Source of the DNA: a virus
Taxonomy: Duplodnaviria; Heunggongvirae; Uroviricota; Caudoviricetes
Length of the DNA stretch: 39,305 bases
IMG/VR virus record: IMGVR_UViG_2706794689_000009
Strand: one strand, 5' to 3'
Part shown: piece after piece, positions 1 through 39,305 of the stretch
How the letters are laid out: every line of letters starts with the position of its first letter
Position numbering within the stretch: position 1 is the stretch's first letter
Translations under genes and position numbers: made by a program
The notes under the pieces: generated by a model
Told to the model about the DNA's origin: nothing
Seen by the model: the letters and a program-made list of their open reading frames with translations, nothing else
Databases searched by the model: none

Positions 1-1
1 G

Positions 2-199
2 CTATTACCTTCTTCAGAGAGCCCCCAGCTACTTCCTGTGACTCTCGATGCAGCTGCCGAACAGCCAGAATCGCTCGCAGAGGACCCGAAAACCCTCAGT
101 ATCAGCTGTGAGGTAACGTTCCGGCACGGGACGCTCCGCTTCAATGGCAATGTCAGCGAAAAGCTCCTGACTCTGCTGATACAGGAACTGAAGCGATGA
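2..199 (+). CDS. IS66-family tnpA (orf1), 3' fragment; 5' end lies outside the window
   Basis: Open frame runs from the window edge to TGA at 197-199, overlapping the ATG of the next gene in an ATGA arrangement typical of IS66 orf1/orf2 coupling. Family assignment rests on context only. Confidence 0.45.
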   Translation, partial: LLPSSESPQLLPVTLDAAAEQPESLAEDPKTLSISCEVTFRHGTLRFNGNVSEKLLTLLIQELKR

Positions 200-519
200 T
201 CCCGTTACCTTCCGGGATCAAAATTTGGCTGGTTGCCGGTATCACCGATATGAGAAATGGCTTCAACGGCCTGGCTGCGAAAGTACAGACGGCGCTGAAA
301 GACGATCCCATGTCCGGCCATGTTTTCATTTTCCGGGGCCGCAGCGGCAGTCAGGTTAAACTGCTGTGGTCCACCAGTGACGGACTGTGCCTCCTGACCA
401 AACGGCTGGAGCGTGGGCGCTTCGCCTGGCCGTCAGCCCGTGATGGCAAAGTGTTCCTTACACAGGCGCAGCTGGCGATGCTGCTGGAAGGTATCGACTG
501 GCGACATATAACCAGGTGA
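196..519 (+). CDS. tnpB: IS66-family accessory protein TnpB (orf2)
   Basis: 107-aa translation MIPLPSGIKIWLVAGITDMRNGFNGL...GHVFIFRGRSG...DGKVFLTQAQLAMLL matches the conserved IS66 Orf2 signature as I recall it. Size and ATGA overlap with the upstream frame fit. Confidence 0.85.
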   Translation: MIPLPSGIKIWLVAGITDMRNGFNGLAAKVQTALKDDPMSGHVFIFRGRSGSQVKLLWSTSDGLCLLTKRLERGRFAWPSARDGKVFLTQAQLAMLLEGIDWRHITR

Positions 520-521
520 AT

Positions 522-680
522 CATTTGATACCGACAAGGGGTTTAGTGAAAGGAGGTGAAATCACCTGTAAGATACTGAAATAAAACAGGTGATGGCTAG
601 ATGTGCGGATAAGGTCTATTTGATACCGATTGTGCAATAATTAGTCATTTATTATAAAATCGGCAACTCATTTGATACTG
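522..680 (+). repeat. Left-end transposase-binding repeats, three copies of CATTTGATACYG (about 522-533, 616-628, 667-680)
   Basis: Directly visible repeated 12-14 nt motif. The reverse complement recurs three times at the right end (39031-39100). This is analogous to the L1-L3 and R1-R3 MuA binding sites of Mu. Confidence 0.6.
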
Positions 681-752
681 TGGTTTTAGTCTTTTAAGGC
701 GTTCCAAACAATGCGAAATACTCGATATAGTGCAAAATGCGGGCTAATGCTA

Positions 753-1298
753 TTAACCCGCTTTTGGTTCTACCGCGTTAGATTTGCGACTTCTCTCAGT
801 TTCTTCCAAAATCTCTCTGACGCGTTCGTCAGACATACCTTCAAGCTGTAATGCAGCTATTCTTTTCCTTCCTTCTAAGCGGATTAGATCTTGATTTTCA
901 GGCTCTAACAACCGAGCTAAGTACTTGGCTCCATTCAGAACCAAATTTTTCGATAGCTGCTCTAAGTCTTTTTCATCAAGTGCGCTGATAATCGTCATAA
1001 TTATCTTCTTGCTTTCATCTTGATTTTCCTTGATCTCACACCGATTCACTTGTGATGCATCACTGAATCCACATAGCCACTCAACACTTACTCCTTCGAT
1101 AGACGCAATCTGAAGGGCGACACTTAAGGATGGCTCAGTGCCACGAGACAGATAATTGTTTAGTGTTGAAAATGAAAGCCCCCAATCTCTTGCTGCAGCT
1201 CTGACGCTGCGGGAGCCAATCAGCCTTTTCAGACGCTCAGCAATGCTTTCTTTTCTACCACCAGGAAAAGAAAGAGATGTTGTTGTTTGCTTGTTCAT
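753..1298 (-). CDS. Prophage repressor (Mu c-like, HTH DNA-binding)
   Basis: 181-aa ORF divergent from ner/A/B at the left end. The N-terminal region RLKRLIGSRSVRAAARDWGLSFSTLNNYLSRG resembles an HTH. Position matches the Mu c repressor. Confidence 0.75.
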   Translation of the reverse strand: MNKQTTTSLSFPGGRKESIAERLKRLIGSRSVRAAARDWGLSFSTLNNYLSRGTEPSLSVALQIASIEGVSVEWLCGFSDASQVNRCEIKENQDESKKIIMTIISALDEKDLEQLSKNLVLNGAKYLARLLEPENQDLIRLEGRKRIAALQLEGMSDERVREILEETERSRKSNAVEPKAG

Positions 1299-1430
1299 TT
1301 TCTTTTCTTCCTATCAATTTGAAATTATTAACTTTTAGTGTTGTCAGCAACCATTGATCCACAATAGACAAAAGAAAGATGTTTTTTTTGCTTTACATGA
1401 AGCAGAAGTGGATCAATACTTATATCAAAC

Positions 1431-1454
1431 TTGATAACTAAGTTTAGTTATCAA
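1431..1454 (+). promoter_or_regulatory. Perfect palindromic operator candidate TTGATAACTAA-gt-TTAGTTATCAA in the repressor/ner divergent region
   Basis: 11-bp perfect inverted arms with a 2-bp spacer, about 30 bp upstream of the ner start. A second inverted pair TGATCCAC/GTGGATCA lies at about 1354-1415, and a TTTACA -35-like hexamer near 1392. Likely early promoter/operator region. Confidence 0.5.
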
Positions 1455-1483
1455 ATTTCGTAACTTTTTAGGATAGATGAATC

Positions 1484-1714
1484 ATGGCGAGAAATGAAGT
1501 TAAGCCTGATTGGCATCCTCAAAGAATTTTGGGGGAAGTCAGAGCCAGAGAAGGAAGCATGAGGGCGCTGGCCCGTAAAGCTGGCGTGGGTCAGAACAAT
1601 CTGTACAACGCGGTATACCGCCATGTTCCCAAGTATGAGGGGATTATCGCGGAATGCCTGGGGGTGCCGCCCGAGGAGATTTGGCCCAGCCGCTACATTC
1701 GTAAGGTCGCGTAA
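1484..1714 (+). CDS. ner: Ner-like DNA-binding early regulator
   Basis: 76 aa. Conserved motifs DWHPQRILGEVRAR, NNLYNAVYRHVPKYEGIIAECLGVPPEEIWPSRY match the Mu Ner/Nlp family. Sits immediately upstream of the transposase. Confidence 0.9.
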   Translation: MARNEVKPDWHPQRILGEVRAREGSMRALARKAGVGQNNLYNAVYRHVPKYEGIIAECLGVPPEEIWPSRYIRKVA

Positions 1715-1716
1715 TT

Positions 1717-3804
1717 ATGTTTGCTTCAGTTAAAGAACTGGTTGGATTACCGGGGATGCCGGGAACGGAGCAAGGCGTTCGCTATTCAATCAGGAAGTAT
1801 GCAACCAGCGAAACCAGCAGACGCCGCAAGAAAGGCGCTAAAGGTTTTGAATACAGCATTGACTGTTTACCTGAAGTGACACAGCAGGCATTACGCGAAC
1901 GTTATGCCCTGCAACTGATGACGCAAAAAGCCGATGAATCACCGGCTCCGGTGGTGACAAAGGCCAGACGCTCGTCTGCCGTGGTTGATGCGGTGGAGGC
2001 ATATCGCGGATCACCACAACTGATGGTCGAACGCCTCAATGCCCTGACTGAAAACCAGCGCCAGGTGGCAGACGCACGCATTGCGATCGTCAGTGAGGTG
2101 CTGAAATTCACGCAACAACCCGGTTTCAGCTGCGCTAAAGCTATCCGGTTCCTCGTTAACAGCCTGGCACGATCACAACTGGACGAGCGCATTGTGGCAA
2201 TGGTTGAGACGGCGAACGCCAAAAAGGGAAACAGCCGCGCGTTGAGTGAAATCACGCTGAAACGCTGGATTGCGGCCTTTAACAAGGCACAGAACGCCGC
2301 TGAACGCCTGCTTTTACTGGCACCGGGTAAACGCCAGGAAATAAAAGCCGAAGATATTAACTGGCTGCCCGAATTTCTGGCGCAGTATCGCCAGTCAAAC
2401 GGCCGACCAATGACCGAGGCTTACGAGGATTTTGTTGCTGAATGGCAGCACCGGCACGCTGATGAGCCTTATATGCTCGATATCATGCCCTCTTATGACA
2501 CCATTCGCCGCGCAATGAAGAAACTGCCGGAAGTGGTGAAACAAAAAGGCCGGGTAACTGGCAGTGAATACCGTCAGCTTGAGGGATTCACGCGCCGCGA
2601 CTGGTCCAGAATGCCGGTGAATTATGTCTGGATTGGTGACGGTCACGGCATGAAGCTGAAATGCGCGCACCCGGTTCACGGGCGGCCATTCGCACCGGAA
2701 GTGACCTTTGTTATCGACGGTGGCACGCGCTTTGTGGTGGGCTGGAGCCTTGACCTGGCTGAAAATGTTTTCGCCGTAGCCGGTGCCATACAGCACGGTA
2801 TTCGCCATCATGGCAAACCGTTTCTGTATTACTCGGATAATGGCTCCGGGGAAACCGCCGACGTCCTGGATAAGGAGATTGTGGGGATACTGCCACGACT
2901 GGGGATTAATCACCCGACAGGGATTGCCGGTAATCCGCAGGGACGGGGCATTATCGAACGGCTTAACCGCACATTACCGATGCGCATAGCCCGTAAATAC
3001 CGCACCTATTTCGGGAAAGGAGCAGATCGCGAGACGTTACGTAAAACCAACCGCGATTTACGCTCGGCATTCAGTGCCCTGCAACAGGGCAAACGGCTGA
3101 ACGCCCGGCAGCAGTCAGCGATGCGTGATTTACCGTCCTGGTCTGAACTGATTGATGCCATTCGTGACGGTGTTGAGTGGTACAACAACCGGCCGCACGA
3201 TGAATTACCCATGAAGCCGAACGGTAAACATTACAGCCCGGCGGAGTTCAGAAAAAAACGCCTGGCGGAAGAGGACACGGAAATTGAATGGCTGTCCGAT
3301 GTTGAACTGCGGGATATGTTCCGGCCGATGGTGGAGCGCCCTGTAAGACGCTGTGAAATACGCTGGCTGAATAATATTTACTACGCGCCCGAGCTGCGTG
3401 ACGAGCATGGCCGTAAGGTACTTATCAGCTATGACATTCATGATGCCGAACGAATTACCGTGCGCCGCCCGGATGGCAGCGTGATTTGCGAGGCGGTATG
3501 GGACGGCAATAAACGCGAAGCCTTCCCTGTCAGCGCGGAATACTACAAACAGCAGCAGCGCCTTAAAGGCATGCGTAAACGCGCAGAGGAAAAAATCCGT
3601 GATGCCGAGGATGAGGTTGTCAACGTGCTGGAGCACAAGCCGCAGGAGCCCTGGCTGGAAAACATATACCGCCCTGTGGGTAATACGGTGACCGTTCAGC
3701 AACCGGTCGCTGACGATGAACCTGATGAAGAATACGAGCGTAATTTCCAGCGGGGATTGCAACTGCTCGAAGCGAAATTAAAAGAAAGTGATCCGCTGGC
3801 CTGA
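1717..3804 (+). CDS. A: Mu-type DDE transposase A (MuA)
   Basis: 695-aa ORF with N-terminal DNA-binding region and central integrase-like core (VWIGDGHGMKLK...SDNGSGETADV). Position after ner. Confidence 0.93.
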   Translation: MFASVKELVGLPGMPGTEQGVRYSIRKYATSETSRRRKKGAKGFEYSIDCLPEVTQQALRERYALQLMTQKADESPAPVVTKARRSSAVVDAVEAYRGSPQLMVERLNALTENQRQVADARIAIVSEVLKFTQQPGFSCAKAIRFLVNSLARSQLDERIVAMVETANAKKGNSRALSEITLKRWIAAFNKAQNAAERLLLLAPGKRQEIKAEDINWLPEFLAQYRQSNGRPMTEAYEDFVAEWQHRHADEPYMLDIMPSYDTIRRAMKKLPEVVKQKGRVTGSEYRQLEGFTRRDWSRMPVNYVWIGDGHGMKLKCAHPVHGRPFAPEVTFVIDGGTRFVVGWSLDLAENVFAVAGAIQHGIRHHGKPFLYYSDNGSGETADVLDKEIVGILPRLGINHPTGIAGNPQGRGIIERLNRTLPMRIARKYRTYFGKGADRETLRKTNRDLRSAFSALQQGKRLNARQQSAMRDLPSWSELIDAIRDGVEWYNNRPHDELPMKPNGKHYSPAEFRKKRLAEEDTEIEWLSDVELRDMFRPMVERPVRRCEIRWLNNIYYAPELRDEHGRKVLISYDIHDAERITVRRPDGSVICEAVWDGNKREAFPVSAEYYKQQQRLKGMRKRAEEKIRDAEDEVVNVLEHKPQEPWLENIYRPVGNTVTVQQPVADDEPDEEYERNFQRGLQLLEAKLKESDPLA

Positions 3805-3886
3805 AATAAAAAAATAACCCGAGGGGTGACTCAGGTTATTTGAGGTTTCAGTCTCGGAGAATGCTGTCTCAAGCGAGGTGAATAAT

Positions 3887-4819
3887 ATGACCGATATTAA
3901 CGATGTAATCAAGACCATTGATGAACTTATTGATGGCGGCGTACTGACGCAGTATGCCATCGCCAGAGAGGCGGGAATTTCCGACGGCACATTATCGGCT
4001 TTCCGTAAGGGAAAATATAAAGGCGATAACGCTGCTGTGGCTGCTTCCCTGCGCTCCTGGTATGAGAACTGGAATAAACAAAGCGCACTGCCGGAACCGC
4101 CGCAGTTTGTGGAAACTCAGACAGTCCAGGAGCTGCGCGCACTGTTTCAGGCGGTTCGCCTGATGGGCTGTATTAACGTTATTGTGGGCGTACCGGGTGT
4201 GGGTAAAACGGCCACTGCCCGTAATTACTGCCAGGAGCAACCAAACACCTGGATGATCACCCTGTCACCCGCGCACTCCAGCGTCACGGAGTGTCTGCTG
4301 GAGCTGGCCGATGCGCTGGGGATTGATTACACCCGCGCGAACAAAGGGGCATTATCCCGCGCCATCCGCCGTCGCCTGATGGGAACGCGTGGACTGGTGA
4401 TTGTGGATGAGGCGGATCATCTTGGTATTGACGGTCTGGAGCAACTCCGGGCAATTCAGGACGCCACGGGGATCGGGATGGTGCTTATTGGTAACCCGCG
4501 CGGATTGTTTAAAGGTGGACGCCGCGCCTTTGATGATTTATCGCGCCTGTTCAGCCGTCTTGCCCGTACAAAACAACTTCGCAAGGCCAAAAAGGCGGAT
4601 GTGCTGGCCATTGCCATGGCGTGGGGGATCAGTGGTGAGGCCGAGCTGGCCGTCATGCAGGCTATCGCTGAAAAGCCGGGAGCGTTACGCGTTCTGACAC
4701 ATACGCTTAACCAGGCGTGGCTCACCGCCAGCGGTGAAGGCGCGGCGCTGACAGAAAAACATATTAATGCGGCCTTTAAAGAGGTTTATACCAACCCTGA
4801 ATTACTCTCACAGGTGTGA
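3887..4819 (+). CDS. B: Mu transposition ATPase B (MuB, AAA+ target DNA activator)
   Basis: Walker A GVPGVGKT and Walker B LVIVDEADHL. Overall co-linearity with Mu B (LPEPPQFVETQTV, KPGALRVL). ATG 3887 chosen after a GAGGTG ribosome-binding site; the frame opens at GTG 3878. Confidence 0.9.
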   Translation: MTDINDVIKTIDELIDGGVLTQYAIAREAGISDGTLSAFRKGKYKGDNAAVAASLRSWYENWNKQSALPEPPQFVETQTVQELRALFQAVRLMGCINVIVGVPGVGKTATARNYCQEQPNTWMITLSPAHSSVTECLLELADALGIDYTRANKGALSRAIRRRLMGTRGLVIVDEADHLGIDGLEQLRAIQDATGIGMVLIGNPRGLFKGGRRAFDDLSRLFSRLARTKQLRKAKKADVLAIAMAWGISGEAELAVMQAIAEKPGALRVLTHTLNQAWLTASGEGAALTEKHINAAFKEVYTNPELLSQV

Positions 4820-4821
4820 TT

Positions 4822-5043
4822 ATGGCGGTATTTAATATTCCTGATATTTACGGACGCTTTTACCTGGTTAATTTCGATAACGTGAAGGTGATTTCACTGG
4901 CCGAAAATAAAGAATGTGGCGATTTACTTTTTGAATTTAATGACCGCACACGAATGGTGATATCTGCCGGACTTGATCGCGAAGGTGCGACAGAAGTTTA
5001 CAGCGGAATATGCCGTTCTGTTGGTGCGAAACAAGTCAGCTAA
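4822..5043 (+). CDS. Small early protein in the Mu kil position (about 74 aa)
   Basis: ORF overlaps the B stop codon; size and position match Mu kil. Call is by position only, no recognisable motif. Confidence 0.45.
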   Translation: MAVFNIPDIYGRFYLVNFDNVKVISLAENKECGDLLFEFNDRTRMVISAGLDREGATEVYSGICRSVGAKQVS

Positions 5044-5310
5044 ATGAGGTGTTATATGAATATGCAATCCTGCGGTAACAAAATGAATTTATTCGACTCC
5101 CTGAACAGCGCGCGCCGTCTGACCGAACTTGCCGGTGCGGTACTGGAACGCAGTAAGCGCTATCCGCAACGTTTTGCACTGAAAACCACGCCGCCGGTAG
5201 GCAACGTGCAGGGAACCGGTGAAATTGAAATCACCATACAGACCAACGGCCTGCGCCGCCGTGTGAAGGCCACCCGCATCAGCGGCTGCACGGTTTACTG
5301 GGAGGTGTGA
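5044..5310 (+). CDS. Hypothetical early-region protein
   Basis: 88-aa ORF on the same strand, contiguous with neighbours; multiple possible ATG starts (5044/5056/5062). Confidence 0.45.
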   Translation: MRCYMNMQSCGNKMNLFDSLNSARRLTELAGAVLERSKRYPQRFALKTTPPVGNVQGTGEIEITIQTNGLRRRVKATRISGCTVYWEV

Positions 5311-5311
5311 G

Positions 5312-5593
5312 GTGAAAAAAAATCTCATTGCATGGGCGTGGTCGAGTGGTCTTATTGAGTTTGGTTACGTCCTGCCGGAAGGTGCATTGCCGATAGTTGC
5401 CGGAAAGCCTGCCACGGTACGGCATGTGATTGAGGTTATGGCGCGTCATGGACGTGATGAACAGGAGCAGTTACTGGTTCCGGGGATACCGGAAGCGGTG
5501 ACGGAGGAAGAAGCCTTTAATGCCATGATTCGGTTCTGCCGTGAGGTTAGACGCCGGGTCAGTTATCCAAACAGAACGAGGACCAGAGGATGA
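5312..5593 (+). CDS. Hypothetical early-region protein (GTG start)
   Basis: 93-aa ORF tightly packed between neighbours; its end overlaps the next start. Confidence 0.4.
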   Translation: MKKNLIAWAWSSGLIEFGYVLPEGALPIVAGKPATVRHVIEVMARHGRDEQEQLLVPGIPEAVTEEEAFNAMIRFCREVRRRVSYPNRTRTRG

Positions 5594-5862
5594 GTAAAGT
5601 CGTACGCATTATTTTCGAATACAAGGAAGATGTTATCTGCAAAAACTCTGATGGCAGCACGCACAGAGGGGTAAGTCTGGATATACGTTCAACCGGAATA
5701 AAGAAGAAAGATAATGGACCCGCCATGATTTTTGGGGTGGTTATGCTGGCAGAAAGCAGAAACTTCGCAGAGTTTGTGGCAATGAAAGCCAGTGCATTCA
5801 TGAAAGACAGAGGCATGGCTTCCGGGGTTATTAACGGTAATGAATTTAATCAACAGGGGTAA
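5590..5862 (+). CDS. Hypothetical early-region protein, tandem paralog copy 1
   Basis: 90 aa, begins MSKVVRIIFEYKEDV. The next gene has a near-identical N-terminus. Confidence 0.55.
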   Translation: MSKVVRIIFEYKEDVICKNSDGSTHRGVSLDIRSTGIKKKDNGPAMIFGVVMLAESRNFAEFVAMKASAFMKDRGMASGVINGNEFNQQG

Positions 5863-5866
5863 TTCC

Positions 5867-6160
5867 ATGAGCAAAGTACGCGTTATTTTTGAATTTAATC
5901 ATGTTTCGCATGACGAAAAGTTGGCAGGCAATGACTGTGTTGAAGTGCATGAAAAGATTGGAGTGGATGTGAAAACAGAACGTGATACGGATAACAGGCC
6001 GACGTCACTCTGTGACGTTTATGCAAGTATTCTCCAGTATCACAGTCCTGCAATTATTCAGTTTCTCTCAGCGGAATTTCAGGCATCTGCACAGTCTTTT
6101 GGAGCGGATGCCATCATTAAACGCCACCGCGTGCATAAAGCATCAGGCACACTGCAATAA
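5867..6160 (+). CDS. Hypothetical early-region protein, tandem paralog copy 2
   Basis: 98 aa from ATG 5867, begins MSKVRVIFEFNHV. Starts 5 nt after the stop of copy 1, with an AGGGG ribosome-binding site. Confidence 0.55.
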   Translation: MSKVRVIFEFNHVSHDEKLAGNDCVEVHEKIGVDVKTERDTDNRPTSLCDVYASILQYHSPAIIQFLSAEFQASAQSFGADAIIKRHRVHKASGTLQ

Positions 6161-6171
6161 GGAAAAACAAA

Positions 6172-6702
6172 ATGGCTAAACGCGTTACAAAATTAAAGGC
6201 CGCAGCCGAGGCGGCACCGCAGACCCGGGAAGAAGTCAGCCGTGATATCCGCACCCTGGGAGATATTCAGCGAGAGGCGCTGCGCCTGGAAACGGCGATG
6301 AATGACGAAGTGGCAGAAATCACCGCCCGTTATACGCCGCAGATTGAAAATCTTAAAAAGCAAATCAAAGTGCTTTTTAAAGGGATTCAGGACTGGTGCA
6401 AAACCAACCGTGATGAGCTGACGAACGGCGGCAAAACCAAAACAGCCAATCTGACCACCGGAACGGTGTCATGGCGGCTGGGAACGCCATCATGCAGCGT
6501 CAGCCGTGATGTGGAAGGTGTGATTGAAATGCTGCGCCGTATGGGGCTTGAGCGTTTCATCCGCACGAAAGAGGAAGTGAACAAGGAAGCCGTCCTGGCG
6601 GAGCCGGATGCTGTGAAAGGCATTGCCGGTATCAAGGTGAATAAAGGCGCTGAAAGTTTTTATGTCGAGCCTTTTGAACAGGACGCCGGACTGAATAAAT
6701 AA
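6172..6702 (+). CDS. gam: Gam-like host-nuclease inhibitor (DNA-end binding)
   Basis: 176 aa. Coiled-coil N-terminus and motifs TGTVSWRLGTPS, FIRTKEEVNKEA typical of the Mu Gam family. Position in the early region fits. Confidence 0.8.
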   Translation: MAKRVTKLKAAAEAAPQTREEVSRDIRTLGDIQREALRLETAMNDEVAEITARYTPQIENLKKQIKVLFKGIQDWCKTNRDELTNGGKTKTANLTTGTVSWRLGTPSCSVSRDVEGVIEMLRRMGLERFIRTKEEVNKEAVLAEPDAVKGIAGIKVNKGAESFYVEPFEQDAGLNK

Positions 6703-6847
6703 CACCGCATTAATCAATTAAATATCACTTCATTTTAATTATGGCGCTCGCGTCAGGGGACTGCTTGCGCCTGAAAACAGAAAATAAGGGTTAAGAAATA
6801 TGAAATACGTTTATATCGTCATTAATAATGTGGTGGGGAAATAAATC

Positions 6848-7381
6848 ATGATTGATGCAAAAGTGCTTGAAGGGGTTAAAAACTGGCTGTGTATTTATGG
6901 CCGCCTGACCTGCGGTGTACTGGCTGAAAAAATGAATATGCCGCCATCCTCCATGGTTTATTTTCTGCGTGATGCGGTTGATGCAGGCGTGCTGACGGAA
7001 TGTAACGGTTTTTATGATATTCCGCGTCCCCGCCCGGTGCAGCCGGTTCGTCGCAAATGCAGCCAGGAATCTGCGGCTGATGATGTTCAGTGGTGCGGCT
7101 TCAGAAAATCCCTGCCATGGATTGAGGGGCATGATATTCCGTCGATGGCGTGGGAATTTGCTCAGGGCGTTCTGACCTGTGAAACCGTTTATGTGGTGGC
7201 TGAAGTTGATGAGCAGGCCATGAAAGAAGGCGTGCCCCAGTTTGTGATGGCGTATATCGACATACGCCTGGGCGTCATTATCTGCGGTTTAAGCGGCTGG
7301 AATATCACTGAACATGTTCTGCGCTACCTGATTGTTGACCGGACAGCAGCGCCTGCCGGGATATCTGCGGAGGTGGCGTAA
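6848..7381 (+). CDS. Hypothetical early-region protein
   Basis: 177-aa ORF; stop overlaps the next start (translational coupling). Confidence 0.5.
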   Translation: MIDAKVLEGVKNWLCIYGRLTCGVLAEKMNMPPSSMVYFLRDAVDAGVLTECNGFYDIPRPRPVQPVRRKCSQESAADDVQWCGFRKSLPWIEGHDIPSMAWEFAQGVLTCETVYVVAEVDEQAMKEGVPQFVMAYIDIRLGVIICGLSGWNITEHVLRYLIVDRTAAPAGISAEVA

Positions 7382-7896
7382 TGTTCTTTAAAACATCAAA
7401 CCCTTCCGCGCTGGCTGCGTGGCAAAAATACCAGCAGGACTGCCAGAAAGTTAAGGATGAGGCAAAACGCCTTGAGGCCGTGCTGAATGTTGCGTGCCGG
7501 TCGGTATTTGTATCCGGTATCAGTGGATTTTACTTTAAGGGACTGCGTTTTACGGAGGACAAATATCCTTTTCATCGCGACTTATGGCGAAAACCGACTG
7601 CGTCGAATGGCTGGAGCTGCACACCGCGCACATCACGTATCCCTAAAACCCTGCGTGTTGCCTCTGATGAACTGAACAGTCTGTGGCGTGAATATTCGCC
7701 CGTCACGTATGCCAGAACCGATGCGCTGTTGTTCTGGTTGGGTATTGATTTCTCGGCAATCCTGTTTGGCCCTGTGAAGTGGTTCTGCGTTGACGATGTG
7801 ATTTACCTTCAGTGCGGCGTAAAACCCGCAAAACAGAAAATGACCGAAATACTGTCTGATGAGTTTTATGCTGCTGAAAAGCGAGTCAGGGGGTGA
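7381..7896 (+). CDS. Hypothetical early-region protein
   Basis: 171-aa ORF in the operon; no recognisable motif. Confidence 0.5.
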   Translation: MFFKTSNPSALAAWQKYQQDCQKVKDEAKRLEAVLNVACRSVFVSGISGFYFKGLRFTEDKYPFHRDLWRKPTASNGWSCTPRTSRIPKTLRVASDELNSLWREYSPVTYARTDALLFWLGIDFSAILFGPVKWFCVDDVIYLQCGVKPAKQKMTEILSDEFYAAEKRVRG

Positions 7897-7899
7897 TGC

Positions 7900-8451
7900 A
7901 TGATGAAATTACAACCCATGGGACTAAAAGGTCGCGCCCCCGCTCATGTCCGTCCGTGGACACCTGAAGAAGATGCGCTGCTGATTGCGCTTTATTCATC
8001 CACCCCGGTTAAGGATATTGCTGCCAGAATAAAAAGAACTGTCTGGGCTGTATATAACCGGACTGGTGTATTGCGCAGTTCATACCCGGAGTTACTGAAA
8101 TATAAACACCCAAGATTTACACCTGATGAAGATAAGTTTATTCGAAAAAATGCCAGAACAATGACCTGCCAGCAAATGGGAGAATATCTCGGACGTAATA
8201 AAGATTCTGTCAGATGTCGGGCAGGAATGATTGGTGCTGGATTAACAAAGTGCGGAGAGTTACGCCCCGGCACGCGCATATCTGATGATGATGTACGTCT
8301 TATACGTGAGCTGCGTGATTCCGATTACCCACGCCGTCTGTCATTCCGGGAAATTGGCGAAAAGTTTGGAATATCTGAACATTCTGCTCACGCAGTTTAT
8401 TACCGTCGCCGGACTGCCGAGGACGCTGTATTACGGGAGTTAACGCCATGA
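7900..8451 (+). CDS. Putative DNA-binding protein with two Myb/SANT-like W/FTPEED repeats and a C-terminal HTH-like segment
   Basis: Translation shows WTPEEDALLIALY...VWAVYNR and FTPDEDKFIRKNAR...VRCRAGM repeats, followed by LSFREIGEKFGISEHSAHAVYYRR. Confidence 0.5.
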   Translation: MMKLQPMGLKGRAPAHVRPWTPEEDALLIALYSSTPVKDIAARIKRTVWAVYNRTGVLRSSYPELLKYKHPRFTPDEDKFIRKNARTMTCQQMGEYLGRNKDSVRCRAGMIGAGLTKCGELRPGTRISDDDVRLIRELRDSDYPRRLSFREIGEKFGISEHSAHAVYYRRRTAEDAVLRELTP

Positions 8452-8780
8452 TAACGACCTTATTTGTTGAATCAGATGAACCTCTTGTGTGTGCCGCCGG
8501 AATGCCGCTCTGTGGCGGAACGCTGACCGGCGTTTATTTCGGGGATTTGCGCGGTTATCCCTGGCATTCACTGGATGACGCATTTCCGCCTGATATGGAG
8601 GCTGTCGTGCTGATTGTTCAGTATGGTGACCAACAGGAACTGCGCATCGGCCATATGGGGTATGAAGGCTTTTTTATTGATGAAGAAACCGGAGCCTGCC
8701 TTGAAGATGAGGACGGACAGGTGACGCACTGGTGCCATCTTTCGGCCTTGCCGGAATTACAGGGGATACATAATGGATGA
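8448..8780 (+). CDS. Hypothetical early-region protein
   Basis: 110-aa ORF, overlaps the upstream stop and the downstream start. Confidence 0.45.
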   Translation: MITTLFVESDEPLVCAAGMPLCGGTLTGVYFGDLRGYPWHSLDDAFPPDMEAVVLIVQYGDQQELRIGHMGYEGFFIDEETGACLEDEDGQVTHWCHLSALPELQGIHNG

Positions 8781-8916
8781 GCAAATTGTTGAATGTCCCA
8801 CCTGTGGAAATGAGGACCCGGAGTATCTGAAAGAGTGCCCACATTGTGGTGAGATAAAATGTAACCACTGCGATATGGGCGACGACACTGCATGTATAAA
8901 TTGTGAGGATGAATAA
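8773..8916 (+). CDS. Zinc-ribbon mini-protein (47 aa, four Cys pairs)
   Basis: Hand translation MDEQIVECPTCGNEDPEYLKECPHCGEIKCNHCDMGDDTACINCEDE. ATG overlaps the upstream stop. Below the size cut-off of the ORF track. Confidence 0.4.
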   Translation: MDEQIVECPTCGNEDPEYLKECPHCGEIKCNHCDMGDDTACINCEDE

Positions 8917-8917
8917 T

Positions 8918-9205
8918 ATGGAAAAAGAAATCAAATTTGCGCCTAAATCTATCGACGAAGAACTGGCTAAAATCGGCATGCTTGAACGTATGCGGGACAT
9001 TATCGAATATGCGATAAAAGAAAATCTTGCAGCCAGAGAAGCCCTTTTGATAATGGAGCGGGAGATTAACCTGATTAAGGATGCTGTATCTCTGGATAAT
9101 AAAATAGCCCGCGAGGAATACGTTCGCCGTAGGCTCGGTGTTGATGGTTCAGCAATTCTTACATCTGAACATTATGCAAAAATTTTTAATCTTTTTCAGC
9201 GGTAA
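8918..9205 (+). CDS. Hypothetical protein in AT-rich patch
   Basis: 95 aa from ATG 8918 (MEKEIKFAPK...). The 3' end overlaps the 3' end of a convergent minus-strand ORF. Confidence 0.45.
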   Translation: MEKEIKFAPKSIDEELAKIGMLERMRDIIEYAIKENLAAREALLIMEREINLIKDAVSLDNKIAREEYVRRRLGVDGSAILTSEHYAKIFNLFQR

Positions 9206-9425
9206 TCCCCATACAGGCCCGGAGATTGTCGAAATGCCAGTCGGTATTAATATATGAGCCATCCTGGATATCTTCTGCATTTTCCGGGGTAGAGTTTTTT
9301 TGAGCGAGATTGATAATATGTATTGCCTCCTCACGGGAAATCAGCCCCTTATCGAACAGGGTTACCATAAGATTTCCAGCCATTGTGAATGCGGCAACAT
9401 CAAGTGCATTTTTTATATCTGACAT
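9186..9425 (-). CDS. Hypothetical protein, opposite strand inside the early operon
   Basis: Clean 79-aa ORF (MSDIKNALDVAAF...) with an AAGGA ribosome-binding site about 9 nt upstream of its ATG. AT-rich, convergent with 8918-9205. Confidence 0.45.
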   Translation of the reverse strand: MSDIKNALDVAAFTMAGNLMVTLFDKGLISREEAIHIINLAQKNSTPENAEDIQDGSYINTDWHFDNLRACMGITAEKD

Positions 9426-9455
9426 AGATTTTTCCTTTTATGTTAATTGACATGG

Positions 9456-9487
9456 CGGTGCGGTAACACCGCCCATTTTTTATGGAG
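9456..9487 (+). terminator. Intrinsic terminator-like hairpin GGCGGTG-cggtaa-CACCGCC followed by a T-run
   Basis: 7-bp GC-rich stem followed by ATTTTTTAT, directly upstream of the gemA start. Confidence 0.5.
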
Positions 9488-9495
9488 CCACGATA

Positions 9496-10018
9496 ATGAA
9501 TCGCGCTTCCCTGATTACCTTAATACATGTCGCAAAACGCGATCTACAGCTTGACCATGATACCTATACATCCGCGCTGCTGGCAGCCACCGGCAAATCC
9601 AGTTGCCGTGATATGTCACCCGGTGAGTTATCCCGCGTGCTGGATGTTTTCAAAAAACGCGGTTTTAAAGTGCGTCAGANNNNNNNNNNNNNNNNNNNNN
9701 NNNNNNNNNNNNNNNNNNNNNNNNNNNNNNNNNNNNNNNNNNNNNNNNNNNNNNNNNNNNNNNNNNNNNNNNNNNNNNNNNNNNNNNNNNNNNNNNNNNN
9801 NNNNNNNNNNNNNNNNNNNNNNNNNNNNNNNNNNNNNNNNNNNNNNNNNNNNNNNNNNNNNNNNNNNNNNNNNNNNNNNNNNNNNNNNNNNNNNNNNNNN
9901 NNNNNNNNNNNNNNNNNNNNNNNNNNNNNNNNTGCTGGCAGCCCTGGATATGTCGGAACGTGCAGTGATGAGTTATGAGCGTGTTTGCAGGCTGTATGAA
10001 AAATCATTCCCCCGTTAA
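9496..10018 (+). CDS. gemA: GemA-like early regulatory protein, interrupted by N-mask 9680-9932
   Basis: N-terminus MNRASLITLIHVAKRDLQLDHDTYTSALL...LSRVLDVFKKRGF fits the Mu gp16/GemA family. A C-terminal piece after the mask ends at 10018. Frame continuity across the mask cannot be verified. Confidence 0.55.
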
Positions 10019-10023
10019 CCCCA

Positions 10024-10052
10024 AATCCCGCCACAGCGCGGGATTTTTATTT
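10024..10052 (+). terminator. Intrinsic terminator-like hairpin AATCCCGC-cacag-GCGGGATT plus T-run
   Basis: Perfect 8-bp stem followed by TTTTATTTT, immediately after the gemA stop and before mor. Confidence 0.55.
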
Positions 10053-10088
10053 TAAACTTGCCCTGTGTAATGATGACCGGAGGCGGGT

Positions 10089-10337
10089 ATGGCTGAAACA
10101 CAGATGAGCATGTTTGGTGACAGCGAACAGCTGCACGCGCTGATTGACCGTCTGGATGATATTCCTGATGATGAGCTGAAAAAGAACTGGCCCGGCACGC
10201 TGCGGGACCTGGTTGATGTGATCAGTGCTGAACTGCACCGTCAGGGGATTGAACCTGCTCAGGCGGGAATGCTTGCCCGTAAGGTTGCAGCCGCACAGGC
10301 CGGGTACATGGGCGGGCGTGGTTATTATCTCCCGGTC
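10089..10337 (+). CDS. mor: Mor-like middle operon regulator (3' end inside N-mask)
   Basis: MAETQMSMFGDSEQLHALIDRLDDIPDDELKKNWPGTLRDLVDVISAELHRQGIEPAQAGMLARKVAAAQAGYMGGRGYYLP parallels the Mu Mor N-terminal and dimerisation region. The C-terminal HTH would fall in the masked bases. Confidence 0.7.
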
Positions 10338-10597
10338 NNNNNNNNNNNNNNNNNNNNNNNNNNNNNNNNNNNNNNNNNNNNNNNNNNNNNNNNNNNNNNN
10401 NNNNNNNNNNNNNNNNNNNNNNNNNNNNNNNNNNNNNNNNNNNNNNNNNNNNNNNNNNNNNNNNNNNNNNNNNNNNNNNNNNNNNNNNNNNNNNNNNNNN
10501 NNNNNNNNNNNNNNNNNNNNNNNNNNNNNNNNNNNNNNNNNNNNNNNNNNNNNNNNNNNNNNNNNNNNNNNNNNNNNNNNNNNNNNNNNNNNNNNNN

Positions 10598-11094
10598 CAA
10601 AACTCCCCGCACCCCTGCGTAAAAAGCTGATTGCCCTTGTTCTGGCCGGAGCCGGGACGTTCACCATTGCCACGCACTACACCGGCTACTGGGAAGGGAA
10701 AGAAAACACCACGTACATTGATCCCACCGGCACCCCCACCATCTGTTACGGCCATACCGGCCCGGATGTGAAACCGGGGATGACAAAAACTGATGAAGAG
10801 TGTCTGGAGCTGCTGGAAAAGGACATGAAATGGGCCTTTGCGGCTATCGATCGTCATGTTCAGGTGCCGCTTACCCGTGGTCAGACGGTGGCGCTGGCCT
10901 CCTGGATTTTCTGGGCCGGTGAAACGAACTTTCGCAACTCCACGCTCCTGCGCCTTATCAATGCCGGGCAGATGCCCGCGTCCTGTAAGCAGTATATCCG
11001 CTGGATTTATTCAAAGGGGGTAAAACTCCCCGGTCTTGAGGCCCGCCGTTCGGCGGATGAATGGTTATGTCGTTACGATTTGCCGAAAGTCTGA
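10598..11094 (+). CDS. lys: Endolysin, phage lysozyme (GH24-like) with N-terminal signal-anchor (SAR type); start inside N-mask
   Basis: Visible translation KLPAPLRKKLIALVLAGAGTFTIATHYTGYWEGKENTTYIDPTGTPTICYGHTGPDV...VPLTRGQTVALASWIF co-linear with Mu endolysin. Gly/Ala-rich weakly hydrophobic N-terminal helix. Confidence 0.85.
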
Positions 11095-11167
11095 ACCGCT
11101 TCTGGCGACCGCTCATGATTGCGCTGCTGTGTGCCGTTGTGCTGCTGCGGGGTGTGCTGTGTCTGCG

Positions 11168-11557
11168 GTGAACAATCCCTTACCGGCCCTGATTGCCGGA
11201 GGCTGTATGGCGGCGCTGGGGGTGATGAGCGTGCTGGCTGCCGTGGTATGGGGAATGCACCAGAAGACGCAGCGCCTTGAGGACAATAATCATGTGCTTG
11301 TGCGTGAACGGGACGAAGCCCGTCTGGTGCTGGCAAACCAGCAACGCACCCTGCAACTCATTTCACAAATCAGCAAGGCGGCCACGAATGAAAAACAGCA
11401 GAACATGCAGCACAGCGAGGAACAGCAGAGCATTGTCCGCCGGTCACTGGCAACGGTGCCTGCTGCCGCTGTGCCTGTGCCTGATGATGTGGCTGACCGG
11501 GTGCGGCGGGCCGTCTGTGAAATACGTGCCGGTGAAGCCGGTGCCGATCCCCGCTGA
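11168..11557 (+). CDS. Rz-like inner-membrane spanin (start uncertain)
   Basis: Frame 11036-11557 contains one TM segment LPALIAGGCMAALGVMSVLAAVVWG followed by a charged coiled-coil-like region. GTG 11168 places the TM near the N-terminus; upstream ATGs would overlap the endolysin. Confidence 0.55.
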   Translation: MNNPLPALIAGGCMAALGVMSVLAAVVWGMHQKTQRLEDNNHVLVRERDEARLVLANQQRTLQLISQISKAATNEKQQNMQHSEEQQSIVRRSLATVPAAAVPVPDDVADRVRRAVCEIRAGEAGADPR

Positions 11558-11759
11558 ATGGCTGGCTGACTGCCTGGTCCCTCCCGCGCCGCAGCCGTTC
11601 ACGTTTGGTGCATCGGTCACTTACAACCTGCAACTGCTGGCGGTGATTAAAAACTGCAACGTGGACAAGGCCAGCATCCGCCGTCTGGAGACACAGCGAC
11701 AGCATGAATTTACTGATATGGCCGGAACGACTGCTGTTCCGGCAGGAAAGACGAAGTAA
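11388..11759 (+). CDS. Rz1-like outer-membrane lipoprotein spanin, overlapped architecture (start uncertain)
   Basis: Alternate frame inside and beyond Rz carries a lipobox LTGC followed by a proline-rich mature region PSVKYVPVKPVPIPAEW...PPAPQP. Confidence 0.5.
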   Translation: MKNSRTCSTARNSRALSAGHWQRCLLPLCLCLMMWLTGCGGPSVKYVPVKPVPIPAEWLADCLVPPAPQPFTFGASVTYNLQLLAVIKNCNVDKASIRRLETQRQHEFTDMAGTTAVPAGKTK

Positions 11760-11769
11760 GGAAAAAGGT

Positions 11770-11997
11770 ATGGATGATTCAGATTGTGCTCAGGCAGTCA
11801 TGGAGCGTGCAACAGAACGCGCCCTTTGTGACCGGCTGACACGTAAGCGCCGGGTGGCGGAGACACCGGGCAGGCGTGTATGCGCGGACTGCGGGGGTGA
11901 CATTCCGGCTGCCCGTCTGGTTGCCGTGCCGGATGCCATCCGTTGTGTGAACTGCCAGAACATCATGGAGGCCGGTCATGTGGGTCAGCATCGTTAA
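11770..11997 (+). CDS. TraR/DksA-family C4 zinc-finger protein
   Basis: MDDSDCAQAVMERATERALCDRLT...CADCGGDIPAARLVAVPDAIRCVNCQ: CxxC-(17)-CxxC arrangement typical of phage TraR-like proteins. AGGAAAAAGG ribosome-binding site before the ATG. Confidence 0.6.
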   Translation: MDDSDCAQAVMERATERALCDRLTRKRRVAETPGRRVCADCGGDIPAARLVAVPDAIRCVNCQNIMEAGHVGQHR

Positions 11998-12289
11998 AGA
12001 TTATGTCGTGCCGATCCTGTCGGCAACGGCCACAGCCGGGGGGATCTTCATGGCGCTGATGCGCAAAACCTTTGTCCCCCGCGAGGCCTTTGAAAAACTC
12101 TCCGACCGGGTTGAGCGGGTGGAGAGCCGGATTTCCGGCCTGCCCACGCAGCAGGAGGTGAACAGACTCAATATCGAAATCACCACCCTGCGCGGTGAGC
12201 TTAAGGCCACCAATGCCACCCTGAAATCCGTCTCCCATCAGAACGAACTGCTGCTGGAGCAGGCTGTAAGGAAAAAACACAATGAGTGA
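11978..12289 (+). CDS. Small membrane protein with coiled-coil (Mu gp25 position; possibly the SAR-endolysin releasin)
   Basis: 103 aa with N-terminal TM VVPILSATATAGGIFMALM, then a coiled-coil. Lies after the lysis genes as in Mu. Function inferred from position only. Confidence 0.45.
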   Translation: MWVSIVKDYVVPILSATATAGGIFMALMRKTFVPREAFEKLSDRVERVESRISGLPTQQEVNRLNIEITTLRGELKATNATLKSVSHQNELLLEQAVRKKHNE

Positions 12290-12572
12290 TTTCATTACTG
12301 AAGATCAGCGTCTTGTCATTCTGCGGTCGCTGGCGGATTACAACGGCGAACTGGGCGAATCCGTGCTTCAGGACTGCCTGGATGATTACGGTCACCGCGT
12401 GTCCCGCGACACCGTTCATACCCACATTGCCTGGCTTGCCGAGCAGGGACTGGTGCGTAAGCGCACGCTTGTTAACGGTTATTTCATCGCTGAACTGACC
12501 GGCCGGGGTCAGGATGTGGCGGAAGGCCGCGCCACCGTTCCGGGTGTGAAGAAACCACGCGCAAGGGGGTAA
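12282..12572 (+). CDS. Hypothetical protein (Mu gp26 position)
   Basis: 96-aa ORF overlapping its neighbours in the late operon. Confidence 0.5.
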   Translation: MSDFITEDQRLVILRSLADYNGELGESVLQDCLDDYGHRVSRDTVHTHIAWLAEQGLVRKRTLVNGYFIAELTGRGQDVAEGRATVPGVKKPRARG

Positions 12573-12574
12573 CG

Positions 12575-13156
12575 ATGGATAAGCCAGCGCGTGGCCGTGT
12601 ACGCAAGGTGGATTTGCTCCCCGACAGCATCCGTAAGCCGCTGCTGGAAATGCTGCGTGAAAAACGTCTGACGCAGGTCCAGATCCGCGAGGAAATCAAC
12701 CGTCTGATCCGTGAAGCAGGTCTGCCGGAAGAGCAGCAGCTCTCACCGGCGGCCATCAGCCGGGAAGCCTCCCGTAATGAGCTGATTGCCCGTAATCTGC
12801 GTGATTTACGCGAGCAGACAAAAGCCATGATGGCCGAACTGGGGGATAAGCCGACCGGTGAAACCACGGCACTGATTCTGGAGATGTCCCGTGCCCTGAT
12901 GTACCGCCGTCTGCGTGCCGCCACCGAATCCCTGAACAGCGACAGCGATGTGGATATGCGCCTTATTAAGGACATCCTCCTGTCGGCACAGCGTGCAGAA
13001 AGTGCCGCCGAGCGCAGCATTAAGCGTGAAAAAGAAATCCGGGCCGCATTTGCTGAAGAGATGGCGAATGCGGTCACCGATGAGTTGCGCGGCGTGGATG
13101 GCATGAGCGAGCAGATCGAATTCCGTATCAGGCAGATGCTGCTGGGTAAGGCGTAG
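12575..13156 (+). CDS. Putative terminase small subunit-like protein (Mu gp27 position)
   Basis: 193 aa, helical and charged. Immediately precedes the terminase large-subunit region. Confidence 0.6.
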   Translation: MDKPARGRVRKVDLLPDSIRKPLLEMLREKRLTQVQIREEINRLIREAGLPEEQQLSPAAISREASRNELIARNLRDLREQTKAMMAELGDKPTGETTALILEMSRALMYRRLRAATESLNSDSDVDMRLIKDILLSAQRAESAAERSIKREKEIRAAFAEEMANAVTDELRGVDGMSEQIEFRIRQMLLGKA

Positions 13157-13166
13157 GAGGTGAATC

Positions 13167-13415
13167 ATGGCAACAGATAACCGCTCACTGATGAGCAGTG
13201 CCCATCAGAAAGCATTCAGTCTTGCAACACAGTTACCTCCTGAAACCATAAAGGTATGTCGTGAGTTGACTGAACTCAGCATTGCCGGGGAAATATCCCT
13301 GGAACAACTGCATTCGCTGCTGGCAGAGGCTGCCACTGATGAGTTGAGCGGCGTGGACGTGATGACTGAAGAGCTTGAGTCCCGAATCAAAAGCATTCTG
13401 ACAGGTAAAGCATGA
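13167..13415 (+). CDS. Mini-protein sharing the C-terminal motif of the preceding gp27-like protein
   Basis: 82 aa, strong AGGAGGTG ribosome-binding site. Its C-terminus ATDELSGVDVMTEELESRIKSILTGKA parallels VTDELRGVDGMSEQIEFRIRQMLLGKA at the end of 12575-13156. Confidence 0.5.
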   Translation: MATDNRSLMSSAHQKAFSLATQLPPETIKVCRELTELSIAGEISLEQLHSLLAEAATDELSGVDVMTEELESRIKSILTGKA

Positions 13416-15079
13416 TGAACAAAGCCAGAGAAACGTCGCCTTCACTGATGCAAATGACGCCTCCCCGCAAAATTGATCTGTCAGGTGAAAAAGCCCTGCT
13501 GGGCGTGGATGTGCCGGACAGCCTTGATTTGCCCGGTGATATGCCGGTGTTTCTGGATTATCAGGCCCGCTGGTTTGCAGATGAAAGTCAGGTCTGCATC
13601 GCGGAGAAATCCCGCCGCACCGGTCTTACCTGGGCGGAAGCCGGGCGTAACGTCATTACTGCTGCAAAACCGAAGCGTCGTGGTGGCCGCAATGTGTTTT
13701 ATGTGGGATCAAAGCAGGAGATGGCGCTGGAATATATTTCTGCCTGCGCGCTGTTCTCCCGTGCCTTTAACCAGCTGGCAGATGCTGATGTGTATGAGCA
13801 GACATTCTGGGATCGGGATAAAAAAGAAGAAATTTTGACCTACATGATCCGCTTTCCGAACAGTGGATTCAAAATTCAGGCATTGTCTTCCCGTCCGTCA
13901 AACCTGCGCGGCCTTCAGGGGGATGTGGTGATTGATGAAGCCGCGTTCCACGAGTCACTGGATGAGCTTCTCAAGGCGGCAATGGCGCTCACTATGTGGG
14001 GCGCGCGCGTGCGTATTATCTCCACGCATAACGGCGTCGATAATCTGTTTAATCAGTACATTCAGGAAGCCCGCGAGGGGCGCAAGGATTACAGCGTCCA
14101 CCGCATAACCCTGGATGATGCCATTGCGGACGGGCTGTACCGTCGTATCTGTTACGTCACCGATCAGGAATGGTCACCGGAAAGCGAGCAGAAATGGCGT
14201 GATGATCTCTACAAAAACGCCCCGACCCGTGAGGATGCCGACGAGGAATACGGCTGTATCCCGAAAAAATCCGGCGGTGCCTATATCCCCCACGCGCTTA
14301 TTGAAATGGCGATGATCCGCGACATCCCGATTCTGACGTTTGAAGCCCCGGACAACTTCATCAGCCGTGCCGCATGGCTGCGTGAATCGGAAGTTTTAAC
14401 CTGGTGTGAAGAACATTTAAAACCGCTTTTAGAGAAATTAAATCCCCGTTCCCGCTTCAGCTTCGGGGAAGACTTTGCCCGCACCGGTGACCTGTCCTGC
14501 TTTGTGCTGCTGGAAATCACCGAATCCCTGGCAAAGCGCGAGGTGTTTCGCGTGGAGCTGCGCAACCTGCCGTATGCCCAGCAGGAACAGGTGATGATGT
14601 ACATCCTGACCCGCGTTCCGGCGCTGGTCGGTGCGGCGTTCGACGCCACCGGTAACGGCGGCTATCTGGCAGAGGCCGCACTGCTGGCCTTTGGCCCGGA
14701 CATCATCGACTGCGTGATGTTGTCGCCGAAGTGGTACGGCGAGTGGATGCCAAAACTGAAAGCCGAGTTTGAAGATCAGAATATCCTCGTCGCCCGCCAT
14801 CAGACCACGCTTGATGATTTGCGCCATGTGAAGGTAGTGAATGGTATCCCGCAAATCGACAAGGGGCGCACGAAGGACCAGAACGCAACGGCTGCGAACG
14901 CCCGCCGCCATGGTGATTTTGCCGTGGCGCTCTGTATGGCAAACCGGGCGTCATACATGGAGGGCTTCATCCTGGATGAATCAGCCTGTCAGGCGCTACA
15001 GGAGCGGTCGCGGGCAATGGAGGGCGGTTATCGTGATGACGATGAGGCATATCATGAATTTGATCGGGGGGGCTGGTAG
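13412..15079 (+). CDS. Terminase large subunit
   Basis: 555 aa. Position and length match Mu gp28; ATPase-like N-terminal half and nuclease-like C-terminal half with acidic residues. Overlaps upstream stop. Confidence 0.85.
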   Translation: MMNKARETSPSLMQMTPPRKIDLSGEKALLGVDVPDSLDLPGDMPVFLDYQARWFADESQVCIAEKSRRTGLTWAEAGRNVITAAKPKRRGGRNVFYVGSKQEMALEYISACALFSRAFNQLADADVYEQTFWDRDKKEEILTYMIRFPNSGFKIQALSSRPSNLRGLQGDVVIDEAAFHESLDELLKAAMALTMWGARVRIISTHNGVDNLFNQYIQEAREGRKDYSVHRITLDDAIADGLYRRICYVTDQEWSPESEQKWRDDLYKNAPTREDADEEYGCIPKKSGGAYIPHALIEMAMIRDIPILTFEAPDNFISRAAWLRESEVLTWCEEHLKPLLEKLNPRSRFSFGEDFARTGDLSCFVLLEITESLAKREVFRVELRNLPYAQQEQVMMYILTRVPALVGAAFDATGNGGYLAEAALLAFGPDIIDCVMLSPKWYGEWMPKLKAEFEDQNILVARHQTTLDDLRHVKVVNGIPQIDKGRTKDQNATAANARRHGDFAVALCMANRASYMEGFILDESACQALQERSRAMEGGYRDDDEAYHEFDRGGW

Positions 15080-16668
15080 TGGGACGCATCATTGATACTG
15101 ACGGAAAACCTTTCTCCTTTGACCCGGAGATGCAGAGTGCCGCGCTGGATATTCCGCAGATTGCCAGCCGTTATATTGAACATCCGGCTTCGGGTATCAC
15201 CCCGAACCGGGCGGCGCAGTGCCTTCGCGGGGCTGAACGTGGCGATCTGATTGCCCAGTCCGATCTGGCCGCTGATATTGAAGAAAAGGACACCCACCTT
15301 TTTGCGGAGCTGGGCAAGCGACGTCTTGCCATTCAGGGGGTGCCATGGAGTATTGAGCCGCCACCGAACGCCAGCGCGAATGAGAAAAAGGACGCGGAAA
15401 TGCTCGACGAATATCTGCATTCCGCAGACTGGTTTGATGCCATGCTGTTTGACGCCACGGATGCCATCCTGAAGGGCTATTCCTGCATGGAAATTGAGCA
15501 CGGGATGCTCGGTAAAATGCACATCATCCGCGCCATCCGCTGGCGTGACAGCGGGCATTTCTGCCTTAACCCGGATGATTTGAGCGAACTGCGGCTGCGT
15601 GACGGCAGCCATGCCGGGGTGGCGTTTCAGCCCTTTGGCTGGATAGTGCATCAGTCGCGTTCACGCACCGGCTACGGTGGTGCGACGGGGCTTGTCAGAA
15701 CGCTTATCTGGCCGTTCATTTTCAAAAACTATTCCGTGCGCGATCTGGCGGAATTTCTGGAGGTGTACGGCCTGCCAATGAAGGTCGGGAAATACCCGTC
15801 CGGGGCAACACCGGAGCAGAAAAGTGCCCTGATGCGGGCGGTGATGGATATCGGGCGACGTACAGGCGGGATCATCCCGGCCGGGATGTCGCTGGAGTTT
15901 CAGGCGGCAGCGAACGGTCAGGCCGATCCGTTTGAAACCATGATTTCGTGGGGTGAGCGTTCCATCTCCAAAGCAATACTCGGCGGCACGCTGACCACAG
16001 AAGCCGGAGACAAAGGCGCGCGCTCGCTGGGTGAGGTGCATAACGAGGTGCGCCGGGAAATCAGGGATTCTGATTTACGCCAGCTGGCTGCAACCCTGAA
16101 CCGCGATCTGGTGTATCCGCTGTATGCCCTGAACACCGCCCACGCCATTGATATCCGTCGCCTGCCGCGTATCTGTTTCCAGACCAAAGAACCGGGGGAT
16201 ATCACCAAAATAGCCAGTGCGGTGATGCAACTCAGTGCGGGGATGGATATTCCTGATCCCTGGGTACGGGATCAGACCGGTATTCCACAGCCCACGCCCG
16301 GTGAAGCCATATTCCGTGTCCGTCAGAGCAGTAATGAACCGGCCATGCCTGACAGGGAAACGCTACCGGAAAAACAGGAAAAGACAGAACAGACGGCGCT
16401 TTCAGCCCGACTGCCGGAAGCGAAAAACACGCCGCGTGATGAACTGGACGACATGGGGGACGCGGTGCCTGCCCGCCGCTTACAGGAGGCCATCGATCCG
16501 GTGCTGGAGCCGGTCATTGATGTCATCAGAACGCGGGGGCTGGCGGAGGCACTGGCAGACCTGCCTGCCCTTTACCGTGAAATGGATGATTCCCGCCTGA
16601 TGACGCTGCTCAGTGATGCCATGTTTGCTGCGGAAATGAAGGGGATGCTGGATGGCTCAGGGGATTGA
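15079..16668 (+). CDS. Portal protein (Mu gp29-like)
   Basis: 529-aa ORF (GTG start) following the terminase. Size and position match the Mu portal. Confidence 0.8.
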   Translation: MGRIIDTDGKPFSFDPEMQSAALDIPQIASRYIEHPASGITPNRAAQCLRGAERGDLIAQSDLAADIEEKDTHLFAELGKRRLAIQGVPWSIEPPPNASANEKKDAEMLDEYLHSADWFDAMLFDATDAILKGYSCMEIEHGMLGKMHIIRAIRWRDSGHFCLNPDDLSELRLRDGSHAGVAFQPFGWIVHQSRSRTGYGGATGLVRTLIWPFIFKNYSVRDLAEFLEVYGLPMKVGKYPSGATPEQKSALMRAVMDIGRRTGGIIPAGMSLEFQAAANGQADPFETMISWGERSISKAILGGTLTTEAGDKGARSLGEVHNEVRREIRDSDLRQLAATLNRDLVYPLYALNTAHAIDIRRLPRICFQTKEPGDITKIASAVMQLSAGMDIPDPWVRDQTGIPQPTPGEAIFRVRQSSNEPAMPDRETLPEKQEKTEQTALSARLPEAKNTPRDELDDMGDAVPARRLQEAIDPVLEPVIDVIRTRGLAEALADLPALYREMDDSRLMTLLSDAMFAAEMKGMLDGSGD

Positions 16669-17983
16669 TTTAGGTTATGCCGCCACGCTTCCCTCAAAAG
16701 AGACGGTGGCATACTTCCGCGCCAAAGGGGCGCATATCAGCTGGAACTGGTTCGAAACAGACGCGGATGTTCATGCCCGCTCATTCACGGCAGCAAAAAC
16801 GGCACGGCTGGATGTGGTAACCACATTACAGGCCGAAGTGCAGCGGGCCATTGATGAGGGGATTTCACAGAAAGAATTTATCCGCACACTGACGCCACGC
16901 CTGCAAAAGCTGGGATGGTGGGGAAAGCAGATTGTGGTGGACAGCGACGGTAACGCGGAAGAAGTGCAGCAGGGCAGTCCCCGTCGTCTGGCGCTGATTT
17001 ACAACGTGAACACCCGTGTGGCTTACAATGCCGGGCGTTACACGCAGATGATGAACAACACGGACACGCATCCGTTCTGGCAGTATGTGGCGGTCATGGA
17101 CAGCCGTACCCGCCCGTCGCATTCCGCCCTTAACGGTCTGGTATTCCGCTATGACGATCCGTTCTGGAAAACACACTACCCGCCCAATGGCTGGAACTGC
17201 CGCTGCCGTGTGCGGCCATTGTCTCAGGCCCGTCTGGATGCAATGGGGTTATCCGTTTCATCCGGTGAGGATCATCTCTCCACCCGCAATGTTGAGGCTG
17301 GCGTGGATAAACAGACCGGAGAAGTCAGAGAAATGCCGGTGACCACATATTCAGATGGCGCCAGAACCATGACACCGGATGTGGGCTGGTCATATAACCC
17401 CGGCTCGGCAGCGTTCGGCACAGACCAGGCGCTGATCCGCAAACTGATCGAGGTGAAAAGCCCGGCGTTACGGGAAATGGTGGTTCAGGAGATGAACAAC
17501 AGCCCGGAGCGGCAGCTGGCGTTCCGCATCTGGGCAAAAAACATCATGCAGACCCGGCGAGGTGGTAACGATATCCGCACGCTGGGCTTTATGACTGAAA
17601 GCATTGCGCAGGCAGTGGAAAGCCGGACGGGAACGCCACCGGCCCGCCTGCTGGCGATGAGCGGTAAAAATGTGCTCCATGCGGACAGTGTGAAACATCA
17701 GAATGACGGCATCGCTCTGACGCCGGAGGACTTCGGGCGCTTACCGGCAATGCTGGCAAGGCCAAAAGCGGTACTGTGGGACAAACGGCACAACAATCTG
17801 ATGTATATCGTGGAAAATCAGGATGGCAGTGTGCAGATTGCCGTTAATGCACCGTACAGTCTGAAACGTCAGCCCGACAAACTGGATGTGATTGTGAATG
17901 CTTACCGGGTTATCAATATGGATAAGCTGAAATCGGATATCCGGGGCGGAATGCTTGAGGTGCTGGAAGGACAAATTGATTAA
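16652..17983 (+). CDS. Head morphogenesis protein (Mu F-like)
   Basis: 443 aa with the conserved core PFWQYVAVMDSRTRPSHSALNGLVFRYDDPFW...NCRCRV. Confidence 0.85.
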   Translation: MAQGIDLGYAATLPSKETVAYFRAKGAHISWNWFETDADVHARSFTAAKTARLDVVTTLQAEVQRAIDEGISQKEFIRTLTPRLQKLGWWGKQIVVDSDGNAEEVQQGSPRRLALIYNVNTRVAYNAGRYTQMMNNTDTHPFWQYVAVMDSRTRPSHSALNGLVFRYDDPFWKTHYPPNGWNCRCRVRPLSQARLDAMGLSVSSGEDHLSTRNVEAGVDKQTGEVREMPVTTYSDGARTMTPDVGWSYNPGSAAFGTDQALIRKLIEVKSPALREMVVQEMNNSPERQLAFRIWAKNIMQTRRGGNDIRTLGFMTESIAQAVESRTGTPPARLLAMSGKNVLHADSVKHQNDGIALTPEDFGRLPAMLARPKAVLWDKRHNNLMYIVENQDGSVQIAVNAPYSLKRQPDKLDVIVNAYRVINMDKLKSDIRGGMLEVLEGQID

Positions 17984-17984
17984 C

Positions 17985-18064
17985 GGTCAGTGGCGGGGGT
18001 CGAACCCGCATACATGATCCACCCGGAGGCAGGCACCGACTTTACCAGTTAAGCGTACACTGAC
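17985..18064 (-). other. tRNA-like element: perfect 7-bp acceptor stem and canonical T-arm; D and anticodon arms do not fold canonically by eye
   Basis: Minus-strand read GTCAGTG-TA-...-GCGGG-TTCGACC-CCCGC-CACTGAC-C: a 7-bp acceptor pairing, U8-A9, and a 5-bp T-stem with TTCGA T-loop. The internal 48 nt gave no clean D or anticodon stem on manual folding. Confidence 0.3.
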
Positions 18065-18104
18065 CGCCTGTTTATTTTATATTCATCCTTTATGCGGAGG
18101 CAAT

Positions 18105-18578
18105 ATGTCATCCATTGATGCAGCTGTCGTTGTTGACGTTACGCGTCTCCAGCGAGTGTTTGCCCGGCTTCAGTTTGTGGGCGGCGGAAAAGACCTGGCC
18201 CGCAGTGTGGCGGCGAGTCTTCTGTCATCGTCAGAAATGGCGTTTGAGCAGGAAAAAGAGCCGGATGGTGAACGCTGGCATGACTGGTCAGATCCTTACC
18301 GTGAGTGGCGTACCCGTAAGGGATACACGCCCGGCAAAATCCTGACGCTGAACGGCGATCTGGCCCGCCGCCTGACCACGGATTATGGCGATACCTGGGC
18401 GCTGATTGGATCAAATGAACCTTATGCAGCCATTCATCAGTGGGGTGGCCTGCCTGGTATGCCACCGGGACCGGCGGCCATTGGCGCACGTCCGTATATG
18501 GGCTTTGATCAGGTGGCAGAACAGGAGATCATGGACGAAATCAGAAAACGCTTTAAAAAGGCCACAGAAACGCCGTAA
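18105..18578 (+). CDS. Virion morphogenesis protein (Mu G-like)
   Basis: 157 aa; position after F. Conserved-looking C-terminal region AIHQWGGLPGMPPGP. Confidence 0.75.
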   Translation: MSSIDAAVVVDVTRLQRVFARLQFVGGGKDLARSVAASLLSSSEMAFEQEKEPDGERWHDWSDPYREWRTRKGYTPGKILTLNGDLARRLTTDYGDTWALIGSNEPYAAIHQWGGLPGMPPGPAAIGARPYMGFDQVAEQEIMDEIRKRFKKATETP

Positions 18579-18755
18579 TGGTTTAAGGTATGCAAACGTA
18601 TTACCTTACCCCCTTCAGGCGCGTGTCGTGATTTTCTAACCTGTATTTAACGGGCTTTAAAATCTGCGTGAAGCGCCTTTCTCATTCCCCCCCTGTCAGC
18701 ACTTTCTGAAGTCCCGCAAAACCAGCCCCAAAAATACCCGGCTTATGCTGCCGGT

Positions 18756-19889
18756 ATGAAGACAGAAAATCACCCAAAAGACGCAAATCGCCCCTCCGGT
18801 TTAGCCGTGCTTTCAGCTTCGCTGACTGCATCCGGCGACGGATGGTGTCAGTTACTGCCAGCCGGTCGGGTAAAGGCCCGTGACGGTCGCCCGGAAAAAC
18901 CGACTGAAGGCTGGCTGATTAACGAATCCGCCTGTAACCGGATGAAAGCCGGGCTTTCCGCCCTGCATCAGCCGTTACTGATTGATTATGACCATCACTC
19001 CGTGAATGCGCAGAAAAACGGATTCAAGGCTATTGCTGCAGGATGGGTTAAGCCGGAAAACATCGAATGGCGTGAGGGTCAGGGGATTTTCATTAAACCT
19101 GAATGGACACCACAGGCACAAAAACATATTGATGACCGTGAATATGCCTATCTGTCTGCATATATGCATTATTTCGCTGACACCGGGGAACCCTACCTGT
19201 TGCGCATGGCTTCCCTGACGAATGATCCGGGTATTACGGGTATGAACCCTGTCGCGGCACTCAGTGCTGATGATCTCTATGTCGTTTCCCCTTCTCAGGA
19301 GCAATCCCCCATGAATGAGCAATTACGCCAGTTGCTGACGGCGCTCGGTCTGACCGTGGCTGACGGTGACGAATTTACACCGGAACTGGGCACGGCGGCG
19401 CTGTCTGCCCTTACCGGGATCAAAACCCGTGCGGATGCGCACGACACCCTGAAAACGCAGGTTGCCAGCCTGTCGGCAGAACTGGAAACCGCAAAAGGCA
19501 CACCAACTGGCGGCACTATTGATCTGACGAAATATGTGCCCGTTGAGACGTATAACGCCCTGCGTACCGAATATGCCGCGCTGTCGGCACAACACGGCAG
19601 CACCACGCTGGAGCAGTTGCTGGATAAGGCCGAGTCCGAAGGACGCATTTTCAAAAGCGAACGCGGATACATGGAAGGACTCGGACAACAGATTGGCGTC
19701 GCGGCACTTTCTGCACAGCTTGACGCCCGCCAGCCGGTTGCGGCTCTGACCACTCTTCAGACCGACACCGTAACCGTGCCGGATAAAAAGACCGCCACCG
19801 CTGTGCTGTCGGCTGAAGATATCGCCGCCGCACGTCTGTTGGGTAAAACCGAAGCCGAGTTCCTGAAAATGAAAGAGGAAATGCAATAA
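18756..19889 (+). CDS. Head protease/scaffold protein (Mu I-like)
   Basis: 377 aa. N-terminal protease-like region and a C-terminal Ala/Leu-rich scaffold-like region. Immediately precedes the major capsid gene. Confidence 0.75.
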   Translation: MKTENHPKDANRPSGLAVLSASLTASGDGWCQLLPAGRVKARDGRPEKPTEGWLINESACNRMKAGLSALHQPLLIDYDHHSVNAQKNGFKAIAAGWVKPENIEWREGQGIFIKPEWTPQAQKHIDDREYAYLSAYMHYFADTGEPYLLRMASLTNDPGITGMNPVAALSADDLYVVSPSQEQSPMNEQLRQLLTALGLTVADGDEFTPELGTAALSALTGIKTRADAHDTLKTQVASLSAELETAKGTPTGGTIDLTKYVPVETYNALRTEYAALSAQHGSTTLEQLLDKAESEGRIFKSERGYMEGLGQQIGVAALSAQLDARQPVAALTTLQTDTVTVPDKKTATAVLSAEDIAAARLLGKTEAEFLKMKEEMQ

Positions 19890-20836
19890 TGCCTACCCCG
19901 ATTACACCGGCGATGATCACCGCCCTGATGACGGGCTACCGTTCTGATTTTCAGGCCGGGATGTCCATGGCTCCGTCGCAGTACCAGAAAATTGCGATGA
20001 CCGTGCCGTCCACCTCGAAATCCAACACCTACGGCTGGCTGGGGCAGTTCCCGCAGTTCCGTGAGTGGATCGGCTCCCGCGTCATCGAGAAGATGAAAGC
20101 CTATGGCTACGCCATCGTGAACAAAACCTTTGAAGGCACCGTTGCCATTAGCCGCGATGACTTTGAAGACGACAATCTCGGCATCTACTCCCCGTTATTC
20201 CAGGAAATGGGTCGTGCCGCTGCGGCACAACCGGATGAACTGGTCTTTGCTGCACTGCGTGATGGTCTGAATGCGGCCTGCTATGACGGCCAGAACTTCT
20301 TTGATACCGAACACCCTGTTTACCCCAAAGTGGATGGCTCCGGTGATGCACAGATGGTCAGCAATATGTTTGTGGCAAAAACCGGCTCTGTCGGTGCACA
20401 GGCGGATTACAGCGGCCCGGCCTGGTATCTGCTTGACTGCTCCCGCGCGGTAAAACCGCTGATTTATCAGGATCGCCGCAAAGCCGAACTGGTTGCCCAG
20501 ACAAAAGTCGATGAAGGCCGTGCGTTTACTGATAACGAGTTTGTGTTCGGTGCTTCCGCCCGTCGCAATGTGGGCTACGGCTTCTGGCAGATGGCCTACA
20601 TGATGCAGTCACCGCTGACGCTGGATGCGCTGTGGCACGGCTGGTCAGCCATGCGTGACTTTAAGGCTGACGGTGGCCGCAAACTCGGCATCAAACCCAC
20701 CCATATTGTTGTCCCCACCTCGCTGGAAAAACAGGCGGTGCAGCTGCTGGAGCGCGAGCTGTTCGCAGACGGTAACGCCACAGTCTCTAACGAGATGAAG
20801 GGCAAGCTGGAGCTGGTTGTCGCGGATTATCTGTAA
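19889..20836 (+). CDS. Major head subunit (Mu T-like)
   Basis: 315 aa. Start overlaps the upstream stop. Position and size match Mu T. Confidence 0.8.
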   Translation: MPTPITPAMITALMTGYRSDFQAGMSMAPSQYQKIAMTVPSTSKSNTYGWLGQFPQFREWIGSRVIEKMKAYGYAIVNKTFEGTVAISRDDFEDDNLGIYSPLFQEMGRAAAAQPDELVFAALRDGLNAACYDGQNFFDTEHPVYPKVDGSGDAQMVSNMFVAKTGSVGAQADYSGPAWYLLDCSRAVKPLIYQDRRKAELVAQTKVDEGRAFTDNEFVFGASARRNVGYGFWQMAYMMQSPLTLDALWHGWSAMRDFKADGGRKLGIKPTHIVVPTSLEKQAVQLLERELFADGNATVSNEMKGKLELVVADYL

Positions 20837-20879
20837 ACGGTGAGCCGGGCTTACGGCCCGGCCCCTGCGGAGGGCAAAT

Positions 20880-21239
20880 ATGAATGAACATCACACTGTG
20901 GCAGCAACAGATGATTCAGGCCTTCAGGTCAGTGGTGACAGTCCTGTCACGGTACTGGCAGAAGTGCGTTGCAGTCGTACGCATTTTCGTCGTGCGGGGT
21001 TCCTGTTCATGCGGGGACGCCAGCAGGTTGACGTCACCCCGGAGCAGCTTGCCCGACTGGAAGCGGAGCCATGCCTCACTGTACGAATACTACAGACGCC
21101 TGGTGATGATGCGGGAGCCGTGGCGGGTGTGGTTCATGCAGAGACCGGTGCAGATTTAGCCGAAGCCGAAACCGTACAGGATGCTCCCCGGAAAAAGACC
21201 GGCAATAACGCCAGACAGGCGAAAAAGGCGCGCGCATGA
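20880..21239 (+). CDS. Hypothetical head-region protein
   Basis: 119-aa ORF with a GGAGGG ribosome-binding site. Its stop overlaps the ATG of the next gene in an ATGA coupling, which supports this frame over the alternative 20884-21159. Confidence 0.5.
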   Translation: MNEHHTVAATDDSGLQVSGDSPVTVLAEVRCSRTHFRRAGFLFMRGRQQVDVTPEQLARLEAEPCLTVRILQTPGDDAGAVAGVVHAETGADLAEAETVQDAPRKKTGNNARQAKKARA

Positions 21240-21655
21240 ATTACGCCACCGAAACCGATATGCGGGCACGTTACCGCGAGGATTTGCTCAGGCCATTACT
21301 GGCCGTGCCCCGTTCGGATGAACCGGACACGCGCAAGCTGAACCGGGCACTGACGGACGCGTCTGCCCTTATCGACAGCTATCTGTCTTCCCGTTACACG
21401 CTGCCGCTGGCGGTGGTTCCGGCGGTCCTTGTTCAGCATTGCTGCACGATTGCCTTTTATTACCTGTGCGATCAGCGGGCATCCGATCAGGCGCGTGACC
21501 GTTACCGTGAGGCGCTGGCCTGGCTGAAAGATGTCATGAACGGTAACGTGCCGGTCGGCGTGGATACAGACGGTGCGGCCCCTGAATCCGGGGATTTACC
21601 GCAGGTGCAGTCTGATGCGGCGGTGTTCGGGCGCAACCAGAAGGGCTTTATATGA
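21236..21655 (+). CDS. Mu gp36-like head-tail joining protein
   Basis: 139 aa; position and size in the Mu-type head-tail connector block. Confidence 0.6.
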   Translation: MNYATETDMRARYREDLLRPLLAVPRSDEPDTRKLNRALTDASALIDSYLSSRYTLPLAVVPAVLVQHCCTIAFYYLCDQRASDQARDRYREALAWLKDVMNGNVPVGVDTDGAAPESGDLPQVQSDAAVFGRNQKGFI

Positions 21656-22215
21656 TTACGGAAACCGAGCAGGCGTACATCGCCCGTATCCGTGAGTATT
21701 TCGGGAATGAACTGGTGTCTGTTGACACACATCCCGGCGACTGGAGCGACAGCGTACTGCGCACCATGCTGATTAACGCCCCGGCTATCTATGTTGCCTG
21801 GCTGGGTGCCGGTGAAGGGCGTACCCGTGGGCGTCTGGTCAGTCACTGGGTGTTCTACGTCATCGGCGACATGCTCAATGGCCGTGAGGTCAGCCGTCCC
21901 GGGCTTTATCAGATTGTGGCCCGCCTGATTACCGTGCTGGACGGCTTCAGAGCAGAAAAAACCTCACCGCTTTACTTTGAAAAGGCGGTCAACGGTTACA
22001 CCGAAACGCAGGCAGGCAGCGGTGCCGTGATGTACGCCCTGTATTTCTCATGCGAGGAAATGATCGACCCGCTGACGGATATCAGCTCGCTGGATGATTT
22101 CCTGCGCCATTACGAAACCTTTACCGAACCGGAAGGCACGCCGGAATTTAAGGCACACATCCGTCTGCCTGGTGCAACTGCCGCCGGTGAAAACGCCGGA
22201 CTGTCAGAGGAATAA
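21652..22215 (+). CDS. Mu gp37-like protein
   Basis: 187 aa; coupled to neighbours. Confidence 0.6.
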   Translation: MITETEQAYIARIREYFGNELVSVDTHPGDWSDSVLRTMLINAPAIYVAWLGAGEGRTRGRLVSHWVFYVIGDMLNGREVSRPGLYQIVARLITVLDGFRAEKTSPLYFEKAVNGYTETQAGSGAVMYALYFSCEEMIDPLTDISSLDDFLRHYETFTEPEGTPEFKAHIRLPGATAAGENAGLSEE

Positions 22216-22218
22216 CAG

Positions 22219-22497
22219 ATGACAACCATTTTTATTAAACCTGCGCCGGGATGCCTGATCCGCGATCCCGACACGATGACTCCGCTCTCTCAGGACGGGG
22301 AAGAGAAACCCTTCACTCCGTTCTGGTGCCGCCGTCTTAATGATGGCGACGTCATTGTGGTGGATAAAACGGCGGAGCCTGCCCCGGCTGCCACAACTGC
22401 TAATACCGGCGCGGCGGCAAAACCAGCGGGAGCGGTAGCAGAAAAAACTGCGGCGGTGGCTGAAAAAACCGCAGCATCAGATAAGGGGACGTCCTGA
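22219..22497 (+). CDS. Mu gp38-like small protein with Ala/Thr-rich tail
   Basis: 92 aa, immediately upstream of the sheath gene. Confidence 0.55.
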   Translation: MTTIFIKPAPGCLIRDPDTMTPLSQDGEEKPFTPFWCRRLNDGDVIVVDKTAEPAPAATTANTGAAAKPAGAVAEKTAAVAEKTAASDKGTS

Positions 22498-23999
22498 TGA
22501 TTAACTTTGATTATATCGGCGATAACAATCGCATTCCGCTGGTACAGATTGAAATCAATAATTCAATGGCCGTGACCGGCACTCCACCACAGCGTCAGGC
22601 GGTACTGTTGTTTGGTCAGGCTGCAATGAAAGACACTACCATTCAGGGGCGCGGTCAGCTTGATGTACCAGTACGTATTACCCGAGCTTCACAAGCAAGA
22701 GAACTCTGGGGGCGAGGTTCCATGATTGCACTGATGGTAGAGGAATTTATCGCCATTAACCCTGACACAGAGTTATATGCCATTGCACAGGGGGCTGGAA
22801 CAGGTCAGTCCAGGGCATGCGTGATGAATATCATTGGAACAGCATTGGCAGACGGGGTGTTAAGTGTTTACATCGGCGGTCGCCGTTACCTCCTGCCCGT
22901 CAGTAAGGGGAAAAAAGGTAAAGAGCTTGTGGAAGAGCTGGCTAAGGTCATTAACGCTGACACTGATGCGCCATTCACTGCTATCGCAGCTGAAGTCAGT
23001 GGTGATAATGCTGAAGGACTTAAAGGCAGCATGGGGGTTAACGCCCGCTTTATCGGTGAATGCTCAGCTCATGATTTACGGGTGAACTATTATGACGGTG
23101 AAACTACACCGGCCGGTCTTACGCTGGAGCTCGTCGCGCCAACACAGAAGGCAACAAACCCCGATATCACCCGTAGCGTCTCAGGGATGGGGAATCGTCA
23201 GTACAACTACATCGTCATGCCCTATAAGGATGCGGCAAATCTCAAAATTCTGGCGGATGAACTGCTGAAACGCTGGGGACCGGTAAAAATGTCGGACGGT
23301 ATGGTCTGGATGGCGCATACCGGCACCTTCGGTACGGCAACCAGTTTTGGTGAATCCCGTAATGACTTCCTGTTTACCTGCACTTCTATTCCTAAAGCAC
23401 CAGAGCCGGATTATGTCTGGGCTGCCTCCATTTGTGCGGTCTGTGCGCCCTCCCTGTCAACGGATCCGGCCCGACCATTACAGACACTGGCGCTGCCTGC
23501 CCGTATGGCACCTGAAGCACCGGATCGTCTGACGCGGGAAGAGCGAAACAGCCTGCTTTATACCGGCATGTCCACGGTGACCGTCGCGGCCGCGGATGTG
23601 GTGCAGATTGAACGTCAGGTGACGATGTACCGTCAGAATGCATACGGCGAAATCGATCCCAGCTATCTGGATGTGGAAACCATCTACACCCTGTCATATC
23701 TGCGTTATTCCCTGCGCACCTTTATCACGCAGCGTTTTCCGCGCCATAAACTGGCTGATGACGGGACGCCCGTTCGTGCCGGTCAGAATATCGTGACACC
23801 GGAGATCATGAAACTTCAGTTAATTTCGCTGGGGGAAGAATGGGTGGATCTGGGACTGGTCGAAAATCTGGACACCTTTAAAAAGAATCTGCTCGTGGAG
23901 CGCAACACAAAAGACCGTAACCGTCTGGATGTGATGTGTACACCGGATCTGGTTAACCAGTTCCGCTTCATGGCCGCGCAGATCCGTTTCATTTTGTGA
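22497..23999 (+). CDS. Contractile tail sheath protein (Mu L-like)
   Basis: 500 aa, followed by a 121-aa tube gene: the canonical sheath-tube pair. Confidence 0.85.
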   Translation: MINFDYIGDNNRIPLVQIEINNSMAVTGTPPQRQAVLLFGQAAMKDTTIQGRGQLDVPVRITRASQARELWGRGSMIALMVEEFIAINPDTELYAIAQGAGTGQSRACVMNIIGTALADGVLSVYIGGRRYLLPVSKGKKGKELVEELAKVINADTDAPFTAIAAEVSGDNAEGLKGSMGVNARFIGECSAHDLRVNYYDGETTPAGLTLELVAPTQKATNPDITRSVSGMGNRQYNYIVMPYKDAANLKILADELLKRWGPVKMSDGMVWMAHTGTFGTATSFGESRNDFLFTCTSIPKAPEPDYVWAASICAVCAPSLSTDPARPLQTLALPARMAPEAPDRLTREERNSLLYTGMSTVTVAAADVVQIERQVTMYRQNAYGEIDPSYLDVETIYTLSYLRYSLRTFITQRFPRHKLADDGTPVRAGQNIVTPEIMKLQLISLGEEWVDLGLVENLDTFKKNLLVERNTKDRNRLDVMCTPDLVNQFRFMAAQIRFIL

Positions 24000-24007
24000 G
24001 GTAAGGC

Positions 24008-24373
24008 ATGAGCGGAAAACAGTATCAGGGCACGGCCACCATCCGTGTGAACGGGCAGGAGTACGACACCCTTGAGGGGGCCACGTTCTCCCCGTCCGGC
24101 TTTGAGCGTGAAGTGGTGAAAGGCGCGAAAGTTTACGGCTATCGCGAGAAACCCCGTGAGGCGACGCTGGACTGTAAATTCCCGGCGGGCGGAGAAGGTT
24201 CACCGGCTGCCGATGAAATCAACACCTGGACTGCGGTCACGATTGAGTTCGTGGCCGATACCGGTGAAGTCCACATGATGACGAAGGCCTGGAGCAGTGA
24301 ACCGGCCTCGCTTGACGGTGGTGGTGATATCTCCGCGAAGTTCGCCAGCGCCACCAGTACCCGTGTCCAGTAA
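24008..24373 (+). CDS. Tail tube protein (Mu M-like)
   Basis: 121 aa directly after the sheath. Confidence 0.8.
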   Translation: MSGKQYQGTATIRVNGQEYDTLEGATFSPSGFEREVVKGAKVYGYREKPREATLDCKFPAGGEGSPAADEINTWTAVTIEFVADTGEVHMMTKAWSSEPASLDGGGDISAKFASATSTRVQ

Positions 24374-24387
24374 TCAGGAAAAATGTA

Positions 24388-24771
24388 ATGAGCACACGTA
24401 AGAAAAAAACGGCGGTTTCTGACGAGGCCGTGATGGAGGCTATCCGGGATGCACTTGAAGACGGCGTCACCTTCCGCGAACTGACGGCAAAAGACAGCAT
24501 TGATGCGGAGAGCGAGGCCGAGCGTCTTATGGAAACCCGAAACGGTCCGGTTCTTGTGGCCTCACCGGCACTGCGCGGCATTGCGCTGCTGCGCCGTCAG
24601 ATTGCCGCTGTCGGCCAGATTGAGGGGCCATTGTCTCCGCGTCAGATAGGACAGCTCAGCGAGCGCGATCTCTCCCGACTGATGGCGGCAGTAAGCCTGC
24701 TTGATTCCGCGATGGCCGGAAAGCTGGTCGCTGAACGGGGGCGACCAGATGCAGTGCCGGGATCAGATTGA
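24388..24771 (+). CDS. Tail assembly chaperone-like protein
   Basis: 127 aa between tube and tape measure, the usual chaperone position. An overlapping ORF 24701-24895 in another frame could be a frameshift extension; no slippery site identified. Confidence 0.55.
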   Translation: MSTRKKKTAVSDEAVMEAIRDALEDGVTFRELTAKDSIDAESEAERLMETRNGPVLVASPALRGIALLRRQIAAVGQIEGPLSPRQIGQLSERDLSRLMAAVSLLDSAMAGKLVAERGRPDAVPGSD

Positions 24772-24898
24772 AGAAGCCGCAATTGTGCTGGGGATGGTGA
24801 CAAAAAGCGGCCCGGAGTGGGCGCTTAACCTCCCCTTATCGCAGCTTTACCGGCACTGCCGACAGACCGAAAAAATTCTCAGAACGAAGCAGTAACCC

Positions 24899-26956
24899 AT
24901 GGCAAAAAACCTGAAAGCCTCCCTGATTGTCGATTTACTCGGCAATATTTCTGCCAAATCCCGCCAGTGGTCACAGGAGCTGGGGGCATTCTCCCGTTCC
25001 GGCAGGACGGGGCTGGGTGGTCTTGGAAATGCAGCACGTCGTGCCGGTCAGGAGACAGAACTTGTCGGCTCCCGTATGCAGCGAACGCTTGCCGGTGTTC
25101 GTGGCAGTATCCGCACGGTGACGTCAGATTTTGACCGCCTTCAGGGCAGCATTACCGGCACCATCGGGCGGATAAGCAACCTTTACGGGATGCTGGCGGG
25201 AGGGGCTGCGGTCTACGGGTTTAATAAAGCCTTTATCCGCCCGGCCGCAGAGATGGAGAACTATATTCTGCGTCTCAACGCCATTAATCATGGCGATACG
25301 GCAAAAACGGAAGCAGTGAAAGCCTGGGCGGTACAGAACGCCAAAGACACCACCTGGGGGCTGGCGGGGGTTATGCAGGAATACGCCTCCAGTCGCGGGT
25401 TCGGTATGAGTGACAGGGAAGCCCGTCGCTTTATTACCATGCTTCAGGATCAGGGCGGCTATCACGGCTGGTCACTGTCAGATGCACAGGGTGCGTCCCT
25501 GCAACTCAAACAGATGTTTGCCCGCCAGAGTATCCAGGCAGCGGACGCCAATATTCTGACCGGATACGGGATTAACGTTTACCAGTTGCTGGCCGATAAG
25601 CTGGGTGTAAACCAGAAGATCATCCGTGAGAAAGGCGAGAAAGGAAAACTGGGACCGGACAGCATTCGCCTGTTATTTCAGGTGATGGCCGAACAGGCAA
25701 AAGGTGCCCAGAAAAACGCCATGAATTCCTGGACGGGAATGACGTCCATGATGGGCGATGTCTGGGACGGATTTGCCCGCGAGGTGATGGCAAAGGGACC
25801 GTTTGACAGCCTGAAAAAGAGCCTGAAAGGCTTTCTGGATTATGCTGATGCGGCACAGAAAAGCGGCTTACAGGATAAGCTGGCCACACAGACGGCCTCA
25901 GCCCTGAATCAGGGATTTGAGTATGCCAGAGACGCTGCGACCGGCTTTTACCGGGTCATTCAGAAAGTCAGGGAAACGCTTCAGGCACTGCGCGACGCCG
26001 GTTATGGCGATGCGCTGGATCGCATTGGTCAGGGTGCGCAGACCGCCGCAAAGTACCTGATGTATATGTATCTCGCCTCCCGTGCGCTGAAGGTGCTCAG
26101 GTTTGCGGGGACGGGGGCATTACGTCTCGGCGCAACCCCCTTACGCTATGGCATGGCGATGACCTCCGTGCTGACGTCGCCCTTCCGCAAACCGCAGACC
26201 ACTGTACCGGGAACGCAGCCCGGACGCGCTGGCCGGTTCCTGAATTTCCTTACCGGGGTAAATCCGGCTGCCGTTCAGCCCGTGCTGGTCACCAATTGGC
26301 CTGCGGGTGGCCTGGCCTCAGGTGGCGGGGATGTGGTGGTCAGCGGTGACGGCAAAACCGTGCGCGGCCGTAAAAAACGCGGCCCCGGACGTGGACGGGG
26401 TGTCACGACCGTCGTGACTGCCGGTGAGCAACTGGCGGAGAGTGCCGGTAAACAGGGCTTCTTCGGTCGTATGATGAGCCGTGCCGGTGGTCTGCTAACG
26501 GCGGCCGGAAACCGCATGGGGCTGGGGCGTTTTGCCGGGCTGTTCCGTGGTGCCGGTCGGCTGGGTGGTGGTGCCCTGTGGGCCGGTGCCATGGCGGCTC
26601 CTGTACTGCTGGACAGCAGCGCCAGTGCAGCCGATAAAGCCGGTGCCGTGGGTTCCCTTGCCGGAAGTATCGCCGGTGGCGCGCTGGGGGCGGCTGCCGG
26701 TCCGGTCGGGGTTGCCATTGGTTCCACGGTGGGCAGCTATCTCGGTGATTATCTGGGGGGCTGGCTGACGCAGGCCTGGCAGAAACTGCGTGGCGGCAGT
26801 GACGAAAACGGCGGACAGGCCACCGCGAAAACCGCCGCACGGGTGGAGCTTGTTGCCCCTGAAGGCTGGCGGGCGCGCAGTATTGATGTGGATGATACCG
26901 CACAGCATGGCCTGGATGTGAACGTCTGGAACGGAGGGAACTATGGCCTCTACTGA
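24899..26956 (+). CDS. Tail tape measure protein
   Basis: 685 aa with helical N-terminal half and Gly/Ala-rich C-terminal region. Located after the chaperone. Confidence 0.85.
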   Translation: MAKNLKASLIVDLLGNISAKSRQWSQELGAFSRSGRTGLGGLGNAARRAGQETELVGSRMQRTLAGVRGSIRTVTSDFDRLQGSITGTIGRISNLYGMLAGGAAVYGFNKAFIRPAAEMENYILRLNAINHGDTAKTEAVKAWAVQNAKDTTWGLAGVMQEYASSRGFGMSDREARRFITMLQDQGGYHGWSLSDAQGASLQLKQMFARQSIQAADANILTGYGINVYQLLADKLGVNQKIIREKGEKGKLGPDSIRLLFQVMAEQAKGAQKNAMNSWTGMTSMMGDVWDGFAREVMAKGPFDSLKKSLKGFLDYADAAQKSGLQDKLATQTASALNQGFEYARDAATGFYRVIQKVRETLQALRDAGYGDALDRIGQGAQTAAKYLMYMYLASRALKVLRFAGTGALRLGATPLRYGMAMTSVLTSPFRKPQTTVPGTQPGRAGRFLNFLTGVNPAAVQPVLVTNWPAGGLASGGGDVVVSGDGKTVRGRKKRGPGRGRGVTTVVTAGEQLAESAGKQGFFGRMMSRAGGLLTAAGNRMGLGRFAGLFRGAGRLGGGALWAGAMAAPVLLDSSASAADKAGAVGSLAGSIAGGALGAAAGPVGVAIGSTVGSYLGDYLGGWLTQAWQKLRGGSDENGGQATAKTAARVELVAPEGWRARSIDVDDTAQHGLDVNVWNGGNYGLY

Positions 26957-28301
26957 CACGCCGGGGCGTGGCTCCTTTCGTGGCGTACCGTTCCTGGTTT
27001 ATCAGGAGCAGCGGGAACGGGGCGGACGTAACATTGTGCGCCGTGAATACCCACTGCGTGAAAGCGGCGGTGCGGATGATCTGGGGCCAAAACTCCCGGA
27101 GTTCACATTCACGGTTCTGGTGACCGGAGACGATCTTCAGACACAGCGAAGCCGCCTGCGTGATGCGCTGCGTGCACCCGGTGCCGGTGAACTGATGCAC
27201 CCGGATTACGGCACGTTAAACGTGCTGATAAACAGCTTTGAAAGCCGTTATAACGCCAGCGAGCAGGGAACGGTTGAGTTCACGATCAACGTGATCCCCG
27301 CCAGTGACGATACCGCCCCTGCGGTGGCAGAAGATACGGCAGCTGCGCTGGAGCAGAAAAGCGGCTCAGCAATGAATCAGCTGTTTAACACGCTTTCAGA
27401 CGGCTGGACGGTGATTTCAGACGGTCTGCATGATGTACAGGCCATGACCGACACCATCAGCGATAAGATTGATGCACTGGAGAATGCCGTTTCGGGGATG
27501 GGGATTGTGCAGGATATCAGTGCCTTTACGGCCAGTTTTACTGCCCTGAAAGGCAATGCCGCCGCCCTGATTAATGCGCCCCGTCGCATGGCTGAATCGC
27601 TGGCCGGAATGTTTGCCGTGCTGACCGGGCTGCCCGGCGATCCTTCCCTGTCTCTGACCGGAAAAGCCGGAACGCCGTCCGGCAGCCTGACCACAAACCG
27701 TGACAGCATGGCAGAGCAGGCCATGCCGCAGCTGTACCGCACACTTTCCTCCCTGCGTTACACCCTCAGCGAACAGGATGATCCACAGCGCCTGATTGGC
27801 CTGACGCCTGCGGCACAGAAAAATATCCGTCTGCTGCGGAGCGTGATGCAGAGTGCAACCCTGGTGTCGCAGGCACAGACGCTCGGAAAACTGCTGGATC
27901 AGGTCATCCGGCAGAATACGACGCACGTTCAGGATACTGACCGTTCGGGCGGACTGGCCTGGCTGGAAAGTTCTGCTGATGTGCAGCGTATCAACCGGGA
28001 TTTGAGCGATGCCATGGAACAACAGGTGCTGGATCTGTCCGCACAGGGCTATACCGGGACTGCCCTTGCATTACGTGATGCAGGGCTTGCGCTGACAGAA
28101 GATTTAACCACACGGAGCGTGCATCTTCCCGGTGCTTTTCAGGTCATGGTTCGCACCACCGAACCGGCACTGGTCACGCTGTACCGTGCCACCGGCAACA
28201 GCAGTCGCTGGCAGTATTTTGTCCGCAGAAACAATATCCCCGATCCGGTTTTTGTTCCGGGTGGCCGCAGCGTGGAGGTGATCAGTGAGCAGCAGGATTG
28301 A
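26943..28301 (+). CDS. DNA circularisation protein (Mu P-like)
   Basis: 452 aa. N-terminus GRGSFRGVPFLVYQEQRERGGRNIVRREYP matches the Mu gp43/P N-terminal domain. Confidence 0.8.
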   Translation: MASTDTPGRGSFRGVPFLVYQEQRERGGRNIVRREYPLRESGGADDLGPKLPEFTFTVLVTGDDLQTQRSRLRDALRAPGAGELMHPDYGTLNVLINSFESRYNASEQGTVEFTINVIPASDDTAPAVAEDTAAALEQKSGSAMNQLFNTLSDGWTVISDGLHDVQAMTDTISDKIDALENAVSGMGIVQDISAFTASFTALKGNAAALINAPRRMAESLAGMFAVLTGLPGDPSLSLTGKAGTPSGSLTTNRDSMAEQAMPQLYRTLSSLRYTLSEQDDPQRLIGLTPAAQKNIRLLRSVMQSATLVSQAQTLGKLLDQVIRQNTTHVQDTDRSGGLAWLESSADVQRINRDLSDAMEQQVLDLSAQGYTGTALALRDAGLALTEDLTTRSVHLPGAFQVMVRTTEPALVTLYRATGNSSRWQYFVRRNNIPDPVFVPGGRSVEVISEQQD

Positions 28302-29409
28302 ACTGTATATCGGTGGCAGTATTTTTTCCGGCTGGCTGACGGTCAGCGTCCGTCGCTCGCTGGAGCATCTGGCCGGGTCGTTTGAACTGGGGCTGATGCT
28401 GCCCGGTGAGCGCATCCCCTCAGCCCTGCGAACCGGTCAGTCCCTGACGCTCAGAATTAACGGGCAGACGGTCATCAGTGGCTGGCTGGATCAGGTCAGT
28501 CAGCGGATCAGTGCAACCCGTCATCAGATCAGCATCAGCGGTCGGGATAAAACCGGCGACCTGGTGGACTGTGCCGCCATCCATCCCGGCAGCCAGTGGC
28601 GCAACCGGACGCTGGCACAGATTGCCGCAGATTTATGTGCGCCCTTCGGGATAGCCGTGCGCTGGCAGGTTAACGACGACACGGCTGCACGCCCCTTCAG
28701 CTCTTTTACGCTGGAAAACTCAGAAACCGTGGCGGATGCGCTGACCCGTGCTGCCCGGCATCGCGGGGTGCTGGTGACCAGTAATGCTGACGGCGATCTG
28801 GTGTTCACCCAGGCAGGAAGCCAGCAGACGGACAGACTGGTGCTGGGAGATAACCTGCTTGATGCCGATTACAACACGGACTGGCGAGGACGATACAGCG
28901 AATACCGTGTCCGGGGACACGGGCGCGGTGGTGGCAAACGGGGAGACAGCGAATCCGCCGCCCGTCTGGCAGCACCTGTGGGCGTCATCAGTGATGAGCA
29001 GATCGGCCGCTACCGGTCGAAAATCATCCTCGCCGATCAACAGACAGACACCACCGGTGCACGGCAGCGTGCCCTGCGTGAAATGCGCCGTGCGATTGCC
29101 CGTTCAGAACGGTTTTCTGCCACCGTGCGTGGCTGGTTCCGGGATGATGGCCGGTTATGGGATGTCAATCTGCTGACCGGTGTTTCAGCCCTGCGTTTCG
29201 GTATAGAACAGACTGAACTGCTGGTCTGTCAGGTGGAGTTTTTACTTGATGAACATAACGGGGAAGTCACCCGGCTGGTACTGGCACCGCGTGACGGCTT
29301 TATCGTTCCGGCAGAGCCGGACAGTAAGGGCCGGGGTGGTTCCGGTGACGATGTTGATGCCTTTATTCGCCAGCAGATGAAAAAACAGGGGATCAGCTTT
29401 GATGAATGA
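28285..29409 (+). CDS. Baseplate hub protein (Mu Q/gp44-like, late control D-like)
   Basis: 374 aa (GTG start) after P; conserved order P-Q-V-W-J. Confidence 0.75.
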   Translation: MSSRIELYIGGSIFSGWLTVSVRRSLEHLAGSFELGLMLPGERIPSALRTGQSLTLRINGQTVISGWLDQVSQRISATRHQISISGRDKTGDLVDCAAIHPGSQWRNRTLAQIAADLCAPFGIAVRWQVNDDTAARPFSSFTLENSETVADALTRAARHRGVLVTSNADGDLVFTQAGSQQTDRLVLGDNLLDADYNTDWRGRYSEYRVRGHGRGGGKRGDSESAARLAAPVGVISDEQIGRYRSKIILADQQTDTTGARQRALREMRRAIARSERFSATVRGWFRDDGRLWDVNLLTGVSALRFGIEQTELLVCQVEFLLDEHNGEVTRLVLAPRDGFIVPAEPDSKGRGGSGDDVDAFIRQQMKKQGISFDE

Positions 29410-30013
29410 TGAAGTGTTCAGCCGCCTGATTGCCCCGGTAACGCGCGGTATTCGCCTGTTGTTTGGCCGGGGCGTTCTGACCGGCACACATGACGAACTG
29501 AAAATGCAGAATGTGCAGCTCACCGGCATGGACGGCGAAACCTTTGATGATGTGGAGCGTCCCCAGCAGTACGGGCAGATCAGCGTTCCCCTGCCGGGTG
29601 CGGAAACCTTTTTTGCCTGTCTGGGCGGACAGCGGGATCAGACTGTGGTGCTTGTGGTGGAAGACCGGCGCAGCCGCCCGACCGGACTCACAGCCGGAGA
29701 TACGGGGGTGTATCACCATGAGGGGCACCGGATACGGTTAACAAAGGATGGTCGCATTATTGTGACATGCAAAATGCTGGAGATTTACGCCGATGAGGGG
29801 ATGCGGGTGGATACGCCGGAGGCCACCTTTACGGGCAATGTGACGGTGGATAAAAACCTGCATGTTAAGGGTAATTTCGTGCTTGATGGTACAGGTAAAT
29901 CAGACGGGCTGTTCACGATGTCTGATGCCGTTATTGCCGGGATCACCTATTCCGGCCATGTGCATCAGGATAACGGCAAAGGCAGTAAGACAGGAGCGCC
30001 GGAGAATGGCTGA
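29402..30013 (+). CDS. Baseplate spike protein (gpV-like)
   Basis: About 203 aa; ATG 29402 overlaps the upstream stop. Position matches Mu gp45. Confidence 0.7.
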   Translation: MNDEVFSRLIAPVTRGIRLLFGRGVLTGTHDELKMQNVQLTGMDGETFDDVERPQQYGQISVPLPGAETFFACLGGQRDQTVVLVVEDRRSRPTGLTAGDTGVYHHEGHRIRLTKDGRIIVTCKMLEIYADEGMRVDTPEATFTGNVTVDKNLHVKGNFVLDGTGKSDGLFTMSDAVIAGITYSGHVHQDNGKGSKTGAPENG

Positions 30014-30443
30014 TATTGCAATTGTATGGGATCAGGGGTGCGGTTCGCTGCAACTGAACGGTGCCGACTTGCTGACGGATGACAGTCTGCTGACGGCCGT
30101 TCTGATTTCGCTGTTTACTGACCGCCGGGCGCTGGCATCGGATGAAATCCCTGACGGTACGCGCGACCGCCGGGGATGGTGGGGAGACAGTTTTCGCCCG
30201 CGCCCCATTGGCTCCCGTCTGTGGCTTCTCAGCCGGGAAAAAACGCTGGCCTCGGTGATAAGCCGTGCCCGTGCTTACGCGGATGAGGCGCTGGGCTGGC
30301 TCAGTCAGGATGGCGTGGCGTCATCCGTGGTCTGTCATGCAGAACGTGTGGGACACGCGCGGCTGGCGCTTTCGGTGCGCATAACCCTGCCTGATGGTTC
30401 AGTGAGGCCCATGATTTTTTATGCTGATCTTAAGGGGGAGTAA
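30006..30443 (+). CDS. Baseplate protein (gpW/gp25-like, Mu gp46 position)
   Basis: Internal ATG 30006 gives a 145-aa protein beginning MADIAIVWDQGCGSLQLNGADLLTDDSLLTAVLISLFTDRRA, as in gpW-like proteins. Confidence 0.7.
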   Translation: MADIAIVWDQGCGSLQLNGADLLTDDSLLTAVLISLFTDRRALASDEIPDGTRDRRGWWGDSFRPRPIGSRLWLLSREKTLASVISRARAYADEALGWLSQDGVASSVVCHAERVGHARLALSVRITLPDGSVRPMIFYADLKGE

Positions 30444-31525
30444 TGCCTTATCAGCCTTTACCGCTGGCACAGTTAATCACGCAGACACAGCAGGATATCA
30501 GCCAGCGCCTGCCCGGCTCGCAGCCGGGTGTGAATGAAACCACCCTGAATGCCATTGCTTACGCTCAGGCAGGGTTATCTGCTCAGGAGCATGAGCATCT
30601 GGCCTGGATTGCGCGTCAGATCATCCCGACCGAAGCCGATGAAGCCGAACTGCTGAAACACTGTGCATTCTGGGGCGTCATGCGTAAGCCTGCCTCTCGG
30701 GGGGACGGGCCGGTTCAGCTGATGCTGACCACGGATGCGGGGATCAAGGAAGGTGTGCTTCTCCAGCGAAGTGATGGCGTGGTTTACCGTATCACCACCT
30801 CCCTGACCGGTAAGGCCGGTACGCTGAATGTCAGTGTGGAAGCCGAAAGTGCCGGTCGTGCGGGGAATGCCCCGGCAGGGACAAAACTGACATTTATCAC
30901 ACCGCAGGCGGGGATCAACCAGACGGCCACGGTGACCGGAACGGGGATCACCGGTGGTGCGGATGTGGAAACCGTGCCGGAGCTGCTTTCCCGTCTGGTT
31001 TTCCGGGTGCAGAATCCACCGTCCGGCGGCACGCAGTATGATTTTGAACGCTGGGCGCGTGAAGTGCCGGGCGTGACGCGGGCATGGTGCCGCCCGGAAT
31101 GGCCGCAGGCGGGCAGCGTGGGGGTAACGTTTGTTCAGGATAATAACCCGGATATTTTCCCCGGTGACGGTGATGTTCAGCGGGTGGCGGATTATATCCG
31201 CAGTCATGATGATCCGGCGACCGGCCAGCCTGTCGGACAGCCTCTGGGGCCGACGGTGACCGTGTTTAAACTGACCAATAAGCCGGTGCCCTTCAGCATC
31301 AGGATCATCCCGAAAACACCGGAGAATCAGGCGGCCGTAAAACAGGCGCTGACCGACCTGTTGTATAACGAATCCCGGCCCGGCGGTCTGGTTCTGCCGT
31401 CGTCTTTCTGGCGGGCGGTGGCAGGGGTGAAAAATCTGGAGGATTTTGAAGTGCGCAGTCCGCTGACGTCAGTTCAGGCGGGAGACAGTGAGCTGCTGAC
31501 GGTAGGAGAAATCACATGGCTGTAA
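30443..31525 (+). CDS. Baseplate J-like protein (Mu gp47 position)
   Basis: 360 aa, coupled to neighbours; position matches baseplate J. Confidence 0.8.
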   Translation: MPYQPLPLAQLITQTQQDISQRLPGSQPGVNETTLNAIAYAQAGLSAQEHEHLAWIARQIIPTEADEAELLKHCAFWGVMRKPASRGDGPVQLMLTTDAGIKEGVLLQRSDGVVYRITTSLTGKAGTLNVSVEAESAGRAGNAPAGTKLTFITPQAGINQTATVTGTGITGGADVETVPELLSRLVFRVQNPPSGGTQYDFERWAREVPGVTRAWCRPEWPQAGSVGVTFVQDNNPDIFPGDGDVQRVADYIRSHDDPATGQPVGQPLGPTVTVFKLTNKPVPFSIRIIPKTPENQAAVKQALTDLLYNESRPGGLVLPSSFWRAVAGVKNLEDFEVRSPLTSVQAGDSELLTVGEITWL

Positions 31526-32076
31526 CCCTGACCCCGCATCAGCGCGCCCTGTTGCAGTTACTGCCTGACGGGCTGGCATGGGACAAGCGTCCGTCATCCG
31601 TACTGGCATCATTATGTCTGGGCCTCAGTCATTCGACAGCGCGTGTATCCTGGACGGGTAAACAGCTGCTTGCCGAGCGTTTCCCTGACACGTCGCGCCT
31701 GCTGCTGGAAGACTGGGAGCGTTATCTCGGGCTTCCCGAGTGTGATATGGCCGGAGCCACCCTCACGGAGCGACAGCGTTATGCCGGAAATAAATACCGG
31801 ATGAAGCCCTCGCTGAACCGTGAATTTTATATCCGGTTTGCGGCGGAGTTTGGTTATCAGATTGACATTCAGCCCTCACCGGATTCGCAGTGGGTCAGTA
31901 TTGTCACGATTAACAGTGAAACCGGCTACCGGAATATGAATGTGCTGGATGATATTCTCACGCCGCTGCGTATTTATGAAGGCGGTGCGCTGGAATGTAT
32001 TCTGAACCGTTATAAGCCTGCATGGCAGACGTTTATTTACGTTTATGCAAACAGCCATGAAGAGGAGACTATTTAA
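31516..32076 (+). CDS. Tail protein (Mu gp48 position)
   Basis: 186 aa between the J-like gene and the fibre gene. Confidence 0.7.
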
Positions 32077-32957
32077 TGTTTCATGTTGATAATAATTCCG
32101 GCGTGGCGAATATGCCTGCGCTGGCACCGGCGCAGAGTAATACCACCACCTGGTTTACCGAAGGTGACGGACAAAAAGGTATCAGCTGGATTGGTCAGGA
32201 CTGGCTGAATATTCTCCAGGCCGAACTGCTGAATATTCTGGCTGAAGCCAGTATTCAGCCGGATAAGGCGCAGTTAAACCAGCTTACGCTGTCCATTAAA
32301 GCCATTATCGCTGCGAATGCCTTTTCCCGGAAAAATAACCTGAAAGAAATTGCTGATGCCGGTGCGGAGGCCCAGCGTCTGGCCCGTGGTTATCTTGGTC
32401 TGGGGACGCTTGCCACAAAAAACAGTCTTGGTCCCGCTGACGTTAATGCCCTGGCGAAGGATCAGAATCTCGCCGACCTGGAGAATAAGGGAACCGCCCG
32501 TAATAATCTGGATGTTTACAGCAAAAGCGAAGGTGATAACCGTTACCTGCGCAGGGAGCAGAACGGCGCAGACATTCCGGATAAAGGGGCTTTTATCGAT
32601 AACGTCGGTTTACGGGAAACGGTAAACAGGGCGGCGAATGCCCTGCCATCGGACGGCACCGCCGTTGCCGCGAACAGGCTGGCAAATGCCCACACAATTA
32701 ATGGTGTTCCCTTTGACGGGACGCAGGATATCACTATCTCATCAGGAACAGTAACCGCCATAAGACTGGGGTCGGTGACCGCACATATGCCCGGAACATG
32801 GGAAAGCTGGGATCTGAATCTGGGGGGCGGCAATGTTCTTACCGGAATTAAAGTACAGGATGTCGGTAAGAATACGGCAGATAACGTCGGCGGCGTGTAT
32901 TACCGGCCGTTGCAGTATCTGTTAAATGGAGCATGGGTGACGGCTGCAAGTATATAA
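32076..32957 (+). CDS. Tail fibre protein S: constant part up to about 32698, then current-orientation variable C-terminus
   Basis: 293 aa. The crossover motif [12 protein letters not shown] at residues 208-218 coincides with a 30-bp inverted repeat. Confidence 0.75.
32699..32728 (+). repeat. gix-like inversion crossover site, left copy
   Basis: TAATGGTGTTCCCTTTGACGGGACGCAGGA; its reverse complement occurs at 33811-33840 with one mismatch. Confidence 0.65.
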
Positions 32958-32988
32958 TGATATTCAGAAGGCCTTCCGGCCTTCTTTA

Positions 32989-33471
32989 TTACTGTGGCTG
33001 CTCAGGCCATTTAATGGCGTTAAATTCAGCTTCTGTTTTAATGGCGGGTAGTTCCATTTTCTTCACCTGACTGATGTATGCCATCCATTGGGTAAGTGCT
33101 GCTCTGTCTTCATCGCTGATGGTGCCCAGTTGTAGCTCCGTTCTCCAGTCATTAATTTTTTCATATGCCTGATTAAGATATGACTGGCGCATTGCTTCCA
33201 GTTTTCTTGCGTAGTTAACCGGAATACGGGAGATTATGCCATTATCAAACTTCCAGTTTCCTGAAATATCCGTGCCTTCAGGGAGTTCATCGACCTCAAC
33301 CACAGAAAACCCCGCAGGATACAGCGCCGAGGCGTCCTGTGATATTGAGCAGATAACGCCGCTGTCAGGTGTTATGCAAAGTTTATATTTTTTGGTGAAT
33401 AATGGCAGGGATTCGTAGAAATCCTTACCATCTTCACTCTGGAAATACTGAACATTATTACCATATGGCAT
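32989..33471 (-). CDS. Tail fibre assembly protein (U'-like), inside the invertible segment
   Basis: 160 aa, minus strand. The conserved C-terminal motif ISDEDRAALTQWMAYISQVKKMELPAI...KWPEQPQ is typical of tail fibre assembly chaperones. Confidence 0.75.
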   Translation of the reverse strand: MPYGNNVQYFQSEDGKDFYESLPLFTKKYKLCITPDSGVICSISQDASALYPAGFSVVEVDELPEGTDISGNWKFDNGIISRIPVNYARKLEAMRQSYLNQAYEKINDWRTELQLGTISDEDRAALTQWMAYISQVKKMELPAIKTEAEFNAIKWPEQPQ

Positions 33472-33736
33472 ATNNNNNNNNNNNNNNNNNNNNNNNNNNN
33501 NNNNNNNNNNNNNNNNNNNNNNNNNNNNNNNNNNNNNNNNNNNNNNNNNNNNNNNNNNNNNNNNNNNNNNNNNNNNNNNNNNNNNNNNNNNNNNNNNNNN
33601 NNNNNNNNNNNNNNNNNNNNNNNNNNNNNNNNNNNNNNNNNNNNNNNNNNNNNNNNNNNNNNNNNNNNNNNNNNNNNNNNNNNNNNNNNNNNNNNNNNNN
33701 NNNNNNNNNNNNNNNNNNNNNNNNNNNNNNNNNNNN

Positions 33737-33840
33737 CTGCTCCCAGCCTGATATCCTGGATATATCGGGAATCCGCATCCTGCTGTGTTATACCAGAAGT
33801 GATGTTTATGTCCTGCGTCCCGTCAAAGGGAACCCCATTA
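33737..33840 (-). CDS. Alternative tail fibre variable segment (Sv'-like), fragment visible between N-masks
   Basis: Minus-strand translation [34 protein letters not shown] starts at the right crossover repeat and shares [11 protein letters not shown] with S. Confidence 0.5.
33811..33840 (-). repeat. gix-like inversion crossover site, right copy (may extend into the N-mask)
   Basis: Reverse complement of 32699-32728 with one mismatch. Confidence 0.65.
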
Positions 33841-34090
33841 NNNNNNNNNNNNNNNNNNNNNNNNNNNNNNNNNNNNNNNNNNNNNNNNNNNNNNNNNNNN
33901 NNNNNNNNNNNNNNNNNNNNNNNNNNNNNNNNNNNNNNNNNNNNNNNNNNNNNNNNNNNNNNNNNNNNNNNNNNNNNNNNNNNNNNNNNNNNNNNNNNNN
34001 NNNNNNNNNNNNNNNNNNNNNNNNNNNNNNNNNNNNNNNNNNNNNNNNNNNNNNNNNNNNNNNNNNNNNNNNNNNNNNNNNNNNNNNNNN

Positions 34091-34620
34091 CGGCGCTACA
34101 AAGAAATGCGCTGGAATGTGCAGGATGTGAGCTGTTTTTCGAAGACAGAATAAGCGGTAAGACAAGGGAGCGTCCCGGACTTAAACGCGCATTAAAGCGA
34201 CTCCGGCCAGGGGATACCCTGCTGGTCTGGAAACTGGATCGCCTTGGACGCAGTATGCAGCACCTTGTCCTTTTAACAGAAGAACTCCGGCAACGCGGCG
34301 TTAACTTCCGCAGCATTACGGACAATATTGATACATCCACTCCCATGGGACGTTTCTTTTTCCATATAATGGGCGCGCTGGCGGAAATGGAGCGGGAACT
34401 CATTATTGAACGTACACGCGCGGGTCTTGCTGCTGCCCGTGCTCAGGGGCGTCATGGCGGCAGACCTCAGAAACTGACAGAGAAAGAGCGGGAGCAAATC
34501 GCCCGTTTGCTGGCTAATGGCGAGTCCCGTAAACAAATCGCACTGATATTTGATATTGGCCTTTCCACCCTTTATCGTTATTTTCCTGCCTCACCAGCTC
34601 CGTCACCAAAAGTACCGTGA
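34091..34620 (+). CDS. gin: Serine recombinase DNA invertase (Gin/Hin/Cin/Pin family); 5' end inside N-mask
   Basis: Visible translation LQRNALECAGCE...DRPGLKRALKRL..GDTLLVWKLDRLGRSM.HL...ELRQRGVNFRSITDNIDTSTPMGRFFFHIMGALAEMERELIIERT..GLAAARAQGR.GGRP is near co-linear with Mu Gin. The catalytic serine region is masked. Confidence 0.9.
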
Positions 34621-34705
34621 CGCTTTTTTGAATTTCCGCAAAACACATATTTTTCAGCGGTCGCTATTCTGACTCTGTTTAATTCAGAAACAGGCAGAAA
34701 AGACG

Positions 34706-36760
34706 ATGTCAGACTCCAAGTGGAAAATGCTCTCCGCCATGCCCGGAGAGTTTTCAGTCAAGGTTGCCGGTGGCACGGTGGCATTTATTGAAAGCCCTTT
34801 CCGCCCTTCGGGTAATAAAGGGGGGATCACCTTCGCAGACTGCGTGATCCGCTTCAGCACGAAAGAGCCATTATGGGTAATGCCGGTATCCGGTAATCCC
34901 AGTGCAGAAATCACCAGTTCAGGCGTGACTGGCATCATTCCAATCACATCTGACGTGGCCGGAACGCTCACGCCCTCCGACTGGAATGCACCGGATAACG
35001 CCGGGCCTTCCGGTAGCACGAATGGCAGCAGTTCAGAGCCGGAATATTACTTTGTTGTCATTCTCGCGGGTCAGTCAAATGGCATGGCCTACGGCGAGGG
35101 GCTGCCGTTACCGGATTCGTTTGACCGCCCGGACCCACGCATTAAGCAACTGGCACGCCGCAGTACGGTAACGCCCAACGGTACGTCGTGTACATACAAC
35201 GACATCATTCCGGCAGACCACTGCCTGCATGATGTTCAGGATATGAGCGGGATAAACCACCCGAAAGCTGATCTGGCAAAAGGCCAGTACGGGACTGTCG
35301 GTCAGGGGTTGCATATTGCCAAAAAACTGCTTCCCTATATCCCACAGAATGCCGGGATACTTCTGGTGCCCTGTTGTCGTGGCGGGTCAGCATTCACCAC
35401 TGGAGCCGACGGCTCATTCAGTGAGGCCAGCGGTGCTTCCGCTGATTCTTCACGCTGGGGGGCCGGTAAACCTCTGTATCAGGACCTGGTAAGCCGCACC
35501 AAAGTCGCGCTGGCGAAAAACCCGAAAAACAAACTTCTGGCTGTGGTCTGGATGCAGGGAGAGGCAGACCTTGCCTCAGGAAGCCAGCAGCATAATAGTT
35601 TATTCACGGCCATGGTTCAGCAGTTCAGAACTGACCTGGCTCCGCTTGCTGCGCAGTGCGTGAGTGGAAATGCCACCACGGTGCCGTGGATTTGCGGTGA
35701 TACCACGTATTACTGGAAAAACGCTGGCACCGATAAATATGAGGCAGTATACGGTGGCTACAAAGGCAAGGAAGCACAGAAAATTTTCTTTGTACCGTTC
35801 CTGACGGATGAGAATGGACAGAGCACGCCAACGAATGCTCCGGCGGAAGACCCGGATATTGTGGCTGTCGGGTATTACGGTGCAGCATCCCGAACCCAGG
35901 GCAGTTTTGTTTCGACACAGCGTGACAGCCATTTCAGCTCATGGGCACGCAGGGGCGTCATTTCAGACCGTCTGGCCTCAGCTATTATGCTCCATGCAGG
36001 GCGCACGGCTGAACTGATGCGTGGGCAGACCGTGACACCACCGGATGAGAAGCCGTCACCTGATACACCATCAAAACCGTCCACGCCACCCGCAGACACC
36101 ACGACGATGAGTACGCTATTTGCTTACCGGGCATCTGAGTCTGAAGGACGGTTGACACCACAGGGTTGGGCTGCCGGAGGTGGCAAGGCTCAAATCGTGG
36201 ATGATGCCGGAGCCAGCGGGGGTAAGGCAATGAAACTGACCAAGGAAACAGGAAGAGCCCCCTGGTACCTTGAGCATGATGCTGGTAATGGTGCGGACCT
36301 GCTGGGTAAAGGTGGTCTTGTCAGTTGTCGTTTTAAACTCGATGGCGCGCTTACGGCTAATCAGTACGCACTGGCGCTGTACTGGCCGGTTTCTGCCCTG
36401 CCGCAAGGGGTTACTCTGGAAGGAAATGCCGGTCATAACCTGCTGGCATCGTTCTACGTACAGAGCGATGCCACAGACCTTAACGTGATGTATCACAAAG
36501 GAAACACGGCGCAGAACACGAAGCTGGGGTCATTCGGCGCATTTAATAACGAATGGCATACGCTGGGCTTCCGTTTTGCCGGTAACAACAGTATTGAGGT
36601 GACGCCGGTCATTGATGGTAAGGACGGGACACCATTCATGCTGTCGCAGTCTCCGGTCGGCACGTTTACGGCAGACAAGTTGCGCGTGACCGATATCACT
36701 AAAAATGCGACTTACCCGGTACTGATTGACAGTATCGTGGTGGAAGTGAATAACGCGTAA
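34706..36760 (+). CDS. Putative SGNH/SASA-family esterase (sialate O-acetylesterase-like) with Pro/Thr/Ser linker and C-terminal beta-rich domain
   Basis: 684 aa. Motif VVILAGQSNGMAYGEG (GQSN block of the SASA/SGNH fold), linker PPDEKPSPDTPSKPSTPPADTTT, then a roughly 220-aa C-terminal domain. Not part of the Mu backbone. Confidence 0.55.
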   Translation: MSDSKWKMLSAMPGEFSVKVAGGTVAFIESPFRPSGNKGGITFADCVIRFSTKEPLWVMPVSGNPSAEITSSGVTGIIPITSDVAGTLTPSDWNAPDNAGPSGSTNGSSSEPEYYFVVILAGQSNGMAYGEGLPLPDSFDRPDPRIKQLARRSTVTPNGTSCTYNDIIPADHCLHDVQDMSGINHPKADLAKGQYGTVGQGLHIAKKLLPYIPQNAGILLVPCCRGGSAFTTGADGSFSEASGASADSSRWGAGKPLYQDLVSRTKVALAKNPKNKLLAVVWMQGEADLASGSQQHNSLFTAMVQQFRTDLAPLAAQCVSGNATTVPWICGDTTYYWKNAGTDKYEAVYGGYKGKEAQKIFFVPFLTDENGQSTPTNAPAEDPDIVAVGYYGAASRTQGSFVSTQRDSHFSSWARRGVISDRLASAIMLHAGRTAELMRGQTVTPPDEKPSPDTPSKPSTPPADTTTMSTLFAYRASESEGRLTPQGWAAGGGKAQIVDDAGASGGKAMKLTKETGRAPWYLEHDAGNGADLLGKGGLVSCRFKLDGALTANQYALALYWPVSALPQGVTLEGNAGHNLLASFYVQSDATDLNVMYHKGNTAQNTKLGSFGAFNNEWHTLGFRFAGNNSIEVTPVIDGKDGTPFMLSQSPVGTFTADKLRVTDITKNATYPVLIDSIVVEVNNA

Positions 36761-36776
36761 GCAGGATAAAAAAATG

Positions 36777-36809
36777 CCGCCGGTAAGGGAAAACAAGAAA
36801 CCGGCGGCA
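36777..36809. terminator. GC-rich hairpin GCCGCCGG-(17 nt)-CCGGCGGC flanked by an A-run on plus and a T-run on minus
   Basis: 8-bp perfect stem immediately after the esterase stop. A U-tract follows only in minus orientation, so it is probably a minus-strand or bidirectional terminator. Confidence 0.4.
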
Positions 36810-36904
36810 AAAAGATCGTTATATCCAAAGCAAAAAATGCAGTGCACCTTTTTACCTAACAGATATTACCGGTGTCAACACCATGTCAATAATTGGGAGG
36901 GATA

Positions 36905-37087
36905 ATGACATTTTTACAGCTTATTTTATTGTATTTCTGCACGGCAGTATGTGCGTTATATCTGGTGAGTGGTGGTTATAAGGCCATCAGAAATTATGTT
37001 CGCCGCAAAATTGAGGACGCAGCAGCTGAAAAACTCAGTAAAACAGCGCAGGTAACTCCGCTCCCAAAAGACCCGACCCAGCCCTGA
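36905..37087 (+). CDS. Small single-pass membrane protein (about 60 aa)
   Basis: GGGAGGG ribosome-binding site then ATG. TM helix FLQLILLYFCTAVCALYLV followed by a basic tail. Confidence 0.4.
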   Translation: MTFLQLILLYFCTAVCALYLVSGGYKAIRNYVRRKIEDAAAEKLSKTAQVTPLPKDPTQP

Positions 37088-37122
37088 TTGCAGGGCTTTA
37101 TTCCCGCATAAGGAGGATATAC

Positions 37123-37377
37123 ATGCCAGAAATTAAAGGCACCGTCACTGAAGACCTGGTAAAACAGGCACTGTATTCCGGTGAAGTAAATAAGTTGCTG
37201 AAAGCGCAGGTCCGCAAGGATTTTGAGGCACAAATCGACACTTACGTTGATGAAGTGCTGGCAAAACTTATTGGGCCAGCAGTTGCGGCCAGTGATGCTG
37301 ATAATGAGCCGAAAACCGACGCGCAGCCAGAGCAACCAGACCCGGCTCAGCCCGGAACTGACAGTACCATGATGTAA
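37123..37377 (+). CDS. Small acidic protein (84 aa)
   Basis: Near-consensus TAAGGAGGA Shine-Dalgarno 7 nt before the ATG. Helical N-terminus, acidic Pro-rich tail. Confidence 0.45.
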   Translation: MPEIKGTVTEDLVKQALYSGEVNKLLKAQVRKDFEAQIDTYVDEVLAKLIGPAVAASDADNEPKTDAQPEQPDPAQPGTDSTMM

Positions 37378-37385
37378 CAATACAA

Positions 37386-37463
37386 ACCGGTGGTGTCCTC
37401 TGCCGGTTTGACACTAATGAAAACATCTTTGCCGCTATCCAGCCATATGTAATCGCTGGATAG
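37386..37463. terminator. Two hairpins between convergent genes (AAACCGG...CCGGTTT, and 9-bp inverted repeat CTATCCAGC...GCTGGATAG)
   Basis: Inverted repeats directly visible between the 37123-37377 plus-strand gene and the 37545-37838 minus-strand gene. Confidence 0.35.
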
Positions 37464-37544
37464 TATTTCGTATTCAGAAATATAGCTGCTTATGGAGCAG
37501 TCAATCCTGCTTCCCCATCCGGGCAGGCAAATGAACCGGTATCA

Positions 37545-37838
37545 TTAGTCCGATTCACGCTTTTGTAGAATCGTTCCCAGAATGCTATACAGCTCATTAG
37601 CCTGTTGCTCCATCATTGAGACGGAGGCTATACGGTGCAAAGTGATTTCAGGAGGTGGCACACCTCCATCTTCTTGCTGTGGAGGAAAAACATAAGATTT
37701 AATAAAAAAGTTGAAGCATATGAACTCTCCCGCACTCGAACTGTATTTGCAGGCATCTGAATAATCGGAAAAATAATCATTATAGATTTCCGCATTTTCA
37801 ATCATTTTTCGATTTCTCGTCGTTACATGATTGTCCAT
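37545..37838 (-). CDS. Hypothetical AT-rich protein, divergent from com-mom
   Basis: 97-aa ORF with markedly lower GC than the phage backbone. Its start faces the GATC-containing mom control region. Confidence 0.45.
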   Translation of the reverse strand: MDNHVTTRNRKMIENAEIYNDYFSDYSDACKYSSSAGEFICFNFFIKSYVFPPQQEDGGVPPPEITLHRIASVSMMEQQANELYSILGTILQKRESD

Positions 37839-37961
37839 AGCAGCCTCTTACGCTGGCAATTAACCAATTGACTTCTATAAATTAGTTGATTTGTTTGCTT
37901 TGCGGTATTCAAATGTACAATCATTCAGCACTTATGCGTTACAGCACCGTTTAAAATTAGT

Positions 37962-38047
37962 GATCAAACTCATAAATTTTCGCTAATGACATTTCGTGTT
38001 ATTTGTTGTATCAATTAAATAAATCAAATCGATCGTTTTTGTCGATC
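37962..38047 (+). promoter_or_regulatory. mom upstream control region with three GATC (Dam) sites at about 37962, 38031 and 38044
   Basis: AT-rich intergenic region immediately upstream of com with GATC sites clustered, including the palindromic GTCGATCGAT. In Mu, the mom promoter is controlled by Dam methylation of three upstream GATC sites (OxyR binding). Confidence 0.45.
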
Positions 38048-38094
38048 GATTGAGTGATAAAGATATCAACAACAAAGCAGGAGGTTATGCGGCC

Positions 38095-38295
38095 ATGTAT
38101 CGAAACATACGGTGCCGACATTGTAACAAGCTACTGGCACGAGCCAGCTTCAGTTATCTGGAAGTTAAATGTCCGCGCTGTAAAACCCTCAATCAAATCA
38201 CATCTCAGAGCGCCACAGAGCACCCCACATACACAAGGAAATCCTGTCGTGGGGAACAGAAAGCAAGTTACATCCCGTATCATCAGCACGCCTGA
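38095..38295 (+). CDS. com: Com zinc-finger translational activator of mom
   Basis: From ATG 38095 (AGGAGG 10 nt upstream): [35 protein letters not shown]...EHPT, co-linear with Mu Com including the CxxC-(16)-CxxC zinc finger. Confidence 0.8.
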
Positions 38296-38986
38296 ACTTA
38301 TTCACTATAACGACAATATCGTCGGTTATGGCTCCCGTGAGTTACGGGTTGAGACAATAAGTTGCTGGCTGGCCCGGCTGGTCGTCGTCAATAAACATTA
38401 CAGCCATCGTTTCGTAAATAATTCCTACCTTCATCTGGGCATATTTTCAGAACGGGAGCTGGTTGGCGTAATGCAATGGGGTTATGCCCTTAATCCAAAC
38501 AATGGTGCACGCGTCGTAACTGGCACGCAGAACCGCGAATATATGGAGCTTAACCGGTTATGGCTGCATGACTGTATGCCGAGAAACTCCGAATCAAGGG
38601 CAATCAGTTACGCGCTCAAACTAATCAGACAACTTTATCCGCAGGTGCAGTGGGTTCAGTCGTTTGCAGATGAGCGTTGTGGCTGTCTTGGTGTCGTGTA
38701 CCAGGCAAGCAATTTTGATTATGTAGGCAGTCATGAAACAACATTCTATGAACTTGATGGCGAGTGGTATCACGAGATTTGCAAGAATGCAATCAAACGA
38801 GGAGGACAGCGAGGTGAACATCTGCGGGCTAATATCGACAGAGCCAGTGTTCATAAATTCCGTCAGTTTCGTTACATCCGGTTTCTGGACAAGAGAGCCA
38901 GAAAACGCCTTAACACAAAGCTATTCAAAGTCCAGCCTTACCCAAAACCACAAACAGTTAAAACTGGTTTGAAAGAGAGTGAATGA
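38249..38986 (+). CDS. mom: Mom-like DNA modification protein (start inferred as GTG 38249)
   Basis: Long frame overlapping the 3' end of com as in Mu; about 245 aa from GTG 38249. An AAGGAA ribosome-binding site and the GTG lie inside a stem CCCCAC...GTGGGG (about 38223-38254), resembling the Mu mom translation-inhibition structure that Com opens. No sequence-level identification of Mom was possible. Confidence 0.6.
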
Positions 38987-39030
38987 ACGCTTAAAAACTC
39001 ATTCTAAAACTCAAAAGAAAAGCGCCGATT

Positions 39031-39100
39031 TAGTATCAAATAAGTTGCGTATCGGCGTTTTTCAGCGGTATCAAATGAAATGCAAATCGGTATCAAAAAA
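39031..39100 (-). repeat. Right-end transposase-binding repeats, three copies of the reverse-complement motif (about 39031-39042, 39066-39077, 39088-39100)
   Basis: TAGTATCAAATA, CGGTATCAAATG, CGGTATCAAAAA are inverted relative to the left-end CATTTGATACCG copies. Confidence 0.6.
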
Positions 39101-39217
39101 ATCGCCGCGCTATAGACAGCCTAAGCGGCTGCTGACCTCCCTGACCATGCTGTAAATCTCTTTATCCTGGTTGTCACAGAATAAGCCCGGTAAAATACGG
39201 GCTTATGAACGACATCT

Positions 39218-39305
39218 CTTCTGACGACATCTTCCTGCTGAAACAGCGCCTTGCCGAACGTCAGTTGAAAACGAAACCGCTGCTGAAATCCCTGGAAAGC
39301 TGGCT
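39218..39305 (+). CDS. Probable IS66-family transposase TnpC, 5' fragment continuing beyond the window
   Basis: ATG 39218 preceded by a 7-bp hairpin. Translation MNDISSDDIFLLKQRLAERQLKTKPLLKSLESW is open to the window edge. Assignment rests mainly on the IS66 tnpA/tnpB at the other side of the prophage. Confidence 0.4.

What the first reader, a model, noticed from the sequence alone, without database searches (positions are those of the whole stretch)
196..39305. Mu-like prophage inserted inside an IS66-family element
IS66 tnpA/tnpB end at 519, and the prophage left-end repeats begin at 522. On the far side, a probable tnpC start appears about 100 bp after the right-end repeats. This looks like a transposable phage that landed between tnpB and tnpC, splitting the IS. 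I could not find an unambiguous 5-bp target-site duplication, so a rearrangement or replicative transposition between two IS copies is possible.
Basis: partly seen in the sequence, partly recalled or inferred. Interest (0 to 1): 0.5.

Follow-up and report, generated by a model that had tools for sequence, protein, structure and literature searches.

The report
Sp18-like Mu-type prophage inside IS66 tnpB
A complete-looking transposable (Mu-like, Sp18-type) prophage sits inside the tnpB gene of an IS66-family insertion sequence as an ordinary simple insertion; the expected 5-bp duplication was missing because this phage lineage duplicates 4 bp and has TA rather than CA ends.

Summary
Alignment to intact ISEc8/ISEc22-type copies shows IS sequence running to window 506 and resuming at 39115. 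IS bases GACA lie on both sides (503-506 and 39115-39118). The phage (507-39114) is therefore inside tnpB, 37 nt before its stop, not between tnpB and tnpC. The stop at 517-519 is phage-encoded.

The 4-bp duplication is what this lineage normally makes. Twelve other independent insertions of the same or related E. coli prophages, including Sp18 of O157 Sakai, each carry an unambiguous 4-bp duplication. Two empty sites were verified. No rearrangement between IS copies is needed.

The termini are 5'-TA...TA-3' here and 5'-TG...TA-3' in Sp18, not Mu's TG...CA. The transposase is only about 23% identical to MuA.

The IS also has a separate 1,080-bp in-frame tnpC deletion from 39260.

The window holds four masked N runs, so phage length and some ORFs are approximate.

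A Mu-like phage inside a mobile element is ordinary. The 4-bp duplication and TA termini are a modestly interesting variant that I did not find described.

The parts
1..199 (+). 3' part of IS66-family tnpA (ISEc8/ISEc22-like)
   Evidence: Collinear with L001 3001-3199, inside annotated tnpA 2819-3199.
196..506 (+). tnpB, first 103 codons plus 2 nt. The ORF runs on into phage DNA to a phage-encoded stop at 517-519.
   Evidence: Pfam TnpB_IS66 E=1.2e-37. Identity to L001 ends at 506. Intact TnpB reads ...GIDWRQPKRLLTSLTML, while the window reads ...GIDWRHITR*.
503..506 (.). Left copy of the 4-bp target duplication GACA
   Evidence: L001 3503-3506 is present on both sides of the phage.
507..39114 (+). 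Sp18-like transposable prophage, 38,608 positions including 1,026 masked N. Termini are 5'-TATAACCAGGTGAATCATTTGATACCG ... CGGTATCAAAAAAATCGCCGCGCTATA-3'.
   Evidence: The same ends sit at different chromosomal sites in L002-L007, L009/L013 and L011/L014. Collinear at 99.0-99.9% with the prophage of strain HH35.
507..690 (+). Left end with three putative transposase-binding repeats (cores at 524, 619, 671), spaced like Mu L1 / L2-L3
   Evidence: The end is conserved in relatives.
753..1298 (-). Repressor (c-like, HTH)
   Evidence: Pfam HTH_3. Annotated 'transcriptional regulator' at the same position in relatives.
1484..1714 (+). Ner-like early regulator
   Evidence: Pfam HTH_35 E=1e-21.
1717..3804 (+). 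DDE transposase (A), 695 aa
   Evidence: Pfam Mu-transpos_C and HTH_Tnp_Mu_1. PDB: MuA I-alpha domain 6.8e-6, retroviral integrase cores about 2e-4. About 23% identity to MuA.
3878..4819 (+). MuB-type AAA+ target-capture ATPase (B)
   Evidence: Pfam Phage-MuB_C E=8e-25, AAA_22.
13412..33471 (+). Late region: terminase, portal (DUF935), MuF-like, protease, major head gpT, sheath, tube, tape measure, baseplate, tail fibre and its assembly gene (the last on the - strand)
   Evidence: ORFs match RefSeq-annotated genes of 99%-identical prophages position by position.
34091..34620 (+). Gin-like serine recombinase of the invertible tail-fibre segment. Its first ~43 nt are masked by the N run 33841-34090.
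   Evidence: Homologous position of 'recombinase family protein' in L003 34083-34655.
34706..36760 (+). 684-aa accessory protein with SASA acetylesterase and DUF6645 domains
   Evidence: Pfam.
38095..38295 (+). com
   Evidence: Pfam Zn_ribbon_Com E=7.5e-13.
38249..38986 (+). mom
   Evidence: Pfam Mom E=7.8e-78.
39000..39114 (-). Right end with three binding-site repeats (cores at 39033, 39068, 39090), ending ...GCGCTATA-3'
   Evidence: An identical right end is seen in all 15 right-end examples, in L002-L007, L012-L015 and in Sakai Sp18.
39115..39118 (.). Right copy of the 4-bp target duplication GACA
39115..39155 (+). Displaced last 41 nt of tnpB (including the GACA copy and the stop)
   Evidence: Collinear with L001 3503-3543.
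39205..39305 (+). tnpC start (39205-39259) joined in frame to tnpC codon 379 onward (39260-39305), a 1,080-bp internal deletion between 18-bp repeats. It runs off the window.
   Evidence: The window encodes MNDISSDDIFLLKQRLAE|RQLKTKPLLKSLESW, against the intact 512-aa TnpC of L020.

Best explanation
An Sp18-type transposable phage integrated by DDE transposition into one copy of an ISEc8/ISEc22-like IS66-family element.

Inferred mechanism:
- The phage transposase (1717-3804) binds the three repeats at each end.
- With the MuB-type ATPase (3878-4819), it joins the 3' ends of the phage DNA to target phosphates 4 bp apart, inside tnpB.
- Repair of the gaps duplicated GACA.
- The repressor (753-1298) then holds the prophage silent.

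Shown directly:
- the exact junctions and the 4-bp duplication;
- the same duplication length at other sites;
- the end sequences and the gene content.

Inferred but not tested:
- the chemistry, meaning a 4-bp stagger and use of terminal TA-3' ends;
- that integration followed infection rather than intracellular transposition;
- that the prophage is still active.

The insertion truncates TnpB and separates tnpA-tnpB from tnpC by 38.6 kb. The IS copy was (or became) defective anyway, through an independent in-frame 1,080-bp deletion that removes TnpC residues 19-378.
For: Junctions:
- The left flank equals the IS to window 506, and the right flank equals it from 39115.
- The flanks overlap by GACA. 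Flank identities are 99.4% and 99.3%.

Lineage-typical 4-bp duplications at independent sites:
- TACG, AACA, CGCC, GACG and CATG.
- CGCA and TGTG.
- CACC in a TG-left-end relative.
- TAAA for Sakai Sp18 in sorM.
- AGAA and AACA from draft-genome contig pairs.

Empty sites verified:
- the IS66 copy;
- K-12 ybaE, with an exact 37-nt match to the 4-bp reconstruction.

In every case the base just outside the 4 bp differs between the two sides, while the phage's terminal T and A are constant.

The same phage at 99.6-99.8% identity sits at six or more different loci, so TA/TA ends are functional.

Sp18 DNA is efficiently packaged (PMC2669165). Sp18-like phages are often found inside other mobile elements (PMC10132054).
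Against: - No biochemical evidence for a 4-bp stagger exists here.
- Only 145 nt of collinear IS flank (39115-39259), plus 46 nt beyond the tnpC deletion, are visible on the right. Because IS copies are near-identical, later recombination between IS copies outside the window cannot be excluded.
- 1,026 positions of the prophage are masked, so intactness of gp16, Mor, the tail-fibre assembly region and the invertase start cannot be judged.
- The exact insertion was not found in 5,426 complete E. coli genomes or in PLSDB plasmids, so the host replicon is unknown.
Confidence: 0.9

Rival explanations
1. The prophage is flanked by halves of two different IS66 copies, brought together by replicative transposition or by recombination.
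For: The right-hand IS part carries a tnpC deletion, which shows that this IS has a history of rearrangement. E. coli genomes hold a median of 3 and up to 36 copies of this IS.
Against: The two flanks abut in the IS with an overlap of exactly 4 bp. That is the duplication length at 12 other independent insertions. Intramolecular replicative transposition would leave one copy of the target bases per junction, with no direct repeat around a single prophage. The tnpC deletion lies 145 nt away, is bounded by its own 18-bp repeats, and needs no phage involvement.
Confidence: 0.05
2. The duplication is really 5 bp, as in Mu, with one base mutated. Equivalently, the terminal T and A are target-derived rather than phage bases.
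For: Mu and most described relatives give 5 bp, and B3 gives 6 bp (PMC8705779). One site (O157 Z1825, AGCT/AAGCT) can be read either way.
Against: At 13 sites (this window plus 12 others) the would-be fifth base is always T on the left or always A on the right, whatever the target base. The target base is C or G in the IS and T or G in K-12 ybaE. Thirteen identical 'mutations' are not credible. The binding-site repeat sits at the same distance, positions 18-26, from T1 at both ends. The target pattern N-R-Y-N is symmetric about the middle of 4 bp.
Confidence: 0.03
3. The prophage is a dead remnant, and the junction is an old scar carried along by the IS.
For: Masked stretches hide about 1 kb. 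The tail-assembly gene is 93 nt shorter than in strain HH35. No record in the complete E. coli genomes or the PLSDB plasmids searched holds this insertion.
Against: Outside the masks, the prophage is collinear with full-length prophages at 99.0-99.9% identity. The transposase (695 aa), MuB-type ATPase, repressor, com and mom reading frames are intact, and the other structural ORFs match the annotated genes of those prophages. Both ends are complete.
Confidence: 0.15

Closest known systems
Prophage Sp18 of E. coli O157:H7 Sakai and the Sp18-like 'Mu-like phages' of STEC
   Same: Same gene order. Same right end (...GCGCTATA). Same binding-site repeats. Same left end apart from its second base. 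Sp18 also has a 4-bp duplication (TAAA in sorM). Related inserts in Stx phages are 92% identical over 85-87% of the 24.5-kb query, window 507-25000. Found at many loci and often inside other mobile elements (PMC10132054).
   Different: The left terminus is TA here and TG in Sp18. The repressor allele differs: relatives align over only 30-45% of the first 1.2 kb. The insertion site here is IS66 tnpB.
Bacteriophage Mu / D108 (Muvirus)
   Same: Transposable phage layout: c, ner, A, B, gam, mor, late genes, invertible tail-fibre segment with an invertase, and com-mom at the right end. Three transposase sites per end, with an L1 / L2-L3 spacing.
   Different: DNA similarity is limited to about 72% over roughly 600 bp. 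A sequence search of PDB finds only MuA's N-terminal domain, not its core. Mu has TG...CA ends and a 5-bp duplication, against TA...TA and 4 bp here.
Leptospira TA-TA transposable prophages (WETA1; PMC8705779)
   Same: Natural transposable prophages whose ends carry TA instead of the canonical TG-CA, with evidence of recent transposition.
   Different: They have a B3/Tn552-type transposase and a 6-bp duplication, infect an unrelated host, and have unrelated genomes.
Pseudomonas D3112-like phages and phage VW-6B
   Same: These carry the nearest transposases among isolated phages: VW-6B 47%, D3112-like about 30% over about 89% of the length. The terminase region is 77% identical at DNA level to some Pseudomonas phages.
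   Different: Different hosts and different morphogenesis modules. I did not establish their duplication length.
ISEc8 / ISEc22 (IS66 family)
   Same: The flanks are 99.3-99.5% identical to annotated copies with tnpA-tnpB-tnpC. The last 64 nt are 100% identical to ISEc22-family tnpC.
   Different: tnpB is split by the phage, and tnpC lacks 1,080 bp (codons 19-378).

Membership tests
Transposable (Mu-like) phages | DDE transposase plus AAA+ target-capture ATPase next to a repressor/ner switch at the left end | tested here: met
   Pfam Mu-transpos_C, HTH_Tnp_Mu_1, Phage-MuB_C, HTH_35, HTH_3.
Transposable (Mu-like) phages | Same element at many unrelated loci, each flanked by a short target duplication | tested here: met
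   13 independent sites with direct repeats.
Transposable (Mu-like) phages | Genome of about 36-40 kb with Mu-type head and tail gene order | tested here: met
   38.6 kb. RefSeq annotation of 99%-identical prophages.
Transposable (Mu-like) phages | Terminal 5'-TG...CA-3' | tested here: not met
   5'-TA...TA-3' here, and TG...TA in Sp18 and other relatives.
Phage Mu sensu stricto (Muvirus) | 5-bp target duplication | tested here: not met
   4 bp at 13 sites. Two empty sites were verified.
Phage Mu sensu stricto (Muvirus) | Close sequence relationship to Mu/D108 | tested here: not met
   Only one match of about 600 bp at 72%. Transposase about 23% identical.
Sp18-like lineage of E. coli | Shared end sequences and collinear genome | tested here: met
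   Ends identical to Sakai Sp18 except position 2 of the left end. 92% identity over 85-87% of the 24.5-kb query (window 507-25000) to Mu-like inserts of STEC Stx phages. A full-length alignment to Sp18 itself was not made.
IS66 family (ISEc8/ISEc22-like) | tnpA-tnpB-tnpC organisation with overlapping tnpA/tnpB | tested here: met
   Flanks collinear with annotated copies L001 and L020. ATGA overlap at 196-199.
IS66 family (ISEc8/ISEc22-like) | Complete DDE transposase TnpC | tested here: not met
   In-frame loss of codons 19-378. The remainder lies beyond the window.
IS66 family (ISEc8/ISEc22-like) | Terminal inverted repeats and 8-bp target duplication of the IS | not testable with these tools
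   Both IS ends lie outside the window.

The most novel reading that the evidence does not exclude
Sp18-type transposable phages, found in 233 of 5,426 complete E. coli genomes searched, form a third mechanistic class beside Mu (5 bp, TG-CA) and B3 (6 bp, TG-CA). They join to targets with a 4-bp stagger, prefer N-R-Y-N, and use a TA-3' terminus at the right end. In one actively spreading sublineage, both ends are TA-3', in place of the near-universal CA-3' of this transposase superfamily. I found no description of this in the searchable literature. A 2021 survey states that all Mu- and B3-like ends described until then were TG-CA, with 5- or 6-bp duplications (PMC8705779).
Probability: 0.45. 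Interest if true: 0.5.

Novelty: new member of a known kind. Interest (0 to 1): 0.3.

Why it matters
The insertion itself is routine: it is one more Sp18-like prophage that has landed in another mobile element and disabled an already crippled IS66 copy.

The useful outcome is practical. Prophage-boundary tools and curators who expect TG...CA ends and a 5-bp repeat will misplace the ends of this common E. coli phage lineage. The Sakai annotation of Sp18, for example, starts one base in and ends five bases out.

For transposition biology, natural elements that work with TA-3' ends and a 4-bp stagger offer a comparison with MuA on two questions. The first is how the terminal dinucleotide is used. 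The second is how transpososome geometry sets duplication length.

Tried and rejected
- **Species-representative genomes.** A scan with a degenerate end pattern found nothing. No cross-species sample was obtained, and the second scan was not used.
- **M3 flgL empty site.** Verification in K-12 failed because the flgL alleles differ. ybaE worked instead.
- **Same-genome contig pairs.** Four pairs did not give matching flanks (2529292909, 2617270962, 2585427751, 2617271340). I attribute this to several prophage copies per draft genome and did not count them for or against.
- **Source replicon.** Searches for the exact insertion in complete E. coli genomes and PLSDB plasmids found none.
- **RNA genes.** ARAGORN and Rfam found nothing in the window, although PGAP marks a 'tRNA-OTHER' in relatives.
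- **Literature.** Searches for a 4-bp duplication in Sp18, Mu-like or D3112 phages found nothing relevant. The library lacks most subscription journals, so this is weak evidence of novelty.
- **Alternative end models.** I considered 5-bp and 6-bp readings, with ends shifted by 1 or 2 bases. They do not give direct repeats.
- **Apparent mosaic patches.** Patches that seemed to differ from strain HH35 turned out to be masked N runs.
Full report
**What is at the two ends of the window**

I aligned both flanks to an intact, annotated ISEc8-family copy. This is L001 from plasmid NZ_CP033633, with tnpA at 2819-3199, tnpB at 3196-3543 and tnpC from 3593.
- The left flank is collinear from window 1 to 506, with three mismatches.
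- The right flank is collinear from 39115 to 39259, with one mismatch.
- IS positions 3503-3506 (GACA) occur on both sides. The IS reads GGCGACAGCC, the left junction reads GGCGACA|TATAACC, and the right junction reads GCGCTATA|GACAGCC.

The phage therefore occupies 507-39114 and lies inside tnpB, 37 nt before its stop.
- The ORF 196-519 is TnpB residues 1-103 fused to four phage-encoded codons. It reads ...GIDWRHITR*, where the intact protein reads ...GIDWRQPKRLLTSLTML*.
- The rest of tnpB is at 39115-39155.
- tnpC starts at 39205.
- Pfam confirms TnpB_IS66 with E=1e-37.

**The phage**

Pfam finds the following:
- an HTH repressor at 753-1298 on the minus strand;
- a Ner-type protein at 1484-1714;
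- a 695-aa transposase with Mu-transpos_C and the Mu N-terminal DNA-binding domain at 1717-3804;
- a MuB-type ATPase at 3878-4819;
- Com at 38095-38295 and Mom at 38249-38986.

The motif TTTGATAC occurs three times in direct orientation within 172 nt of the left end and three times inverted within 82 nt of the right end. It occurs once in the remaining 38 kb. In both ends the first copy sits at positions 18-26 from the terminal T.

Outside four masked N runs, the prophage is collinear with the full-length prophage of strain HH35 at 99.0-99.9% identity. The N runs are at 9680-9932, 10338-10597, 33474-33736 and 33841-34090. ORFs that cross them are artefacts, and the length of 38,608 is approximate.

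**Which phage it is**

It is not Mu.
- Mu and D108 share only about 600 bp at 72% identity.
- The transposase is about 23% identical to MuA.
- A sequence search of PDB finds only MuA's I-alpha domain (1TNS, 6.8e-6). It also finds retroviral integrase cores, but not the MuA core.
- By tblastn, the nearest isolated phages are Pseudomonas VW-6B (47%) and D3112-like phages (about 30%).

It belongs to the E. coli lineage typified by Sp18 of O157 Sakai.
- 233 of 5,426 complete E. coli genomes hold a match to its left end.
- Mu-like inserts in STEC Stx phages are 92% identical over 85-87% of the 24.5-kb query (window 507-25000).
- Sp18 is reported to be efficiently packaged (PMC2669165).
- Sp18-like phages are reported at variable loci, 6 of 10 inside other mobile elements (PMC10132054).

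**Why no 5-bp duplication was seen**

Near-identical prophages (99.6-99.8%) sit at different loci. I read both junctions of each.

| Source | Insertion site | Duplication | Left end |
|---|---|---|---|
| This window | IS66 tnpB | GACA | TA |
| HH35 and PO06021 | MASE1 diguanylate cyclase gene | TACG | TA |
| Strain 600029 | ybaE | AACA | TA |
| AST46 | P2 capsid gene | CGCC | TA |
| S1-CAM-01-A | bcsA | GACG | TA |
| TOE17 | citD end | CATG | TA |
| M3 | flgL | CGCA | TA |
| CI5 | xdhA | TGTG | TA |
| Strain 6817 | SDR gene | CACC | TG |
| Sakai Sp18 | sorM | TAAA | TG |
| IMG genome 2529293218 | draft-genome contig pair | AGAA | TG |
| IMG genome 2548876695 | draft-genome contig pair | AACA | TG |
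| O157 Z1825 | RHS gene | AGCT or AAGCT (ambiguous) | TG |

- The ybaE empty site reconstructed under the 4-bp model matches K-12 exactly over 37 nt. The IS66 empty site is verified by L001 and L020.
- In every unambiguous case the base outside the four differs between the two sides, while the phage's terminal T and A never vary. A 5-bp reading would therefore need the same 'mutation' thirteen times.
- The 4-bp GACA repeat in the window is the normal scar of a simple insertion by this lineage.

**Termini**

All right ends examined read ...GCGCTATA-3'. This covers the 15 right ends plus those read. Left ends are TG in Sp18 and other relatives (9 of 14), and TA in the window's group. The TA/TA group occurs at six or more loci at 99.6-99.8% identity, so these ends work.

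Across the 13 duplications, position 2 is a purine in 13 of 13 and position 3 is a pyrimidine in 11 of 13. The pattern N-R-Y-N is symmetric about the centre of a 4-bp stagger. This observation is post hoc and the sample is small.

A 2021 survey states that all Mu- and B3-like ends described until then were TG-CA, with duplications of 5 bp (Mu) or 6 bp (B3). It presents TA-TA ends in Leptospira as new (PMC8705779). I found no paper describing the Sp18 ends or a 4-bp duplication, but the library omits most subscription journals.

**Second breakpoint**

From 39260 the sequence no longer follows the tnpC 5' region. Window 39242-39305 is 100% identical to ISEc22-family tnpC sequence lying 1,080 bp further downstream in intact copies. 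The junction sits in an 18-bp repeat, AACAGCGCCT[G/T]GCCGAAC, which encodes KQRLAE near the N-terminus and EQRLAE at residues 373-378. The window encodes MNDISSDDIFLLKQRLAE|RQLKTKPLLKSLESW, which is TnpC with residues 19-378 deleted in frame. This deletion needs no phage involvement and is a separate event.

**Rival readings**

- A junction between two different IS copies is disfavoured by the contiguous flanks and the lineage-typical duplication. Recombination between IS copies outside the window cannot be excluded.
- A dead remnant is disfavoured by intact reading frames and complete ends, but about 1 kb is masked.
- The exact insertion is absent from complete E. coli genomes and from PLSDB plasmids. 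The host is inferred to be E. coli or Shigella only from the phage's 99.8% identity to E. coli prophages.

**Verdict**

The case is an ordinary insertion of a known phage type into a known IS type. The 4-bp duplication and TA termini of the Sp18 lineage are a modestly interesting by-product, well supported by sequence and untested biochemically.

Noticed in passing
window 9680-9932, 10338-10597, 33474-33736, 33841-34090: Four runs of N (253, 260, 263 and 250 positions) mask parts of the gp16/Mor region and of the invertible tail-fibre and invertase region. The run lengths differ from the homologous stretches in strain HH35 (243, 249, 252 and 214 nt). ORFs called across them, and the phage length, are therefore unreliable.
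   Followed up: yes
window 39242-39305: tnpC carries an in-frame 1,080-bp deletion (codons 19-378, which remove the zinc-finger and DDE regions) between two 18-bp near-identical repeats. No record in the complete E. coli genomes searched shows this junction next to tnpB.
   Followed up: yes
window 1717-3804: The transposase's catalytic core matches retroviral integrase, IS481 and IS3 profiles better than it matches MuA's core in sequence searches. Only the N-terminal domain (1TNS) and the Mu-transpos_C barrel tie it to MuA.
   Followed up: partly
window about 17985-18064 (homologous to L003 17974-18053): RefSeq/PGAP annotates an 80-nt 'tRNA-OTHER' between the MuF-like and virion-morphogenesis genes in related prophages. 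ARAGORN and Rfam find nothing in the window.
   Followed up: partly
window 34706-36760: A 684-aa accessory protein with a SASA (sialate O-acetylesterase-type) domain and DUF6645 lies between the invertase and com/mom. It is followed by small DUF1378 and DUF826 genes, and is conserved in all relatives examined.
   Followed up: no
window 24388-24771: The tail-assembly gene is 93 nt (31 codons) shorter than in strain HH35, at a short repeated stretch around 24443-24466.
   Followed up: partly
L018/L019 (NC_002695.2 5040971-5079729): The Sakai record's Sp18 feature starts at the second phage base and ends five bases beyond the last one (the 4-bp duplication plus one more base). The published boundaries of 38,759 bp are therefore slightly off from the transposon ends defined here.
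   Followed up: partly
L005 (NZ_AP043639.1) and L007 (NZ_CP069093.1): Two of the comparison prophages carry large internal deletions: about 5.9 kb in AST46 and about 15 kb in TOE17. Both keep their ends and the 4-bp duplication. A third, S1-CAM-01-A, carries an ISKpn26 insertion.
   Followed up: no

Follow-up and report, generated by a model that had tools for sequence, protein, structure and literature searches.

Six short repeats at the ends of an Sp18-like prophage are very probably recognition sites of its MuA-family transposase

Background

Three copies of a short motif stand at each end of a Mu-like prophage contained in a 39,305-nucleotide stretch of viral DNA (the window, meaning the whole of the stretch that was analysed), and the locus raises the question of which protein reads them. 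Mu-like prophages of the Sp18 type are widespread in Escherichia coli, including O157 and other Shiga-toxin-producing strains, and are mobile within genomes. Their ends and recognition sites appear to have been previously undescribed, and no open-access paper with a published description of these end sites was found. As judged from sequence comparison, the six repeats are very probably att sites, to which the prophage's MuA-family transposase binds at the two ends; physical binding, the pairing of transposase subdomains with half-sites and the roles of individual sites are proposed by homology to Mu.

Results and discussion

The element, its termini and its target duplication

The boundaries of the element were located by homology to independent insertions in other E. 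coli genomes, which starts at 506/507 and stops at 39114. The host locus is an IS66 tnpB gene, disrupted by the insertion, and an uninterrupted copy of the IS66 site (empty site) confirmed both junctions. The features that define the element are as follows.

503..506, unstranded: left copy of the target-site duplication, GACA, present once in the uninterrupted IS66 copy
507..39114, plus strand: Mu-like (Sp18-like) transposable prophage, 38,608 bp, with termini 5'-TATAACC...GCGCTATA-3'
1717..3804, plus strand: MuA-family DDE transposase, 695 aa, with Pfam HTH_Tnp_Mu_1 and Mu-transpos_C
3878..4819, plus strand: MuB-like AAA+ target-selection ATPase, with Pfam Phage-MuB_C (E 7.8e-25) plus AAA_22
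39115..39118, unstranded: right copy of the target-site duplication, GACA, so placed that GACA flanks the element on both sides

The family was found inserted at many different chromosomal loci with a flanking duplication at each, and the duplication was 4 bp long in 10 of 10 insertions (versus 5 bp in Mu). A 5- or 6-bp duplication with correspondingly shifted termini was considered and rejected, as no other parsing yields identical flanking repeats and the empty site has one GACA. The window element ends in 5'-TA...TA-3'; among relatives the left terminus is TG or TA and the right terminus is mostly TA, with TG rare. On the sequence record the prophage element is active, because near-identical copies (at least 99.6%) occupy different loci in unrelated strains. 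When the transposase was used as a query against the genome contigs, two loci only were returned.

Mu gene order (repressor, ner, A, B ... com, mom) is kept, the element encoding a repressor, a Ner-like protein, the MuA-family transposase, the MuB-like ATPase and Mom. The repressor gene lies at 753-1298 and its product is an XRE-type HTH_3 protein. No RNA genes were detected in the window by Rfam or ARAGORN.

Number, position and orientation of the end repeats

The 8-mer TTTGATAC was matched seven times in the window against 0.76 expected: three copies within 174 bp of the left end of the element and three within 84 bp of the right end, all facing inward, and one at 20300. The exact pattern TTTGATACYG was matched six times against 0.19 expected, a count reached in 0 of 100 shuffles, at 524, 619 and 671 (plus strand), 39066 and 39088 (minus strand) and internally at 20300 (plus strand). 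The sixth terminal copy, at 39031-39040 on the minus strand, falls outside the literal Y-G pattern because it reads TTTGATACTA. Within each end the three sites share one orientation relative to the terminus, and the two ends are therefore mutually inverted. An earlier note on this DNA had described six inverted copies of TTTGATACYG, three per end; this arrangement is confirmed, with a correction to the sequence of the innermost right-hand copy.

Spacings from the outermost copy are 0, 95 and 147 bp at the left end, where that note had given 94 and 145, and 0, 22 and 57 bp at the right end, exactly as it had given them. An independent repeat search returned a 12-nt family, ATTTGATACCGA, three times at the left end (spacings 95 and 52), of which the copies at L1 and L2 only are exact, and a 16-nt family three times at the right end (spacings 35 and 22). 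Counted from its own terminus, each core starts at nt 18, 113 or 165 on the left and at nt 18, 40 or 75 on the right. The last nucleotide of the conserved half-site is nt 27, 122 or 174 at the left end and nt 27, 49 or 84 at the right end, and the cores of L1 and R1 have the same span, nt 18-27. The inferred 22-bp sites and two further features are listed here.

512..533, plus strand: L1, inferred transposase site, nt 6-27 from the left terminus, with conserved end-distal core TTTGATACCG at 524-533
534..606, plus strand: L1-L2 spacer, with palindrome AGGTGAAATCACCT (554-567) and repeated CAGGTGA
607..628, plus strand: L2, inferred site, core TTTGATACCG at 619-628
659..680, plus strand: L3, inferred site, core TTTGATACTG at 671-680
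20300..20309, plus strand: solitary internal TTTGATACCG inside the major head (capsid) gene
39031..39052, minus strand: R3, inferred site, set 35 bp further inward in the orientation of R1 and R2, with core TTTGATACTA at 39031-39040
39066..39087, minus strand: R2, inferred site abutting R1, nt 28-49 from the right terminus, core TTTGATACCG at 39066-39075
39088..39109, minus strand: R1, inferred transposase site spanning nt 6-27 of the right end, with core TTTGATACCG at 39088-39097

The copy at 20300 is the one non-terminal occurrence in the whole window. This copy was considered as a functional central site and rejected: its codons read F-F-D-T-E, its proximal half is poor, and chance could account for it (P about 0.17). 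We judge it to be a chance, coding-driven match outside the system.

Over nt 28-90 the L1-L2 spacer has 94% mean identity among relatives with the same head module, and relatives with other head genes have a Mu-pac-like L1-L2 spacer instead; the spacer is possibly a pac site or a host-factor bend region. R3 is flanked by a 13-nt inverted repeat and sits in the loop of a mom terminator-like hairpin.

Conservation of the sites among relatives

Among non-redundant relatives, mean pairwise identity is 0.90-1.00 in the cores and 0.37-0.58 in the sequence around L2, L3 and R3, and all six cores are equally conserved across lineages. Information content is 2 bits per position in the distal core and 0.2-0.9 bits per position in the proximal half. 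The offset of the core from both termini, fixed at 18 nt, argues for end recognition. The motif alone is not diagnostic, because TTTGATAC arrays with an 11- or 22-bp period occur in many unrelated viral contigs as apparent iterons; a scan for GTATCAAA-N14-GTATCAAA brought up more than 100 unrelated iteron-like arrays and, among them, about a dozen right ends that are genuine.

The transposase and two specificity classes

By BLASTP the transposase is 23% identical to MuA over its full length (E 1e-13). A profile built from 59 diverse homologues matched the MuA transpososome structure 4FCY (E 3e-24) in an alignment that spans MuA residues about 136-346 and includes the I-beta helix-turn-helix and I-gamma. 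In it the MuA I-beta helix-turn-helix, VSASTLRDKYYQVQK, is matched by LSEITLKRWIAAFNK of the transposase, at residues about 176-190 (nt about 2242-2286). An AlphaFold2 model, made from an alignment of 10 sequences at least 79% identical, had pLDDT 42 and pTM 0.20 and was unusable beyond the I-alpha domain.

A sister clade, exemplified by locus L200 of E. coli VL40 and locus L004 of Shigella flexneri SFBU1023, has transposases that are 71-77% identical to that of the window. It shares with the window element cores at nt 18, right-end spacings of +22 and +35 bp, an L2-L3 spacing of 52 bp, TA...TA termini, a 4-bp duplication and a transposase core that is 85-95% identical, but its core motif is TTCAAGATA(A), its I-beta-like helix is ISRDPLYQWVLKYNQ in place of LSEITLKRWIAAFNK, and its L1-L2 spacing is 71 bp rather than 95 bp, with a spacer that resembles the Mu pac region. 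Its left end carries TTCAAGATA three times, and the right end of L200 (the class-2 right end was taken from an E. coli genome) carries it three times, likewise spaced by 22 and 35 bp and offset by 18 nt; all six cores switch together. A scan of viral contigs for TTCAAGATAA-N12-TTCAAGATAA returned unrelated iteron arrays only.

The switch of motif is accompanied by a local change in the transposase. Over residues about 118-197, identity is 33-42% from one class to the other and 60-75% within a class; over residues 198-437 it is 82-97% throughout. Helix TLKRW occurs together with three copies of TTTGATAC in 27 of 27 loci, and helix PLYQW together with three copies of TYCAAGATA in 6 of 6, counts that overstate the independent support because the lineages behind them are few, roughly 8 independent ones in class 1 and 3 in class 2. 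Locus L042 combines a class-1-like N-terminus with the class-2 helix and class-2 sites. The I-gamma-like region and the end-proximal half-site are both conserved between classes.

This covariation points to the more conserved distal half-site being specified by the I-beta-like helix. In MuA itself, I-beta reportedly binds the half-site away from the end, the better conserved of the two, and I-gamma the half nearer the end, and the half-site pattern found here matches that division. The assignment of subdomains to half-sites would follow from homology to MuA at about 23% identity. Taken with core conservation, the covariation with the transposase helix lends support to the proposal of the earlier note that the motif is the recognition sequence of this lineage's transposase.

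Alternative readings of the repeats

The transposase may bind the repeats with a division of labour unlike that of Mu, the core being read by the I-gamma-like subdomain, or L1, R1 and R2 alone being functional and L2, L3 and R3 being conserved relics or parts of other signals (for example R3 and the mom hairpin). Such a division would be compatible with the remoteness of the alignment from which the subdomains were assigned, with the unusable AlphaFold model, with the position of R3 within a 13-nt inverted repeat, and with the departures from Mu at L2 (about 10 bp off) and R3 (direct, not inverted). It nevertheless seems rather unlikely, given that the six cores are equally conserved across lineages and switch jointly in the sister clade, and that the covarying segment aligns to I-beta while the I-gamma-like region and the proximal half-site stay constant between classes.

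Binding by the prophage repressor, or by another immunity or regulatory protein that keeps the ends silent or paired in the lysogen, is suggested by the proximity of L3 to the end of the repressor gene 753-1298 (about 70 bp). We regard it as very unlikely: the motif does not follow the repressor, since identity to the repressor of the window element is 42% for L204 and for the O157 Sp18-like prophage, where the motif is shared, and a similar 38% for L200, where it differs; the operator region (1299-1483) has other repeats, TATCAAAYTT.. and palindromes; and the motif covaries with a segment of the transposase.

Sites for a host protein, or replication-type iterons, would account for the repeats without the phage transposase. 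The IHF core is WATCAA, followed after 4 nt by a 3' element TTR; the reverse complement of the motif, GTATCAAA, contains WATCAA (as TATCAA), and the unrelated arrays with 11- or 22-bp periods described above are iteron-like. Hardly any credence is due to this reading, however. The IHF 3' element is not conserved across the six sites, the 18-nt offset from both termini is fixed and the 22-bp abutment of R1 and R2 is Mu-like, and a host factor does not explain the motif switch because the two motif classes are found within one host species and, in E. coli FDAARGOS_943, within a single genome.

That chance or base composition produced the repeats in AT-rich, non-coding ends, as the identical chance 10-mer in the coding region at 20300 might suggest, is effectively refuted, since no shuffle reached the observed count and the repeats stand at the same positions at both ends, are kept in diverged relatives and are coherently replaced in the sister clade.

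Comparison with Mu and other transposition systems

Recognition by the MuA-family transposase accords with the layout of Mu attL and attR, which was compared at the sequence level only. In both systems there are three roughly 22-bp sites per end in a different arrangement left and right, nt 6-27 are taken up by L1 and R1 and the adjoining nt 28-49 on the right by R2, a long spacer parts L1 from L2 and L3, L3 is almost equally far from the terminus, the conserved half-site is end-distal and the transposases are colinear. The RCGAAA 6-mers of Mu (AF083977) start at nt 21, 126 and 166 on the left and 21 and 43 on the right, and end at nt 26, 131 and 171 on the left and 26 and 48 on the right; L1, R1, R2 and L3 thus lie almost at Mu distances from the termini, and the resemblance to Mu that the earlier note had seen in the layout is borne out. 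So is the difference from the Mu consensus that it had pointed out, as the site TTTGATACYR has no similarity to the RCGAAA(A)-containing consensus of the Mu sites read from AF083977. Unlike in Mu, R3 is direct (nt 75-84) and 13 bp from R2, where that of Mu is inverted and close (TTTCGY at nt 57, opposite strand); L2 lies closer to the end by about 10 bp; TA...TA termini take the place of TG...CA; the duplication is 4 bp rather than 5 bp; the transposase is 23% identical to MuA; and the repressor is of the XRE HTH_3 type. The comparison supports the expected Mu-like architecture, in which, however, the recognition sequence is new, the TA ends are unusual and the insertion scar measures 4 bp.

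Non-canonical termini of this kind have a precedent in the Leptospira 'TA-TA' transposable prophages (B3/Tn552-like), which end in 5'-TA...TA-3' and not TG...CA; according to Olo Ndela et al. (2021, PMC8705779), every Mu- or B3-like phage or prophage reported up to that time ended in TG-CA. The Leptospira prophages differ in having a 6-bp duplication, a B3-type transposase and a host of a different phylum, whereas the E. coli family has a 4-bp duplication and mixed TA and TG ends. The ends of Tn7 and of CRISPR-associated transposons, bound by TnsB, are similar in carrying multiple roughly 22-bp sites arranged asymmetrically between ends, and the transposase family profile also matches TnsB (E 2.8e-17). 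Tn7, in contrast, has three left and four right sites, a 5-bp duplication, TGT...ACA ends and TnsA/TnsC machinery, and is non-phage.

Proposed mechanism

By analogy with Mu, each site would be bipartite and about 22 bp long. The strongly conserved half away from the terminus, TTTGATACYR, would be read by the I-beta-like helix-turn-helix (residues about 176-190), and the weakly conserved half nearer the terminus, about G[C/G]RAWTYA, by the I-gamma-like subdomain (residues about 205-280). On L1 and R1 (nt 6-27) the transposase would place an active site at the terminal YA-3' (TA here), and R2, abutting R1, would provide the third core subunit. The accessory sites L2, L3 and R3 may help to build an asymmetric synaptic complex across a bent L1-L2 spacer. 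Target DNA would then be brought by the MuB-like ATPase, and attack by the two 3'-OH ends on phosphates 4 bp apart would produce the 4-bp duplication.

Conclusions

Knowing exactly where these prophages end (TA/TG...TA), together with their 4-bp scar and six sites, allows precise annotation of them and of the genes that they disrupt. The 4-bp stagger and the tolerance of TA ends are relevant to the question of how DDE active-site geometry sets duplication length. Two natural specificity classes that differ mainly in one helix-turn-helix offer a ready test of how MuA-family transposases read their ends, and could give orthogonal tools of the mini-Mu type.

Tentatively, the E. coli, Shigella and Yersinia family may constitute a distinct Mu-type branch, defined by TA-3' (or CA-3') cleavage, a 4-bp stagger and a swappable I-beta specificity module whose recombination made at least two orthogonal pairs of transposase and ends, those of TTTGATAC and TTCAAGATA; we are somewhat more inclined to doubt this than to accept it. 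The presence of both classes in E. coli FDAARGOS_943 is consistent with the idea of orthogonal pairs. If true, such pairs would let two of these prophages share one cell without cross-mobilisation.

Prophage and terminal repeats

From the sequence and by analogy with Mu, the six repeats at the ends of the prophage are very probably end-binding sites of its transposase. Between IS66-family flanks the prophage is 38,608 bp long and follows the Mu gene order. The following features were located.

1-506 and 39115-39305, IS66-family element flanking the prophage; tnpB in the left flank (Pfam TnpB_IS66, E 1.2e-37), tnpC start in the right flank
503-511, left terminus and duplication region
nt 18-27, 113-122 and 165-174 from the left terminus, cores L1, L2 and L3
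753-1298 (-), XRE-type repressor
1484-1714, Ner-like HTH_35 protein
1717-3804, transposase, 695 aa (HTH_Tnp_Mu_1 and Mu-transpos_C)
3878-4819, MuB-like ATPase (Phage-MuB_C)
Within the prophage, Mu-like head and tail genes
Right prophage end, Com and Mom (Mom E 1.6e-77)
nt 18-27, 40-49 and 75-84 from the right terminus, cores R1, R2 and R3
39110-39118, right terminus and duplication region

TTTGATACYG matched the window 6 times (0.19 expected) and TTTGATAC 7 times (0.76 expected), and no shuffle equalled either count. Six of the seven TTTGATAC copies are terminal, all in the same orientation relative to their own terminus, and an independent repeat search recovered two three-copy families, ATTTGATACCGA at the left and one of 16 nt at the right. 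The earlier note had described three TTTGATACYG sites per end; the three sites at each end stand, but the R3 core is TTTGATACTA and breaks the Y-G pattern. Its right spacings of 0, 22 and 57 were exact, and its left spacings of 94 and 145 from the first copy measured 95 and 147. The motif was not similarly frequent elsewhere, with a single internal TTTGATAC copy (20300). This lone exact TTTGATACCG (20300-20309) lies in the major head gene, 51% along the prophage length and near its exact centre; it encodes F-F-D-T-E, has a poor upstream half and was judged a chance occurrence. The strong gyrase site of Mu is also near the Mu centre.

Just 3' of mom, a 13-nt inverted repeat (GAAAAGCGCCGAT / ATCGGCGTTTTTC, 39017-39063) with a 21-nt loop holding R3 looks like a terminator hairpin overlapping this predicted transposase site. 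In many unrelated phage contigs (loci L074-L153), TTTGATAC forms arrays that repeat every 11 or 22 bp and appear to be iterons of the replication type, so unrelated DNA-binding systems make use of one and the same 8-mer.

Prophage copies and exact ends

Unrelated E. coli strains carry copies at least 99.6% identical in sgrR, in bcsA, in a diguanylate cyclase gene and elsewhere; copies 93-96% identical were found in further E. coli strains, O157:H7 among them, and within Stx phages. Because near-identical and more distant copies occupy many E. coli loci, the element is a transposable prophage that is active and of the type named Sp18 in O157 Sakai, for which published accounts were found at gene level only. 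Its insertion into the 3' end of the IS66-family tnpB truncated that gene; an O104:H4 plasmid (L206) carries this IS intact. Relatives in RefSeq carry a 'tRNA-OTHER' annotation in an intergenic gap matching window ~17985-18064 (-), where ARAGORN and Rfam gave no hit (equivalent to 17974-18053 of the compared locus L001).

Homology with independent insertions begins at 507 and ends at 39114. An uninterrupted IS66 copy reads ...gactggcGACAgcccaagcgg..., and the window junctions (slashes) read ...gactggcGACA/TATAACC...GCGCTATA/GACAgcctaagcgg; this gives 5'-TA...TA-3' as termini and GACA as a 4-bp target duplication. A 4-bp duplication was present in 10 of 10 independent insertions (the window, L001-L003, L072, L073, L200, L201, L204, and L025 paired with L148), as GACA, AACA, GACG, TACG, GTGA, TGTG, ATCA, TTCA, CGCG and GGTA; duplications of 5 or 6 bp were ruled out, as no other parsing gives either length. 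The left end is 5'-TA in the window lineage, in the L201/Yersinia phage lineage and in the sister clade described below. In many close relatives, among them the O157 prophage, a 5'-TG left end is paired with a ...TA-3' right end; TG occurs at the right end of two loci (L093 and L121). According to a 2021 paper (PMC8705779), Mu duplicates 5 bp and B3 6 bp, every Mu- or B3-like (pro)phage known by then had TG-CA ends, and the TA-TA ends it describes in Leptospira were new. In the open-access literature, no account was found of how the E. coli family ends, what it duplicates or where its binding sites lie.

Conservation among relatives

The comparison drew on the left ends of 66 IMG/VR loci and on eight complete prophages from E. 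coli genomes with both their ends; a pattern scan supplied additional right ends. Every relative with a transposase at least 79% identical retained TTTGATAC at L1, L2, L3, R1, R2 and R3, with divergence around L2, L3 and R3, so that the search of related prophage ends proposed earlier found the cores kept while their surroundings drift. Mean pairwise identity was 0.90-1.00 for the six cores, 0.45 for the stretch before L2, 0.58 for the L2-L3 spacer, 0.37 for the R2-R3 spacer and 0.40 after R3. In a position matrix of 48 unique sites, TTTGATA carried 2 bits per position, the following C 1.85 bits and the next two positions (Y, R) ~1 bit each; the upstream half-site, ~G[C/G]RAWTYA, was weak (0.2-0.9 bits per position).

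The L1-L2 spacer (534-606) is 94% conserved among relatives with the same head module, and contains a palindrome, AGGTGAAATCACCT (554-567); CAGGTGA occurs at 513-519 and 587-593. L200 (E. coli VL40), L201 and Yersinia phage vB_YpM_5, with other head and terminase genes, have instead a spacer homologous to Mu pac (CCGGGAGGA..GGATTA..CGGGAT.TGATGGGAT). Because spacer type changes with these genes, the spacer sequences suggest that the packaging site is seated here.

A natural specificity swap

A sister clade of eight loci (L004, L005, L042, L045, L046, L051, L052 and L200; transposases 71-77% identical) had no TTTGATAC at its ends. Its left end carries TTCAAGATA(A) three times, first at nt 18 and with the 52-bp L2-L3 spacing of the window, and the right end of L200, a complete prophage, carries it at nt 18, 40 and 75, keeping the 22- and 35-bp spacing. 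In a sliding identity comparison with the window transposase, residues ~118-197 were 33-42% identical in three proteins of this clade (class 2) and 60-75% in L201 and L039, which have window-type ends (class 1); residues 198-437 were 82-97% identical throughout. A helix containing TLKRW accompanied three TTTGATAC in 27/27 loci and one containing PLYQW three TYCAAGATA in 6/6, these non-independent loci representing about eight class-1 and three class-2 lineages. L052 was rejected as an exception to this pairing, its TTTGATAT repeats being in the operator region, equivalent to window 1423-1465. That window region, between repressor and ner, has palindromes and repeats of its own (TATCAAACTTGATAACT, TATCAAATTTCGTAACT), unlike the end motif, which are candidate repressor or enhancer sites.

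The L042 transposase (IMGVR_UViG_2513237361_000012) is chimeric, with residues ~1-37 class-1-like and residues ~118-197 and end sites of class 2, so DNA-binding modules appear to have been exchanged by recombination; the first ~37 residues would be an enhancer-binding domain like MuA subdomain I-alpha. Core conservation and covariation with the transposase segment thus favour the earlier interpretation of the motif as the transposase recognition sequence. A host factor as its reader is argued against by E. coli FDAARGOS_943 (NZ_CP065615.1; L207, L208), which holds one TTTGATAC-class and one TTCAAGATA-class prophage, a co-residence compatible with orthogonal end specificities. The repressor was rejected as reader, the window protein being 42% identical to that of the O157 prophage (same motif) and 38% to that of L200 (other motif).

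Comparison with Mu and proposed mechanism

A profile of 59 diverse homologues matched the MuA transpososome structure 4FCY (E 3e-24), aligning LSEITLKRWIAAFNK of the window with the MuA I-beta helix-turn-helix VSASTLRDKYYQVQK and the conserved region after it with I-gamma. MuA itself reportedly binds the end-distal, better conserved half of the 22-bp site through I-beta and the end-proximal half through I-gamma. Similarly, in the window family strong conservation marks the distal core, which changes along with the I-beta-like helix, and the proximal half-site, like the I-gamma-like region, is similar from one class to the other. MuA and the window transposase are colinear at 23% identity.

Mu sites were read from AF083977. 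Left half-sites start at nt 21, 126 and 166 in Mu (RCGAAA) and at nt 18, 113 and 165 in the window; right ones start at nt 21 and 43, with a third inverted at nt 57, in Mu and at nt 18, 40 and 75, all direct, in the window. Window L1, R1 and R2 end 1 nt past the Mu 6-mers (nt 27, 27 and 49 versus 26, 26 and 48) and L3 ends 3 nt past its counterpart (174 versus 171), and this agreement within 1-3 nt bears out the noted resemblance to Mu attL/attR. L2 lies about one helical turn nearer the end than Mu L2, and R3 is direct and stands apart from R2. In sequence the sites are unrelated to those of Mu, in agreement with the difference from the Mu consensus stated in the note. Homology is recognisable over the last 11 nt at the right (Mu TGAAGCGGCGC versus TATAGCGCGGC and TAAAGCGCGCA), which puts the termini in register and makes the A in place of G at position 2 genuine. 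Mu differs in its termini (TG...CA versus TA...TA) and duplication (5 versus 4 bp).

The data show the sequence, placement and conservation of the sites, their covariation with the transposase, the termini and the duplication; that the transposase binds the sites, what each subdomain does and how the sites rank is proposed by analogy with Mu. Tandem helix-turn-helix subdomains would read a ~22-bp bipartite site; L1 and R1 would set the catalytic site on the terminal YA-3', R2 would be the third core site, and L2, L3 and R3 would be accessory. The MuB-like ATPase would provide the target, and joining would occur with a 4-bp stagger. The repeat layout is the expected architecture for a Mu-like phage; its three variant features, together with the natural swap of specificity, make it a moderately interesting system for transposition work.

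Follow-up and report, generated by a model that had tools for sequence, protein, structure and literature searches.

Which proteins act on the inverted repeats that separate the repressor gene from ner in a Mu-like E. coli prophage? The window, here meaning the whole stretch of 39,305 nucleotides that was analysed (IMG/VR virus record IMGVR_UViG_2706794689_000009), contains such a prophage at its left end, with a leftward repressor gene followed by ner, A, and B, which are read rightward. A preliminary description of the window had pointed out a palindrome close to ner and a second, widely spaced inverted pair upstream of it, and had proposed both as candidate sites for the repressor and/or Ner.

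Gene Context of the Switch Region

The genes on both sides of the switch region are the following.

753-1298, minus strand: prophage repressor of 181 amino acids (PHROG 3037, E = 4.5e-60; weak match to HTH_3)
1484-1714, plus strand: ner, 76 amino acids (PF13693, E = 1e-21; PHROG 769; 1NER, E = 3.7e-13)
1717-3804, plus strand: Mu-type transposase A
3878-4819, plus strand: Mu-type B

The matches to PHROG 3037, PF13693, and 1NER, the last being the structure of Mu Ner, bear out the repressor and ner calls of the preliminary description. The repressor has a helix-turn-helix of the CI/XRE type with the recognition helix FSTLNNYLSRG. In a domain search, the Mu-type N-terminal DNA-binding domain PF02316 was found in A only (residues 6-141); the repressor, matched by PHROG 3037 and weakly by HTH_3, is without it. 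The region between the repressor and ner is 185 bp long and has a GC content of 27.6%.

Each end of the prophage carries three ATTTGATACYG repeats, in inverted orientation (plus strand, 523, 618, and 670; minus strand, 39031, 39066, and 39088). The end sequence TATAACCAGGTGAATC, which is common to the window and to the related locus L001, starts at about 507; the right end lies at about 39114, and GACA flanks the prophage on both sides. The insertion splits a tnpB gene of the IS66 family (ORF 196-519, PF05717). Four masked runs of N lie inside the prophage (9680-9932, 10338-10597, 33474-33736, and 33841-34090). A GATC-rich palindrome, AATCGATCG-TTTTTGT-CGATCGATT, is found at 38027-38051. It directly precedes an ORF for a Com-like zinc-finger protein (38050-38295) and a Mom-like ORF, and it recalls the mom regulatory region of Mu that is controlled by Dam and OxyR.

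A Long Palindrome Upstream of ner

Three nested elements can be drawn around the palindrome, none of them assigned to a strand.

1431-1454: perfect palindrome TTGATAACTAA-GT-TTAGTTATCAA with 11-nt arms, proposed core of the Ner operator
1428-1457: 30-bp dyad AACTTGATAACT-AAGTTT-AGTTATCAAATT, read as 12-6-12 or equivalently as 11-8-11, proposed Ner-binding unit
1421-1464: extended Ner module, proposed, with four GATAAC/TATCAA-type half-sites at a periodicity of 13 bp

The palindrome with 11-bp arms had been placed about 30 bp upstream of ner, and it is indeed present at 1431-1454, ending 29 nt before the ATG at 1484. No other perfect palindrome in the 39.3-kb window is as long, and it extends to 15-nt arms with 93% complementarity (1427-1441 and 1444-1458). 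By chance, 0.09 palindromes with perfect arms of 11 nt or more and a spacer no longer than 8 nt would be expected per window (P = 0.075), and the probability of one in a 185-mer of the intergenic composition (27.6% GC) is 0.0017. The pattern TTGATAAC-N8-GTTATCAA is unique in the window even when 3 mismatches are allowed. The half-sites of the extended module are TATCAA at 1423, TTGATAAC at 1431, GTTATCAA at 1447, and TTCGTAAC at 1457, of which the outer two (1423 and 1457) are weaker. This module is drawn from a direct repeat (D1) and inverted repeats (I1/I2), together with an alignment consensus dyad of about 40 bp.

The Ner protein is 100% identical in loci L001-L005 and L013-L018. Conservation of the palindromes among relatives had been named as one of the points on which their proposed role depends, and the outer 8-nt arms are invariant in all identical-Ner loci. 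The TTGATAAC/GTTATCAA arms are never substituted there, and all changes fall in the central spacer, whose 8 bp read TAAGTTTA, TAACTTTG, or AAAATTTA. The change C1430T in L015 makes the 15-nt arms perfect. Because the arms are fixed and the center is variable, the functional unit is suggested to be a dyad of about 30 bp, possibly 44 bp, with a tolerant spacer. The identical-Ner loci are 94-100% identical across 1447-1483, so the invariance of the right arm alone proves little.

Predicted Promoters Around the Palindrome

The predicted promoter elements of the intergenic region are as follows.

1392-1420, plus strand: predicted Pe, TTTACA (1392-1397), 17-nt spacer, AATACT (1415-1420), start near 1427, from a sigma-70-like scan
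1470-1498, minus strand: candidate leftward repressor promoter, TTCATT (1498-1493), 17 nt, TATCCT (1475-1470), start near 1463, placed by position
1324-1350, minus strand: second, proximal leftward candidate, TTGCTG-15-AATAAT, 8/12 with a short spacer, predicted start near 1317, kept in L001; low confidence
1366-1388, plus strand: ACAAAAGAAAG block with a T-run, an A/T tract resembling an UP element, just upstream of the Pe -35

Pe is the sole sigma-70-like match on the plus strand in the intergenic scan, and both of its hexamers are invariant in 7/7 type-A loci. The arrangement of TTTACA-17-AATACT at 1392-1420 predicts a start near 1427, which would put the palindrome at about +5 to +28 of the transcript. 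A consensus scan for a strong leftward promoter returned no site at threshold. The leftward candidate at 1470-1498 agrees with the consensus at 7/12 positions, too few for the thresholds of the scans, and shares sequence with the ribosome-binding site and first codons of ner, so it is placed by position. The ACAAAAGAAAG block is kept in 14/14 aligned loci whatever their repressor or Ner type, and its T-run varies from T6 to T8 among near-identical prophages; the tract might serve as an UP-like element, bend the DNA, or bind a host factor.

Comparable Dyads in Mu and D108

In phage Mu, the Ner site AGCTAGCTAAGT-TTTTAC-ACTTAGTTAAAT at 1029-1058 is a 30-bp 12-6-12 dyad like that of the window, and lies between promoter features (991-1028 and 1063-1101) annotated as part of the Ner binding region/site. 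The Ner of the window is a homologue of Mu Ner (45% identity; 1NER, E = 3.7e-13). In both phages, the dyad starts 36 bp after the start of the TTTACA -35 (about +2 of Pe) and ends 13 bp before the -10 of the leftward promoter. An ungapped alignment of the two regions anchored on the -35 gives 62/125 identities; other offsets average 36 and reach 51 at most. The Pe of the window aligns base-for-base with that of Mu (TTTACA-17-TATCTT, annotated 991-1028), and the leftward promoters stand in the same register to the dyad (TTTAAA-17-TAATCT in Mu, annotated 1063-1101; TTCATT-17-TATCCT in the window, predicted). As the -35, the -10, the dyad, and the leftward promoter all coincide, the window appears to reproduce the face-to-face Pe/Pc arrangement of Mu, with the dyad between the predicted start sites.

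The Mu Ner consensus, which we take to be ANYTARCTAAGT, serves here to define the Mu specificity class only. Each half of the window dyad matches it at 9/12 in register, and the 6/348 intergenic 12-mers that reach at least 9/12 all lie inside the palindrome. An out-of-register 10/12 match, TGATAACTAAGT, is not conserved among the identical-Ner loci, and neither is the CTAAGT part. The two systems differ in three respects. The half-site is TTGATAAC in the window and TAGCTAAG in Mu, the Ner recognition helix is QNNLYNAVYR in the window and PTTLANALER in Mu, and the partner repressor of the window is of the CI/XRE type and not a homologue of Mu c.

Phage D108 carries an 11-8-11 inverted repeat with an AT-rich spacer upstream of ner, CCGTGAGCTAC-TTTATAGC-GTAGCTCACGG, in the same frame as the window dyad, which reads AACTTGATAAC-TAAGTTTA-GTTATCAAATT when set out as 11-8-11. 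The D108 arms are GC-rich and without sequence similarity to those of the window; D108 thus shows that Ner alleles about 40-50% identical can have unrelated half-sites. The role of the Mu and D108 dyads is the binding of Ner. Work on Ner by Tolias, Kukolj, and DuBow and by Goosen and van de Putte is said to agree with both dyads. In Vibrio phage vB-Vv-ZX4290 (L028), the region upstream of ner holds a compact palindrome, AATTAACTAAG-TTAGTTA, and a third copy of TTAACTAAC. This palindrome matches the Mu consensus assumed above at 12/12, and the Ner helix of the phage is Mu-like (TTLANAL). By sequence comparison, L028 thus shows independently that the helix of Ner and its site vary together.

Yersinia phage vB_YpM_5/Tongde and related enterobacterial Mu-like prophages have a TTATCCG/GGATAAC module between the -10 and AACTTTTTAGGATA, the position taken by the module of the window. 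The two modules align without gaps and share the 13-bp periodicity and the GATAAC/GTTATC core; GATAAC-N8-(G/C)TTATC is present in L036 and L038. The flanks of the Yersinia-type module are GC-rich (CCG/CGG), whereas those of the window are TT/AA; in several cases its middle repeat is direct and not inverted, and the accompanying Ner is 43-55% identical to that of the window. In the literature looked at, no experimental characterisation of the Yersinia-type modules was found. A more distant parallel is EnrR, a Ner-like xenogeneic silencer whose structure in complex with DNA has been solved (PDB 7F9H) and whose fold is homologous to the Ner of the window (E = 2.9e-11). Two EnrR monomers bind an AT-rich palindrome with ATATC...GATAT (PMC9023278), which recalls the TATCAA...TTGATA of the window. 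EnrR, however, is a chromosomal global regulator whose monomers are close-packed on CTATAG, and the spacing and orientation of its half-sites are unlike those of the window.

Natural Mosaics Separate the Palindrome From the Repressor

Related DNA is present in 22/5,426 complete E. coli genomes. The megablast match classes in E. coli start at window position 700, at 1366, or exactly at 1427, which is the left edge of the extended palindrome. Among the loci with an identical Ner, L001-L005 and L015-L018 (the latter four being IMG/VR loci) all carry TTGATAAC-N8-GTTATCAA. Three repressor types occur among these loci, 94%, ~47%, and ~46% identical to that of the window over the N-terminal 90 residues, and the heptamer GATCCAC is kept in the type-A loci only.

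The reverse combination is found in contigs retrieved via repressor homologues (L029, L031, L033, L035, and L036). Their repressors are 47-69% identical overall, with a near-identical helix, FSTLNNYL[S/T]RG, and they keep GATCCAC at both positions. Their Ner is of the Yersinia type or more distant (43-55% identical to that of the window), and from just after the -10 their DNA is a wholly different module of the TTATCCG/GGATAAC type. Taken as sequence evidence, this is a double dissociation, in which the palindrome tracks the Ner allele through three types of repressor and GATCCAC tracks the recognition helix of the repressor through two types of Ner. These natural mosaics, with the same Ner beside different repressors and the reverse, imply that the palindrome goes with Ner and GATCCAC with the repressor. 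The earlier proposal of sites for "the repressor and/or Ner" gains comparative support in this way and can be divided, with the palindrome provisionally given to Ner and GATCCAC to the repressor.

The same loci bear on the reading that the palindrome is a third, O3-like repressor operator or is shared by the repressor and Ner. In Mu, repressor site O3 presumably overlaps the Ner region, and the STLNNY of the recognition helix is common to all three repressor types, which makes a common site conceivable. The palindrome contains no GATCCAC-like sequence, however, and is absent where the repressor helix is near-identical (L029-L036) while being present beside repressors that are ~46% identical. 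We therefore regard an operator of this kind as very improbable.

Further alleles and intermediate Ner relatives were looked for in several collections. An exact-pattern scan of IMG/VR for TTGATAAC-N8-GTTATCAA gave 40 matches, of which 4 adjoin ner, all at previously known loci, and so yielded no new alleles. Ner relatives at 60-95% identity were absent from the protein database, which held only identical or 99% ones, and a scan of genome contigs for Ner relatives returned only those of at most 45% identity.

Ner or the Transposase as Owner of the Module

The N-terminal domain of A could instead bind the palindrome, which would then be an enhancer like the internal activation sequence of Mu or an autoregulatory site. 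It is A that has the PF02316 domain, to which the repressor is not homologous, and the palindrome always co-occurs with the A allele of the window. The Ner allele of the window is likewise always accompanied by its A (A at least 94% identical), so the dissociation of Ner from A has to be read from the homologous modules of other alleles. In these, the module follows Ner while A diverges to ~50%. L033 and L031 have Ner proteins that are 82% identical with the same recognition helix, A proteins that are 49-55% identical, and module DNA identical at 38/42 positions. For L027 and L024, the figures are 71% for Ner, ~50% for A, and 29/38 for the modules. In L024, residues 81-230 of A are 95% identical to those of the window, its Ner is 43% identical, and the palindrome is absent. 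Across these relatives, the sequences indicate that the module between the Pe -10 and ner is one that follows Ner and not the transposase.

L024 is LC727881, a Mu-like phage inserted in an Stx2c phage. Residues 1-80 of its A are 66% identical to those of the window, and a mosaic junction lies inside A near codon 45.

Read on the opposite strand, the right arm is ATTTGATAACT and agrees with the end repeats ATTTGATACYG at 9/11 positions, which would also fit binding by A. At up to 2 mismatches, however, the end-repeat pattern is expected 9.6 times per window by chance. The TTGATA palindrome is absent from phages with the same end repeats (ATTTGATACT) but a different, Yersinia-type Ner, so the likeness is probably coincidental, and it was dropped as an explanation of the arms. 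Moreover, the Mu enhancer, as we understand it, overlaps O1-O2 upstream of Pe and not the Ner dyad. Ownership of the palindrome by the transposase is accordingly very improbable in our judgment, and Ner is very likely the protein to which it belongs, as far as comparison of sequences can tell.

A Possible Hairpin in the Early Transcript

Since the predicted start near 1427 puts the palindrome at +5 to +28, it might act mainly as RNA, namely as a 5'-terminal stem-loop of the ner-A-B transcript that affects mRNA stability or ner translation, with the DNA symmetry as a by-product. In the predicted fold of the segment 1427-1490, positions 1431-1454 form a stem of 10 bp (-12.6 kcal/mol, z = -2.58). 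In a consensus hairpin of 7 loci, 8/16 pairs still pair after changes on both sides, and A1446G in L001 converts a pair to a U-G wobble. Compensatory changes are equally expected, however, for a dyad-symmetric protein site, and the variant AAAATTTA of L002-L005 puts an A-A mismatch in the stem. The stem is AU-rich and its z-score is only moderate, and the Mu and D108 dyads, at the same place, have Ner binding as their role. A role mainly as RNA is thus improbable. The RNA and protein readings are not exclusive, and the hairpin may be a secondary consequence of the dyad to which Ner is proposed to bind.

The Spaced Pair and the Putative Repressor Sites

The elements upstream of the palindrome are the following, again without strand.

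1353-1362 and 1408-1417: inverted pair ATTGATCCAC and GTGGATCAAT, 10 nt each, with 45 nt between
1399-1414: putative repressor operator on the right, a 16-bp dyad of imperfect symmetry (GAAGCAG-AA-GTGGATC) within the Pe spacer
1356-1364: putative left repressor site, lone half-site GATCCACAA, inside the left arm 1353-1362

The inverted pair with its spacing of about 45 bp exists, slightly longer than first described, and its interpretation as one long-range element has to be given up. Its left arm contains the half-site 1356-1364, and its right arm is the good half of a local 16-bp dyad. A perfect 10-nt inverted repeat with a gap of up to 100 nt occurs in 4.8% of random 185-mers of the intergenic composition, and 1.8% contain the heptamer twice when 1 mismatch is tolerated. 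The spaced pair alone is marginal as a sequence feature, and its significance comes from conservation in relatives.

In the alignment of seven type-A loci, the left GATCCAC (1356-1362) is an island of conservation, with a mean pairwise identity of ~0.73 vs ~0.35 in its flanks, and the block 1403-1420 is nearly invariant. The column of the right site reads GATCCAC-AA-GTGGATC in 7/7 type-A loci. It is perfect in L033 (as the 16-mer GATCCACAAGTGGATC) and has 1-3 mismatches elsewhere; in the window it is 4/7 symmetric, with 3 mismatches to the ideal dyad. Among the aligned loci, the 16-mer is absent from L037 (same helix), from L038 (near-identical helix), and from repressor types B, C, and D, and the left GATCCAC is absent from the other repressor types and from L037, which keeps GTGGATC at the right only. 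The switch region of the window holds at least 2 copies of the motif, GATCCAC at 1356 and GTGGATC at 1408, and the latter lies in the Pe spacer, a classic position for repression.

The right arm of the pair lies in the Pe spacer and the start of the -10. On a rival reading, the pair does not consist of operators, the right arm being conserved as promoter (GGATCAATACT) and the left arm being a chance match. The pair alone has P ~0.05, the left site is a lone half-site whose extra flanking ATT is not conserved, and L037 lacks the left copy. In addition, GGATCAATACT is kept with other repressor types (L002 and L038), and part of the conservation of the right arm is probably, from its sequence, that of a promoter and not of an operator. 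Against this, 6 loci with flanks of ~35% pairwise identity hold GATCCAC (up to 1 mismatch) in one and the same column. The type-A-specific part of the right block, CCAC-AA-GTGG, lies upstream of the shared -10 and forms part of a perfect 16-bp palindrome in L033. Type-C phages have a repeat of their own, ATCTAC, found once upstream and once across the -10 region, which, as a sequence pattern, supports a general rule of repressor-specific motifs. On balance, the promoter-plus-chance reading is rather unlikely, and the assignment of the GATCCAC copies to the repressor is reasonably probable given their distribution among the relatives.

Two further observations concern these half-sites. Both contain the Dam site GATC (1356-1359 and 1411-1414), the second abutting the Pe -10, and Dam methylation could affect the activity of Pe or the binding of the repressor, an effect with parallels in some transposon promoters. 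The left half-site is centered about 42 bp upstream of the start predicted for TTGCTG-15-AATAAT, and autoactivation by the repressor is possible; lambda CI activates PRM from such a position.

The layout of the window resembles that of Mu O1-O3 in that the repressor sites lie ahead of Pe and across it, whereas the Ner site follows the start. The Mu repressor, in contrast to that of the window, has the DNA-binding domain of MuA, and its operators double as enhancer; one paper on Mu shows operator and enhancer as a combined element. Coupling of operator and enhancer is not expected in the window because its repressor is of the CI/XRE type and without PF02316. CTTTT-type motifs at 1302, 1333, 1372 (minus strand), and 1464 resemble the CTTTTYNRTAAR repeats of the Mu operator/enhancer (L007, 900-1030). 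As the repressor is without a MuA-like domain, these motifs are sequence-based candidates for a transposition enhancer.

Other Candidate Signals

Several known signals were also considered. The IHF consensus WATCAANNNNTTR was not matched on either strand in 1250-1520; the Mu switch has an IHF site. A DnaA box, TGATCCACA, matches TTATCCACA at 8/9 by eye. It was dropped because a 9-mer with one mismatch is expected about once per 5 kb and because, to our knowledge, Mu replication is independent of DnaA. A Fur box was rejected too. GATAAC...GTTATC resembles GATAAT...ATTATC, but, by eye, no ungapped alignment does better than about 10/19, and the spacing differs by one. A small ORF at 1378-1440 (20 codons, ending in the palindrome) is not a gene; in L001 and L015-L017, a T-run of another length breaks its frame.

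A Proposed Lysis/Lysogeny Switch

Taken as a whole, the region is likely a divergent lysis/lysogeny switch of a Mu-like prophage, built from a Ner dyad and separate repressor sites, as its sequence and its relatives suggest. From the gene identities, the statistics, the co-variation, and the Mu register, we infer protein binding, start sites, and regulatory consequences as follows. Pe would drive ner-A-B. The Ner operator would consist of two half-sites of about 11-12 bp (AAYTTGATAAC / GTTATCAAATT) around a non-specific spacer of 6-8 bp. It would cover about +2 to +31 of the transcript from Pe (1428-1457), and weaker half-sites on either side would extend it to 1421-1464. Ner made from the first early transcript would bind this dyad and damp Pe, and bound Ner would block leftward transcription toward the repressor gene from the promoter facing Pe. 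The phage would thereby be committed to lytic growth, as in Mu and D108, where Ner damps Pe, blocks repressor transcription, and commits the phage to the lytic course. The CI-like repressor would recognize the heptamer GATCCAC/GTGGATC in its two copies. Bound at 1399-1414 in the Pe spacer, it would exclude RNA polymerase, and the half-site at 1356-1364, 55 bp upstream, may add cooperativity or looping or may regulate the promoter of the repressor itself.

A bolder joint reading, which we consider doubtful, is that the region is made of exchangeable cassettes of protein and site, that control of the enhancer by the repressor has been lost or replaced, and that GATC makes the switch sensitive to Dam. 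If it were true, the cassettes would be the CI-like repressor with its GATCCAC sites and Ner with its dyad, independently exchangeable in the enterobacterial Mu-like lineage. Their junction would fall no more than a few bases from the Pe -10 and start, so that immunity and anti-immunity specificities would reassort freely. The control of the enhancer by the repressor that is a hallmark of Mu would have disappeared, or the Ner dyad or the CTTTT-type motifs would have taken its place, since the repressor no longer has the DNA-binding domain of the transposase. A switch sensitive to Dam methylation would also respond to replication.

The operators proposed here are of a known kind, in an ordinary Mu-like switch with a new specificity, and they extend the Mu/D108 paradigm without overturning current understanding. 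They provide testable assignments of operators in a family of Mu-like prophages that recurs but is uncharacterised. STEC strains, O157:H7 among them, carry relatives, and Stx-converting phages contain a related Mu-like phage whose Ner is different. Natural mosaics alone can reveal which protein owns which site. The combination of a Mu-type Ner/A/B module with a non-Mu repressor raises the questions of where the enhancer of such phages lies and how lysogeny blocks their transposition.

Follow-up and report, generated by a model that had tools for sequence, protein, structure and literature searches.

Two divergent small proteins encoded before gam in an Escherichia coli Mu-like prophage are candidate relatives of the O-antigen-modifying protein Gnarl2

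Introduction

The only characterised protein to which the two proteins described below appear to be related is gp7 of phage Mu, also called E6, Mup07 or Gnarl2 (NP_050611.1, phrog_10252, 87 aa). The supplementary data of the study that named it identify Gnarl2 (orf63) as NP_050611.1, at 4784..5047 of NC_000929 (Silas et al., Nat Commun 2025, PMC12373910; preprint 10.1101/2023.04.06.535777). In the wild E. coli strains ECOR1 and ECOR22, expression of Gnarl2 alone shifts the O-antigen ladder subtly downwards. Gnarl2 increases T5 infection 10^5-6-fold in these two strains but not in ECOR3, a strain-specific effect (PMC12373910). The phenotype is reproduced by disruptions of O-antigen genes, and it is not correlated with the defence-system content of the test strains (PMC12373910). 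Affinity purification coupled to mass spectrometry (AP-MS) with Gnarl2 gave no clear target (PMC12373910). The authors proposed that very small proteins of this kind act by modulating O-antigen enzymes of the host, and that the phage might thereby benefit from superinfection exclusion or avoid the adsorption of its progeny to cell debris (PMC12373910).

Other small phage proteins that act on the same host structures have been described. Gnarl3 binds GalU (PMC12373910). Gnarl1 and Gnarl3 are separate genes of other, lytic phages and can be likened to the proteins of this study by description only; the concept in common is that of very small, non-enzymatic phage accessory proteins that shift the LPS or O-antigen ladder. 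Iap of Pseudomonas phage D3 is a small inhibitor of the host O-antigen polymerase (cited in PMC12373910) and provides a precedent for a small phage protein blocking an O-antigen assembly enzyme. This likeness is again one of description only, and unlike the proteins analysed here Iap works together with phage-encoded enzymes in seroconversion. Finally, phrog_2230 groups proteins encoded in single copy by Mu-like phages of Escherichia, Kluyvera and other Enterobacteriaceae.

Here we analysed IMG/VR record IMGVR_UViG_2706794689_000009, a stretch of 39,305 nucleotides (the window). A preliminary description of its sequence had pointed out two adjacent small ORFs, which we call A and B, and had regarded them as tandem paralogs that arose by a local duplication and diverged, possibly as anti-defence or host-interaction factors. 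We examined their coding status, their relationship to each other and to other phage proteins, their copy number in related phages and their possible functions.

Results

The prophage and its early operon

The window corresponds to an E. coli Mu-like transposable prophage, with genes for MuA, MuB, a kil-like protein, Gam, gp11, gp12, GemA and Mom. The mom gene is found at the right end of the prophage. The order in the early operon is MuB, kil-like, A, B, gam, and the coordinates of the features are collected in Table 1. The two adjacent ORFs of the preliminary description are present as reported, except that B codes for 97 residues rather than 98, a figure that had included the stop codon. 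The start of B is an internal ATG of a longer ORF found at 5840-6160.

The genes are tightly packed. The stop codon of the 93-aa ORF and the ATG of A overlap in an ATGA sequence, 4 nt separate the stop of A from the start of B, and 11 nt separate the stop of B from the start of gam. No promoter-like or terminator-like site was found on the + strand between A and B or up to gam. Because of this tight spacing and the lack of such sites, we consider A and B to be part of the continuous early operon.

Of 5426 complete E. coli genomes, 232 (~4%) carry the 901-nt stretch around A and B, with 100% identity in one genome and ~94-95% identity in many strains of serotypes O157:H7, O111 and O103. In the phage collection, it was found only as an 'inserted Mu-like phage' within two Stx-phage records.

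Table 1. Coordinates of the early-region features in the window
Feature	Position	Strand	Characteristics
Repressor	753-1298	minus	
MuA	1717-3804		
MuB transposition ATPase	3878..4819	+	Pfam Phage-MuB_C and AAA_22; marks the start of the accessory early region
Kil-like ORF	5044-5310		
Upstream early ORF	5312..5593	+	93 aa; phrog_1518, annotated 'host nuclease inhibitor'
ORF A	5590..5862	+	90 aa, MSKVVRIIFEYKEDV...; pI 9.3 (basic); phrog_4107, E=1.7e-54
5' end of A	5590..5625	+	Encodes the N-terminal motif M-S-K-V-(V)-R-[VI]-I-F-E-[FY]
ORF B	5867..6160	+	97 aa + stop, MSKVRVIFEFNHV...; pI 6.3 (mildly acidic); phrog_2230, E=1.8e-38
5' end of B	5867..5899	+	Encodes the same N-terminal motif as A
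gam (host-nuclease inhibitor)	6172..6702	+	Pfam Phage_Mu_Gam, E=5.5e-42

A and B as protein-coding genes

Among ~40 closely related loci, comparison of alleles gave dN/dS ratios of 0.30 (A) and 0.45 (B), the highest of the nine genes around; the seven neighbours span 0.05-0.24 (MuB 0.05, gam 0.10, kil 0.11, orf93 0.13, gp11 0.17, gp12 0.19 and orf75 0.24). Nevertheless, the ratios of A and B are clearly below 1, and therefore both frames are under protein-level constraint: A and B evolve as coding sequences. Frameshifted, truncated and fused alleles of the two genes are frequent in the databases, which is typical of dispensable accessory genes.

No transmembrane segments are predicted in A or B (maximum KD19 <= 1.2). 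The two proteins differ in charge: A is basic, whereas B and the other family members defined below are acidic or neutral. Scans of A and B against Pfam, NCBIfam and PADLOC yielded no matches, and neither enzymatic nor DNA-binding signatures were detected in these scans. Comparisons of PDB sequence profiles with the superfamily profile and with the A profile returned nothing significant; the best match, to a glycosyltransferase fragment with E=0.08, was judged to be due to chance.

AlphaFold2 (AF2) models of both proteins display a long beta-hairpin followed by a ~30-residue helix and a short C-terminal strand, with pLDDT values of 78.5 for A and 72 for B. As the two models were built from one joint alignment, their matching topologies are not independent and represent weak evidence of relatedness. 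A search for structural neighbours of the models gave no informative hits.

Direct comparison of A and B

A single blastp comparison of A with B gave 22% identity over 76 aa, with E=6e-4. Their direct resemblance is confined to the first ~12 residues, and no signal is left when these are removed (z=0.3). In hhalign comparisons of the two family alignments, only the N-terminal 33-45 residues align, with a probability of 84% using shallow family alignments and of 19% using trimmed sets, the latter value being not significant. At the nucleotide level, the 5' ends of the two genes are identical at 26 of 33 positions after a one-codon gap, far above the remainder of the genes, which could reflect a constraint or gene conversion. 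The PHROG placements of the two proteins differ as well: A belongs to phrog_4107 and B to phrog_2230, and they are ~20% identical. B covers most of the phrog_2230 profile (residues 3-97 matching profile positions 1-88 of 89). No HMMER match of A to phrog_2230 was found at E <= 1, and A is tied to it by profile-profile comparison only.

Two apparent links between A and B were discarded. The first came from single-linkage BLAST clustering of untrimmed 'longest ORFs' and was an artefact of N-terminal extensions: these derived from the upstream gene that both loci have in common, and it was the extensions that produced the match. The comparisons were redone with sequences trimmed to the true starts. 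The second was P0030, which at first sight suggested recombination between A and B. This protein results from an in-frame deletion that joins residue 49 of A to residue 80 of B; the fusion is out of register and therefore says nothing about homology.

A plain pairwise alignment thus comes close to contradicting the view of A and B as tandem paralogs. It would suit an alternative in which the two genes share only a 5' cassette of ~12 codons, through gene conversion, recombination at the junction or a constraint on initiation, the remainder of the proteins being unrelated. The strictly N-terminal similarity and the raised identity of the first 33 nt (26/33) are what such a cassette would produce. 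Rearrangements of the appropriate kinds are also on record, since one locus (L035, described below) is rearranged exactly at the ATG and P0030 shows that A/B deletion fusions arise. Homology is regained through intermediate relatives, and it is there that this alternative meets with difficulties.

Profile comparisons through intermediate relatives

We collected 103 loci around Gam homologues, with gam as the anchor, and added Mu itself and four later loci. The 'core' of the family was defined as eight other subfamilies, without A or B, and 93 unrelated ORF clusters from the same loci served as the background. All the subfamilies consist of proteins of 87-100 aa.

In hhalign comparisons, B matched the core with a probability of 98.9% (P=1.2e-17, 75 columns) and A with a probability of 90.4% (P=1.4e-6, 75 of 90 columns). 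When A was compared with everything except A, the probability was 93% (P=3.3e-7, 76 columns). The best P value that A obtained among the 93 unrelated ORF clusters was 0.02. The score of A against the core was 36.5, to be compared with 10.9 +/- 2.3 for column shuffles, the maximum of which was 22.7 in 150 shuffles (z=10.9).

Sequence searches led in the same direction. Using blastp, B matched five other subfamilies with best E-values of 1e-6 to 1e-13. An HMM iteration starting from B alone collected first the 89-91-aa proteins of Mu-proper-type phages and then Mu gp7. An HMM of B and gp7-type proteins, built without A, searched against 3285 ORFs, detected members of the A subfamily over their full length with E=4e-4 to 4e-3.

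The homology signal comes mostly from the first ~12 residues. However, when these were removed, A still aligned with the core in register, with P=0.002 and z=3.7, and one of 100 shuffles reached this score. Features outside the N-terminus are shared too. The landmark motif [SA][PRQK]x[IFLV][IAVL]-x14-G, in which a helix motif is followed by a Gly exactly 19 residues after the Ser or Ala, is present in 21/21 B, 10/19 A, 7/9 Gnarl2 and 12/14 L068-type proteins, and in 0/426 background ORFs of 75-120 aa. The acidic residue of the N-terminal motif and a conserved Pro are 34 residues apart in both the A and the L068/L089 types. The landmark and N-motif features were defined post hoc, from these same sequences. 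Together with the similar lengths of the proteins and the same predicted order of strand, strand, helix and strand, the in-register alignment and the conserved spacings argue against a shared 5' cassette as the sole link between A and B, and we regard that alternative as improbable.

The family has a very narrow distribution. When the joint profile was run with HMMER against all of 1.84 billion representative proteins, only 17 were retrieved at E <= 0.001, and the credible ones among them are all from Mu-like phages. Only four of the full-length members found in this exhaustive search (P0099 to P0102) were new; two other matches, P0097 and P0098, were set aside as spurious repetitive proteins. 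Word-indexed searches with A or with B each found only close E. coli relatives, and when the superfamily alignment was used as the query, the Mu gp7 type was the only addition. Based on these profile comparisons, we propose to unite phrog_2230, phrog_4107 and phrog_10252, all three labelled 'unknown function' in PHROGs, in a single family. A and B are likely to be full-length homologues, and we are fairly confident of their membership in this family and of their paralogy. The tandem paralogs of the preliminary description thus hold up by remote, transitive profile evidence, each of the two proteins being linked to the core, but not in direct comparison.

Relationship to Gnarl2

The Gnarl2 subfamily aligned with the core with an hhalign probability of 91% (P=1.1e-6, 73 columns) and z=12 relative to shuffles; its best P among the 93 unrelated ORF clusters was 0.007. 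Without the N-terminal 12 residues, the comparison gave P=0.03, a level reached by 6 of 100 shuffles. In a scan of an independent library, the 38,880 PHROGs, Mu gp7 matched phrog_2230, the family of B, with E=0.009 over residues 1-78. Direct comparisons with the Gnarl2 subfamily were not significant, with hhalign probabilities of 0.3% for A and 0.4% for B, and direct blastp of A or B against Gnarl2 gave E-values of at least 0.2. The profiles therefore point to relatedness of A and B to Gnarl2 at the superfamily level, through the core, rather than to membership in phrog_10252.

Several features are consistent with this relationship. Like A and B, Gnarl2 is a small, soluble early-operon protein encoded between MuB/kil and gam in a transposable phage. 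Its N-terminal motif, MAKVIIEI, resembles MSKVRVIFEF of the proteins described here, the common pattern being M-[AS]-K-V-x-[VI]-I-[FI]-E, and it has the same helix landmark, with a Gly 19 residues after the conserved Ser. In Mu-proper-type loci, the allele in the slot is of one of two types, gp7-type (phrog_10252) or phrog_2230-type, which are equal in length and both start with MAKVI[IF]E[IF]. There are differences as well. Gnarl2 is only ~17-20% identical to A and B, and the phenotypic data come from Gnarl2 alone. Furthermore, gp7 is in single copy in Mu, where gp8 and gp9 lie between gp7 and gam, whereas in the window two copies abut gam. With identities as low as 20-25% or less, a common function cannot be taken for granted, and that of A and B may differ from that of Gnarl2.

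Copy number and origin of the tandem pair

As the preliminary description had suggested, we surveyed copy numbers in Mu-like loci. In nearly all the Sp18-like loci, the A-B pair is found directly before gam. The Mu-proper loci contain one copy, and loci L004, L105, L106 and L108 harbour a single copy directly upstream of gam, in the slot of B. One Sp18-like locus, L035, is devoid of A; there, the sequence found upstream of A in other loci runs exactly up to the ATG of B. This arrangement is compatible either with a state that preceded the duplication or with a loss of A. In L107, the A-B pair is kept, with A 57% identical to its counterpart, B 93% and Gam 97%.

Because single-copy relatives are mostly found at the B slot and because A is the divergent gene in L107, we infer that the slot before gam is the common and probably ancestral one, and that A is the added copy. 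A is also the fastest-diverging copy and a hot spot of allelic replacement. In terms of sequence, B does not clearly stand out among the relatives of A: the best blastp links of A are to B (1e-5) and, in other phages, to P0100 (2e-5) and P0101 (8e-4). A local tandem duplication is a plausible and the simplest origin of A, in keeping with the single copies of related phages and with L035. Since the blastp links do not single out B, A might also be a second allele that was captured by recombination. The local duplication put forward in the preliminary description is thus a plausible scenario rather than an established event.

The distribution of the family bears on another possible role. In older genetic work, functions such as arm, cim and lig were assigned to the semi-essential early region, and A and B might serve the phage itself, in Mu transposition or replication, in the protection of ends together with Gam or in the regulation of early genes. 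Such a role would suit their fixed place between MuB/kil and gam, with apparent translational coupling in the early operon, and the finding that all the enterobacterial Mu-proper and Sp18-like loci examined, ~80 of those collected, have a family member. However, no family members were detectable in more distant Mu-like loci, including those of Gilliamella, Orbaceae, Pseudomonas and Rodentibacter, and the Mu-likes of Gilliamella, Pseudomonas and Rodentibacter that lack the family still keep the Mu genes A and B and gam. The handful of matches in the exhaustive search also argues against a core phage function, and the frequent broken or fused alleles and fast evolution of A and B are the behaviour of accessory rather than core genes. 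Moreover, Gnarl2 alone, without the phage, gives a host phenotype (PMC12373910). A role internal to the phage is therefore quite unlikely.

Discussion

The preliminary description proposed that A and B are anti-defence or host-interaction factors, and the two parts of this proposal fare differently. A role in host interaction is plausible by homology, as the family to which A and B probably belong includes Gnarl2, an experimentally O-antigen-modifying protein (PMC12373910). The inhibition of intracellular defence finds no support, considering that the Gnarl2 phenotype is uncorrelated with defence repertoires and that Gnarl2 acts on a cell-surface barrier.

Still, the possibility that A and B bind and block a host immune protein deserves consideration. 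Their genes lie in the early accessory region, beside gam, which encodes an anti-RecBCD end-binding protein, and beside the phrog_1518 gene annotated as 'host nuclease inhibitor'. They have the highest dN/dS of the neighbourhood, A undergoes allelic replacement, and both are small soluble proteins without enzymatic motifs, as might be expected of inhibitors of anti-phage defence. Against this stands the only characterised relative, Gnarl2, whose phenotype does not follow defence repertoires and is phenocopied by O-antigen disruption (PMC12373910). The Pfam, NCBIfam, PADLOC and PDB sequence searches did not bring up any match to support it either. We thus deem a defence-inhibiting function unlikely.

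The explanation that we favour, with a confidence just short of even, combines diverged copies of one family with an O-antigen-directed function. A and B would be two strongly diverged members of a family of small (87-100 aa), soluble early-operon proteins of enterobacterial Mu-like phages. In the Sp18-like lineage of E. coli prophages, A would have been added in front of B, either through a tandem duplication or because another allele was captured, and would then have diverged fastest and switched to a basic charge. Judging from Mu biology, A and B are expected to share a transcript with kil and gam when the prophage enters lytic growth, and their translation is probably coupled to that of these genes. 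By homology with Gnarl2, their most likely activity would be non-enzymatic, namely the binding of a host protein of LPS or O-antigen assembly, which would alter the cell surface while the phage develops lytically. Having two divergent copies might widen, or split between them, the range of host variants or of assembly steps that are affected. Within this scheme, the function directed at O-antigen or LPS is the more tentative element: the analogy with Gnarl2 makes it at best an even bet, and the timing of expression and the host target are likewise extrapolated from Mu and Gnarl2.

One may go further and view the slot before gam as a hypervariable surface-remodelling locus that houses one fast-evolving family of small effectors, with alleles tuned to variants of the LPS and O-antigen machinery of the host. 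This slot would be doubled in Sp18-like prophages, with the basic A and the acidic B acting on different host targets or on serotype-specific enzymes. We consider this extended proposal rather doubtful. If true, it would amount to enzyme-free seroconversion with a built-in expansion of specificity in the Sp18-like prophages of STEC and wild E. coli.

A and B represent a duplicated, divergent member of a recently described kind of protein and not a new kind. In practical terms the gain is modest, as these findings bring no new principle and what A and B do is itself deduced from the function of a relative. Nevertheless, if the deduction holds, Gnarl2 would not be an oddity of Mu but would belong, as one branch, to a family that all the enterobacterial Mu-type phages examined possess and that prophages of ~4% of complete E. 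coli genomes carry, many O157, O111 and O103 STEC among them. The diversity of the alleles and the presence of a second copy would then provide a natural panel for mapping the host factor of Gnarl2-type proteins and their strain specificity.

Allelic variation of A and B

Analyses of related Mu-like loci revealed that A and B, the upstream and downstream genes of the pair preceding gam, have been subject to allelic replacement (A), fusion and inactivation (B), and possibly to loss (A). At L107 (GCA_902846645.1), the A allele (4001-4264) shares only 57% identity with A of the window, next to B and Gam that share 93 and 97% identity, respectively, with their window counterparts. A has undergone allelic replacement here inside otherwise near-identical flanks. 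The Sp18-like locus L035 (3597-3989) is entirely devoid of A; here the ATG of B directly follows the stretch found 5' of A elsewhere, with a precise junction. This locus represents either the arrangement that preceded the duplication or a clean deletion of A.

In P0030, a protein encoded on an Escherichia coli contig, residues 1-49 of A are fused to residues 80-97 of B by a natural in-frame deletion, the equivalent in the window being about 5590-5736 joined to about 6104-6160. The deletion junction apparently lies at a short TTTGG microhomology. A/B hybrids of this kind occur in sequenced genomes.

Several B alleles found in databases, including P0052, P0061 and P0063, are frameshifted. They enter an overlapping alternative frame of B and end with ...NATACIKHQAHCNKEKQNG. 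B has been pseudogenised recurrently.

In the Mu-proper-type loci (L065-L104), the gp7 slot is found about 755 or about 326 nt 5' of gam, and this variable distance implies the presence or absence of gp8/gp9-like genes. Two highly dissimilar classes of allele alternate in the slot, each locus having either phrog_10252 (Gnarl2) or a phrog_2230-type allele.

Other ORFs of the window

The IS66-like ORF is located just beyond the repressor end of the prophage. An IS66 element, or a site adjacent to one, may have been the target when the Mu-like element transposed. For the Mom-family ORF, the Pfam match covers residues 96-298; its real start is thus probably further downstream, the alternative being an N-terminal extension. 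The 183-aa ORF resembles Mu gp9 by eye. However, it lies 3' of gp12 in the window, whereas gp9 is 5' of gam in Mu.

Other ORFs discussed in the text
Feature	Position	Strand	Signature
IS66 Orf2/TnpB-like ORF	196-519	+	Pfam PF05717, E=1.2e-37
93-aa ORF directly 5' of A	5312-5593	+	phrog_1518 'host nuclease inhibitor', E=3.8e-43
65-aa alternative frame of B	5982-6179	+	
183-aa ORF	7900-8451	+	weak Myb-like/HTH repeat, Pfam E=9.5e-4, under curated cut-off
Mom-family ORF (listed 310 aa, GTG start)	38054-38986	+	PF25680, E=1.6e-77

Searches of Pfam and NCBIfam with the 93-aa ORF gave no match. This ORF may represent a second nuclease-inhibitor-type gene of the operon, in addition to gam.

Follow-up and report, generated by a model that had tools for sequence, protein, structure and literature searches.

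A three-module Myb-like helix-turn-helix protein encoded in the early operons of Mu-like and P2-like prophages

Composite DNA sites are read by tethered modules in c-Myb R2R3, in the bipartite domains of Pax and Tc3 and in Cbp1/Cbp2. The c-Myb R2R3 region (PDB 1H88, 1MSE; PF00249/PF13921) is built from tri-helical repeats of ~52-53 residues that open with W/F-T-x-E-E-D. The archaeal CRISPR-repeat-binding proteins Cbp1 and Cbp2 (PDB 2LVS) contain three and two imperfect helix-turn-helix (HTH) repeats, respectively, and occupy repeated DNA sites (PMC3597662). In GcrA from Caulobacter (PDB 5YIU), the major groove is read by an HTH formed by alpha2-alpha3 (PMC5887438, PMC9976885). Proteins of this kind are also encoded by phages. 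RsfA-like Myb-type HTH factors are expanded in Bacillus phage G (PMC7824862), and PHROG 323 carries the description 'transcriptional regulator, D5-like'. These phage proteins, like those of phage Goslar, are uncharacterised and their DNA binding is presumed.

The window analysed here, a stretch of 39,305 nucleotides, is a complete Mu-like prophage. Its genes follow the order repressor, ner-like HTH, transposase A, B, small early genes, Gam, gp11-like, gp12-like and the Myb-like gene that is the subject of this work. Four small ORFs come after it, followed by gemA (gp16), mor, the lysis genes and then the head and tail genes. The Myb-like gene (7900-8451, plus strand) is a genuine ORF of 183 aa with an ATG start. 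Window positions 7381-9205 are 100% identical at the DNA level to a chromosomal Mu-like prophage of Escherichia coli strain 600029, in which exactly this ORF is the PGAP CDS WP_000977059.1, named 'SANT/Myb-like DNA-binding domain-containing protein'. The domain call itself is thus not new, since the protein already bears a SANT/Myb-like name in RefSeq and HTH proteins of the Myb type have a wide distribution among phages. The gene, its parts and its direct neighbours are laid out as follows.

7381..7896, plus strand: upstream gene, gp12 homologue (55% identity to that of phage Mu; the equivalent Salmonella gene matches Pfam Phage_Mu_Gp12), in one translationally coupled early string with the Myb-like gene
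7889..7893, plus strand: Shine-Dalgarno-like GGGGG, 7-11 nt before the ATG, abutting the stop codon of the gp12-like gene (7894-7896)
7900..8451, plus strand: Myb-like CDS, 183 aa, three tandem Myb/homeodomain-like HTH modules
7900..7953, plus strand: N-terminal tail, aa 1-18, consensus MILxPMGxPGKCPAHVR (from alignments)
7954..8085, plus strand: module R1, aa 19-62, WTPEED, helices 22-31, 37-44 and 48-61
8086..8115, plus strand: basic R1-R2 linker, aa 63-72 (PELLKYKHPR)
8116..8232, plus strand: module R2, aa 73-111, FTPDED, helices 75-84, 90-97 and 101-110; aligns to c-Myb R3
8233..8277, plus strand: R2-R3 linker, aa 112-126, with K117-x-G119 (from alignments)
8278..8409, plus strand: module R3, aa 127-170, opening ISDDDV, helices 129-140, 149-156 and 160-169; a diverged third repeat
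8410..8448, plus strand: family-conserved C-terminal segment, aa 171-183 (RTAxDAxxRELxP), helix 173-181
7964-7974, 8123-8133 and 8282-8292, plus strand: three copies of the 11-nt repeat CTGAWGAWGAT, spaced by exactly 159 nt
8448..8780, plus strand: downstream 110-aa ORF, PHROG 6925, whose ATG overlaps the stop codon of the Myb-like gene (ATGA)

The first-pass annotation of this DNA had proposed tandem Myb/SANT-like repeats of the W/FTPEED type. Both are present, WTPEED at aa 20-25 (nt 7957-7974) and FTPDED at aa 73-78 (nt 8116-8133). On the single sequence the similarity between R1 and R2 is weak, with a Smith-Waterman score of 27 against 16.9 +/- 3.3 for shuffles, 27 out of 2000 of which reach it. 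With the 43-member family alignment, the two modules were aligned by hhalign over 42 columns with a probability of 98.7% (E 2.7e-16). The C-terminus had been described as HTH-like; an HTH is indeed found there, and it is really a third, diverged copy of the R1/R2 module in the 53-codon register. The family profiles of R2 and R3 match in hhalign with a probability of 93% (E 3.2e-7), and the 11-mer CTGAWGAWGAT at 159-nt spacing is the DNA trace of a 53-residue repeat (PEED, PDED and SDDD in the three copies). From the R2-R3 profile match and this 53-codon DNA repeat it follows that the protein consists of three modules with a period of 53 residues.

The AlphaFold2 model (pLDDT 87) bears out this architecture, with three 3-helix modules and a final helix at aa 173-181. 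Each module is a tri-helical repeat with the HTH formed by helices 2 and 3, as is characteristic of Myb/SANT domains. The pTM is 0.58, so that the arrangement of the modules relative to each other is left undefined. In R1, helix 48-61 is the predicted recognition helix, and W20, R46 and R54 are invariant in the family alignment. The N-terminal tail (aa 1-18, net charge +4) is family-conserved and predicted to be extended at low confidence (pLDDT 48-68). In the R2-R3 linker, K117 and G119 (K-x-G) are invariant, the most distant full-length homologues included. A Foldseek search of the full-length model against the PDB returned no match at E <= 1e-3; it is single modules alone that superpose. 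The best multi-domain matches were the SNAPC4 Myb repeats on DNA, Cbp2 (probability 0.99), tandem homeodomains, Tc3 and Pax5. R3 together with helix 173-181 is a four-helix, LuxR/GerE-like arrangement, in which this last helix may act as a dimerisation helix.

When the family profile was used for searching, c-Myb R2R3 was matched with an E-value of 1.3e-7 (1h88_C residues 60-150), with aa 18-106 in register. B-Myb, v-Myb and Cbp2 (2lvs, E 4.6e-4, marginal) were matched next. The likeness to c-Myb comprises the repeat length, the opening motif and the basic character, and R46 and R54, both invariant, correspond to R125 and R133 of Myb. Of the Myb tryptophan signature W-x19-W-x19-W, however, only the first Trp is kept; positions 2 and 3 are occupied by V37 and T55 in R1. 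W20 is the sole family-invariant aromatic residue, while W49 falls in a variable column and the first position of R2 (F73) varies in the family. The spaced aromatic residues noticed at first reading are thus not conserved. The base-contacting residues of c-Myb (K128, E132, N136, N179 and N183) are not conserved here either. Furthermore, the phage protein has three modules, the third of which is sigma-r4/LuxR-like, has no transactivation or regulatory region and is encoded by a prokaryotic virus.

The profile scans place the protein with Myb at the level of the family. The two Pfam Myb models match 24-25 of the 43 members at E <= 1e-3 and the homologue P0024 scores 34.5 bits, above the gathering threshold of 24.4, whereas the window protein itself scores 19.7 bits against PF00249 Myb_DNA-binding (E 9.5e-4, aa 19-33 only). 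Membership of the Myb family in the strict sense is therefore partial: the protein shares the fold, the register of the tandem repeats and the basic character, lacks the tryptophan signature and has a sub-threshold Pfam score.

Sigma-70 region 4, the fold considered as an alternative at first reading, also stayed below threshold. Sigma70_r4 scores 12.2 bits (threshold 24.1), region 2 is without a match, and the sole NCBIfam match is a sub-threshold sigma-70 ECF model (TIGR02937, 12.3 versus 42.9). Weak matches on R3 include HTH_10. Across the 43 homologues, Sigma70_r4 matches 24, HTH_AsnC 17 and Pfam GcrA 3, and the window protein has no match to Pfam GcrA. The sigma-70 family was rejected for the lack of region 2 and the sub-threshold region 4. 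LuxR/GerE scores were likewise sub-threshold, a receiver domain is absent, and R3 is a diverged Myb-like repeat. GcrA combines one DNA-binding module with a sigma-70-binding C-terminal domain and prefers m6A-marked sites, whereas the protein studied here has three modules, none of them sigma-interacting, and membership of the GcrA family was rejected on these grounds. A link of the Myb-like protein to DNA methylation is conceivable, one module resembling the methylation-reading DNA-binding domain of GcrA. A PADLOC search gave nothing for the Myb-like gene or its three neighbours.

Overall, the protein, previously uncharacterised, resembles the tandem HTH readers of the Myb or Cbp type and stands outside the AsnC/Lrp, sigma and GcrA families; a literature search found no experimentally characterised family member. 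Its three-repeat design is nearer to Cbp1/Cbp2 or to Myb R1R2R3 than to a classical dimeric bacterial regulator. Like Cbp1 and Cbp2, it is a small basic protein made only of imperfect homeodomain/Myb-like HTH repeats with basic linkers. Those are crenarchaeal chromosomal genes tied to CRISPR arrays, however, whereas the present gene is a phage early gene, and CRISPR-repeat binding is not expected of a protein from a phage early operon. Compared with other phage Myb-type proteins, the enterobacterial ~180-aa family is set apart by a fixed order of N-terminal tail, R1, R2, K-x-G linker, R3 and C-terminal helix, and by its defined place in the early operons of temperate phages, both Mu-like and P2-like.

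The protein has a net charge of +12 and a pI of 9.9 (9.88; 9.4-10.2 in the family). The third helices of R1, R2 and R3 carry charges of +3, +3 and +1, and the linkers are positive too. The third helices are also the alignment columns that vary most, while the scaffold residues are conserved. Besides the HTH modules, no effector or other domain was found in the 183 residues. The pI, the net charge, the positive third helices and the absence of another domain point to the DNA-binding role suggested in the first-pass annotation. Its second suggestion, a host-factor mimic, finds no counterpart, as no similarity to a host factor was detected. A DNA mimic was ruled out by the strongly basic pI.

By analogy to c-Myb R2R3, GcrA (PMC5887438) and Cbp1/Cbp2 (PMC3597662), it is likely that the protein binds DNA. 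The same analogies extend to its mode of reading and to a regulatory role: it is probably a sequence-specific, dsDNA-binding accessory early protein that reads an extended composite site via three tethered HTH modules and acts by occupancy. In such a mechanism, the third helix of each module would sit in the major groove, so that an extended composite site would be read. Action by occupancy is suggested by the lack of an effector domain; the bound protein could repress or form a roadblock, or else play an architectural or recruiting part.

The position of the gene is that of an internal cistron. The stop codon of the gp12-like gene is separated from the ATG of the Myb-like gene by 3 nt, and no promoter or terminator signal above shuffle expectation was found around the Myb-like gene. 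Because starts and stops abut or overlap and such signals are missing, the gene is placed on an early polycistronic transcript. The protein would be made from this early transcript during lytic development, with no promoter of its own and with its translation coupled to that of its neighbours. A search for operator-like repeats or palindromes in and around the gene gave only the trace of the coding repeat and short matches at chance level. The 110-aa ORF that follows the gene is also present in the Salmonella Mu-like prophage L009 (82% identical, 104 aa), is replaced in L010, and bears no relation to the 109-aa gene found just before the homologue in P2-like prophages. A two-gene module with the 110-aa ORF was rejected, as the partner changes between L009, L010 and the P2-like prophages.

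Several other features of this part of the window may be mentioned. At 8773-8916 (plus strand) lies a 47-aa ORF with four CxxC pairs (MDEQIVECPTCGNEDPEYLKECPHCGEIKCNHCDMGDDTACINCEDE), which matches PHROG 5584 (E 3e-26) and, weakly, a zinc ribbon; PGAP left it unannotated in the identical RefSeq genome (no CDS, locus 13400-13538). The gap between the minus-strand ORF 9186-9425 and gemA, which starts at 9496, contains a GC-rich hairpin (9454-9473, plus strand) with 6 G-C pairs in its 7 bp stem and a run of T behind it. This hairpin is terminator-like and stands at the end of the accessory early block. Masked runs of N interrupt the sequence at four places, namely 9680-9932 in gemA/gp16, 10338-10597 where mor and lysozyme adjoin, and 33474-33736 and 33841-34090 in the tail-fibre/invertase region, and the ORFs called at these places are not reliable.

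Phage Mu has gp11 and gp12 and lacks the Myb-like gene, its slot being filled by gp13 and gp14. In Salmonella Mu-like prophages a homologue is found at the same place, after Gp11_C and Phage_Mu_Gp12. In Salmonella P2-like prophages (L004-L006, 6752-8564) the homologue belongs to the early operon and its stop codon overlaps the start of gpA. In the P2-like Citrobacter phage Shae_phiSM it lies between ead/Ea22 and gpA, and a Hafnia element has it ahead of Ash/derepression genes and gpA, one gene before the latter. The neighbours are unrelated between these contexts, which argues that the Myb-like gene travels alone. It is an accessory early gene that temperate phages of the Mu-like and P2-like types share in Escherichia coli, Salmonella, Citrobacter and Hafnia. 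Among 5,426 complete E. coli genomes, 200 carry the gene, which falls into discrete identity classes, and a full-length match (>=80% coverage) is present in only 3 of 50,697 phage records. The absence of the gene from Mu and its movement as a single-gene cassette between Mu-like and P2-like phages suggest that the protein targets the DNA of the host or of mobile elements, and not a core step of the phage.

The order in the Salmonella P2-like prophages L004-L006 is a Dam-type (MethyltransfD12) gene, the 109-aa gene, the homologue and gpA. Two of these prophages (L004, L005) lie near queC, fadM and ybaV. The window prophage is inserted beside queC as well, in a gene for an SgrR-family regulator (window 1-~506; L001 4053-5126) that is annotated as a pseudogene without its N-terminus.

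The window was compared with two close E. coli Mu-like prophages (L011, L012), and one feature is added by this comparison.

7990..8440, plus strand: divergence island, 66-87% identity, against 88-97% in the flanks

The Myb-like gene as a whole shows 78% nucleotide identity, while the flanking genes reach 92-97%. The identity drops to 66-72% across 8170-8440 and is back to 96% at 8440. Nei-Gojobori estimates give a dS of 0.05-0.25 in the flanks, of 0.28 in the 5' half of the gene (dN/dS 0.38, with dN raised) and of 1.21 in the 3' half (dN/dS 0.19). Set against the flanks, the dS of the 3' half suggests that a much older allele took the place of the resident one, the breakpoint lying within the gene. 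When the protein is set beside the two other E. coli alleles, the amino acid differences cluster on the three predicted recognition helices, where they affect 23 of 42 positions, compared with 24 of 141 elsewhere (odds ratio 5.9, p 3.7e-6). Different alleles thus probably read different sequences. If they do, the family would constitute a compact natural set of modular DNA readers, and also offer a handle on an unstudied part of the 'semi-essential early' region of Mu.

Linkage of the Myb allele to the immunity (c/ner) or Mor allele was looked for in complete E. coli genomes, and independent assortment was observed. No co-varying phage target was thereby found. Other islands of divergence are seen against the Mu-like prophage of SCU-106 (L013), at 505-1833, 5066-5524, 9933-10337, 33055-36784 and 36932-37406. 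They correspond to the immunity region (repressor/ner), some small early genes, Mor and the tail-fibre region, and the remainder is 85-95% identical.

A reader of composite sites is not the only proposal that these data bring up. Most database homologues bear the name 'AsnC family protein', which would make the protein a feast/famine regulator of the AsnC/Lrp type. On R3, an HTH_AsnC-type model does score 18.8 bits (E 0.0014), yet this is below the gathering score of 27 and covers the HTH only (aa 130-164), and Myb models match more of the family (24-25 versus 17 of the 43 members). No match to the ligand-binding RAM domain (AsnC_trans_reg) was obtained at E <= 10 and the whole protein consists of three HTH modules, so that AsnC/Lrp membership is refuted and a function of this type is extremely improbable. 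For most homologues the name is thus a misnomer that should be corrected. The weak region 4 and ECF-sigma matches on R3, with Sigma70_r4 found in more than half of the homologues, would suit a protein-binding adaptor, in which a host protein (for example RNAP/sigma or a nucleoid protein) is contacted by the modules, the N-terminal tail or the C-terminal helix and is thereby redirected or inhibited early in infection. SANT domains and the contact of GcrA with sigma-70 are the models for this reading. SANT-type relatives bind proteins rather than DNA, which counts against a DNA reader, and SANT domains (CoREST, Bdp1) are among the best structural matches. Moreover, the N-terminal 18 residues and the K117-x-G119 linker are conserved like domain cores with no obvious role in DNA contact. 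Protein-binding SANT domains are typically acidic, however, whereas a pI of 9.9 and positive third helices are found here. The allelic substitutions fall on the recognition helices, which is the pattern expected for a change of DNA specificity, and a GcrA-type sigma-interacting C-terminal domain is absent, the protein ending 13 residues past R3. The adaptor is accordingly judged quite unlikely.

Two further readings keep the binding of DNA and differ in its purpose. In one, the protein would assist or time replication or transposition from a binding site close to an origin, a phage end or some other cis site. The overlap of the homologue with the start of gpA, the replication initiator, in L004-L006 is in line with such a role, as are the position of the Hafnia homologue one gene upstream of gpA, the early block shared with transposase A/B, Gam, gp11 and gp12 in Mu-like prophages, and the bipartite HTH domains of the Tc3 and Mos1 transposases among the structural matches. 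Against it, the neighbours differ between contexts and the allele assorts independently of other phage modules. Mu-like transposition and P2-like rolling-circle replication are not known to have cis sites in common. As Mu replicates without the gene, and full-length matches are so rare among phage records, the gene is dispensable for both replication modes, and an accessory role in replication has a low probability. In the other reading, the gene is a 'targeting cassette', an allele-specific three-module reader used in conflicts among mobile elements or with the host. The recognition helices would be swapped or diversified between near-identical prophages, the gene would hop between Mu-like and P2-like phages, and each allele would silence or mark another target, such as a competing prophage, a satellite or a host defence locus. 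Such a cassette would be analogous to heteroimmunity cassettes, yet it lies outside the immunity region; this more specific scenario is considered unlikely. The sequence-specific reader that acts by occupancy is the preferred reading.

The first-pass annotation had called the Myb-type architecture uncommon in phage early proteins. This does not hold, as proteins with multiple Myb-like HTH modules are common in phages. The window protein matches PHROG 323 with an E-value of 5.3e-53 (181.6 bits; aa 2-182 against profile positions 80-256 of 319), and a profile search of 1.84 billion representatives returned 11,531 proteins at E <= 1e-3. In BFVD, 23 viral models were matched at E <= 1e-3, down to 3e-6, including a 'Myb-like domain-containing protein' of phage Goslar. 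Apart from the prophages of the Mu-like and P2-like types, relatives are found in phages of Listeria, Vibrio, Klebsiella and mycobacteria; in Listeria, the two-repeat unit matches gp65 of phage B054 and gp44 of B025.

Many of the 11,531 proteins are 300-1,300 aa long and carry 4-11 tandem copies of the repeat. Long arrays of a ~50-residue WTxEED...LGRS..AV..R...LG repeat were seen in P0126, P0127, P0133, P0169 and P0173 (4-11 stretches each), which are prokaryotic and metagenomic. One example is an all-repeat protein of 797 aa from a Propionibacteriaceae MAG, and an 807-aa protein combines an N-terminal ResIII/Helicase_C helicase with about ten repeats. No described function was found for these long arrays.

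Elsewhere, the matching genome and the SCU-106 prophage both carry a PGAP 'tRNA-OTHER' call, which corresponds to window ~17964-18043 (minus strand) and falls between the genes for head morphogenesis and virion morphogenesis. Neither a tRNA nor a tmRNA is predicted by ARAGORN anywhere in the window, and Rfam gives nothing at gathering thresholds.

Finally, the two-repeat unit (aa 12-118) matches, at ~35% identity, stretches of mycobacteriophage genomes that are annotated as HNH endonuclease or DNA methyltransferase (records H6-H15, e.g. Thibault 62039-62335). Should fusions lie behind these matches, this module would amount to a portable DNA-targeting domain.

Follow-up and report, generated by a model that had tools for sequence, protein, structure and literature searches.

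A conserved convergent gene pair in the early region of a Mu-like prophage and a predicted antisense terminator within the coding sequence of its plus-strand member

The AT-rich patch in the early region of the 39,305-nt stretch analysed here (the window, IMG/VR record IMGVR_UViG_2706794689_000009) adds a new member to a conserved cassette that is already known in phage Mu yet uncharacterised. Sequence comparison identifies the window as a Mu-like prophage in which the patch corresponds to the Mu gp13–gp14–gp15 block, the closing part of the semi-essential early region. The minus-strand gene of this block, gp15-like, has a dedicated predicted terminator, called t15, which is placed inside the coding sequence of the convergent gene gp14-like and is upheld by selection on the synonymous sites of gp14. 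A second terminator-like hairpin, called t+, is found on the plus strand immediately before gemA (Table 1).

Table 1. Features of the gp13–gp14–gp15 block, in coordinates of the window
Feature	Position	Strand	Remarks
gp13-like, 47-aa zinc-ribbon mini-protein with four CxxC pairs	8773..8916	+	ORF list; phrog_5584
gp14-like, 95-aa gene, plus-strand partner	8918..9205	+	GTG-extended form from 8903
t15, predicted intrinsic terminator of gp15-like	9096..9135	-	Hairpin 9106-9135, U-rich tail 9096-9105; within gp14 codons 61-73
Coding overlap of gp14-like and gp15-like, tail to tail	9186..9205	.	Exactly 20 nt
gp15-like, 79-aa antisense gene	9186..9425	-	phrog_32893 match; PGAP WP_001280088.1
Invariant 151-nt block	9406..9556	.	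5′ end of gp15-like, intergenic region and gemA codons 1-20
Weak candidate plus-strand promoter CTGACA-18-TTAATT	9419..9448	+	PWM 5.5 bits; position of the Mu 'semi-early promoter'
Shine-Dalgarno AAGGA of gp15-like	9433..9437	-	7 nt ahead of ATG; read from sequence
t+, terminator-like hairpin	9454..9483	+	Stem-loop 9454-9473, T6 9476-9481; just before the gemA ribosome-binding site
5′ part of gemA	9496..9679	+	First gene after the cassette; remainder N-masked; PGAP 'gp16 family protein' in an identical prophage

The gp13–gp14–gp15 block and its setting

An earlier note, made from the letters of the window alone, had described three small ORFs including a minus-strand gene, an overlap and a hairpin in this patch, and re-reading of the sequence located all of them at the positions it gave. 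The patch is indeed AT-rich, its GC content being 41.8% compared with 53.8% for the whole window, so that only 3.1% of windows of that size rank as low. The early operon is otherwise plus-stranded, as the note had claimed: in the PGAP annotation of an identical prophage, no CDS from ner up to the late genes other than the 79-aa gene is placed on the minus strand. What had to be given up is the presentation of the patch as a peculiarity of one prophage, since it is the orthologue of the Mu gp13–gp14–gp15 block. All three window proteins are homologous to their Mu counterparts (NC_000929 Mup13, Mup14 and Mup15), and Mu, SfMu and D108 show the same order of a zinc ribbon, a gene of approximately 100 aa, an antisense gene of approximately 80 aa that overlaps its 3′ end, a GC hairpin and gemA, with gp15 on the minus strand. 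Ever since the genome paper, the RefSeq record of Mu has carried gp15 as a minus-strand gene that overlaps gp14 directly ahead of gemA.

The comparison set comprised 13 Mu-like lineages from Escherichia, Shigella, Salmonella, Klebsiella and Vibrio, and several of the counts given below are based on 12 loci. Conservation of the small ORFs in related prophages had been named beforehand as a test, and the gp14-like/gp15-like pair turned out to be kept in all 13 lineages. Each of the three ORFs matched a PHROG family (phrog_5584 with E = 3.1e-26 for gp13-like, phrog_6075 with E = 5.4e-44 over the full length, residues 1–95, for gp14-like and phrog_32893 with E = 1e-45 for gp15-like), and their pN/pS values of approximately 0.27–0.42 among natural variants point to purifying selection.

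The zinc-ribbon ORF upstream of the pair, likewise confirmed, is unannotated by PGAP and is shorter than Mu gp13 (47 vs. 60 aa). All eight of its cysteines are kept in the window, Mu, D108 and the lineage L017, and its variable sites are distributed as 2, 1 and 8 over the three codon positions (pN/pS ~0.3 among natural variants). Pfam zinc-ribbon models matched it only below the cut-offs. From its Cys pattern, gp13-like is a predicted zinc binder.

Among seven natural variants of the block, the longest invariant run extended over 151 nt, a length reached in none of 20,000 simulations. The 70-nt intergenic region between gp15-like and gemA, on which this run is centred, contained no variable site compared with an average of 8.7%, which argues for regulatory constraint on the intergenic region. 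A search for Rfam families in the 8,600–9,680 segment found none, and among the papers searched none dealt with Mu gp13, gp14 or gp15.

The antisense gene and its tail-to-tail partner

The 79-aa minus-strand ORF and its own ribosome-binding site, both claimed in the earlier note, were confirmed. In each of 12 loci, only the minus frame of gp15-like was open throughout, while the plus frames were inconsistently broken, and a GGA(G/A) motif precedes the start codon by 5–9 nt at every locus. The gene is under purifying selection (pN/pS ~0.27 among natural variants); no other gene of the block is as variable, 13.5% of its sites differing among alleles that are mosaic, and frameshifted alleles occur in nature. 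The window protein is a member of a divergent subfamily that carries WHLDNL as a C-terminal motif: pairwise BLASTP found no significant match between it and Mu gp15, whereas hhalign joined its family profile to Mu gp15 with 93% probability (E = 3e-7) and the profiles of the two gp15 subfamilies to each other with 99.0% probability (E = 4e-18, 72 columns).

The partner gene gp14-like shares 48% identity with Mu gp14, and the two genes are linked tail to tail in 13 of 13 lineages, including the Vibrio prophages, the layout of the window recurring in Mu, SfMu, D108 and nine other lineages. The pair stays together even in L021, although the next gene there is not gemA. The earlier estimate of an overlap of about 20 nt proved accurate for the window, but the corresponding overlap is 62 nt in Mu and ranges from 4 to 98 nt across the lineages, so that what is conserved is not the overlap as such. 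The presence of gp15-like in all 13 lineages carrying gp14-like also indicates that it is not a sporadic gene.

Both proteins are predicted to be small, soluble-looking helical bundles, the AF2 model of gp15-like being helical with a pLDDT of 80. Searches of Pfam, PADLOC and PDB sequence profiles gave no significant match for any of the proteins, PADLOC returning none for all four small proteins. The only recurring signal for gp15-like, a resemblance to the helical lid of Hsp70 (E = 0.03–0.1), was weak and was judged to be noise. A membrane or holin-like role of its hydrophobic N-terminal helix was also discarded in view of the insufficient length of this helix, the invariant Asn at its centre and its place within the modelled bundle. 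Neither a sigma-70 scan nor a PWM scan across the loci revealed a convincing, positionally conserved promoter for gp15-like; the best-scoring candidate, CTGCCA-18-TATCAT (−10 box at 9,557–9,562), was dropped, as close variants carry it in mutated form and it falls beyond the invariant run.

Two hairpins on opposite strands

In the window, t15 lies 50 nt past the stop codon of gp15-like, and its tail reads AUUUUAUUAU. All 12 loci have a hairpin and T-rich tail 20–78 nt beyond the gp15-like stop, and a TransTermHP terminator is present at the same spot in the Mu GenBank record. The hairpin was more stable as minus-strand than as plus-strand RNA in 11 of the 12 loci, and 90% of its alignment cells were paired in contrast to 33–54% in slid controls. 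Two pairs showed compensatory changes (C-G/U-G/U-A and G-C to A-U); the covariation is modest, its score being reached by 41 of 500 shuffles, and the loci are phylogenetically related. The hairpin sits among the most conserved codons of gp14. In all 12 loci the real sequence was more stable than its synonymous-codon randomisations, at most 4.6% of which were as stable. This excess of stability over the randomisations indicates that the t15 hairpin is selected at the RNA level. D108 retains all 12 pairs despite its mutated gp14 motif, and in the window a synonymous C>T change at 9,130 weakens the hairpin from −15.7 to −9.7 kcal/mol. These results show t15 to be a dedicated predicted terminator and a clean example of selection on RNA structure at synonymous sites. 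A terminator kept within the conserved protein motif of the partner gene would be, if true, an unusually clear case of dual coding.

The terminator-like hairpin which had been reported immediately before gemA was also flagged by our terminator scan, and its sequence, GGCGGTG-CGGTAA-CACCGCC followed by T6, forms seven pairs (six of them G-C) around a 6-nt loop with a dG of −12.4 kcal/mol. Its two stem arms, GGCGGTG and CACCGCC, are common to the window and Mu, while the T-tract is much stronger in the window (T6 vs. CCCTTTCC in Mu). Dinucleotide shuffling of the window's intergenic region gave no equally good hairpin in 150 trials, and across the loci 0–1 of 150 shuffles equalled the hairpin of the locus concerned. 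Hairpin t+ occurs in 13 of 13 loci with dG values between −12 and −17 kcal/mol, 13–27 nt ahead of the next ATG; its structure is kept with four different stem sequences and compensatory changes, and the wobble pairs favour the plus strand. As these stem types are not column-homologous, the count of pairs in a single common structure was dropped and each sequence was folded and compared with its shuffles separately. With its GC-rich stem-loop and U-tract, t+ conforms to the terminator pattern and is regarded as a predicted plus-strand terminator. Plus-strand promoter candidates similar to that of the window were seen just ahead of t+ in most loci, with scores of 5.5–9.4 bits in AT-rich DNA, and in the Mu record a semi-early promoter feature (8,151–8,217) spans the equivalent interval.

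Proposed convergent transcription and alternative readings

We consider it fairly probable that these elements form a conserved convergent-transcription cassette in which two transcription units antagonise each other. Its core consists of gp14-like on the strand of the early operon and gp15-like, with its own ribosome-binding site, on the opposite one. Early (Pe) transcripts would traverse gp15 wholly in antisense, and a part of them would be terminated at t+ before gemA–mor, which may additionally be fed by the candidate promoter in the intergenic region. The early transcript of Mu is generally held to reach mor, consequently termination at t+ could only be partial. The gp15 transcripts would be approximately 350–450 nt long and would end within gp14. 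The transcription units would thus share approximately 350 nt, and because of this overlap mutual antagonism is expected, by transcriptional interference and sense–antisense pairing. Production of gp15 would then be largely confined to times of low Pe activity, as in lysogeny, and would be shut off on induction, and the cassette may damp leakage into the mor activator. Less favourable to this reading are the weak U-tract after t+ in Mu and D108, the modest covariation of t15 and its weakened copy in the window, the variable length of the coding overlap and the outcome of the promoter scans for gp15-like.

Antisense control is familiar from temperate phages, as exemplified by lambda oop RNA acting against cII, P22 sar against ant and the convergent pR/pL promoters of coliphage 186. 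The arrangement proposed here is similar in that a short leftward transcript would cover the 3′ portion of an early gene read rightward, at a point of developmental decision, and transcriptional interference and an RNase III-sensitive duplex would be expected as in those systems. It differs in that the antisense unit encodes a conserved protein, its terminator is predicted within the coding sequence of the partner, and the scans gave no conserved promoter for it.

Two other readings concern single elements of the cassette. In the GenBank record AF083977 of Mu, gp15 is absent and a 55-aa CDS on the plus strand opposite to it, Mu_54, is listed; if this current re-annotation were correct, the minus-strand ORF would be spurious and the real gene would lie on the plus strand. 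We regard this as extremely improbable in view of the open minus frame and the inconsistently broken plus frames, the homology of the minus-strand proteins from Escherichia to Vibrio (E = 4e-18), the purifying selection and Shine-Dalgarno sequence of the ORF and its dedicated minus-strand hairpin t15. Hairpin t+, on the other hand, might not be a terminator but a 5′-UTR element of a gem transcript started from the semi-early promoter, serving as a stabilising stem-loop or in translational control next to the gemA ribosome-binding site. The recurrence of promoter-like hexamers whose −10 box ends just ahead of t+, which would put the start at or near the base of the hairpin, is in line with this, as are the promoter feature over the t+ interval in the Mu record, the weak U-tract in Mu and D108 (3–4 T in 8 nt) and in L019, and the constant distance of the hairpin from the next start codon. 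However, T5–T6 tracts typical of terminators follow it in the window, L017, L021, L024 and L027, it accompanies the pair even in L021, L024 and L025, whose next gene bears no relation to gemA, and the promoter scores are low, so we hold this role for possible, but doubtful.

The remaining two alternatives concern what the pair is for. The earlier note had likened it to toxin–antitoxin or antisense-regulated modules and had pointed to anti-defence and host-takeover genes as frequent in Mu-like early regions, roles that would be guesswork for the present genes. The antisense part of this comparison is supported by the convergence in 13 of 13 lineages and the two opposed strand-specific hairpins, whereas a toxin–antitoxin or addiction-like pair balanced by the antisense overlap appears very unlikely. 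Type I systems with convergent transcripts overlapping at their 3′ ends, such as txpA/RatA and bsrG/SR4, are known from prophage-like elements of Bacillus, and the present genes resemble them in being two small, strictly co-inherited convergent units in prophage DNA with complementary 3′ ends; the natural frameshifted alleles of gp15-like would also suit an addiction pair. Unlike these systems, however, the pair is without a small hydrophobic toxin: neither protein has a transmembrane segment, both are predicted soluble helical bundles under purifying selection, and neither resembles any known toxin or antitoxin family. Both transcripts encode conserved proteins, which leaves no non-coding antitoxin RNA as in type I, and the genes lie convergently on opposite strands and not in one operon as in type II. 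The paper on Mu lysis lists only gp19, 20, 23 and 25 as membrane proteins. It is somewhat more conceivable, though still rather unlikely, that gp15-like is an accessory gene of the moron type expressed from the prophage, with a role in superinfection exclusion, defence or anti-defence, and reversed to escape the repression of the early operon, in which case the hairpins would only insulate it and gp14 would be linked to it only as the host of its terminator. Morons, as conceived by Hendrix, are autonomous promoter–gene–terminator units in prophages, and gp15-like is similar to them in its small size, its own Shine-Dalgarno sequence and predicted terminator, its AT-rich patch (GC 42% vs. 54% in the window) and its orientation independent of the operon; its variable sites and mosaic alleles are typical of conflict genes. 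In Fc02, a B3-like Mu-like phage of Pseudomonas, the overlapping antisense genes olg1/olg2 and gene 10 have exclusion activity; genes on its reverse strand that overlap early ones are expressed in lysogens and keep out other phages, and of the two opposed sets one is active in lysogeny, the other once the prophage is induced (PMC9936078). The two cases are alike in that opposite-strand protein-coding genes overlap in the early region of a transposable phage, but the Fc02 locus is a different one, next to the repressor and ner, its proteins are unrelated, and its overlap is complete rather than tail to tail. Against a moron also speak the universal presence of gp15-like with gp14, from Escherichia to Vibrio, its overlap with the coding sequence of its neighbour and its reliance on it for a terminator, the lack of a PADLOC, Pfam or structural match for gp15-like, and the promoter scan, which found no conserved gp15-like promoter.

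The convergent-transcription cassette thus remains our preferred reading. In a bolder version, which we put forward as unlikely, gp14/gp15 would be a convergent-transcription switch gating the entry into the middle and late programme of Mu: in lysogens, gp15 transcription and t+ would block leaky early read-through into gemA–mor, whereas induction would bring strong early transcription and with it the silencing of gp15. The proteins would be antagonistic and might underlie an unassigned semi-essential early function such as cim (control of immunity).

In Mu, a paradigm among phages, the one backwards early gene has been ignored or even annotated away. The present comparison corrects the public annotation, in which the GenBank record of Mu lists Mu_54, that of D108 is without a gp15 gene and PGAP misses gp13. 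The conserved antisense gene, its constant pairing with gp14 and its predicted terminator t15 bear on the timing and insulation of mor expression in Mu-like phages.

Setting of the patch

The earlier note had described an AT-rich patch with a zinc-ribbon ORF, a convergent overlap of about 20 nt, a ribosome-binding site and a hairpin before gemA, and all of these were present as described; the tail-to-tail overlap of the gp14-like and gp15-like genes is 20 nt in the window.

Features of the patch (window coordinates)
Feature	Position	Strand	Remarks
gp13-like eight-Cys ORF, 47 aa	8773-8916	+	sequence
gp14-like ORF, 95 aa	8918-9205	+	sequence
Predicted antisense terminator	hairpin 9106-9135, tail 9096-9105	-	inside gp14-like
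gp15-like ORF, 79 aa	9186-9425	-	AAGGA Shine-Dalgarno, 7 nt 5′ of ATG
Hairpin GGCGGTG-CGGTAA-CACCGCC	9454-9473	+	then T6
gemA start	9496	+	downstream of hairpin + T6

At 41.8% GC vs 53.8% for the window, the patch ranked in the lowest 3.1% of windows of its size; in the early region, one other stretch, at the leftward repressor gene, is comparably AT-rich. Still lower values (~39%) were seen at ~750-1500, covering that repressor gene, and at ~37350-38200, close to the right prophage end. As a whole, the window is a Mu-like prophage. Of 5426 complete E. coli genomes, 14 carry the 723-nt patch with 92.7-100% identity, and Mu, D108 and SfMu match it more distantly. The three ORFs matched the PHROG families of Mu gp13, Mu gp14 and a small 82-aa protein family, respectively. 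In an identical E. coli prophage (L003) as annotated by PGAP, no CDS from ner to the late genes other than the 79-aa gene is on the minus strand.

Upstream, the early gene at 7900-8451 encodes a 183-aa SANT/Myb-like and HTH protein (phrog_323, "transcriptional regulator, D5-like"), and that at 8448-8780 a protein of 110 aa whose DUF551 match was sub-threshold and whose stop codon overlaps the gp13-like start (ATGGATGA). Four N runs of ~250 nt each (9680-9932, 10338-10597, 33474-33736 and 33841-34090) mask portions of gemA, the mor region and one late region. PGAP annotated a "tRNA-OTHER" at L003 17927-18011 (-), which in this related prophage is flanked by the genes for head morphogenesis and virion morphogenesis; in the whole window, ARAGORN detected neither tRNA nor tmRNA.

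The gp13-like zinc ribbon is conserved. Its ORF lacks a PGAP annotation in the identical prophage (L003 ~9001-9144), matched phrog_5584 with E = 3e-26 and evolves like coding sequence; gp13 is common among the lineages, not universal, being missing from the Mu-like locus L018. Not every gp13 zinc ribbon is a free-standing mini-protein: some Mu-like phages carry it as the C-terminal end of a protein of 231 aa (L020 5510-6205 (-); phrog_6418).

The antisense gene gp15 and its linkage to gp14

In RefSeq Mu (NC_000929), gp15 lies on the minus strand at 7896-8162 (L001 2369-2635), overlapping gp14 by 62 nt and 70 nt from gemA, and the arrangement in SfMu is identical. D108 carries at the same position an unannotated 119-aa minus-strand ORF homologous to gp15 (GQ357916 ~7853-8212; L002 1866-2225 (-)), where its record shows a 377-bp gap from gene 14 to gemA. 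Therefore, the arrangement, which had been taken as odd, is the normal one in Mu. The element belongs to the known but uncharacterised gp13-14-15 block of Mu.

The current GenBank record of Mu, AF083977, gives in place of the gp15 retained by RefSeq a plus-strand 55-aa "Mu_54" (Mu 7960-8127 (+); L001 2433-2600), together with a "semi-early promoter" (8151-8217) and a terminator called by TransTermHP (7839-7873). The Mu_54 reading is unsupported, given the open minus frame, the cross-genus homology and the terminator of gp15 itself: the minus frame alone was open from end to end in 12/12 loci. In BLASTP, the 79-aa protein gave no significant match to Mu gp15 and matched the D108 ORF with E = 2e-6. 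Among 1.84 billion representatives searched exhaustively with HMMER, just nine clusters were hit, sharing the motifs FDxAAFTxAGN...KGxxSxEE and WHLDNL; a profile search returned 18 clusters at 90% identity. The family profile gave probabilities of 93% for Mu gp15 (E = 3e-7) and 95% for the D108 ORF, and a second profile, combining Mu-type, Salmonella, D108 and Vibrio antisense proteins, matched it with 99.0% over 72 columns (E = 4e-18). With a pN/pS of ~0.27 among seven natural variants, these comparisons lead to the conclusion that gp15 genuinely encodes a protein.

The gp15-like gene was the most variable of the block (13.5% of sites, with allele mosaicism between variants) and the overlapping gp14-like gene the least (3.5%). 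Frameshifts after residues 43-50, at two distinct sites, occur in several natural alleles (P0008, P0009 and P0010), one of the sites being an A7 run at window ~9298-9304; these alleles retain just the conserved N-terminal helix pair.

Thirteen lineages were compared (the window group, Mu, SfMu, D108, L017, L018, L019/20, L021, L022/23, L024, L025, L026 and L027), and in all of them a gp14 homologue was followed by an antisense gp15 homologue overlapping it tail to tail by 4-98 nt. Pair and hairpin were intact also where a gene other than gemA comes next on the plus strand, namely in L021 and the two Vibrio loci L024 and L025. The gp14 family is small (34 clusters from Escherichia, Klebsiella, Salmonella and Vibrio). 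Across the lineages compared, gp14 and gp15 form an obligate module. Both proteins were modelled as small and helical (pLDDT 80 for gp15-like; 90 for gp14-like, with a central helix of 35 residues), and structure and profile searches with them gave generic or non-significant matches only, with no evidence of a toxin, antitoxin, defence or anti-defence protein. The suggested toxin-antitoxin module thus found no support, and the idea of antisense regulation gained it from the architecture conserved in 13/13 lineages.

Two opposed hairpins

In every locus, a minus-strand hairpin, AGCyyGCGrCG...CGCGrGCT, followed by a T-rich tail (e.g., UUUUUGUUAU), was located 20-78 nt beyond the gp15 stop codon, overlying the most conserved codons of gp14 (N-K-x-A-R-[ED]-x-x-[IV]-R-R-[ER]-L-G). 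Pairing was kept in 90.3% of cells vs 33-54% with the partner columns slid; two pairs were compensatory (C-G/U-G/U-A at 4:4:4; G-C>A-U), G-U pairs were many, and the minus-strand RNA was the more stable in 11/12 loci. D108 kept all 12 pairs despite a mutated gp14 motif (AH...CR). Since covariation was modest (the observed score was reached by 41/500 shuffles) and the loci are related, the main argument for selection on RNA is the randomisation of synonymous codons with the amino-acid sequence fixed: in 12/12 loci the real hairpin (−10.8 to −20.9 kcal/mol) was more stable than the randomised mean (−5.9 to −8.8 kcal/mol), and only 0-4.6% of randomisations were as stable. These results indicate that the antisense terminator is selected as RNA. 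In the window, a derived synonymous C>T at 9130 (Arg CGC>CGT in gp14-like) removes one G-C pair of the stem and weakens the terminator from −15.7 to −9.7 kcal/mol; of the eight copies compared, a set that includes the window, six have C at this site.

On the plus strand, a GC-rich hairpin (−12.4 to −17.3 kcal/mol) was found in 13/13 intergenic regions, 13-27 nt 5′ of the next ATG, and was equalled by 0-1/150 dinucleotide shuffles. Four distinct stem sequences were seen, and wobbles, where present, favoured the plus-strand RNA by 2-6 kcal/mol; the stems are not column-homologous and were judged by folding sequence by sequence. The window (T6), L017, L021, L024 and L027 had strong U-tracts, Mu and D108 weak ones. 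The longest invariant run among close variants (151 nt, 9406-9556) was centred on this region, and its length was reached in 0/20,000 simulations. A weak plus-strand promoter-like element recurred just 5′ of the hairpin, at the position of the semi-early promoter in the Mu record, in keeping with a rather unlikely alternative, that the hairpin is a 5′-UTR element of a gem transcript. The gem operon, reported to be constitutively expressed in lysogens (Paolozzi and Ghelardini 1992, as cited in PMC3820752), is in the available parts of the literature described as still molecularly uncharacterised. A search for a conserved, credible gp15 promoter found none.

Vibrio-type intergenic regions (L021 ~5262-5310; L024 3500-3550; L025 3503-3555) contain a second strong hairpin, CCTGTTAG...CTAACAGG, the 3′ arm of which would sequester the gp15-like Shine-Dalgarno on the minus-strand RNA, suggesting added translational control.

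Proposed regulation of the module

The comparison shows gp15 bracketed by two unidirectional, opposed terminator-type hairpins, each conserved at the RNA level. In the preferred reading, early transcripts would traverse gp15 in antisense and be attenuated upstream of gemA-mor, and gp15 transcripts would terminate within gp14. The resulting overlap of ~350 nt could make the two transcription units mutually antagonistic, by which gp15 would be favoured while the early promoter Pe is repressed. New here are the recognition of gp14 and gp15 as an obligate pair, the RNA-selected terminator embedded in gp14, and the corrections to public annotation.

Follow-up and report, generated by a model that had tools for sequence, protein, structure and literature searches.

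How a Mu-like prophage opens its host cell when no holin gene is visible beside its endolysin gene is the question raised by one stretch of DNA of 39,305 nucleotides from a virus of the Caudoviricetes (IMG/VR record IMGVR_UViG_2706794689_000009), referred to below as the window. [quoted passage not shown]

The window is a complete Mu-like prophage, in which transposase A and B, GemA, Mor and com/mom are all present. Its region 10594-12289 matches Mu genes 22-25 gene for gene, with all genes on the + strand. The Mu-type lysis system itself has been described before in phage Mu (Chamblee et al. 2022, PMC9239132), and the cassette is ordinary except for a conserved, mostly unannotated 36-codon gene for a membrane peptide.

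The Prophage Lineage and Its Masked Bases

The lysis region is ~99% identical to E. coli prophages. The lineage is carried by 231 of 5426 complete E. coli genomes (~4%), O157:H7 strains included, and is also found in Citrobacter, Salmonella, and Serratia. The lengths of the runs of N in the window are not true to the real sequence. The 260 N at 10338-10597 stand for 249 nt in all of 50 relatives, and the 253 N at 9680-9932 are 10 nt in excess of the true length, an excess that would break the gemA frame. A "tRNA-OTHER" annotated by PGAP in the relative was not found in the window by ARAGORN. The features of the lysis region are collected in Table 1.

Table 1. Features of the lysis region and its upstream flank, in coordinates of the window.
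Feature	Position	Strand	Evidence or remark
Mor/C-family late transcription activator	10089..10511	+	PF08765 Mor, E 5e-10 on the visible 83 aa
Spacer between activator gene and lys, fully masked	10512..10593	+	71 nt in relatives; presumed activator-dependent late promoter
SAR-type GH24 endolysin (lys), 166 aa	10594..11094	+	PF00959, E 1e-36; phrog_7 endolysin
Predicted SAR segment of the endolysin	residues 12-29, nt 10627-10680	+	basic R9 K10 K11 directly before
Micro-ORF, 36 codons, MVMSLRFAESLNRFWRPLMIALLCAVVLLRGVLCLR	11061..11171	+	conserved length, coding-type substitutions
i-spanin (Rz-like), 132 aa	11159..11557, GTG start	+	phrog_214 Rz-like spanin, E 1.5e-29
o-spanin (Rz1/LysC-like) lipoprotein precursor, 123 aa	11388..11759, ATG start	+	PF23793 LysC, E 4e-17; phrog_3001/456
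TraR/DksA-family C4 zinc-finger protein, 75 aa	11770..11997	+	PF01258; TIGR02419; phrog_54
DUF2730 protein, Mu releasin gp25 homologue, 103 aa	11978..12289	+	PF10805, E 1e-22; phrog_736

No Classical Holin Upstream of the Endolysin

A holin gene could have been hidden in the masked bases 10338-10597. Read through 50 close relatives, these bases contain only the 3' end of the activator gene, the 71-nt spacer and the ATG of the lysozyme gene. The 3' half of the activator gene is masked in the window, and its end coordinate was counted from the left flank via the 140-aa gene of the relatives. The 57-codon tail of this gene is kept in the 50 relatives, and the room left in the mask after these remaining codons is only ~71-82 nt. 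The full 140-aa activator of one relative, L001, displays 40% identity to Mu C. The sequence of the spacer, taken from L001 and 49 further relatives, holds neither a sigma-70-like promoter nor an ORF. In the annotation of Mu, the C-dependent Plys stands at the same position, and the spacer is presumed to be a late promoter equivalent to it.

The search was also carried further upstream and across the prophage. No ORF of at least 25 aa with a hydrophobic 17-mer was found within 450 nt upstream of lys in 57 loci (23 distinct sequences), and the full set of annotated CDS in a near-identical prophage includes no protein with two to three TM domains (TMDs). Convincing TM segments are limited there to the i-spanin, the DUF2730 protein, and a DUF1378 protein. 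The same prophage also has the signal peptide of the o-spanin and a few borderline single hydrophobic stretches in larger proteins. The preliminary description is hence borne out in that no classical holin is visible, none being found upstream of lys in the 57 related loci, and the check that it proposed on the masked bases, made through relatives, excludes a holin there, an activator end and a short spacer being found instead. Its "no holin" should, however, be worded "no classical holin", because an unrecognised micro-ORF with a single TMD sits within the cassette.

The Endolysin

The visible part of the lysozyme gene is in frame from 10600, and its start is placed at the coordinate of Table 1 because in 50 relatives, whose flanks are nearly identical, the ATG falls 4 nt within the masked stretch. 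The N-terminus reads MPKLPAPLRKK followed by LIALVLAGAGTFTIATHY, with K3 as a further basic residue ahead of the SAR segment. The dibasic motif beside the TMD is kept as LRKKL or LRKRL in four genera. From the translation, the catalytic triad E-x8-D-x5-T consists of E34 (10693-10695), D43, and T49.

This N-terminus had been described as Gly/Ala-rich and weakly hydrophobic, and residues 12-30 indeed show a Kyte-Doolittle mean of 1.39 over 19 residues, 10 of which are Gly, Ala, Ser, or Thr. Their summed Hessa dG is +3.3, against +0.8 for phage 21 R and +7.5 for Mu gp22, a hydrophobicity intermediate between these two experimentally proven SAR domains. The full-length structure of phage 21 R (3HDE), the best solved structure, is co-linear with the lysozyme from residue 5 (E 3e-25), and Mu gp22 (39% identity) aligns from residue 1. 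This co-linearity of the N-terminus supports the reading as a SAR-type endolysin, and the assignment of the lysozyme to the phage 21 R / Mu gp22 type seems essentially right.

The Spanin Pair

The i-spanin possesses an N-terminal TMD (residues 11-30, Kyte-Doolittle mean 2.2) followed by a helical periplasmic domain. Its homologues carry PF10828 (DUF2570), and its identity to Mu gp23 is 24% (E 8e-6). Its GTG lines up with the ATG from which the gene begins in Citrobacter, Salmonella, and Serratia. A longer i-spanin of 166 aa from ATG 11057, given by some gene callers, is rejected: that frame contains a stop in Serratia and shows a pN/pS of 2.4, and it is GTG 11159 that aligns with the ATG of the three other genera.

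The o-spanin displays 44% identity to Mu gp23.1. Its LTGC lipobox has Cys39 at 11502-11504 and Gly at +2 (no Asp), and the mature protein is small and Pro-rich. Across four genera the lipobox is LTGC or LTAC; the MKN/MRSN start is kept in Citrobacter and Salmonella, and the lipobox is found there and in Serratia. The start proposed by PGAP, GTG 11517, is rejected, lying downstream of the lipobox Cys. TTG 11433 is a possible alternative start to ATG 11388. The o-spanin gene starts out of frame inside the i-spanin gene and covers its last 170 nt. The spanin genes are overlapped, not embedded, because the o-spanin gene ends 202 nt past the i-spanin stop, which agrees with the value of about 200 nt noticed at first sight.

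The TraR-like Protein

The TraR-like protein announced in the preliminary description is present and scores 69.6 bits against TIGR02419, above the cut-off of 59.7. Its zinc-binding cysteines are C38, C41, C59, and C62. It aligns over its full length with the F-plasmid TraR (5W1S, E 4e-4), its acidic N-terminus MDDSD facing F TraR residues 2-6, and Mu gp24 aligns with its zinc ribbon (hhalign probability 54%). Its probable role is to bind in the secondary channel of RNA polymerase, not to take part in lysis. A longer ORF from ATG 11704 is rejected. The conservation of its N-terminal peptide is explained by the overlapping conserved C-terminus of the o-spanin, the TraR alignment begins at residue 2 of the 75-aa form, and an AAGGA stands before 11770.

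The DUF2730 Protein, a Releasin Homologue

The small TM protein, which had been placed in the position of the Mu releasin, proves to be a true homologue of gp25 (33% identity, E 1e-17 by BLASTP). The PF10805 match spans residues 6-97 of its 103 residues. An N-terminal TMD (residues 9-28, Kyte-Doolittle 1.80) precedes a tail forming a cytoplasmic coiled coil, and R29-K30 after the TMD aligns with R26-R27 of gp25. The positive-inside rule suggests an N-out/C-in topology. Its gene is the fourth annotated one after lys, or the fifth when the micro-ORF is counted, and homologues of gp26 and gp27 come next, as in Mu.

Mu deleted for gene 25 no longer lyses its host on time, gp25 also promotes the release of heterologous SAR endolysins, and K6 and K7 of gp22, equivalent to the dibasic motif of the window, confer releasin dependence (PMC9239132). 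Between the window and Serratia, the DUF2730 protein is 80% conserved, the highest value in the cassette, versus 55% for the lysozyme, which is not as a partner-specific interaction would predict. Furthermore, DUF2730 proteins also adjoin non-SAR endolysins (PMC9239132), as in Klebsiella phage Kp4866-3, and the family may therefore have another or broader role.

A Conserved Micro-ORF between Lysozyme and i-Spanin Genes

A conserved hydrophobic ORF of 36 codons, newly recognised here, bridges the lysozyme stop and the spanin start; the preliminary description did not mention it. Its first 34 nt lie within lys and its last 13 nt within the i-spanin gene, leaving 64 nt free of other genes. Its product has a predicted TMD at residues 17-35 and ends one residue later. 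The length of 36 codons is found in all fetched relatives, including those from Citrobacter, Salmonella, and Serratia, except in L028, where a 1-nt insertion upstream fuses lys with the micro-ORF. The L028 sequence had suggested that ribosomes might shift from lys into the micro-ORF by a programmed frameshift, a reading that is rejected; since no slippery heptamer is present, the insertion was treated as a mutation or a sequencing error.

In the 64 non-overlapping nucleotides, variable sites are distributed 11/6/15 by codon position, and pN/pS is 0.43, the two other frames giving 2.4 and 0.97. Residues 17-35 show 19 distinct replacements, each of them hydrophobic and compatible with a membrane. 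The substitution pattern thus looks like that of coding sequence; in the most distant pairs, pN/pS approaches ~1, these estimates being noisy. In Serratia, the micro-ORF is the sole frame open through the lys-spanin spacer from an upstream start codon. Nucleotide conservation of this spacer is 73-75%, equal to or above that of the flanking genes. Part of the conservation is due to the ribosome-binding site of the i-spanin gene, GGGGTG, which sits inside the micro-ORF. An RNA element in the spacer was rejected: the spacer has no Rfam match, and its fold is no better than that of shuffled sequences (z = +0.78).

The position in the cassette and the hydrophobic segment fit a small membrane protein of a lysis cassette; the Shine-Dalgarno sequence is weak (-3 to -5 kcal/mol). 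The hydrophilic, highly charged C-terminal domain typical of holins is absent from the peptide. Pfam, PHROG, and NCBIfam, holin families included, returned no match for it, and no homology was found to Mu gp19 or gp20. The micro-ORF is not annotated in RefSeq and is called only sporadically, in Shigella sonnei records, as "uncharacterised protein". A degenerate DNA pattern run over metagenome contigs gave 16 hits, 16 of 16 being of the Escherichia type; the phage collection yielded only two Mu-like inserts in Stx phages, and the genome contigs one Citrobacter locus. We tentatively suggest that the product could be a tail-anchored micro-protein acting in releasin-type lysis, either as a timer or antagonist of SAR release or as a minimal depolarising or holin-like peptide.

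A Proposed Course of Lysis and Its Alternatives

We interpret the cassette as a late module with which a Mu-like transposable prophage lyses its host, most likely in the holin-free manner of Mu. From the observed gene content, order, homology, and motifs, we infer the following functional steps. The single Mor/C-family activator would switch on a promoter in the masked spacer. The lysozyme would be exported by Sec, and its weakly hydrophobic SAR helix would tether the inactive enzyme to the inner membrane, with the R9-K10-K11 cluster at the cytoplasmic edge acting as a lock on this helix. The DUF2730 "releasin", a putative type I membrane protein with a cytoplasmic coiled coil, would promote the exit of the SAR helix, upon which the released lysozyme would refold and then degrade the peptidoglycan. 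Finally, a complex of the i-spanin and o-spanin made from the overlapped genes would disrupt the outer membrane. The TraR-like protein would be co-transcribed and most likely acts on the host RNA polymerase, not on the envelope.

The cassette would not be holin-less if the 36-aa tail-anchored peptide were itself a minimal holin, pinholin-like or depolarising, and set the timing of lysis by triggering SAR release; in a variant of this reading, it would inhibit or time that release, and DUF2730 would be accessory. The exact 36 codons in three deep lineages, the coding-type substitutions with membrane-compatible replacements only, the spacer conservation that matches or exceeds the flanks, and the place in the late lysis operon between endolysin and spanins, where Mu has no counterpart, speak for it. 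We nevertheless judge it unlikely: the Shine-Dalgarno sequence is weak, the conservation comes partly from the embedded ribosome-binding site, pN/pS is near 1 in the most distant (noisy) pairs, and a peptide with a single N-in TMD, lacking the charged C-terminal tail usual in holins, matches no Pfam, PHROG, or NCBIfam family. Moreover, depolarisation in Mu delays lysis and does not trigger it (PMC9239132).

The releasin step has its own alternatives. The SAR endolysin may release spontaneously, the role of DUF2730 being tied instead to its gp26/gp27 neighbours, for example in packaging or late regulation. SAR endolysins do release spontaneously at a basal rate; DUF2730 always stands beside gp26 (winged-helix) and gp27 (small terminase), even with non-SAR endolysins, and no other protein of the cassette is as conserved, as seen above in the comparison with Serratia. 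This course is still improbable given the effect of the gene 25 deletion in Mu and the action of gp25 on heterologous SAR endolysins (PMC9239132), and given that the DUF2730 protein of the window has a gp25-like TMD, the RK motif and significant similarity, while the lysozyme retains the dibasic "lock" that makes Mu gp22 releasin-dependent. We consider it very improbable that the lysozyme N-terminus is a cleavable Sec signal peptide giving a soluble active enzyme, with lysis timed by late transcription only. The small residues at A18-G19-A20 and I25-A26-T27 do fit the -3/-1 rule, and the homologue of phage APSE-8 is annotated with a "sig_peptide", yet phage 21 R and Mu gp22, two SAR proteins that experiments show to be uncleaved, contain similar small-residue motifs. 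Signal-peptidase cleavage is disfavoured because the lysozyme is homologous to these two proven SAR endolysins, with whose SAR segments its own segment aligns. In addition, Glu34 lies only 4 residues past the hydrophobic segment (compare E35 of phage 21 R and E37 of Mu gp22), and a constitutively active secreted lysozyme would leave the conserved releasin homologue pointless.

The holin-free, releasin-dependent reading would let a well-conserved and widespread enterobacterial lineage join the single experimentally studied example of such lysis. Its natural variation offers a comparative set on releasins, comprising the RKK/RKR lock, the RK junction of DUF2730 and the contrast of 80% versus 55% conservation. 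The micro-ORF is the only element able to change the picture. If expressed and affecting lysis, it would be an extra membrane component of the Mu-type system that Mu has lost or never had, and would bear on what times lysis without a holin. For annotation, the consequence is that RefSeq/PGAP omits the micro-ORF and begins the o-spanin gene downstream of its lipobox.

Comparison with Known Lysis Systems

Phage 21 R and DLP12 RrrD (PDB ID: 3HDE, 3HDF, 4ZPU) are the closest solved structures to the lysozyme. The SAR segments align, the E-D-T triad is shared, and the SAR segment is devoid of Cys in both. With no Cys in this segment, activation would be of the R21 type, through refolding, and not disulfide-based as in P1 Lyz. 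In phage 21 and related cassettes (L039, APSE-3), a pinholin gene lies immediately upstream of the endolysin gene, whereas the window has the activator gene and the short spacer in that position.

The "overlapped" class of two-component spanins, reportedly described by Summer and co-workers in 2007, is said to include the P2 LysB/LysC type. As in P2, the o-spanin gene of the window has its start codon inside the i-spanin gene, in a different frame, and its stop codon past the end of that gene, and its product belongs to the same LysC Pfam family. The i-spanin, in contrast, is of the DUF2570/Mu gp23 type, and the phage context is different.

The F-plasmid TraR (PDB ID: 5W1S, 6N57) and the TraR-like protein have in common the four zinc-binding cysteines and an acidic N-terminus (MSDEAD and MDDSD, respectively). 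Unlike that of the F plasmid, the gene in the window belongs to a transposable phage, in whose late lysis/packaging operon it lies.

In architecture, the micro-ORF peptide comes closest to Mu gp20 (39 aa, a single N-in/C-out TMD). In each, the N-terminus is short and positively charged, and the TMD after it extends to the C-terminus; no sequence similarity is detectable between them. Gene 20 is a middle gene upstream of C and dispensable for lysis, whereas the micro-ORF belongs to the late operon, in the lys-spanin interval.

Phage Mu was compared through its re-annotated genome (GenBank AF083977; lysis genes 22, 23, 23.1, 24, and 25). Several differences separate the two. Their lysis proteins are only 24-44% identical. 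Mu genes 22 and 23 overlap directly, whereas the window has a 64-nt spacer with the micro-ORF, a counterpart of which is absent from Mu. At the gp24 position, the window has a TraR-family protein that passes TIGR02419 and Mu a divergent zinc ribbon of another PHROG. The window contains only one Mor/C-family gene, unlike Mu, and has no equivalents of the Mu middle genes 18-20, including the TM proteins gp19 and gp20. The Mu gene order C, 22, 23, 23.1, 24, 25, 26, 27 is nevertheless matched in the window, orientation included. Both have no classical holin and carry a CxxC...CxxC protein between the spanins and the releasin, and their o-spanins share the same LTGC lipobox and both run 202 nt beyond the i-spanin stop.

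The prophage and its relatives

The window (39.3 kb) is a complete Mu-like transposable prophage. It carries a repressor, transposases A and B, gam, gemA (gp16), one Mor/C-family activator and the lysis genes, downstream of which lie gp26-gp27, terminase, portal, head and contractile-tail genes, an invertible tail-fibre segment and com/mom. The cassette region is 99.2% identical to prophages of several E. coli chromosomes, and a relative is present in 231 of 5426 complete E. coli genomes, most at ~89-90% identity, O157:H7 strains among them. Sp18 is the sole Mu-like prophage of strain Sakai and has been described as apparently intact (PMC2669165); we infer that it is the Sakai relative of the window. 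In the phage collection, no isolated phage of this lineage was found, the matches being limited to two Mu-like inserts within Stx phages.

The window prophage has neither equivalents of the separate Mor and C genes nor counterparts of Mu middle genes 18-20. Together with the sole Mor/C-family gene and a terminator-like hairpin with a T-run between it and gemA, this suggests an early-to-late switch simpler than that of Mu.

Between the gp27-like small terminase and large terminase genes lies an 82-aa ORF (phrog_30922, unknown function) with no counterpart in Mu. With 53% identity between its final 30 residues and the gp27-like C-terminus, it seems to have arisen by partial duplication of the small terminase tail. 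In the near-identical prophage L003, PGAP places a "tRNA-OTHER" at 19985-20064 (~17985-18064 of the window, minus strand), between head-morphogenesis and virion-morphogenesis genes; ARAGORN detects no tRNA in the window.

Features of the lysis cassette and of other loci in the prophage
Feature	Coordinates	Observations
Terminator-like hairpin + T-run	10034-10057	
Mor/C-family activator gene	10089-10511	
GH24 lysozyme (lys)	10594-11094	PF00959, E 1e-36
Micro-ORF, 36 codons	11061-11171	MVMSLRFAESLNRFWRPLMIALLCAVVLLRGVLCLR; spans 64-nt spacer
i-spanin	11159-11557	GTG start; strong N-terminal TMD; Rz-like spanin family matches
o-spanin	11388-11759	ATG start; Pfam LysC match
TraR-like protein	11770-11997	exceeds cut-off of curated TraR family model
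DUF2730 protein	11978-12289	PF10805, E 1e-22
82-aa ORF	13167-13415 (+)	phrog_30922
DUF6645-DUF1378-DUF826 block	34706-37377 (+)	right end, before com/mom

The endolysin and the absence of a classical holin

The lysozyme displays the catalytic motif E34-x8-D43-x5-T49. Its N-terminus, MPKLPAPLRKK followed by LIALVLAGAGTFTIATHY, has only weak hydrophobicity, with a 19-residue Kyte-Doolittle value of 1.39 that falls short of the usual 1.6, and is rich in Gly/Ala/Ser/Thr (10 of 19 residues). By a crude sum, the insertion energy of this segment is +3.3 kcal/mol; two proven SAR domains bracket this value, that of phage 21 R at +0.8 and that of Mu gp22 at +7.5. Full-length phage 21 R (3HDE) is its best solved relative (E 3e-25), with an alignment spanning the SAR segment, and Mu gp22 aligns from residue 1 with 39% identity. 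Small-residue motifs matching the -3/-1 rule are present in the N-terminus, as they are in proven SAR enzymes. The SAR type attributed to this endolysin in the preliminary description is the one to which the sequence points. The basic cluster beside the helix is kept as LRKKL in Citrobacter and Salmonella and as LRKRL in Serratia; in the Mu endolysin, two adjacent lysines at the equivalent position confer releasin dependence (PMC9239132).

The same description had noted no obvious holin, with the bases upstream of lys masked. The masked 10338-10597 stretch (260 N) is 249 nt long in all 50 relatives with near-identical flanks, where it comprises the final 57 activator codons, a 71-nt spacer and the ATGC of the lys start, and no holin gene. 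A second run (9680-9932) counts 253 N versus ~243 nt in all close relatives and, at face value, would frameshift gemA/gp16. As the N-runs exceed the relatives' sequence by ~10-11 nt, mask lengths, and coordinates and frames across them, are untrustworthy; the lys start was counted from the right flank.

Up to 450 nt upstream of lys, no ORF of at least 25 aa with a hydrophobic 17-mer occurs on either strand (23 distinct sequences, 57 loci). A scan of every annotated CDS in the near-identical prophage, which is unmasked, gave convincing TM segments for three proteins, the i-spanin, the DUF2730 protein and the far-right-end DUF1378 protein, and for the o-spanin signal peptide, but for no others; larger proteins show a few borderline single hydrophobic stretches, no protein at all has two or three TMDs, and Mu gp19/gp20 have no equivalents there. 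No classical holin was recognised in these scans. The DUF1378 protein (60 aa, single-TMD), the sole further small TM protein of the prophage, is flanked by DUF6645 (684 aa) and DUF826 proteins. In lambdoid and Stx phages (e.g. PhiR5_1, L102) this block lies directly upstream of holin S; here it travelled without the holin.

No sigma-70-like promoter was found in the activator-lys spacer, which is consistent with an activator-dependent late promoter resembling Mu Plys, located at the same place.

Spanins, TraR-like and DUF2730 proteins

The spanin genes are overlapped rather than embedded, as first described: the o-spanin gene starts within the i-spanin gene and ends 202 nt past its stop, an extension of the same length as in Mu. 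The o-spanin is 44% identical to Mu gp23.1 and has the lipobox LTG-C39 with Gly at +2. The PGAP/RefSeq start (GTG 11517; 3597-3839 in the relative L001) falls 3' of the lipobox Cys, so that the lipoprotein signal is missing, and must be an annotation error. Hundreds of annotated E. coli genomes are affected by this mis-start and by the omission of the 36-codon ORF.

The TraR-like protein, whose family-model match agrees with its initial naming, can be aligned with F-plasmid TraR from end to end. It occupies the position of Mu gp24 and shares its CxxC-17-CxxC spacing; gp24 aligns weakly to its zinc ribbon (hhalign probability 54%). In Klebsiella phage Kp4866-3, a TraR-like gene immediately precedes the DUF2730 gene beside a different, non-SAR endolysin, and hence this gene is a conserved passenger of the lysis operon. 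Judging from its family, the protein probably targets RNA polymerase and not the envelope. In distant Mu-like phages (locus L098 from Kp4866-3, 2278-2791; loci L099/L101), both genes adjoin and slightly overlap whatever the endolysin type, a linkage that might reflect a shared function.

The small TM protein noticed in the releasin position is the DUF2730 protein, 33% identical to Mu gp25 (E 1e-17). Directly after its N-terminal TMD (residues 9-28) come R29 and K30, aligned with the RR of gp25; this junction motif was pointed out earlier (PMC9239132). Homologues of gp26 (63% identity) and gp27 (56%) come next, ordered as in Mu.

A micro-ORF between lys and the i-spanin gene

Unlike Mu, the cassette has a 64-nt spacer between the lys stop and the i-spanin start. 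The micro-ORF across it is exactly 36 codons long in every fetched relative (34 IMG/VR and Citrobacter loci, 16 metagenome contigs, Salmonella and Serratia loci) but L028, an IMG/VR contig. Between the window and Serratia, identity is 61% for the micro-peptide, 55% for the lysozyme and 45% for the i-spanin; in Serratia, a stop 3' of the candidate ATG interrupts the alternative, longer i-spanin frame.

The micro-ORF is quite probably translated. In the closer set, variable sites number 11, 6 and 15 at codon positions 1, 2 and 3, and pN/pS is 0.43 versus 2.4 and 0.97 in the other frames; in distant pairs, with very few sites, it is near 1. Residues 17-35 show 19 distinct amino-acid replacements, each of them membrane-compatible (crude null ~7e-5, independence assumed). 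Across genera the spacer keeps 73-75% identity, a level equal to or above that of the coding regions on either side; the i-spanin's own GGGGTG ribosome-binding site accounts for part of this conservation. The micro-ORF's Shine-Dalgarno sequence is weak. No Rfam match or unusual RNA stability was found, nor any family match for the product, an "uncharacterised protein" in a few Shigella sonnei records. In L028 (2526164665_000023, 3468-3576), one extra nucleotide (AAAG to AAAAG) immediately 5' of the lys stop, attributable to sequencing error or to natural variation, joins both frames and would give the lysozyme a C-terminal TM anchor. The micro-ORF is the cassette's sole lead meriting experiment.

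Comparison with the Mu lysis system

The lysozyme would be a Sec-exported SAR enzyme, membrane-tethered and locked by its RKK cluster, until freed by the DUF2730 protein; peptidoglycan would then be degraded and the outer membrane disrupted by the spanins, with no holin involved. This Mu model is the best-supported one, each functional step drawing on homology, synteny and motifs, although DUF2730 proteins also occur beside non-SAR endolysins and the micro-ORF is an extra component absent from Mu. The preliminary reading is correct: in an experimentally unstudied lineage, the cassette represents a known kind of system, that of Mu.
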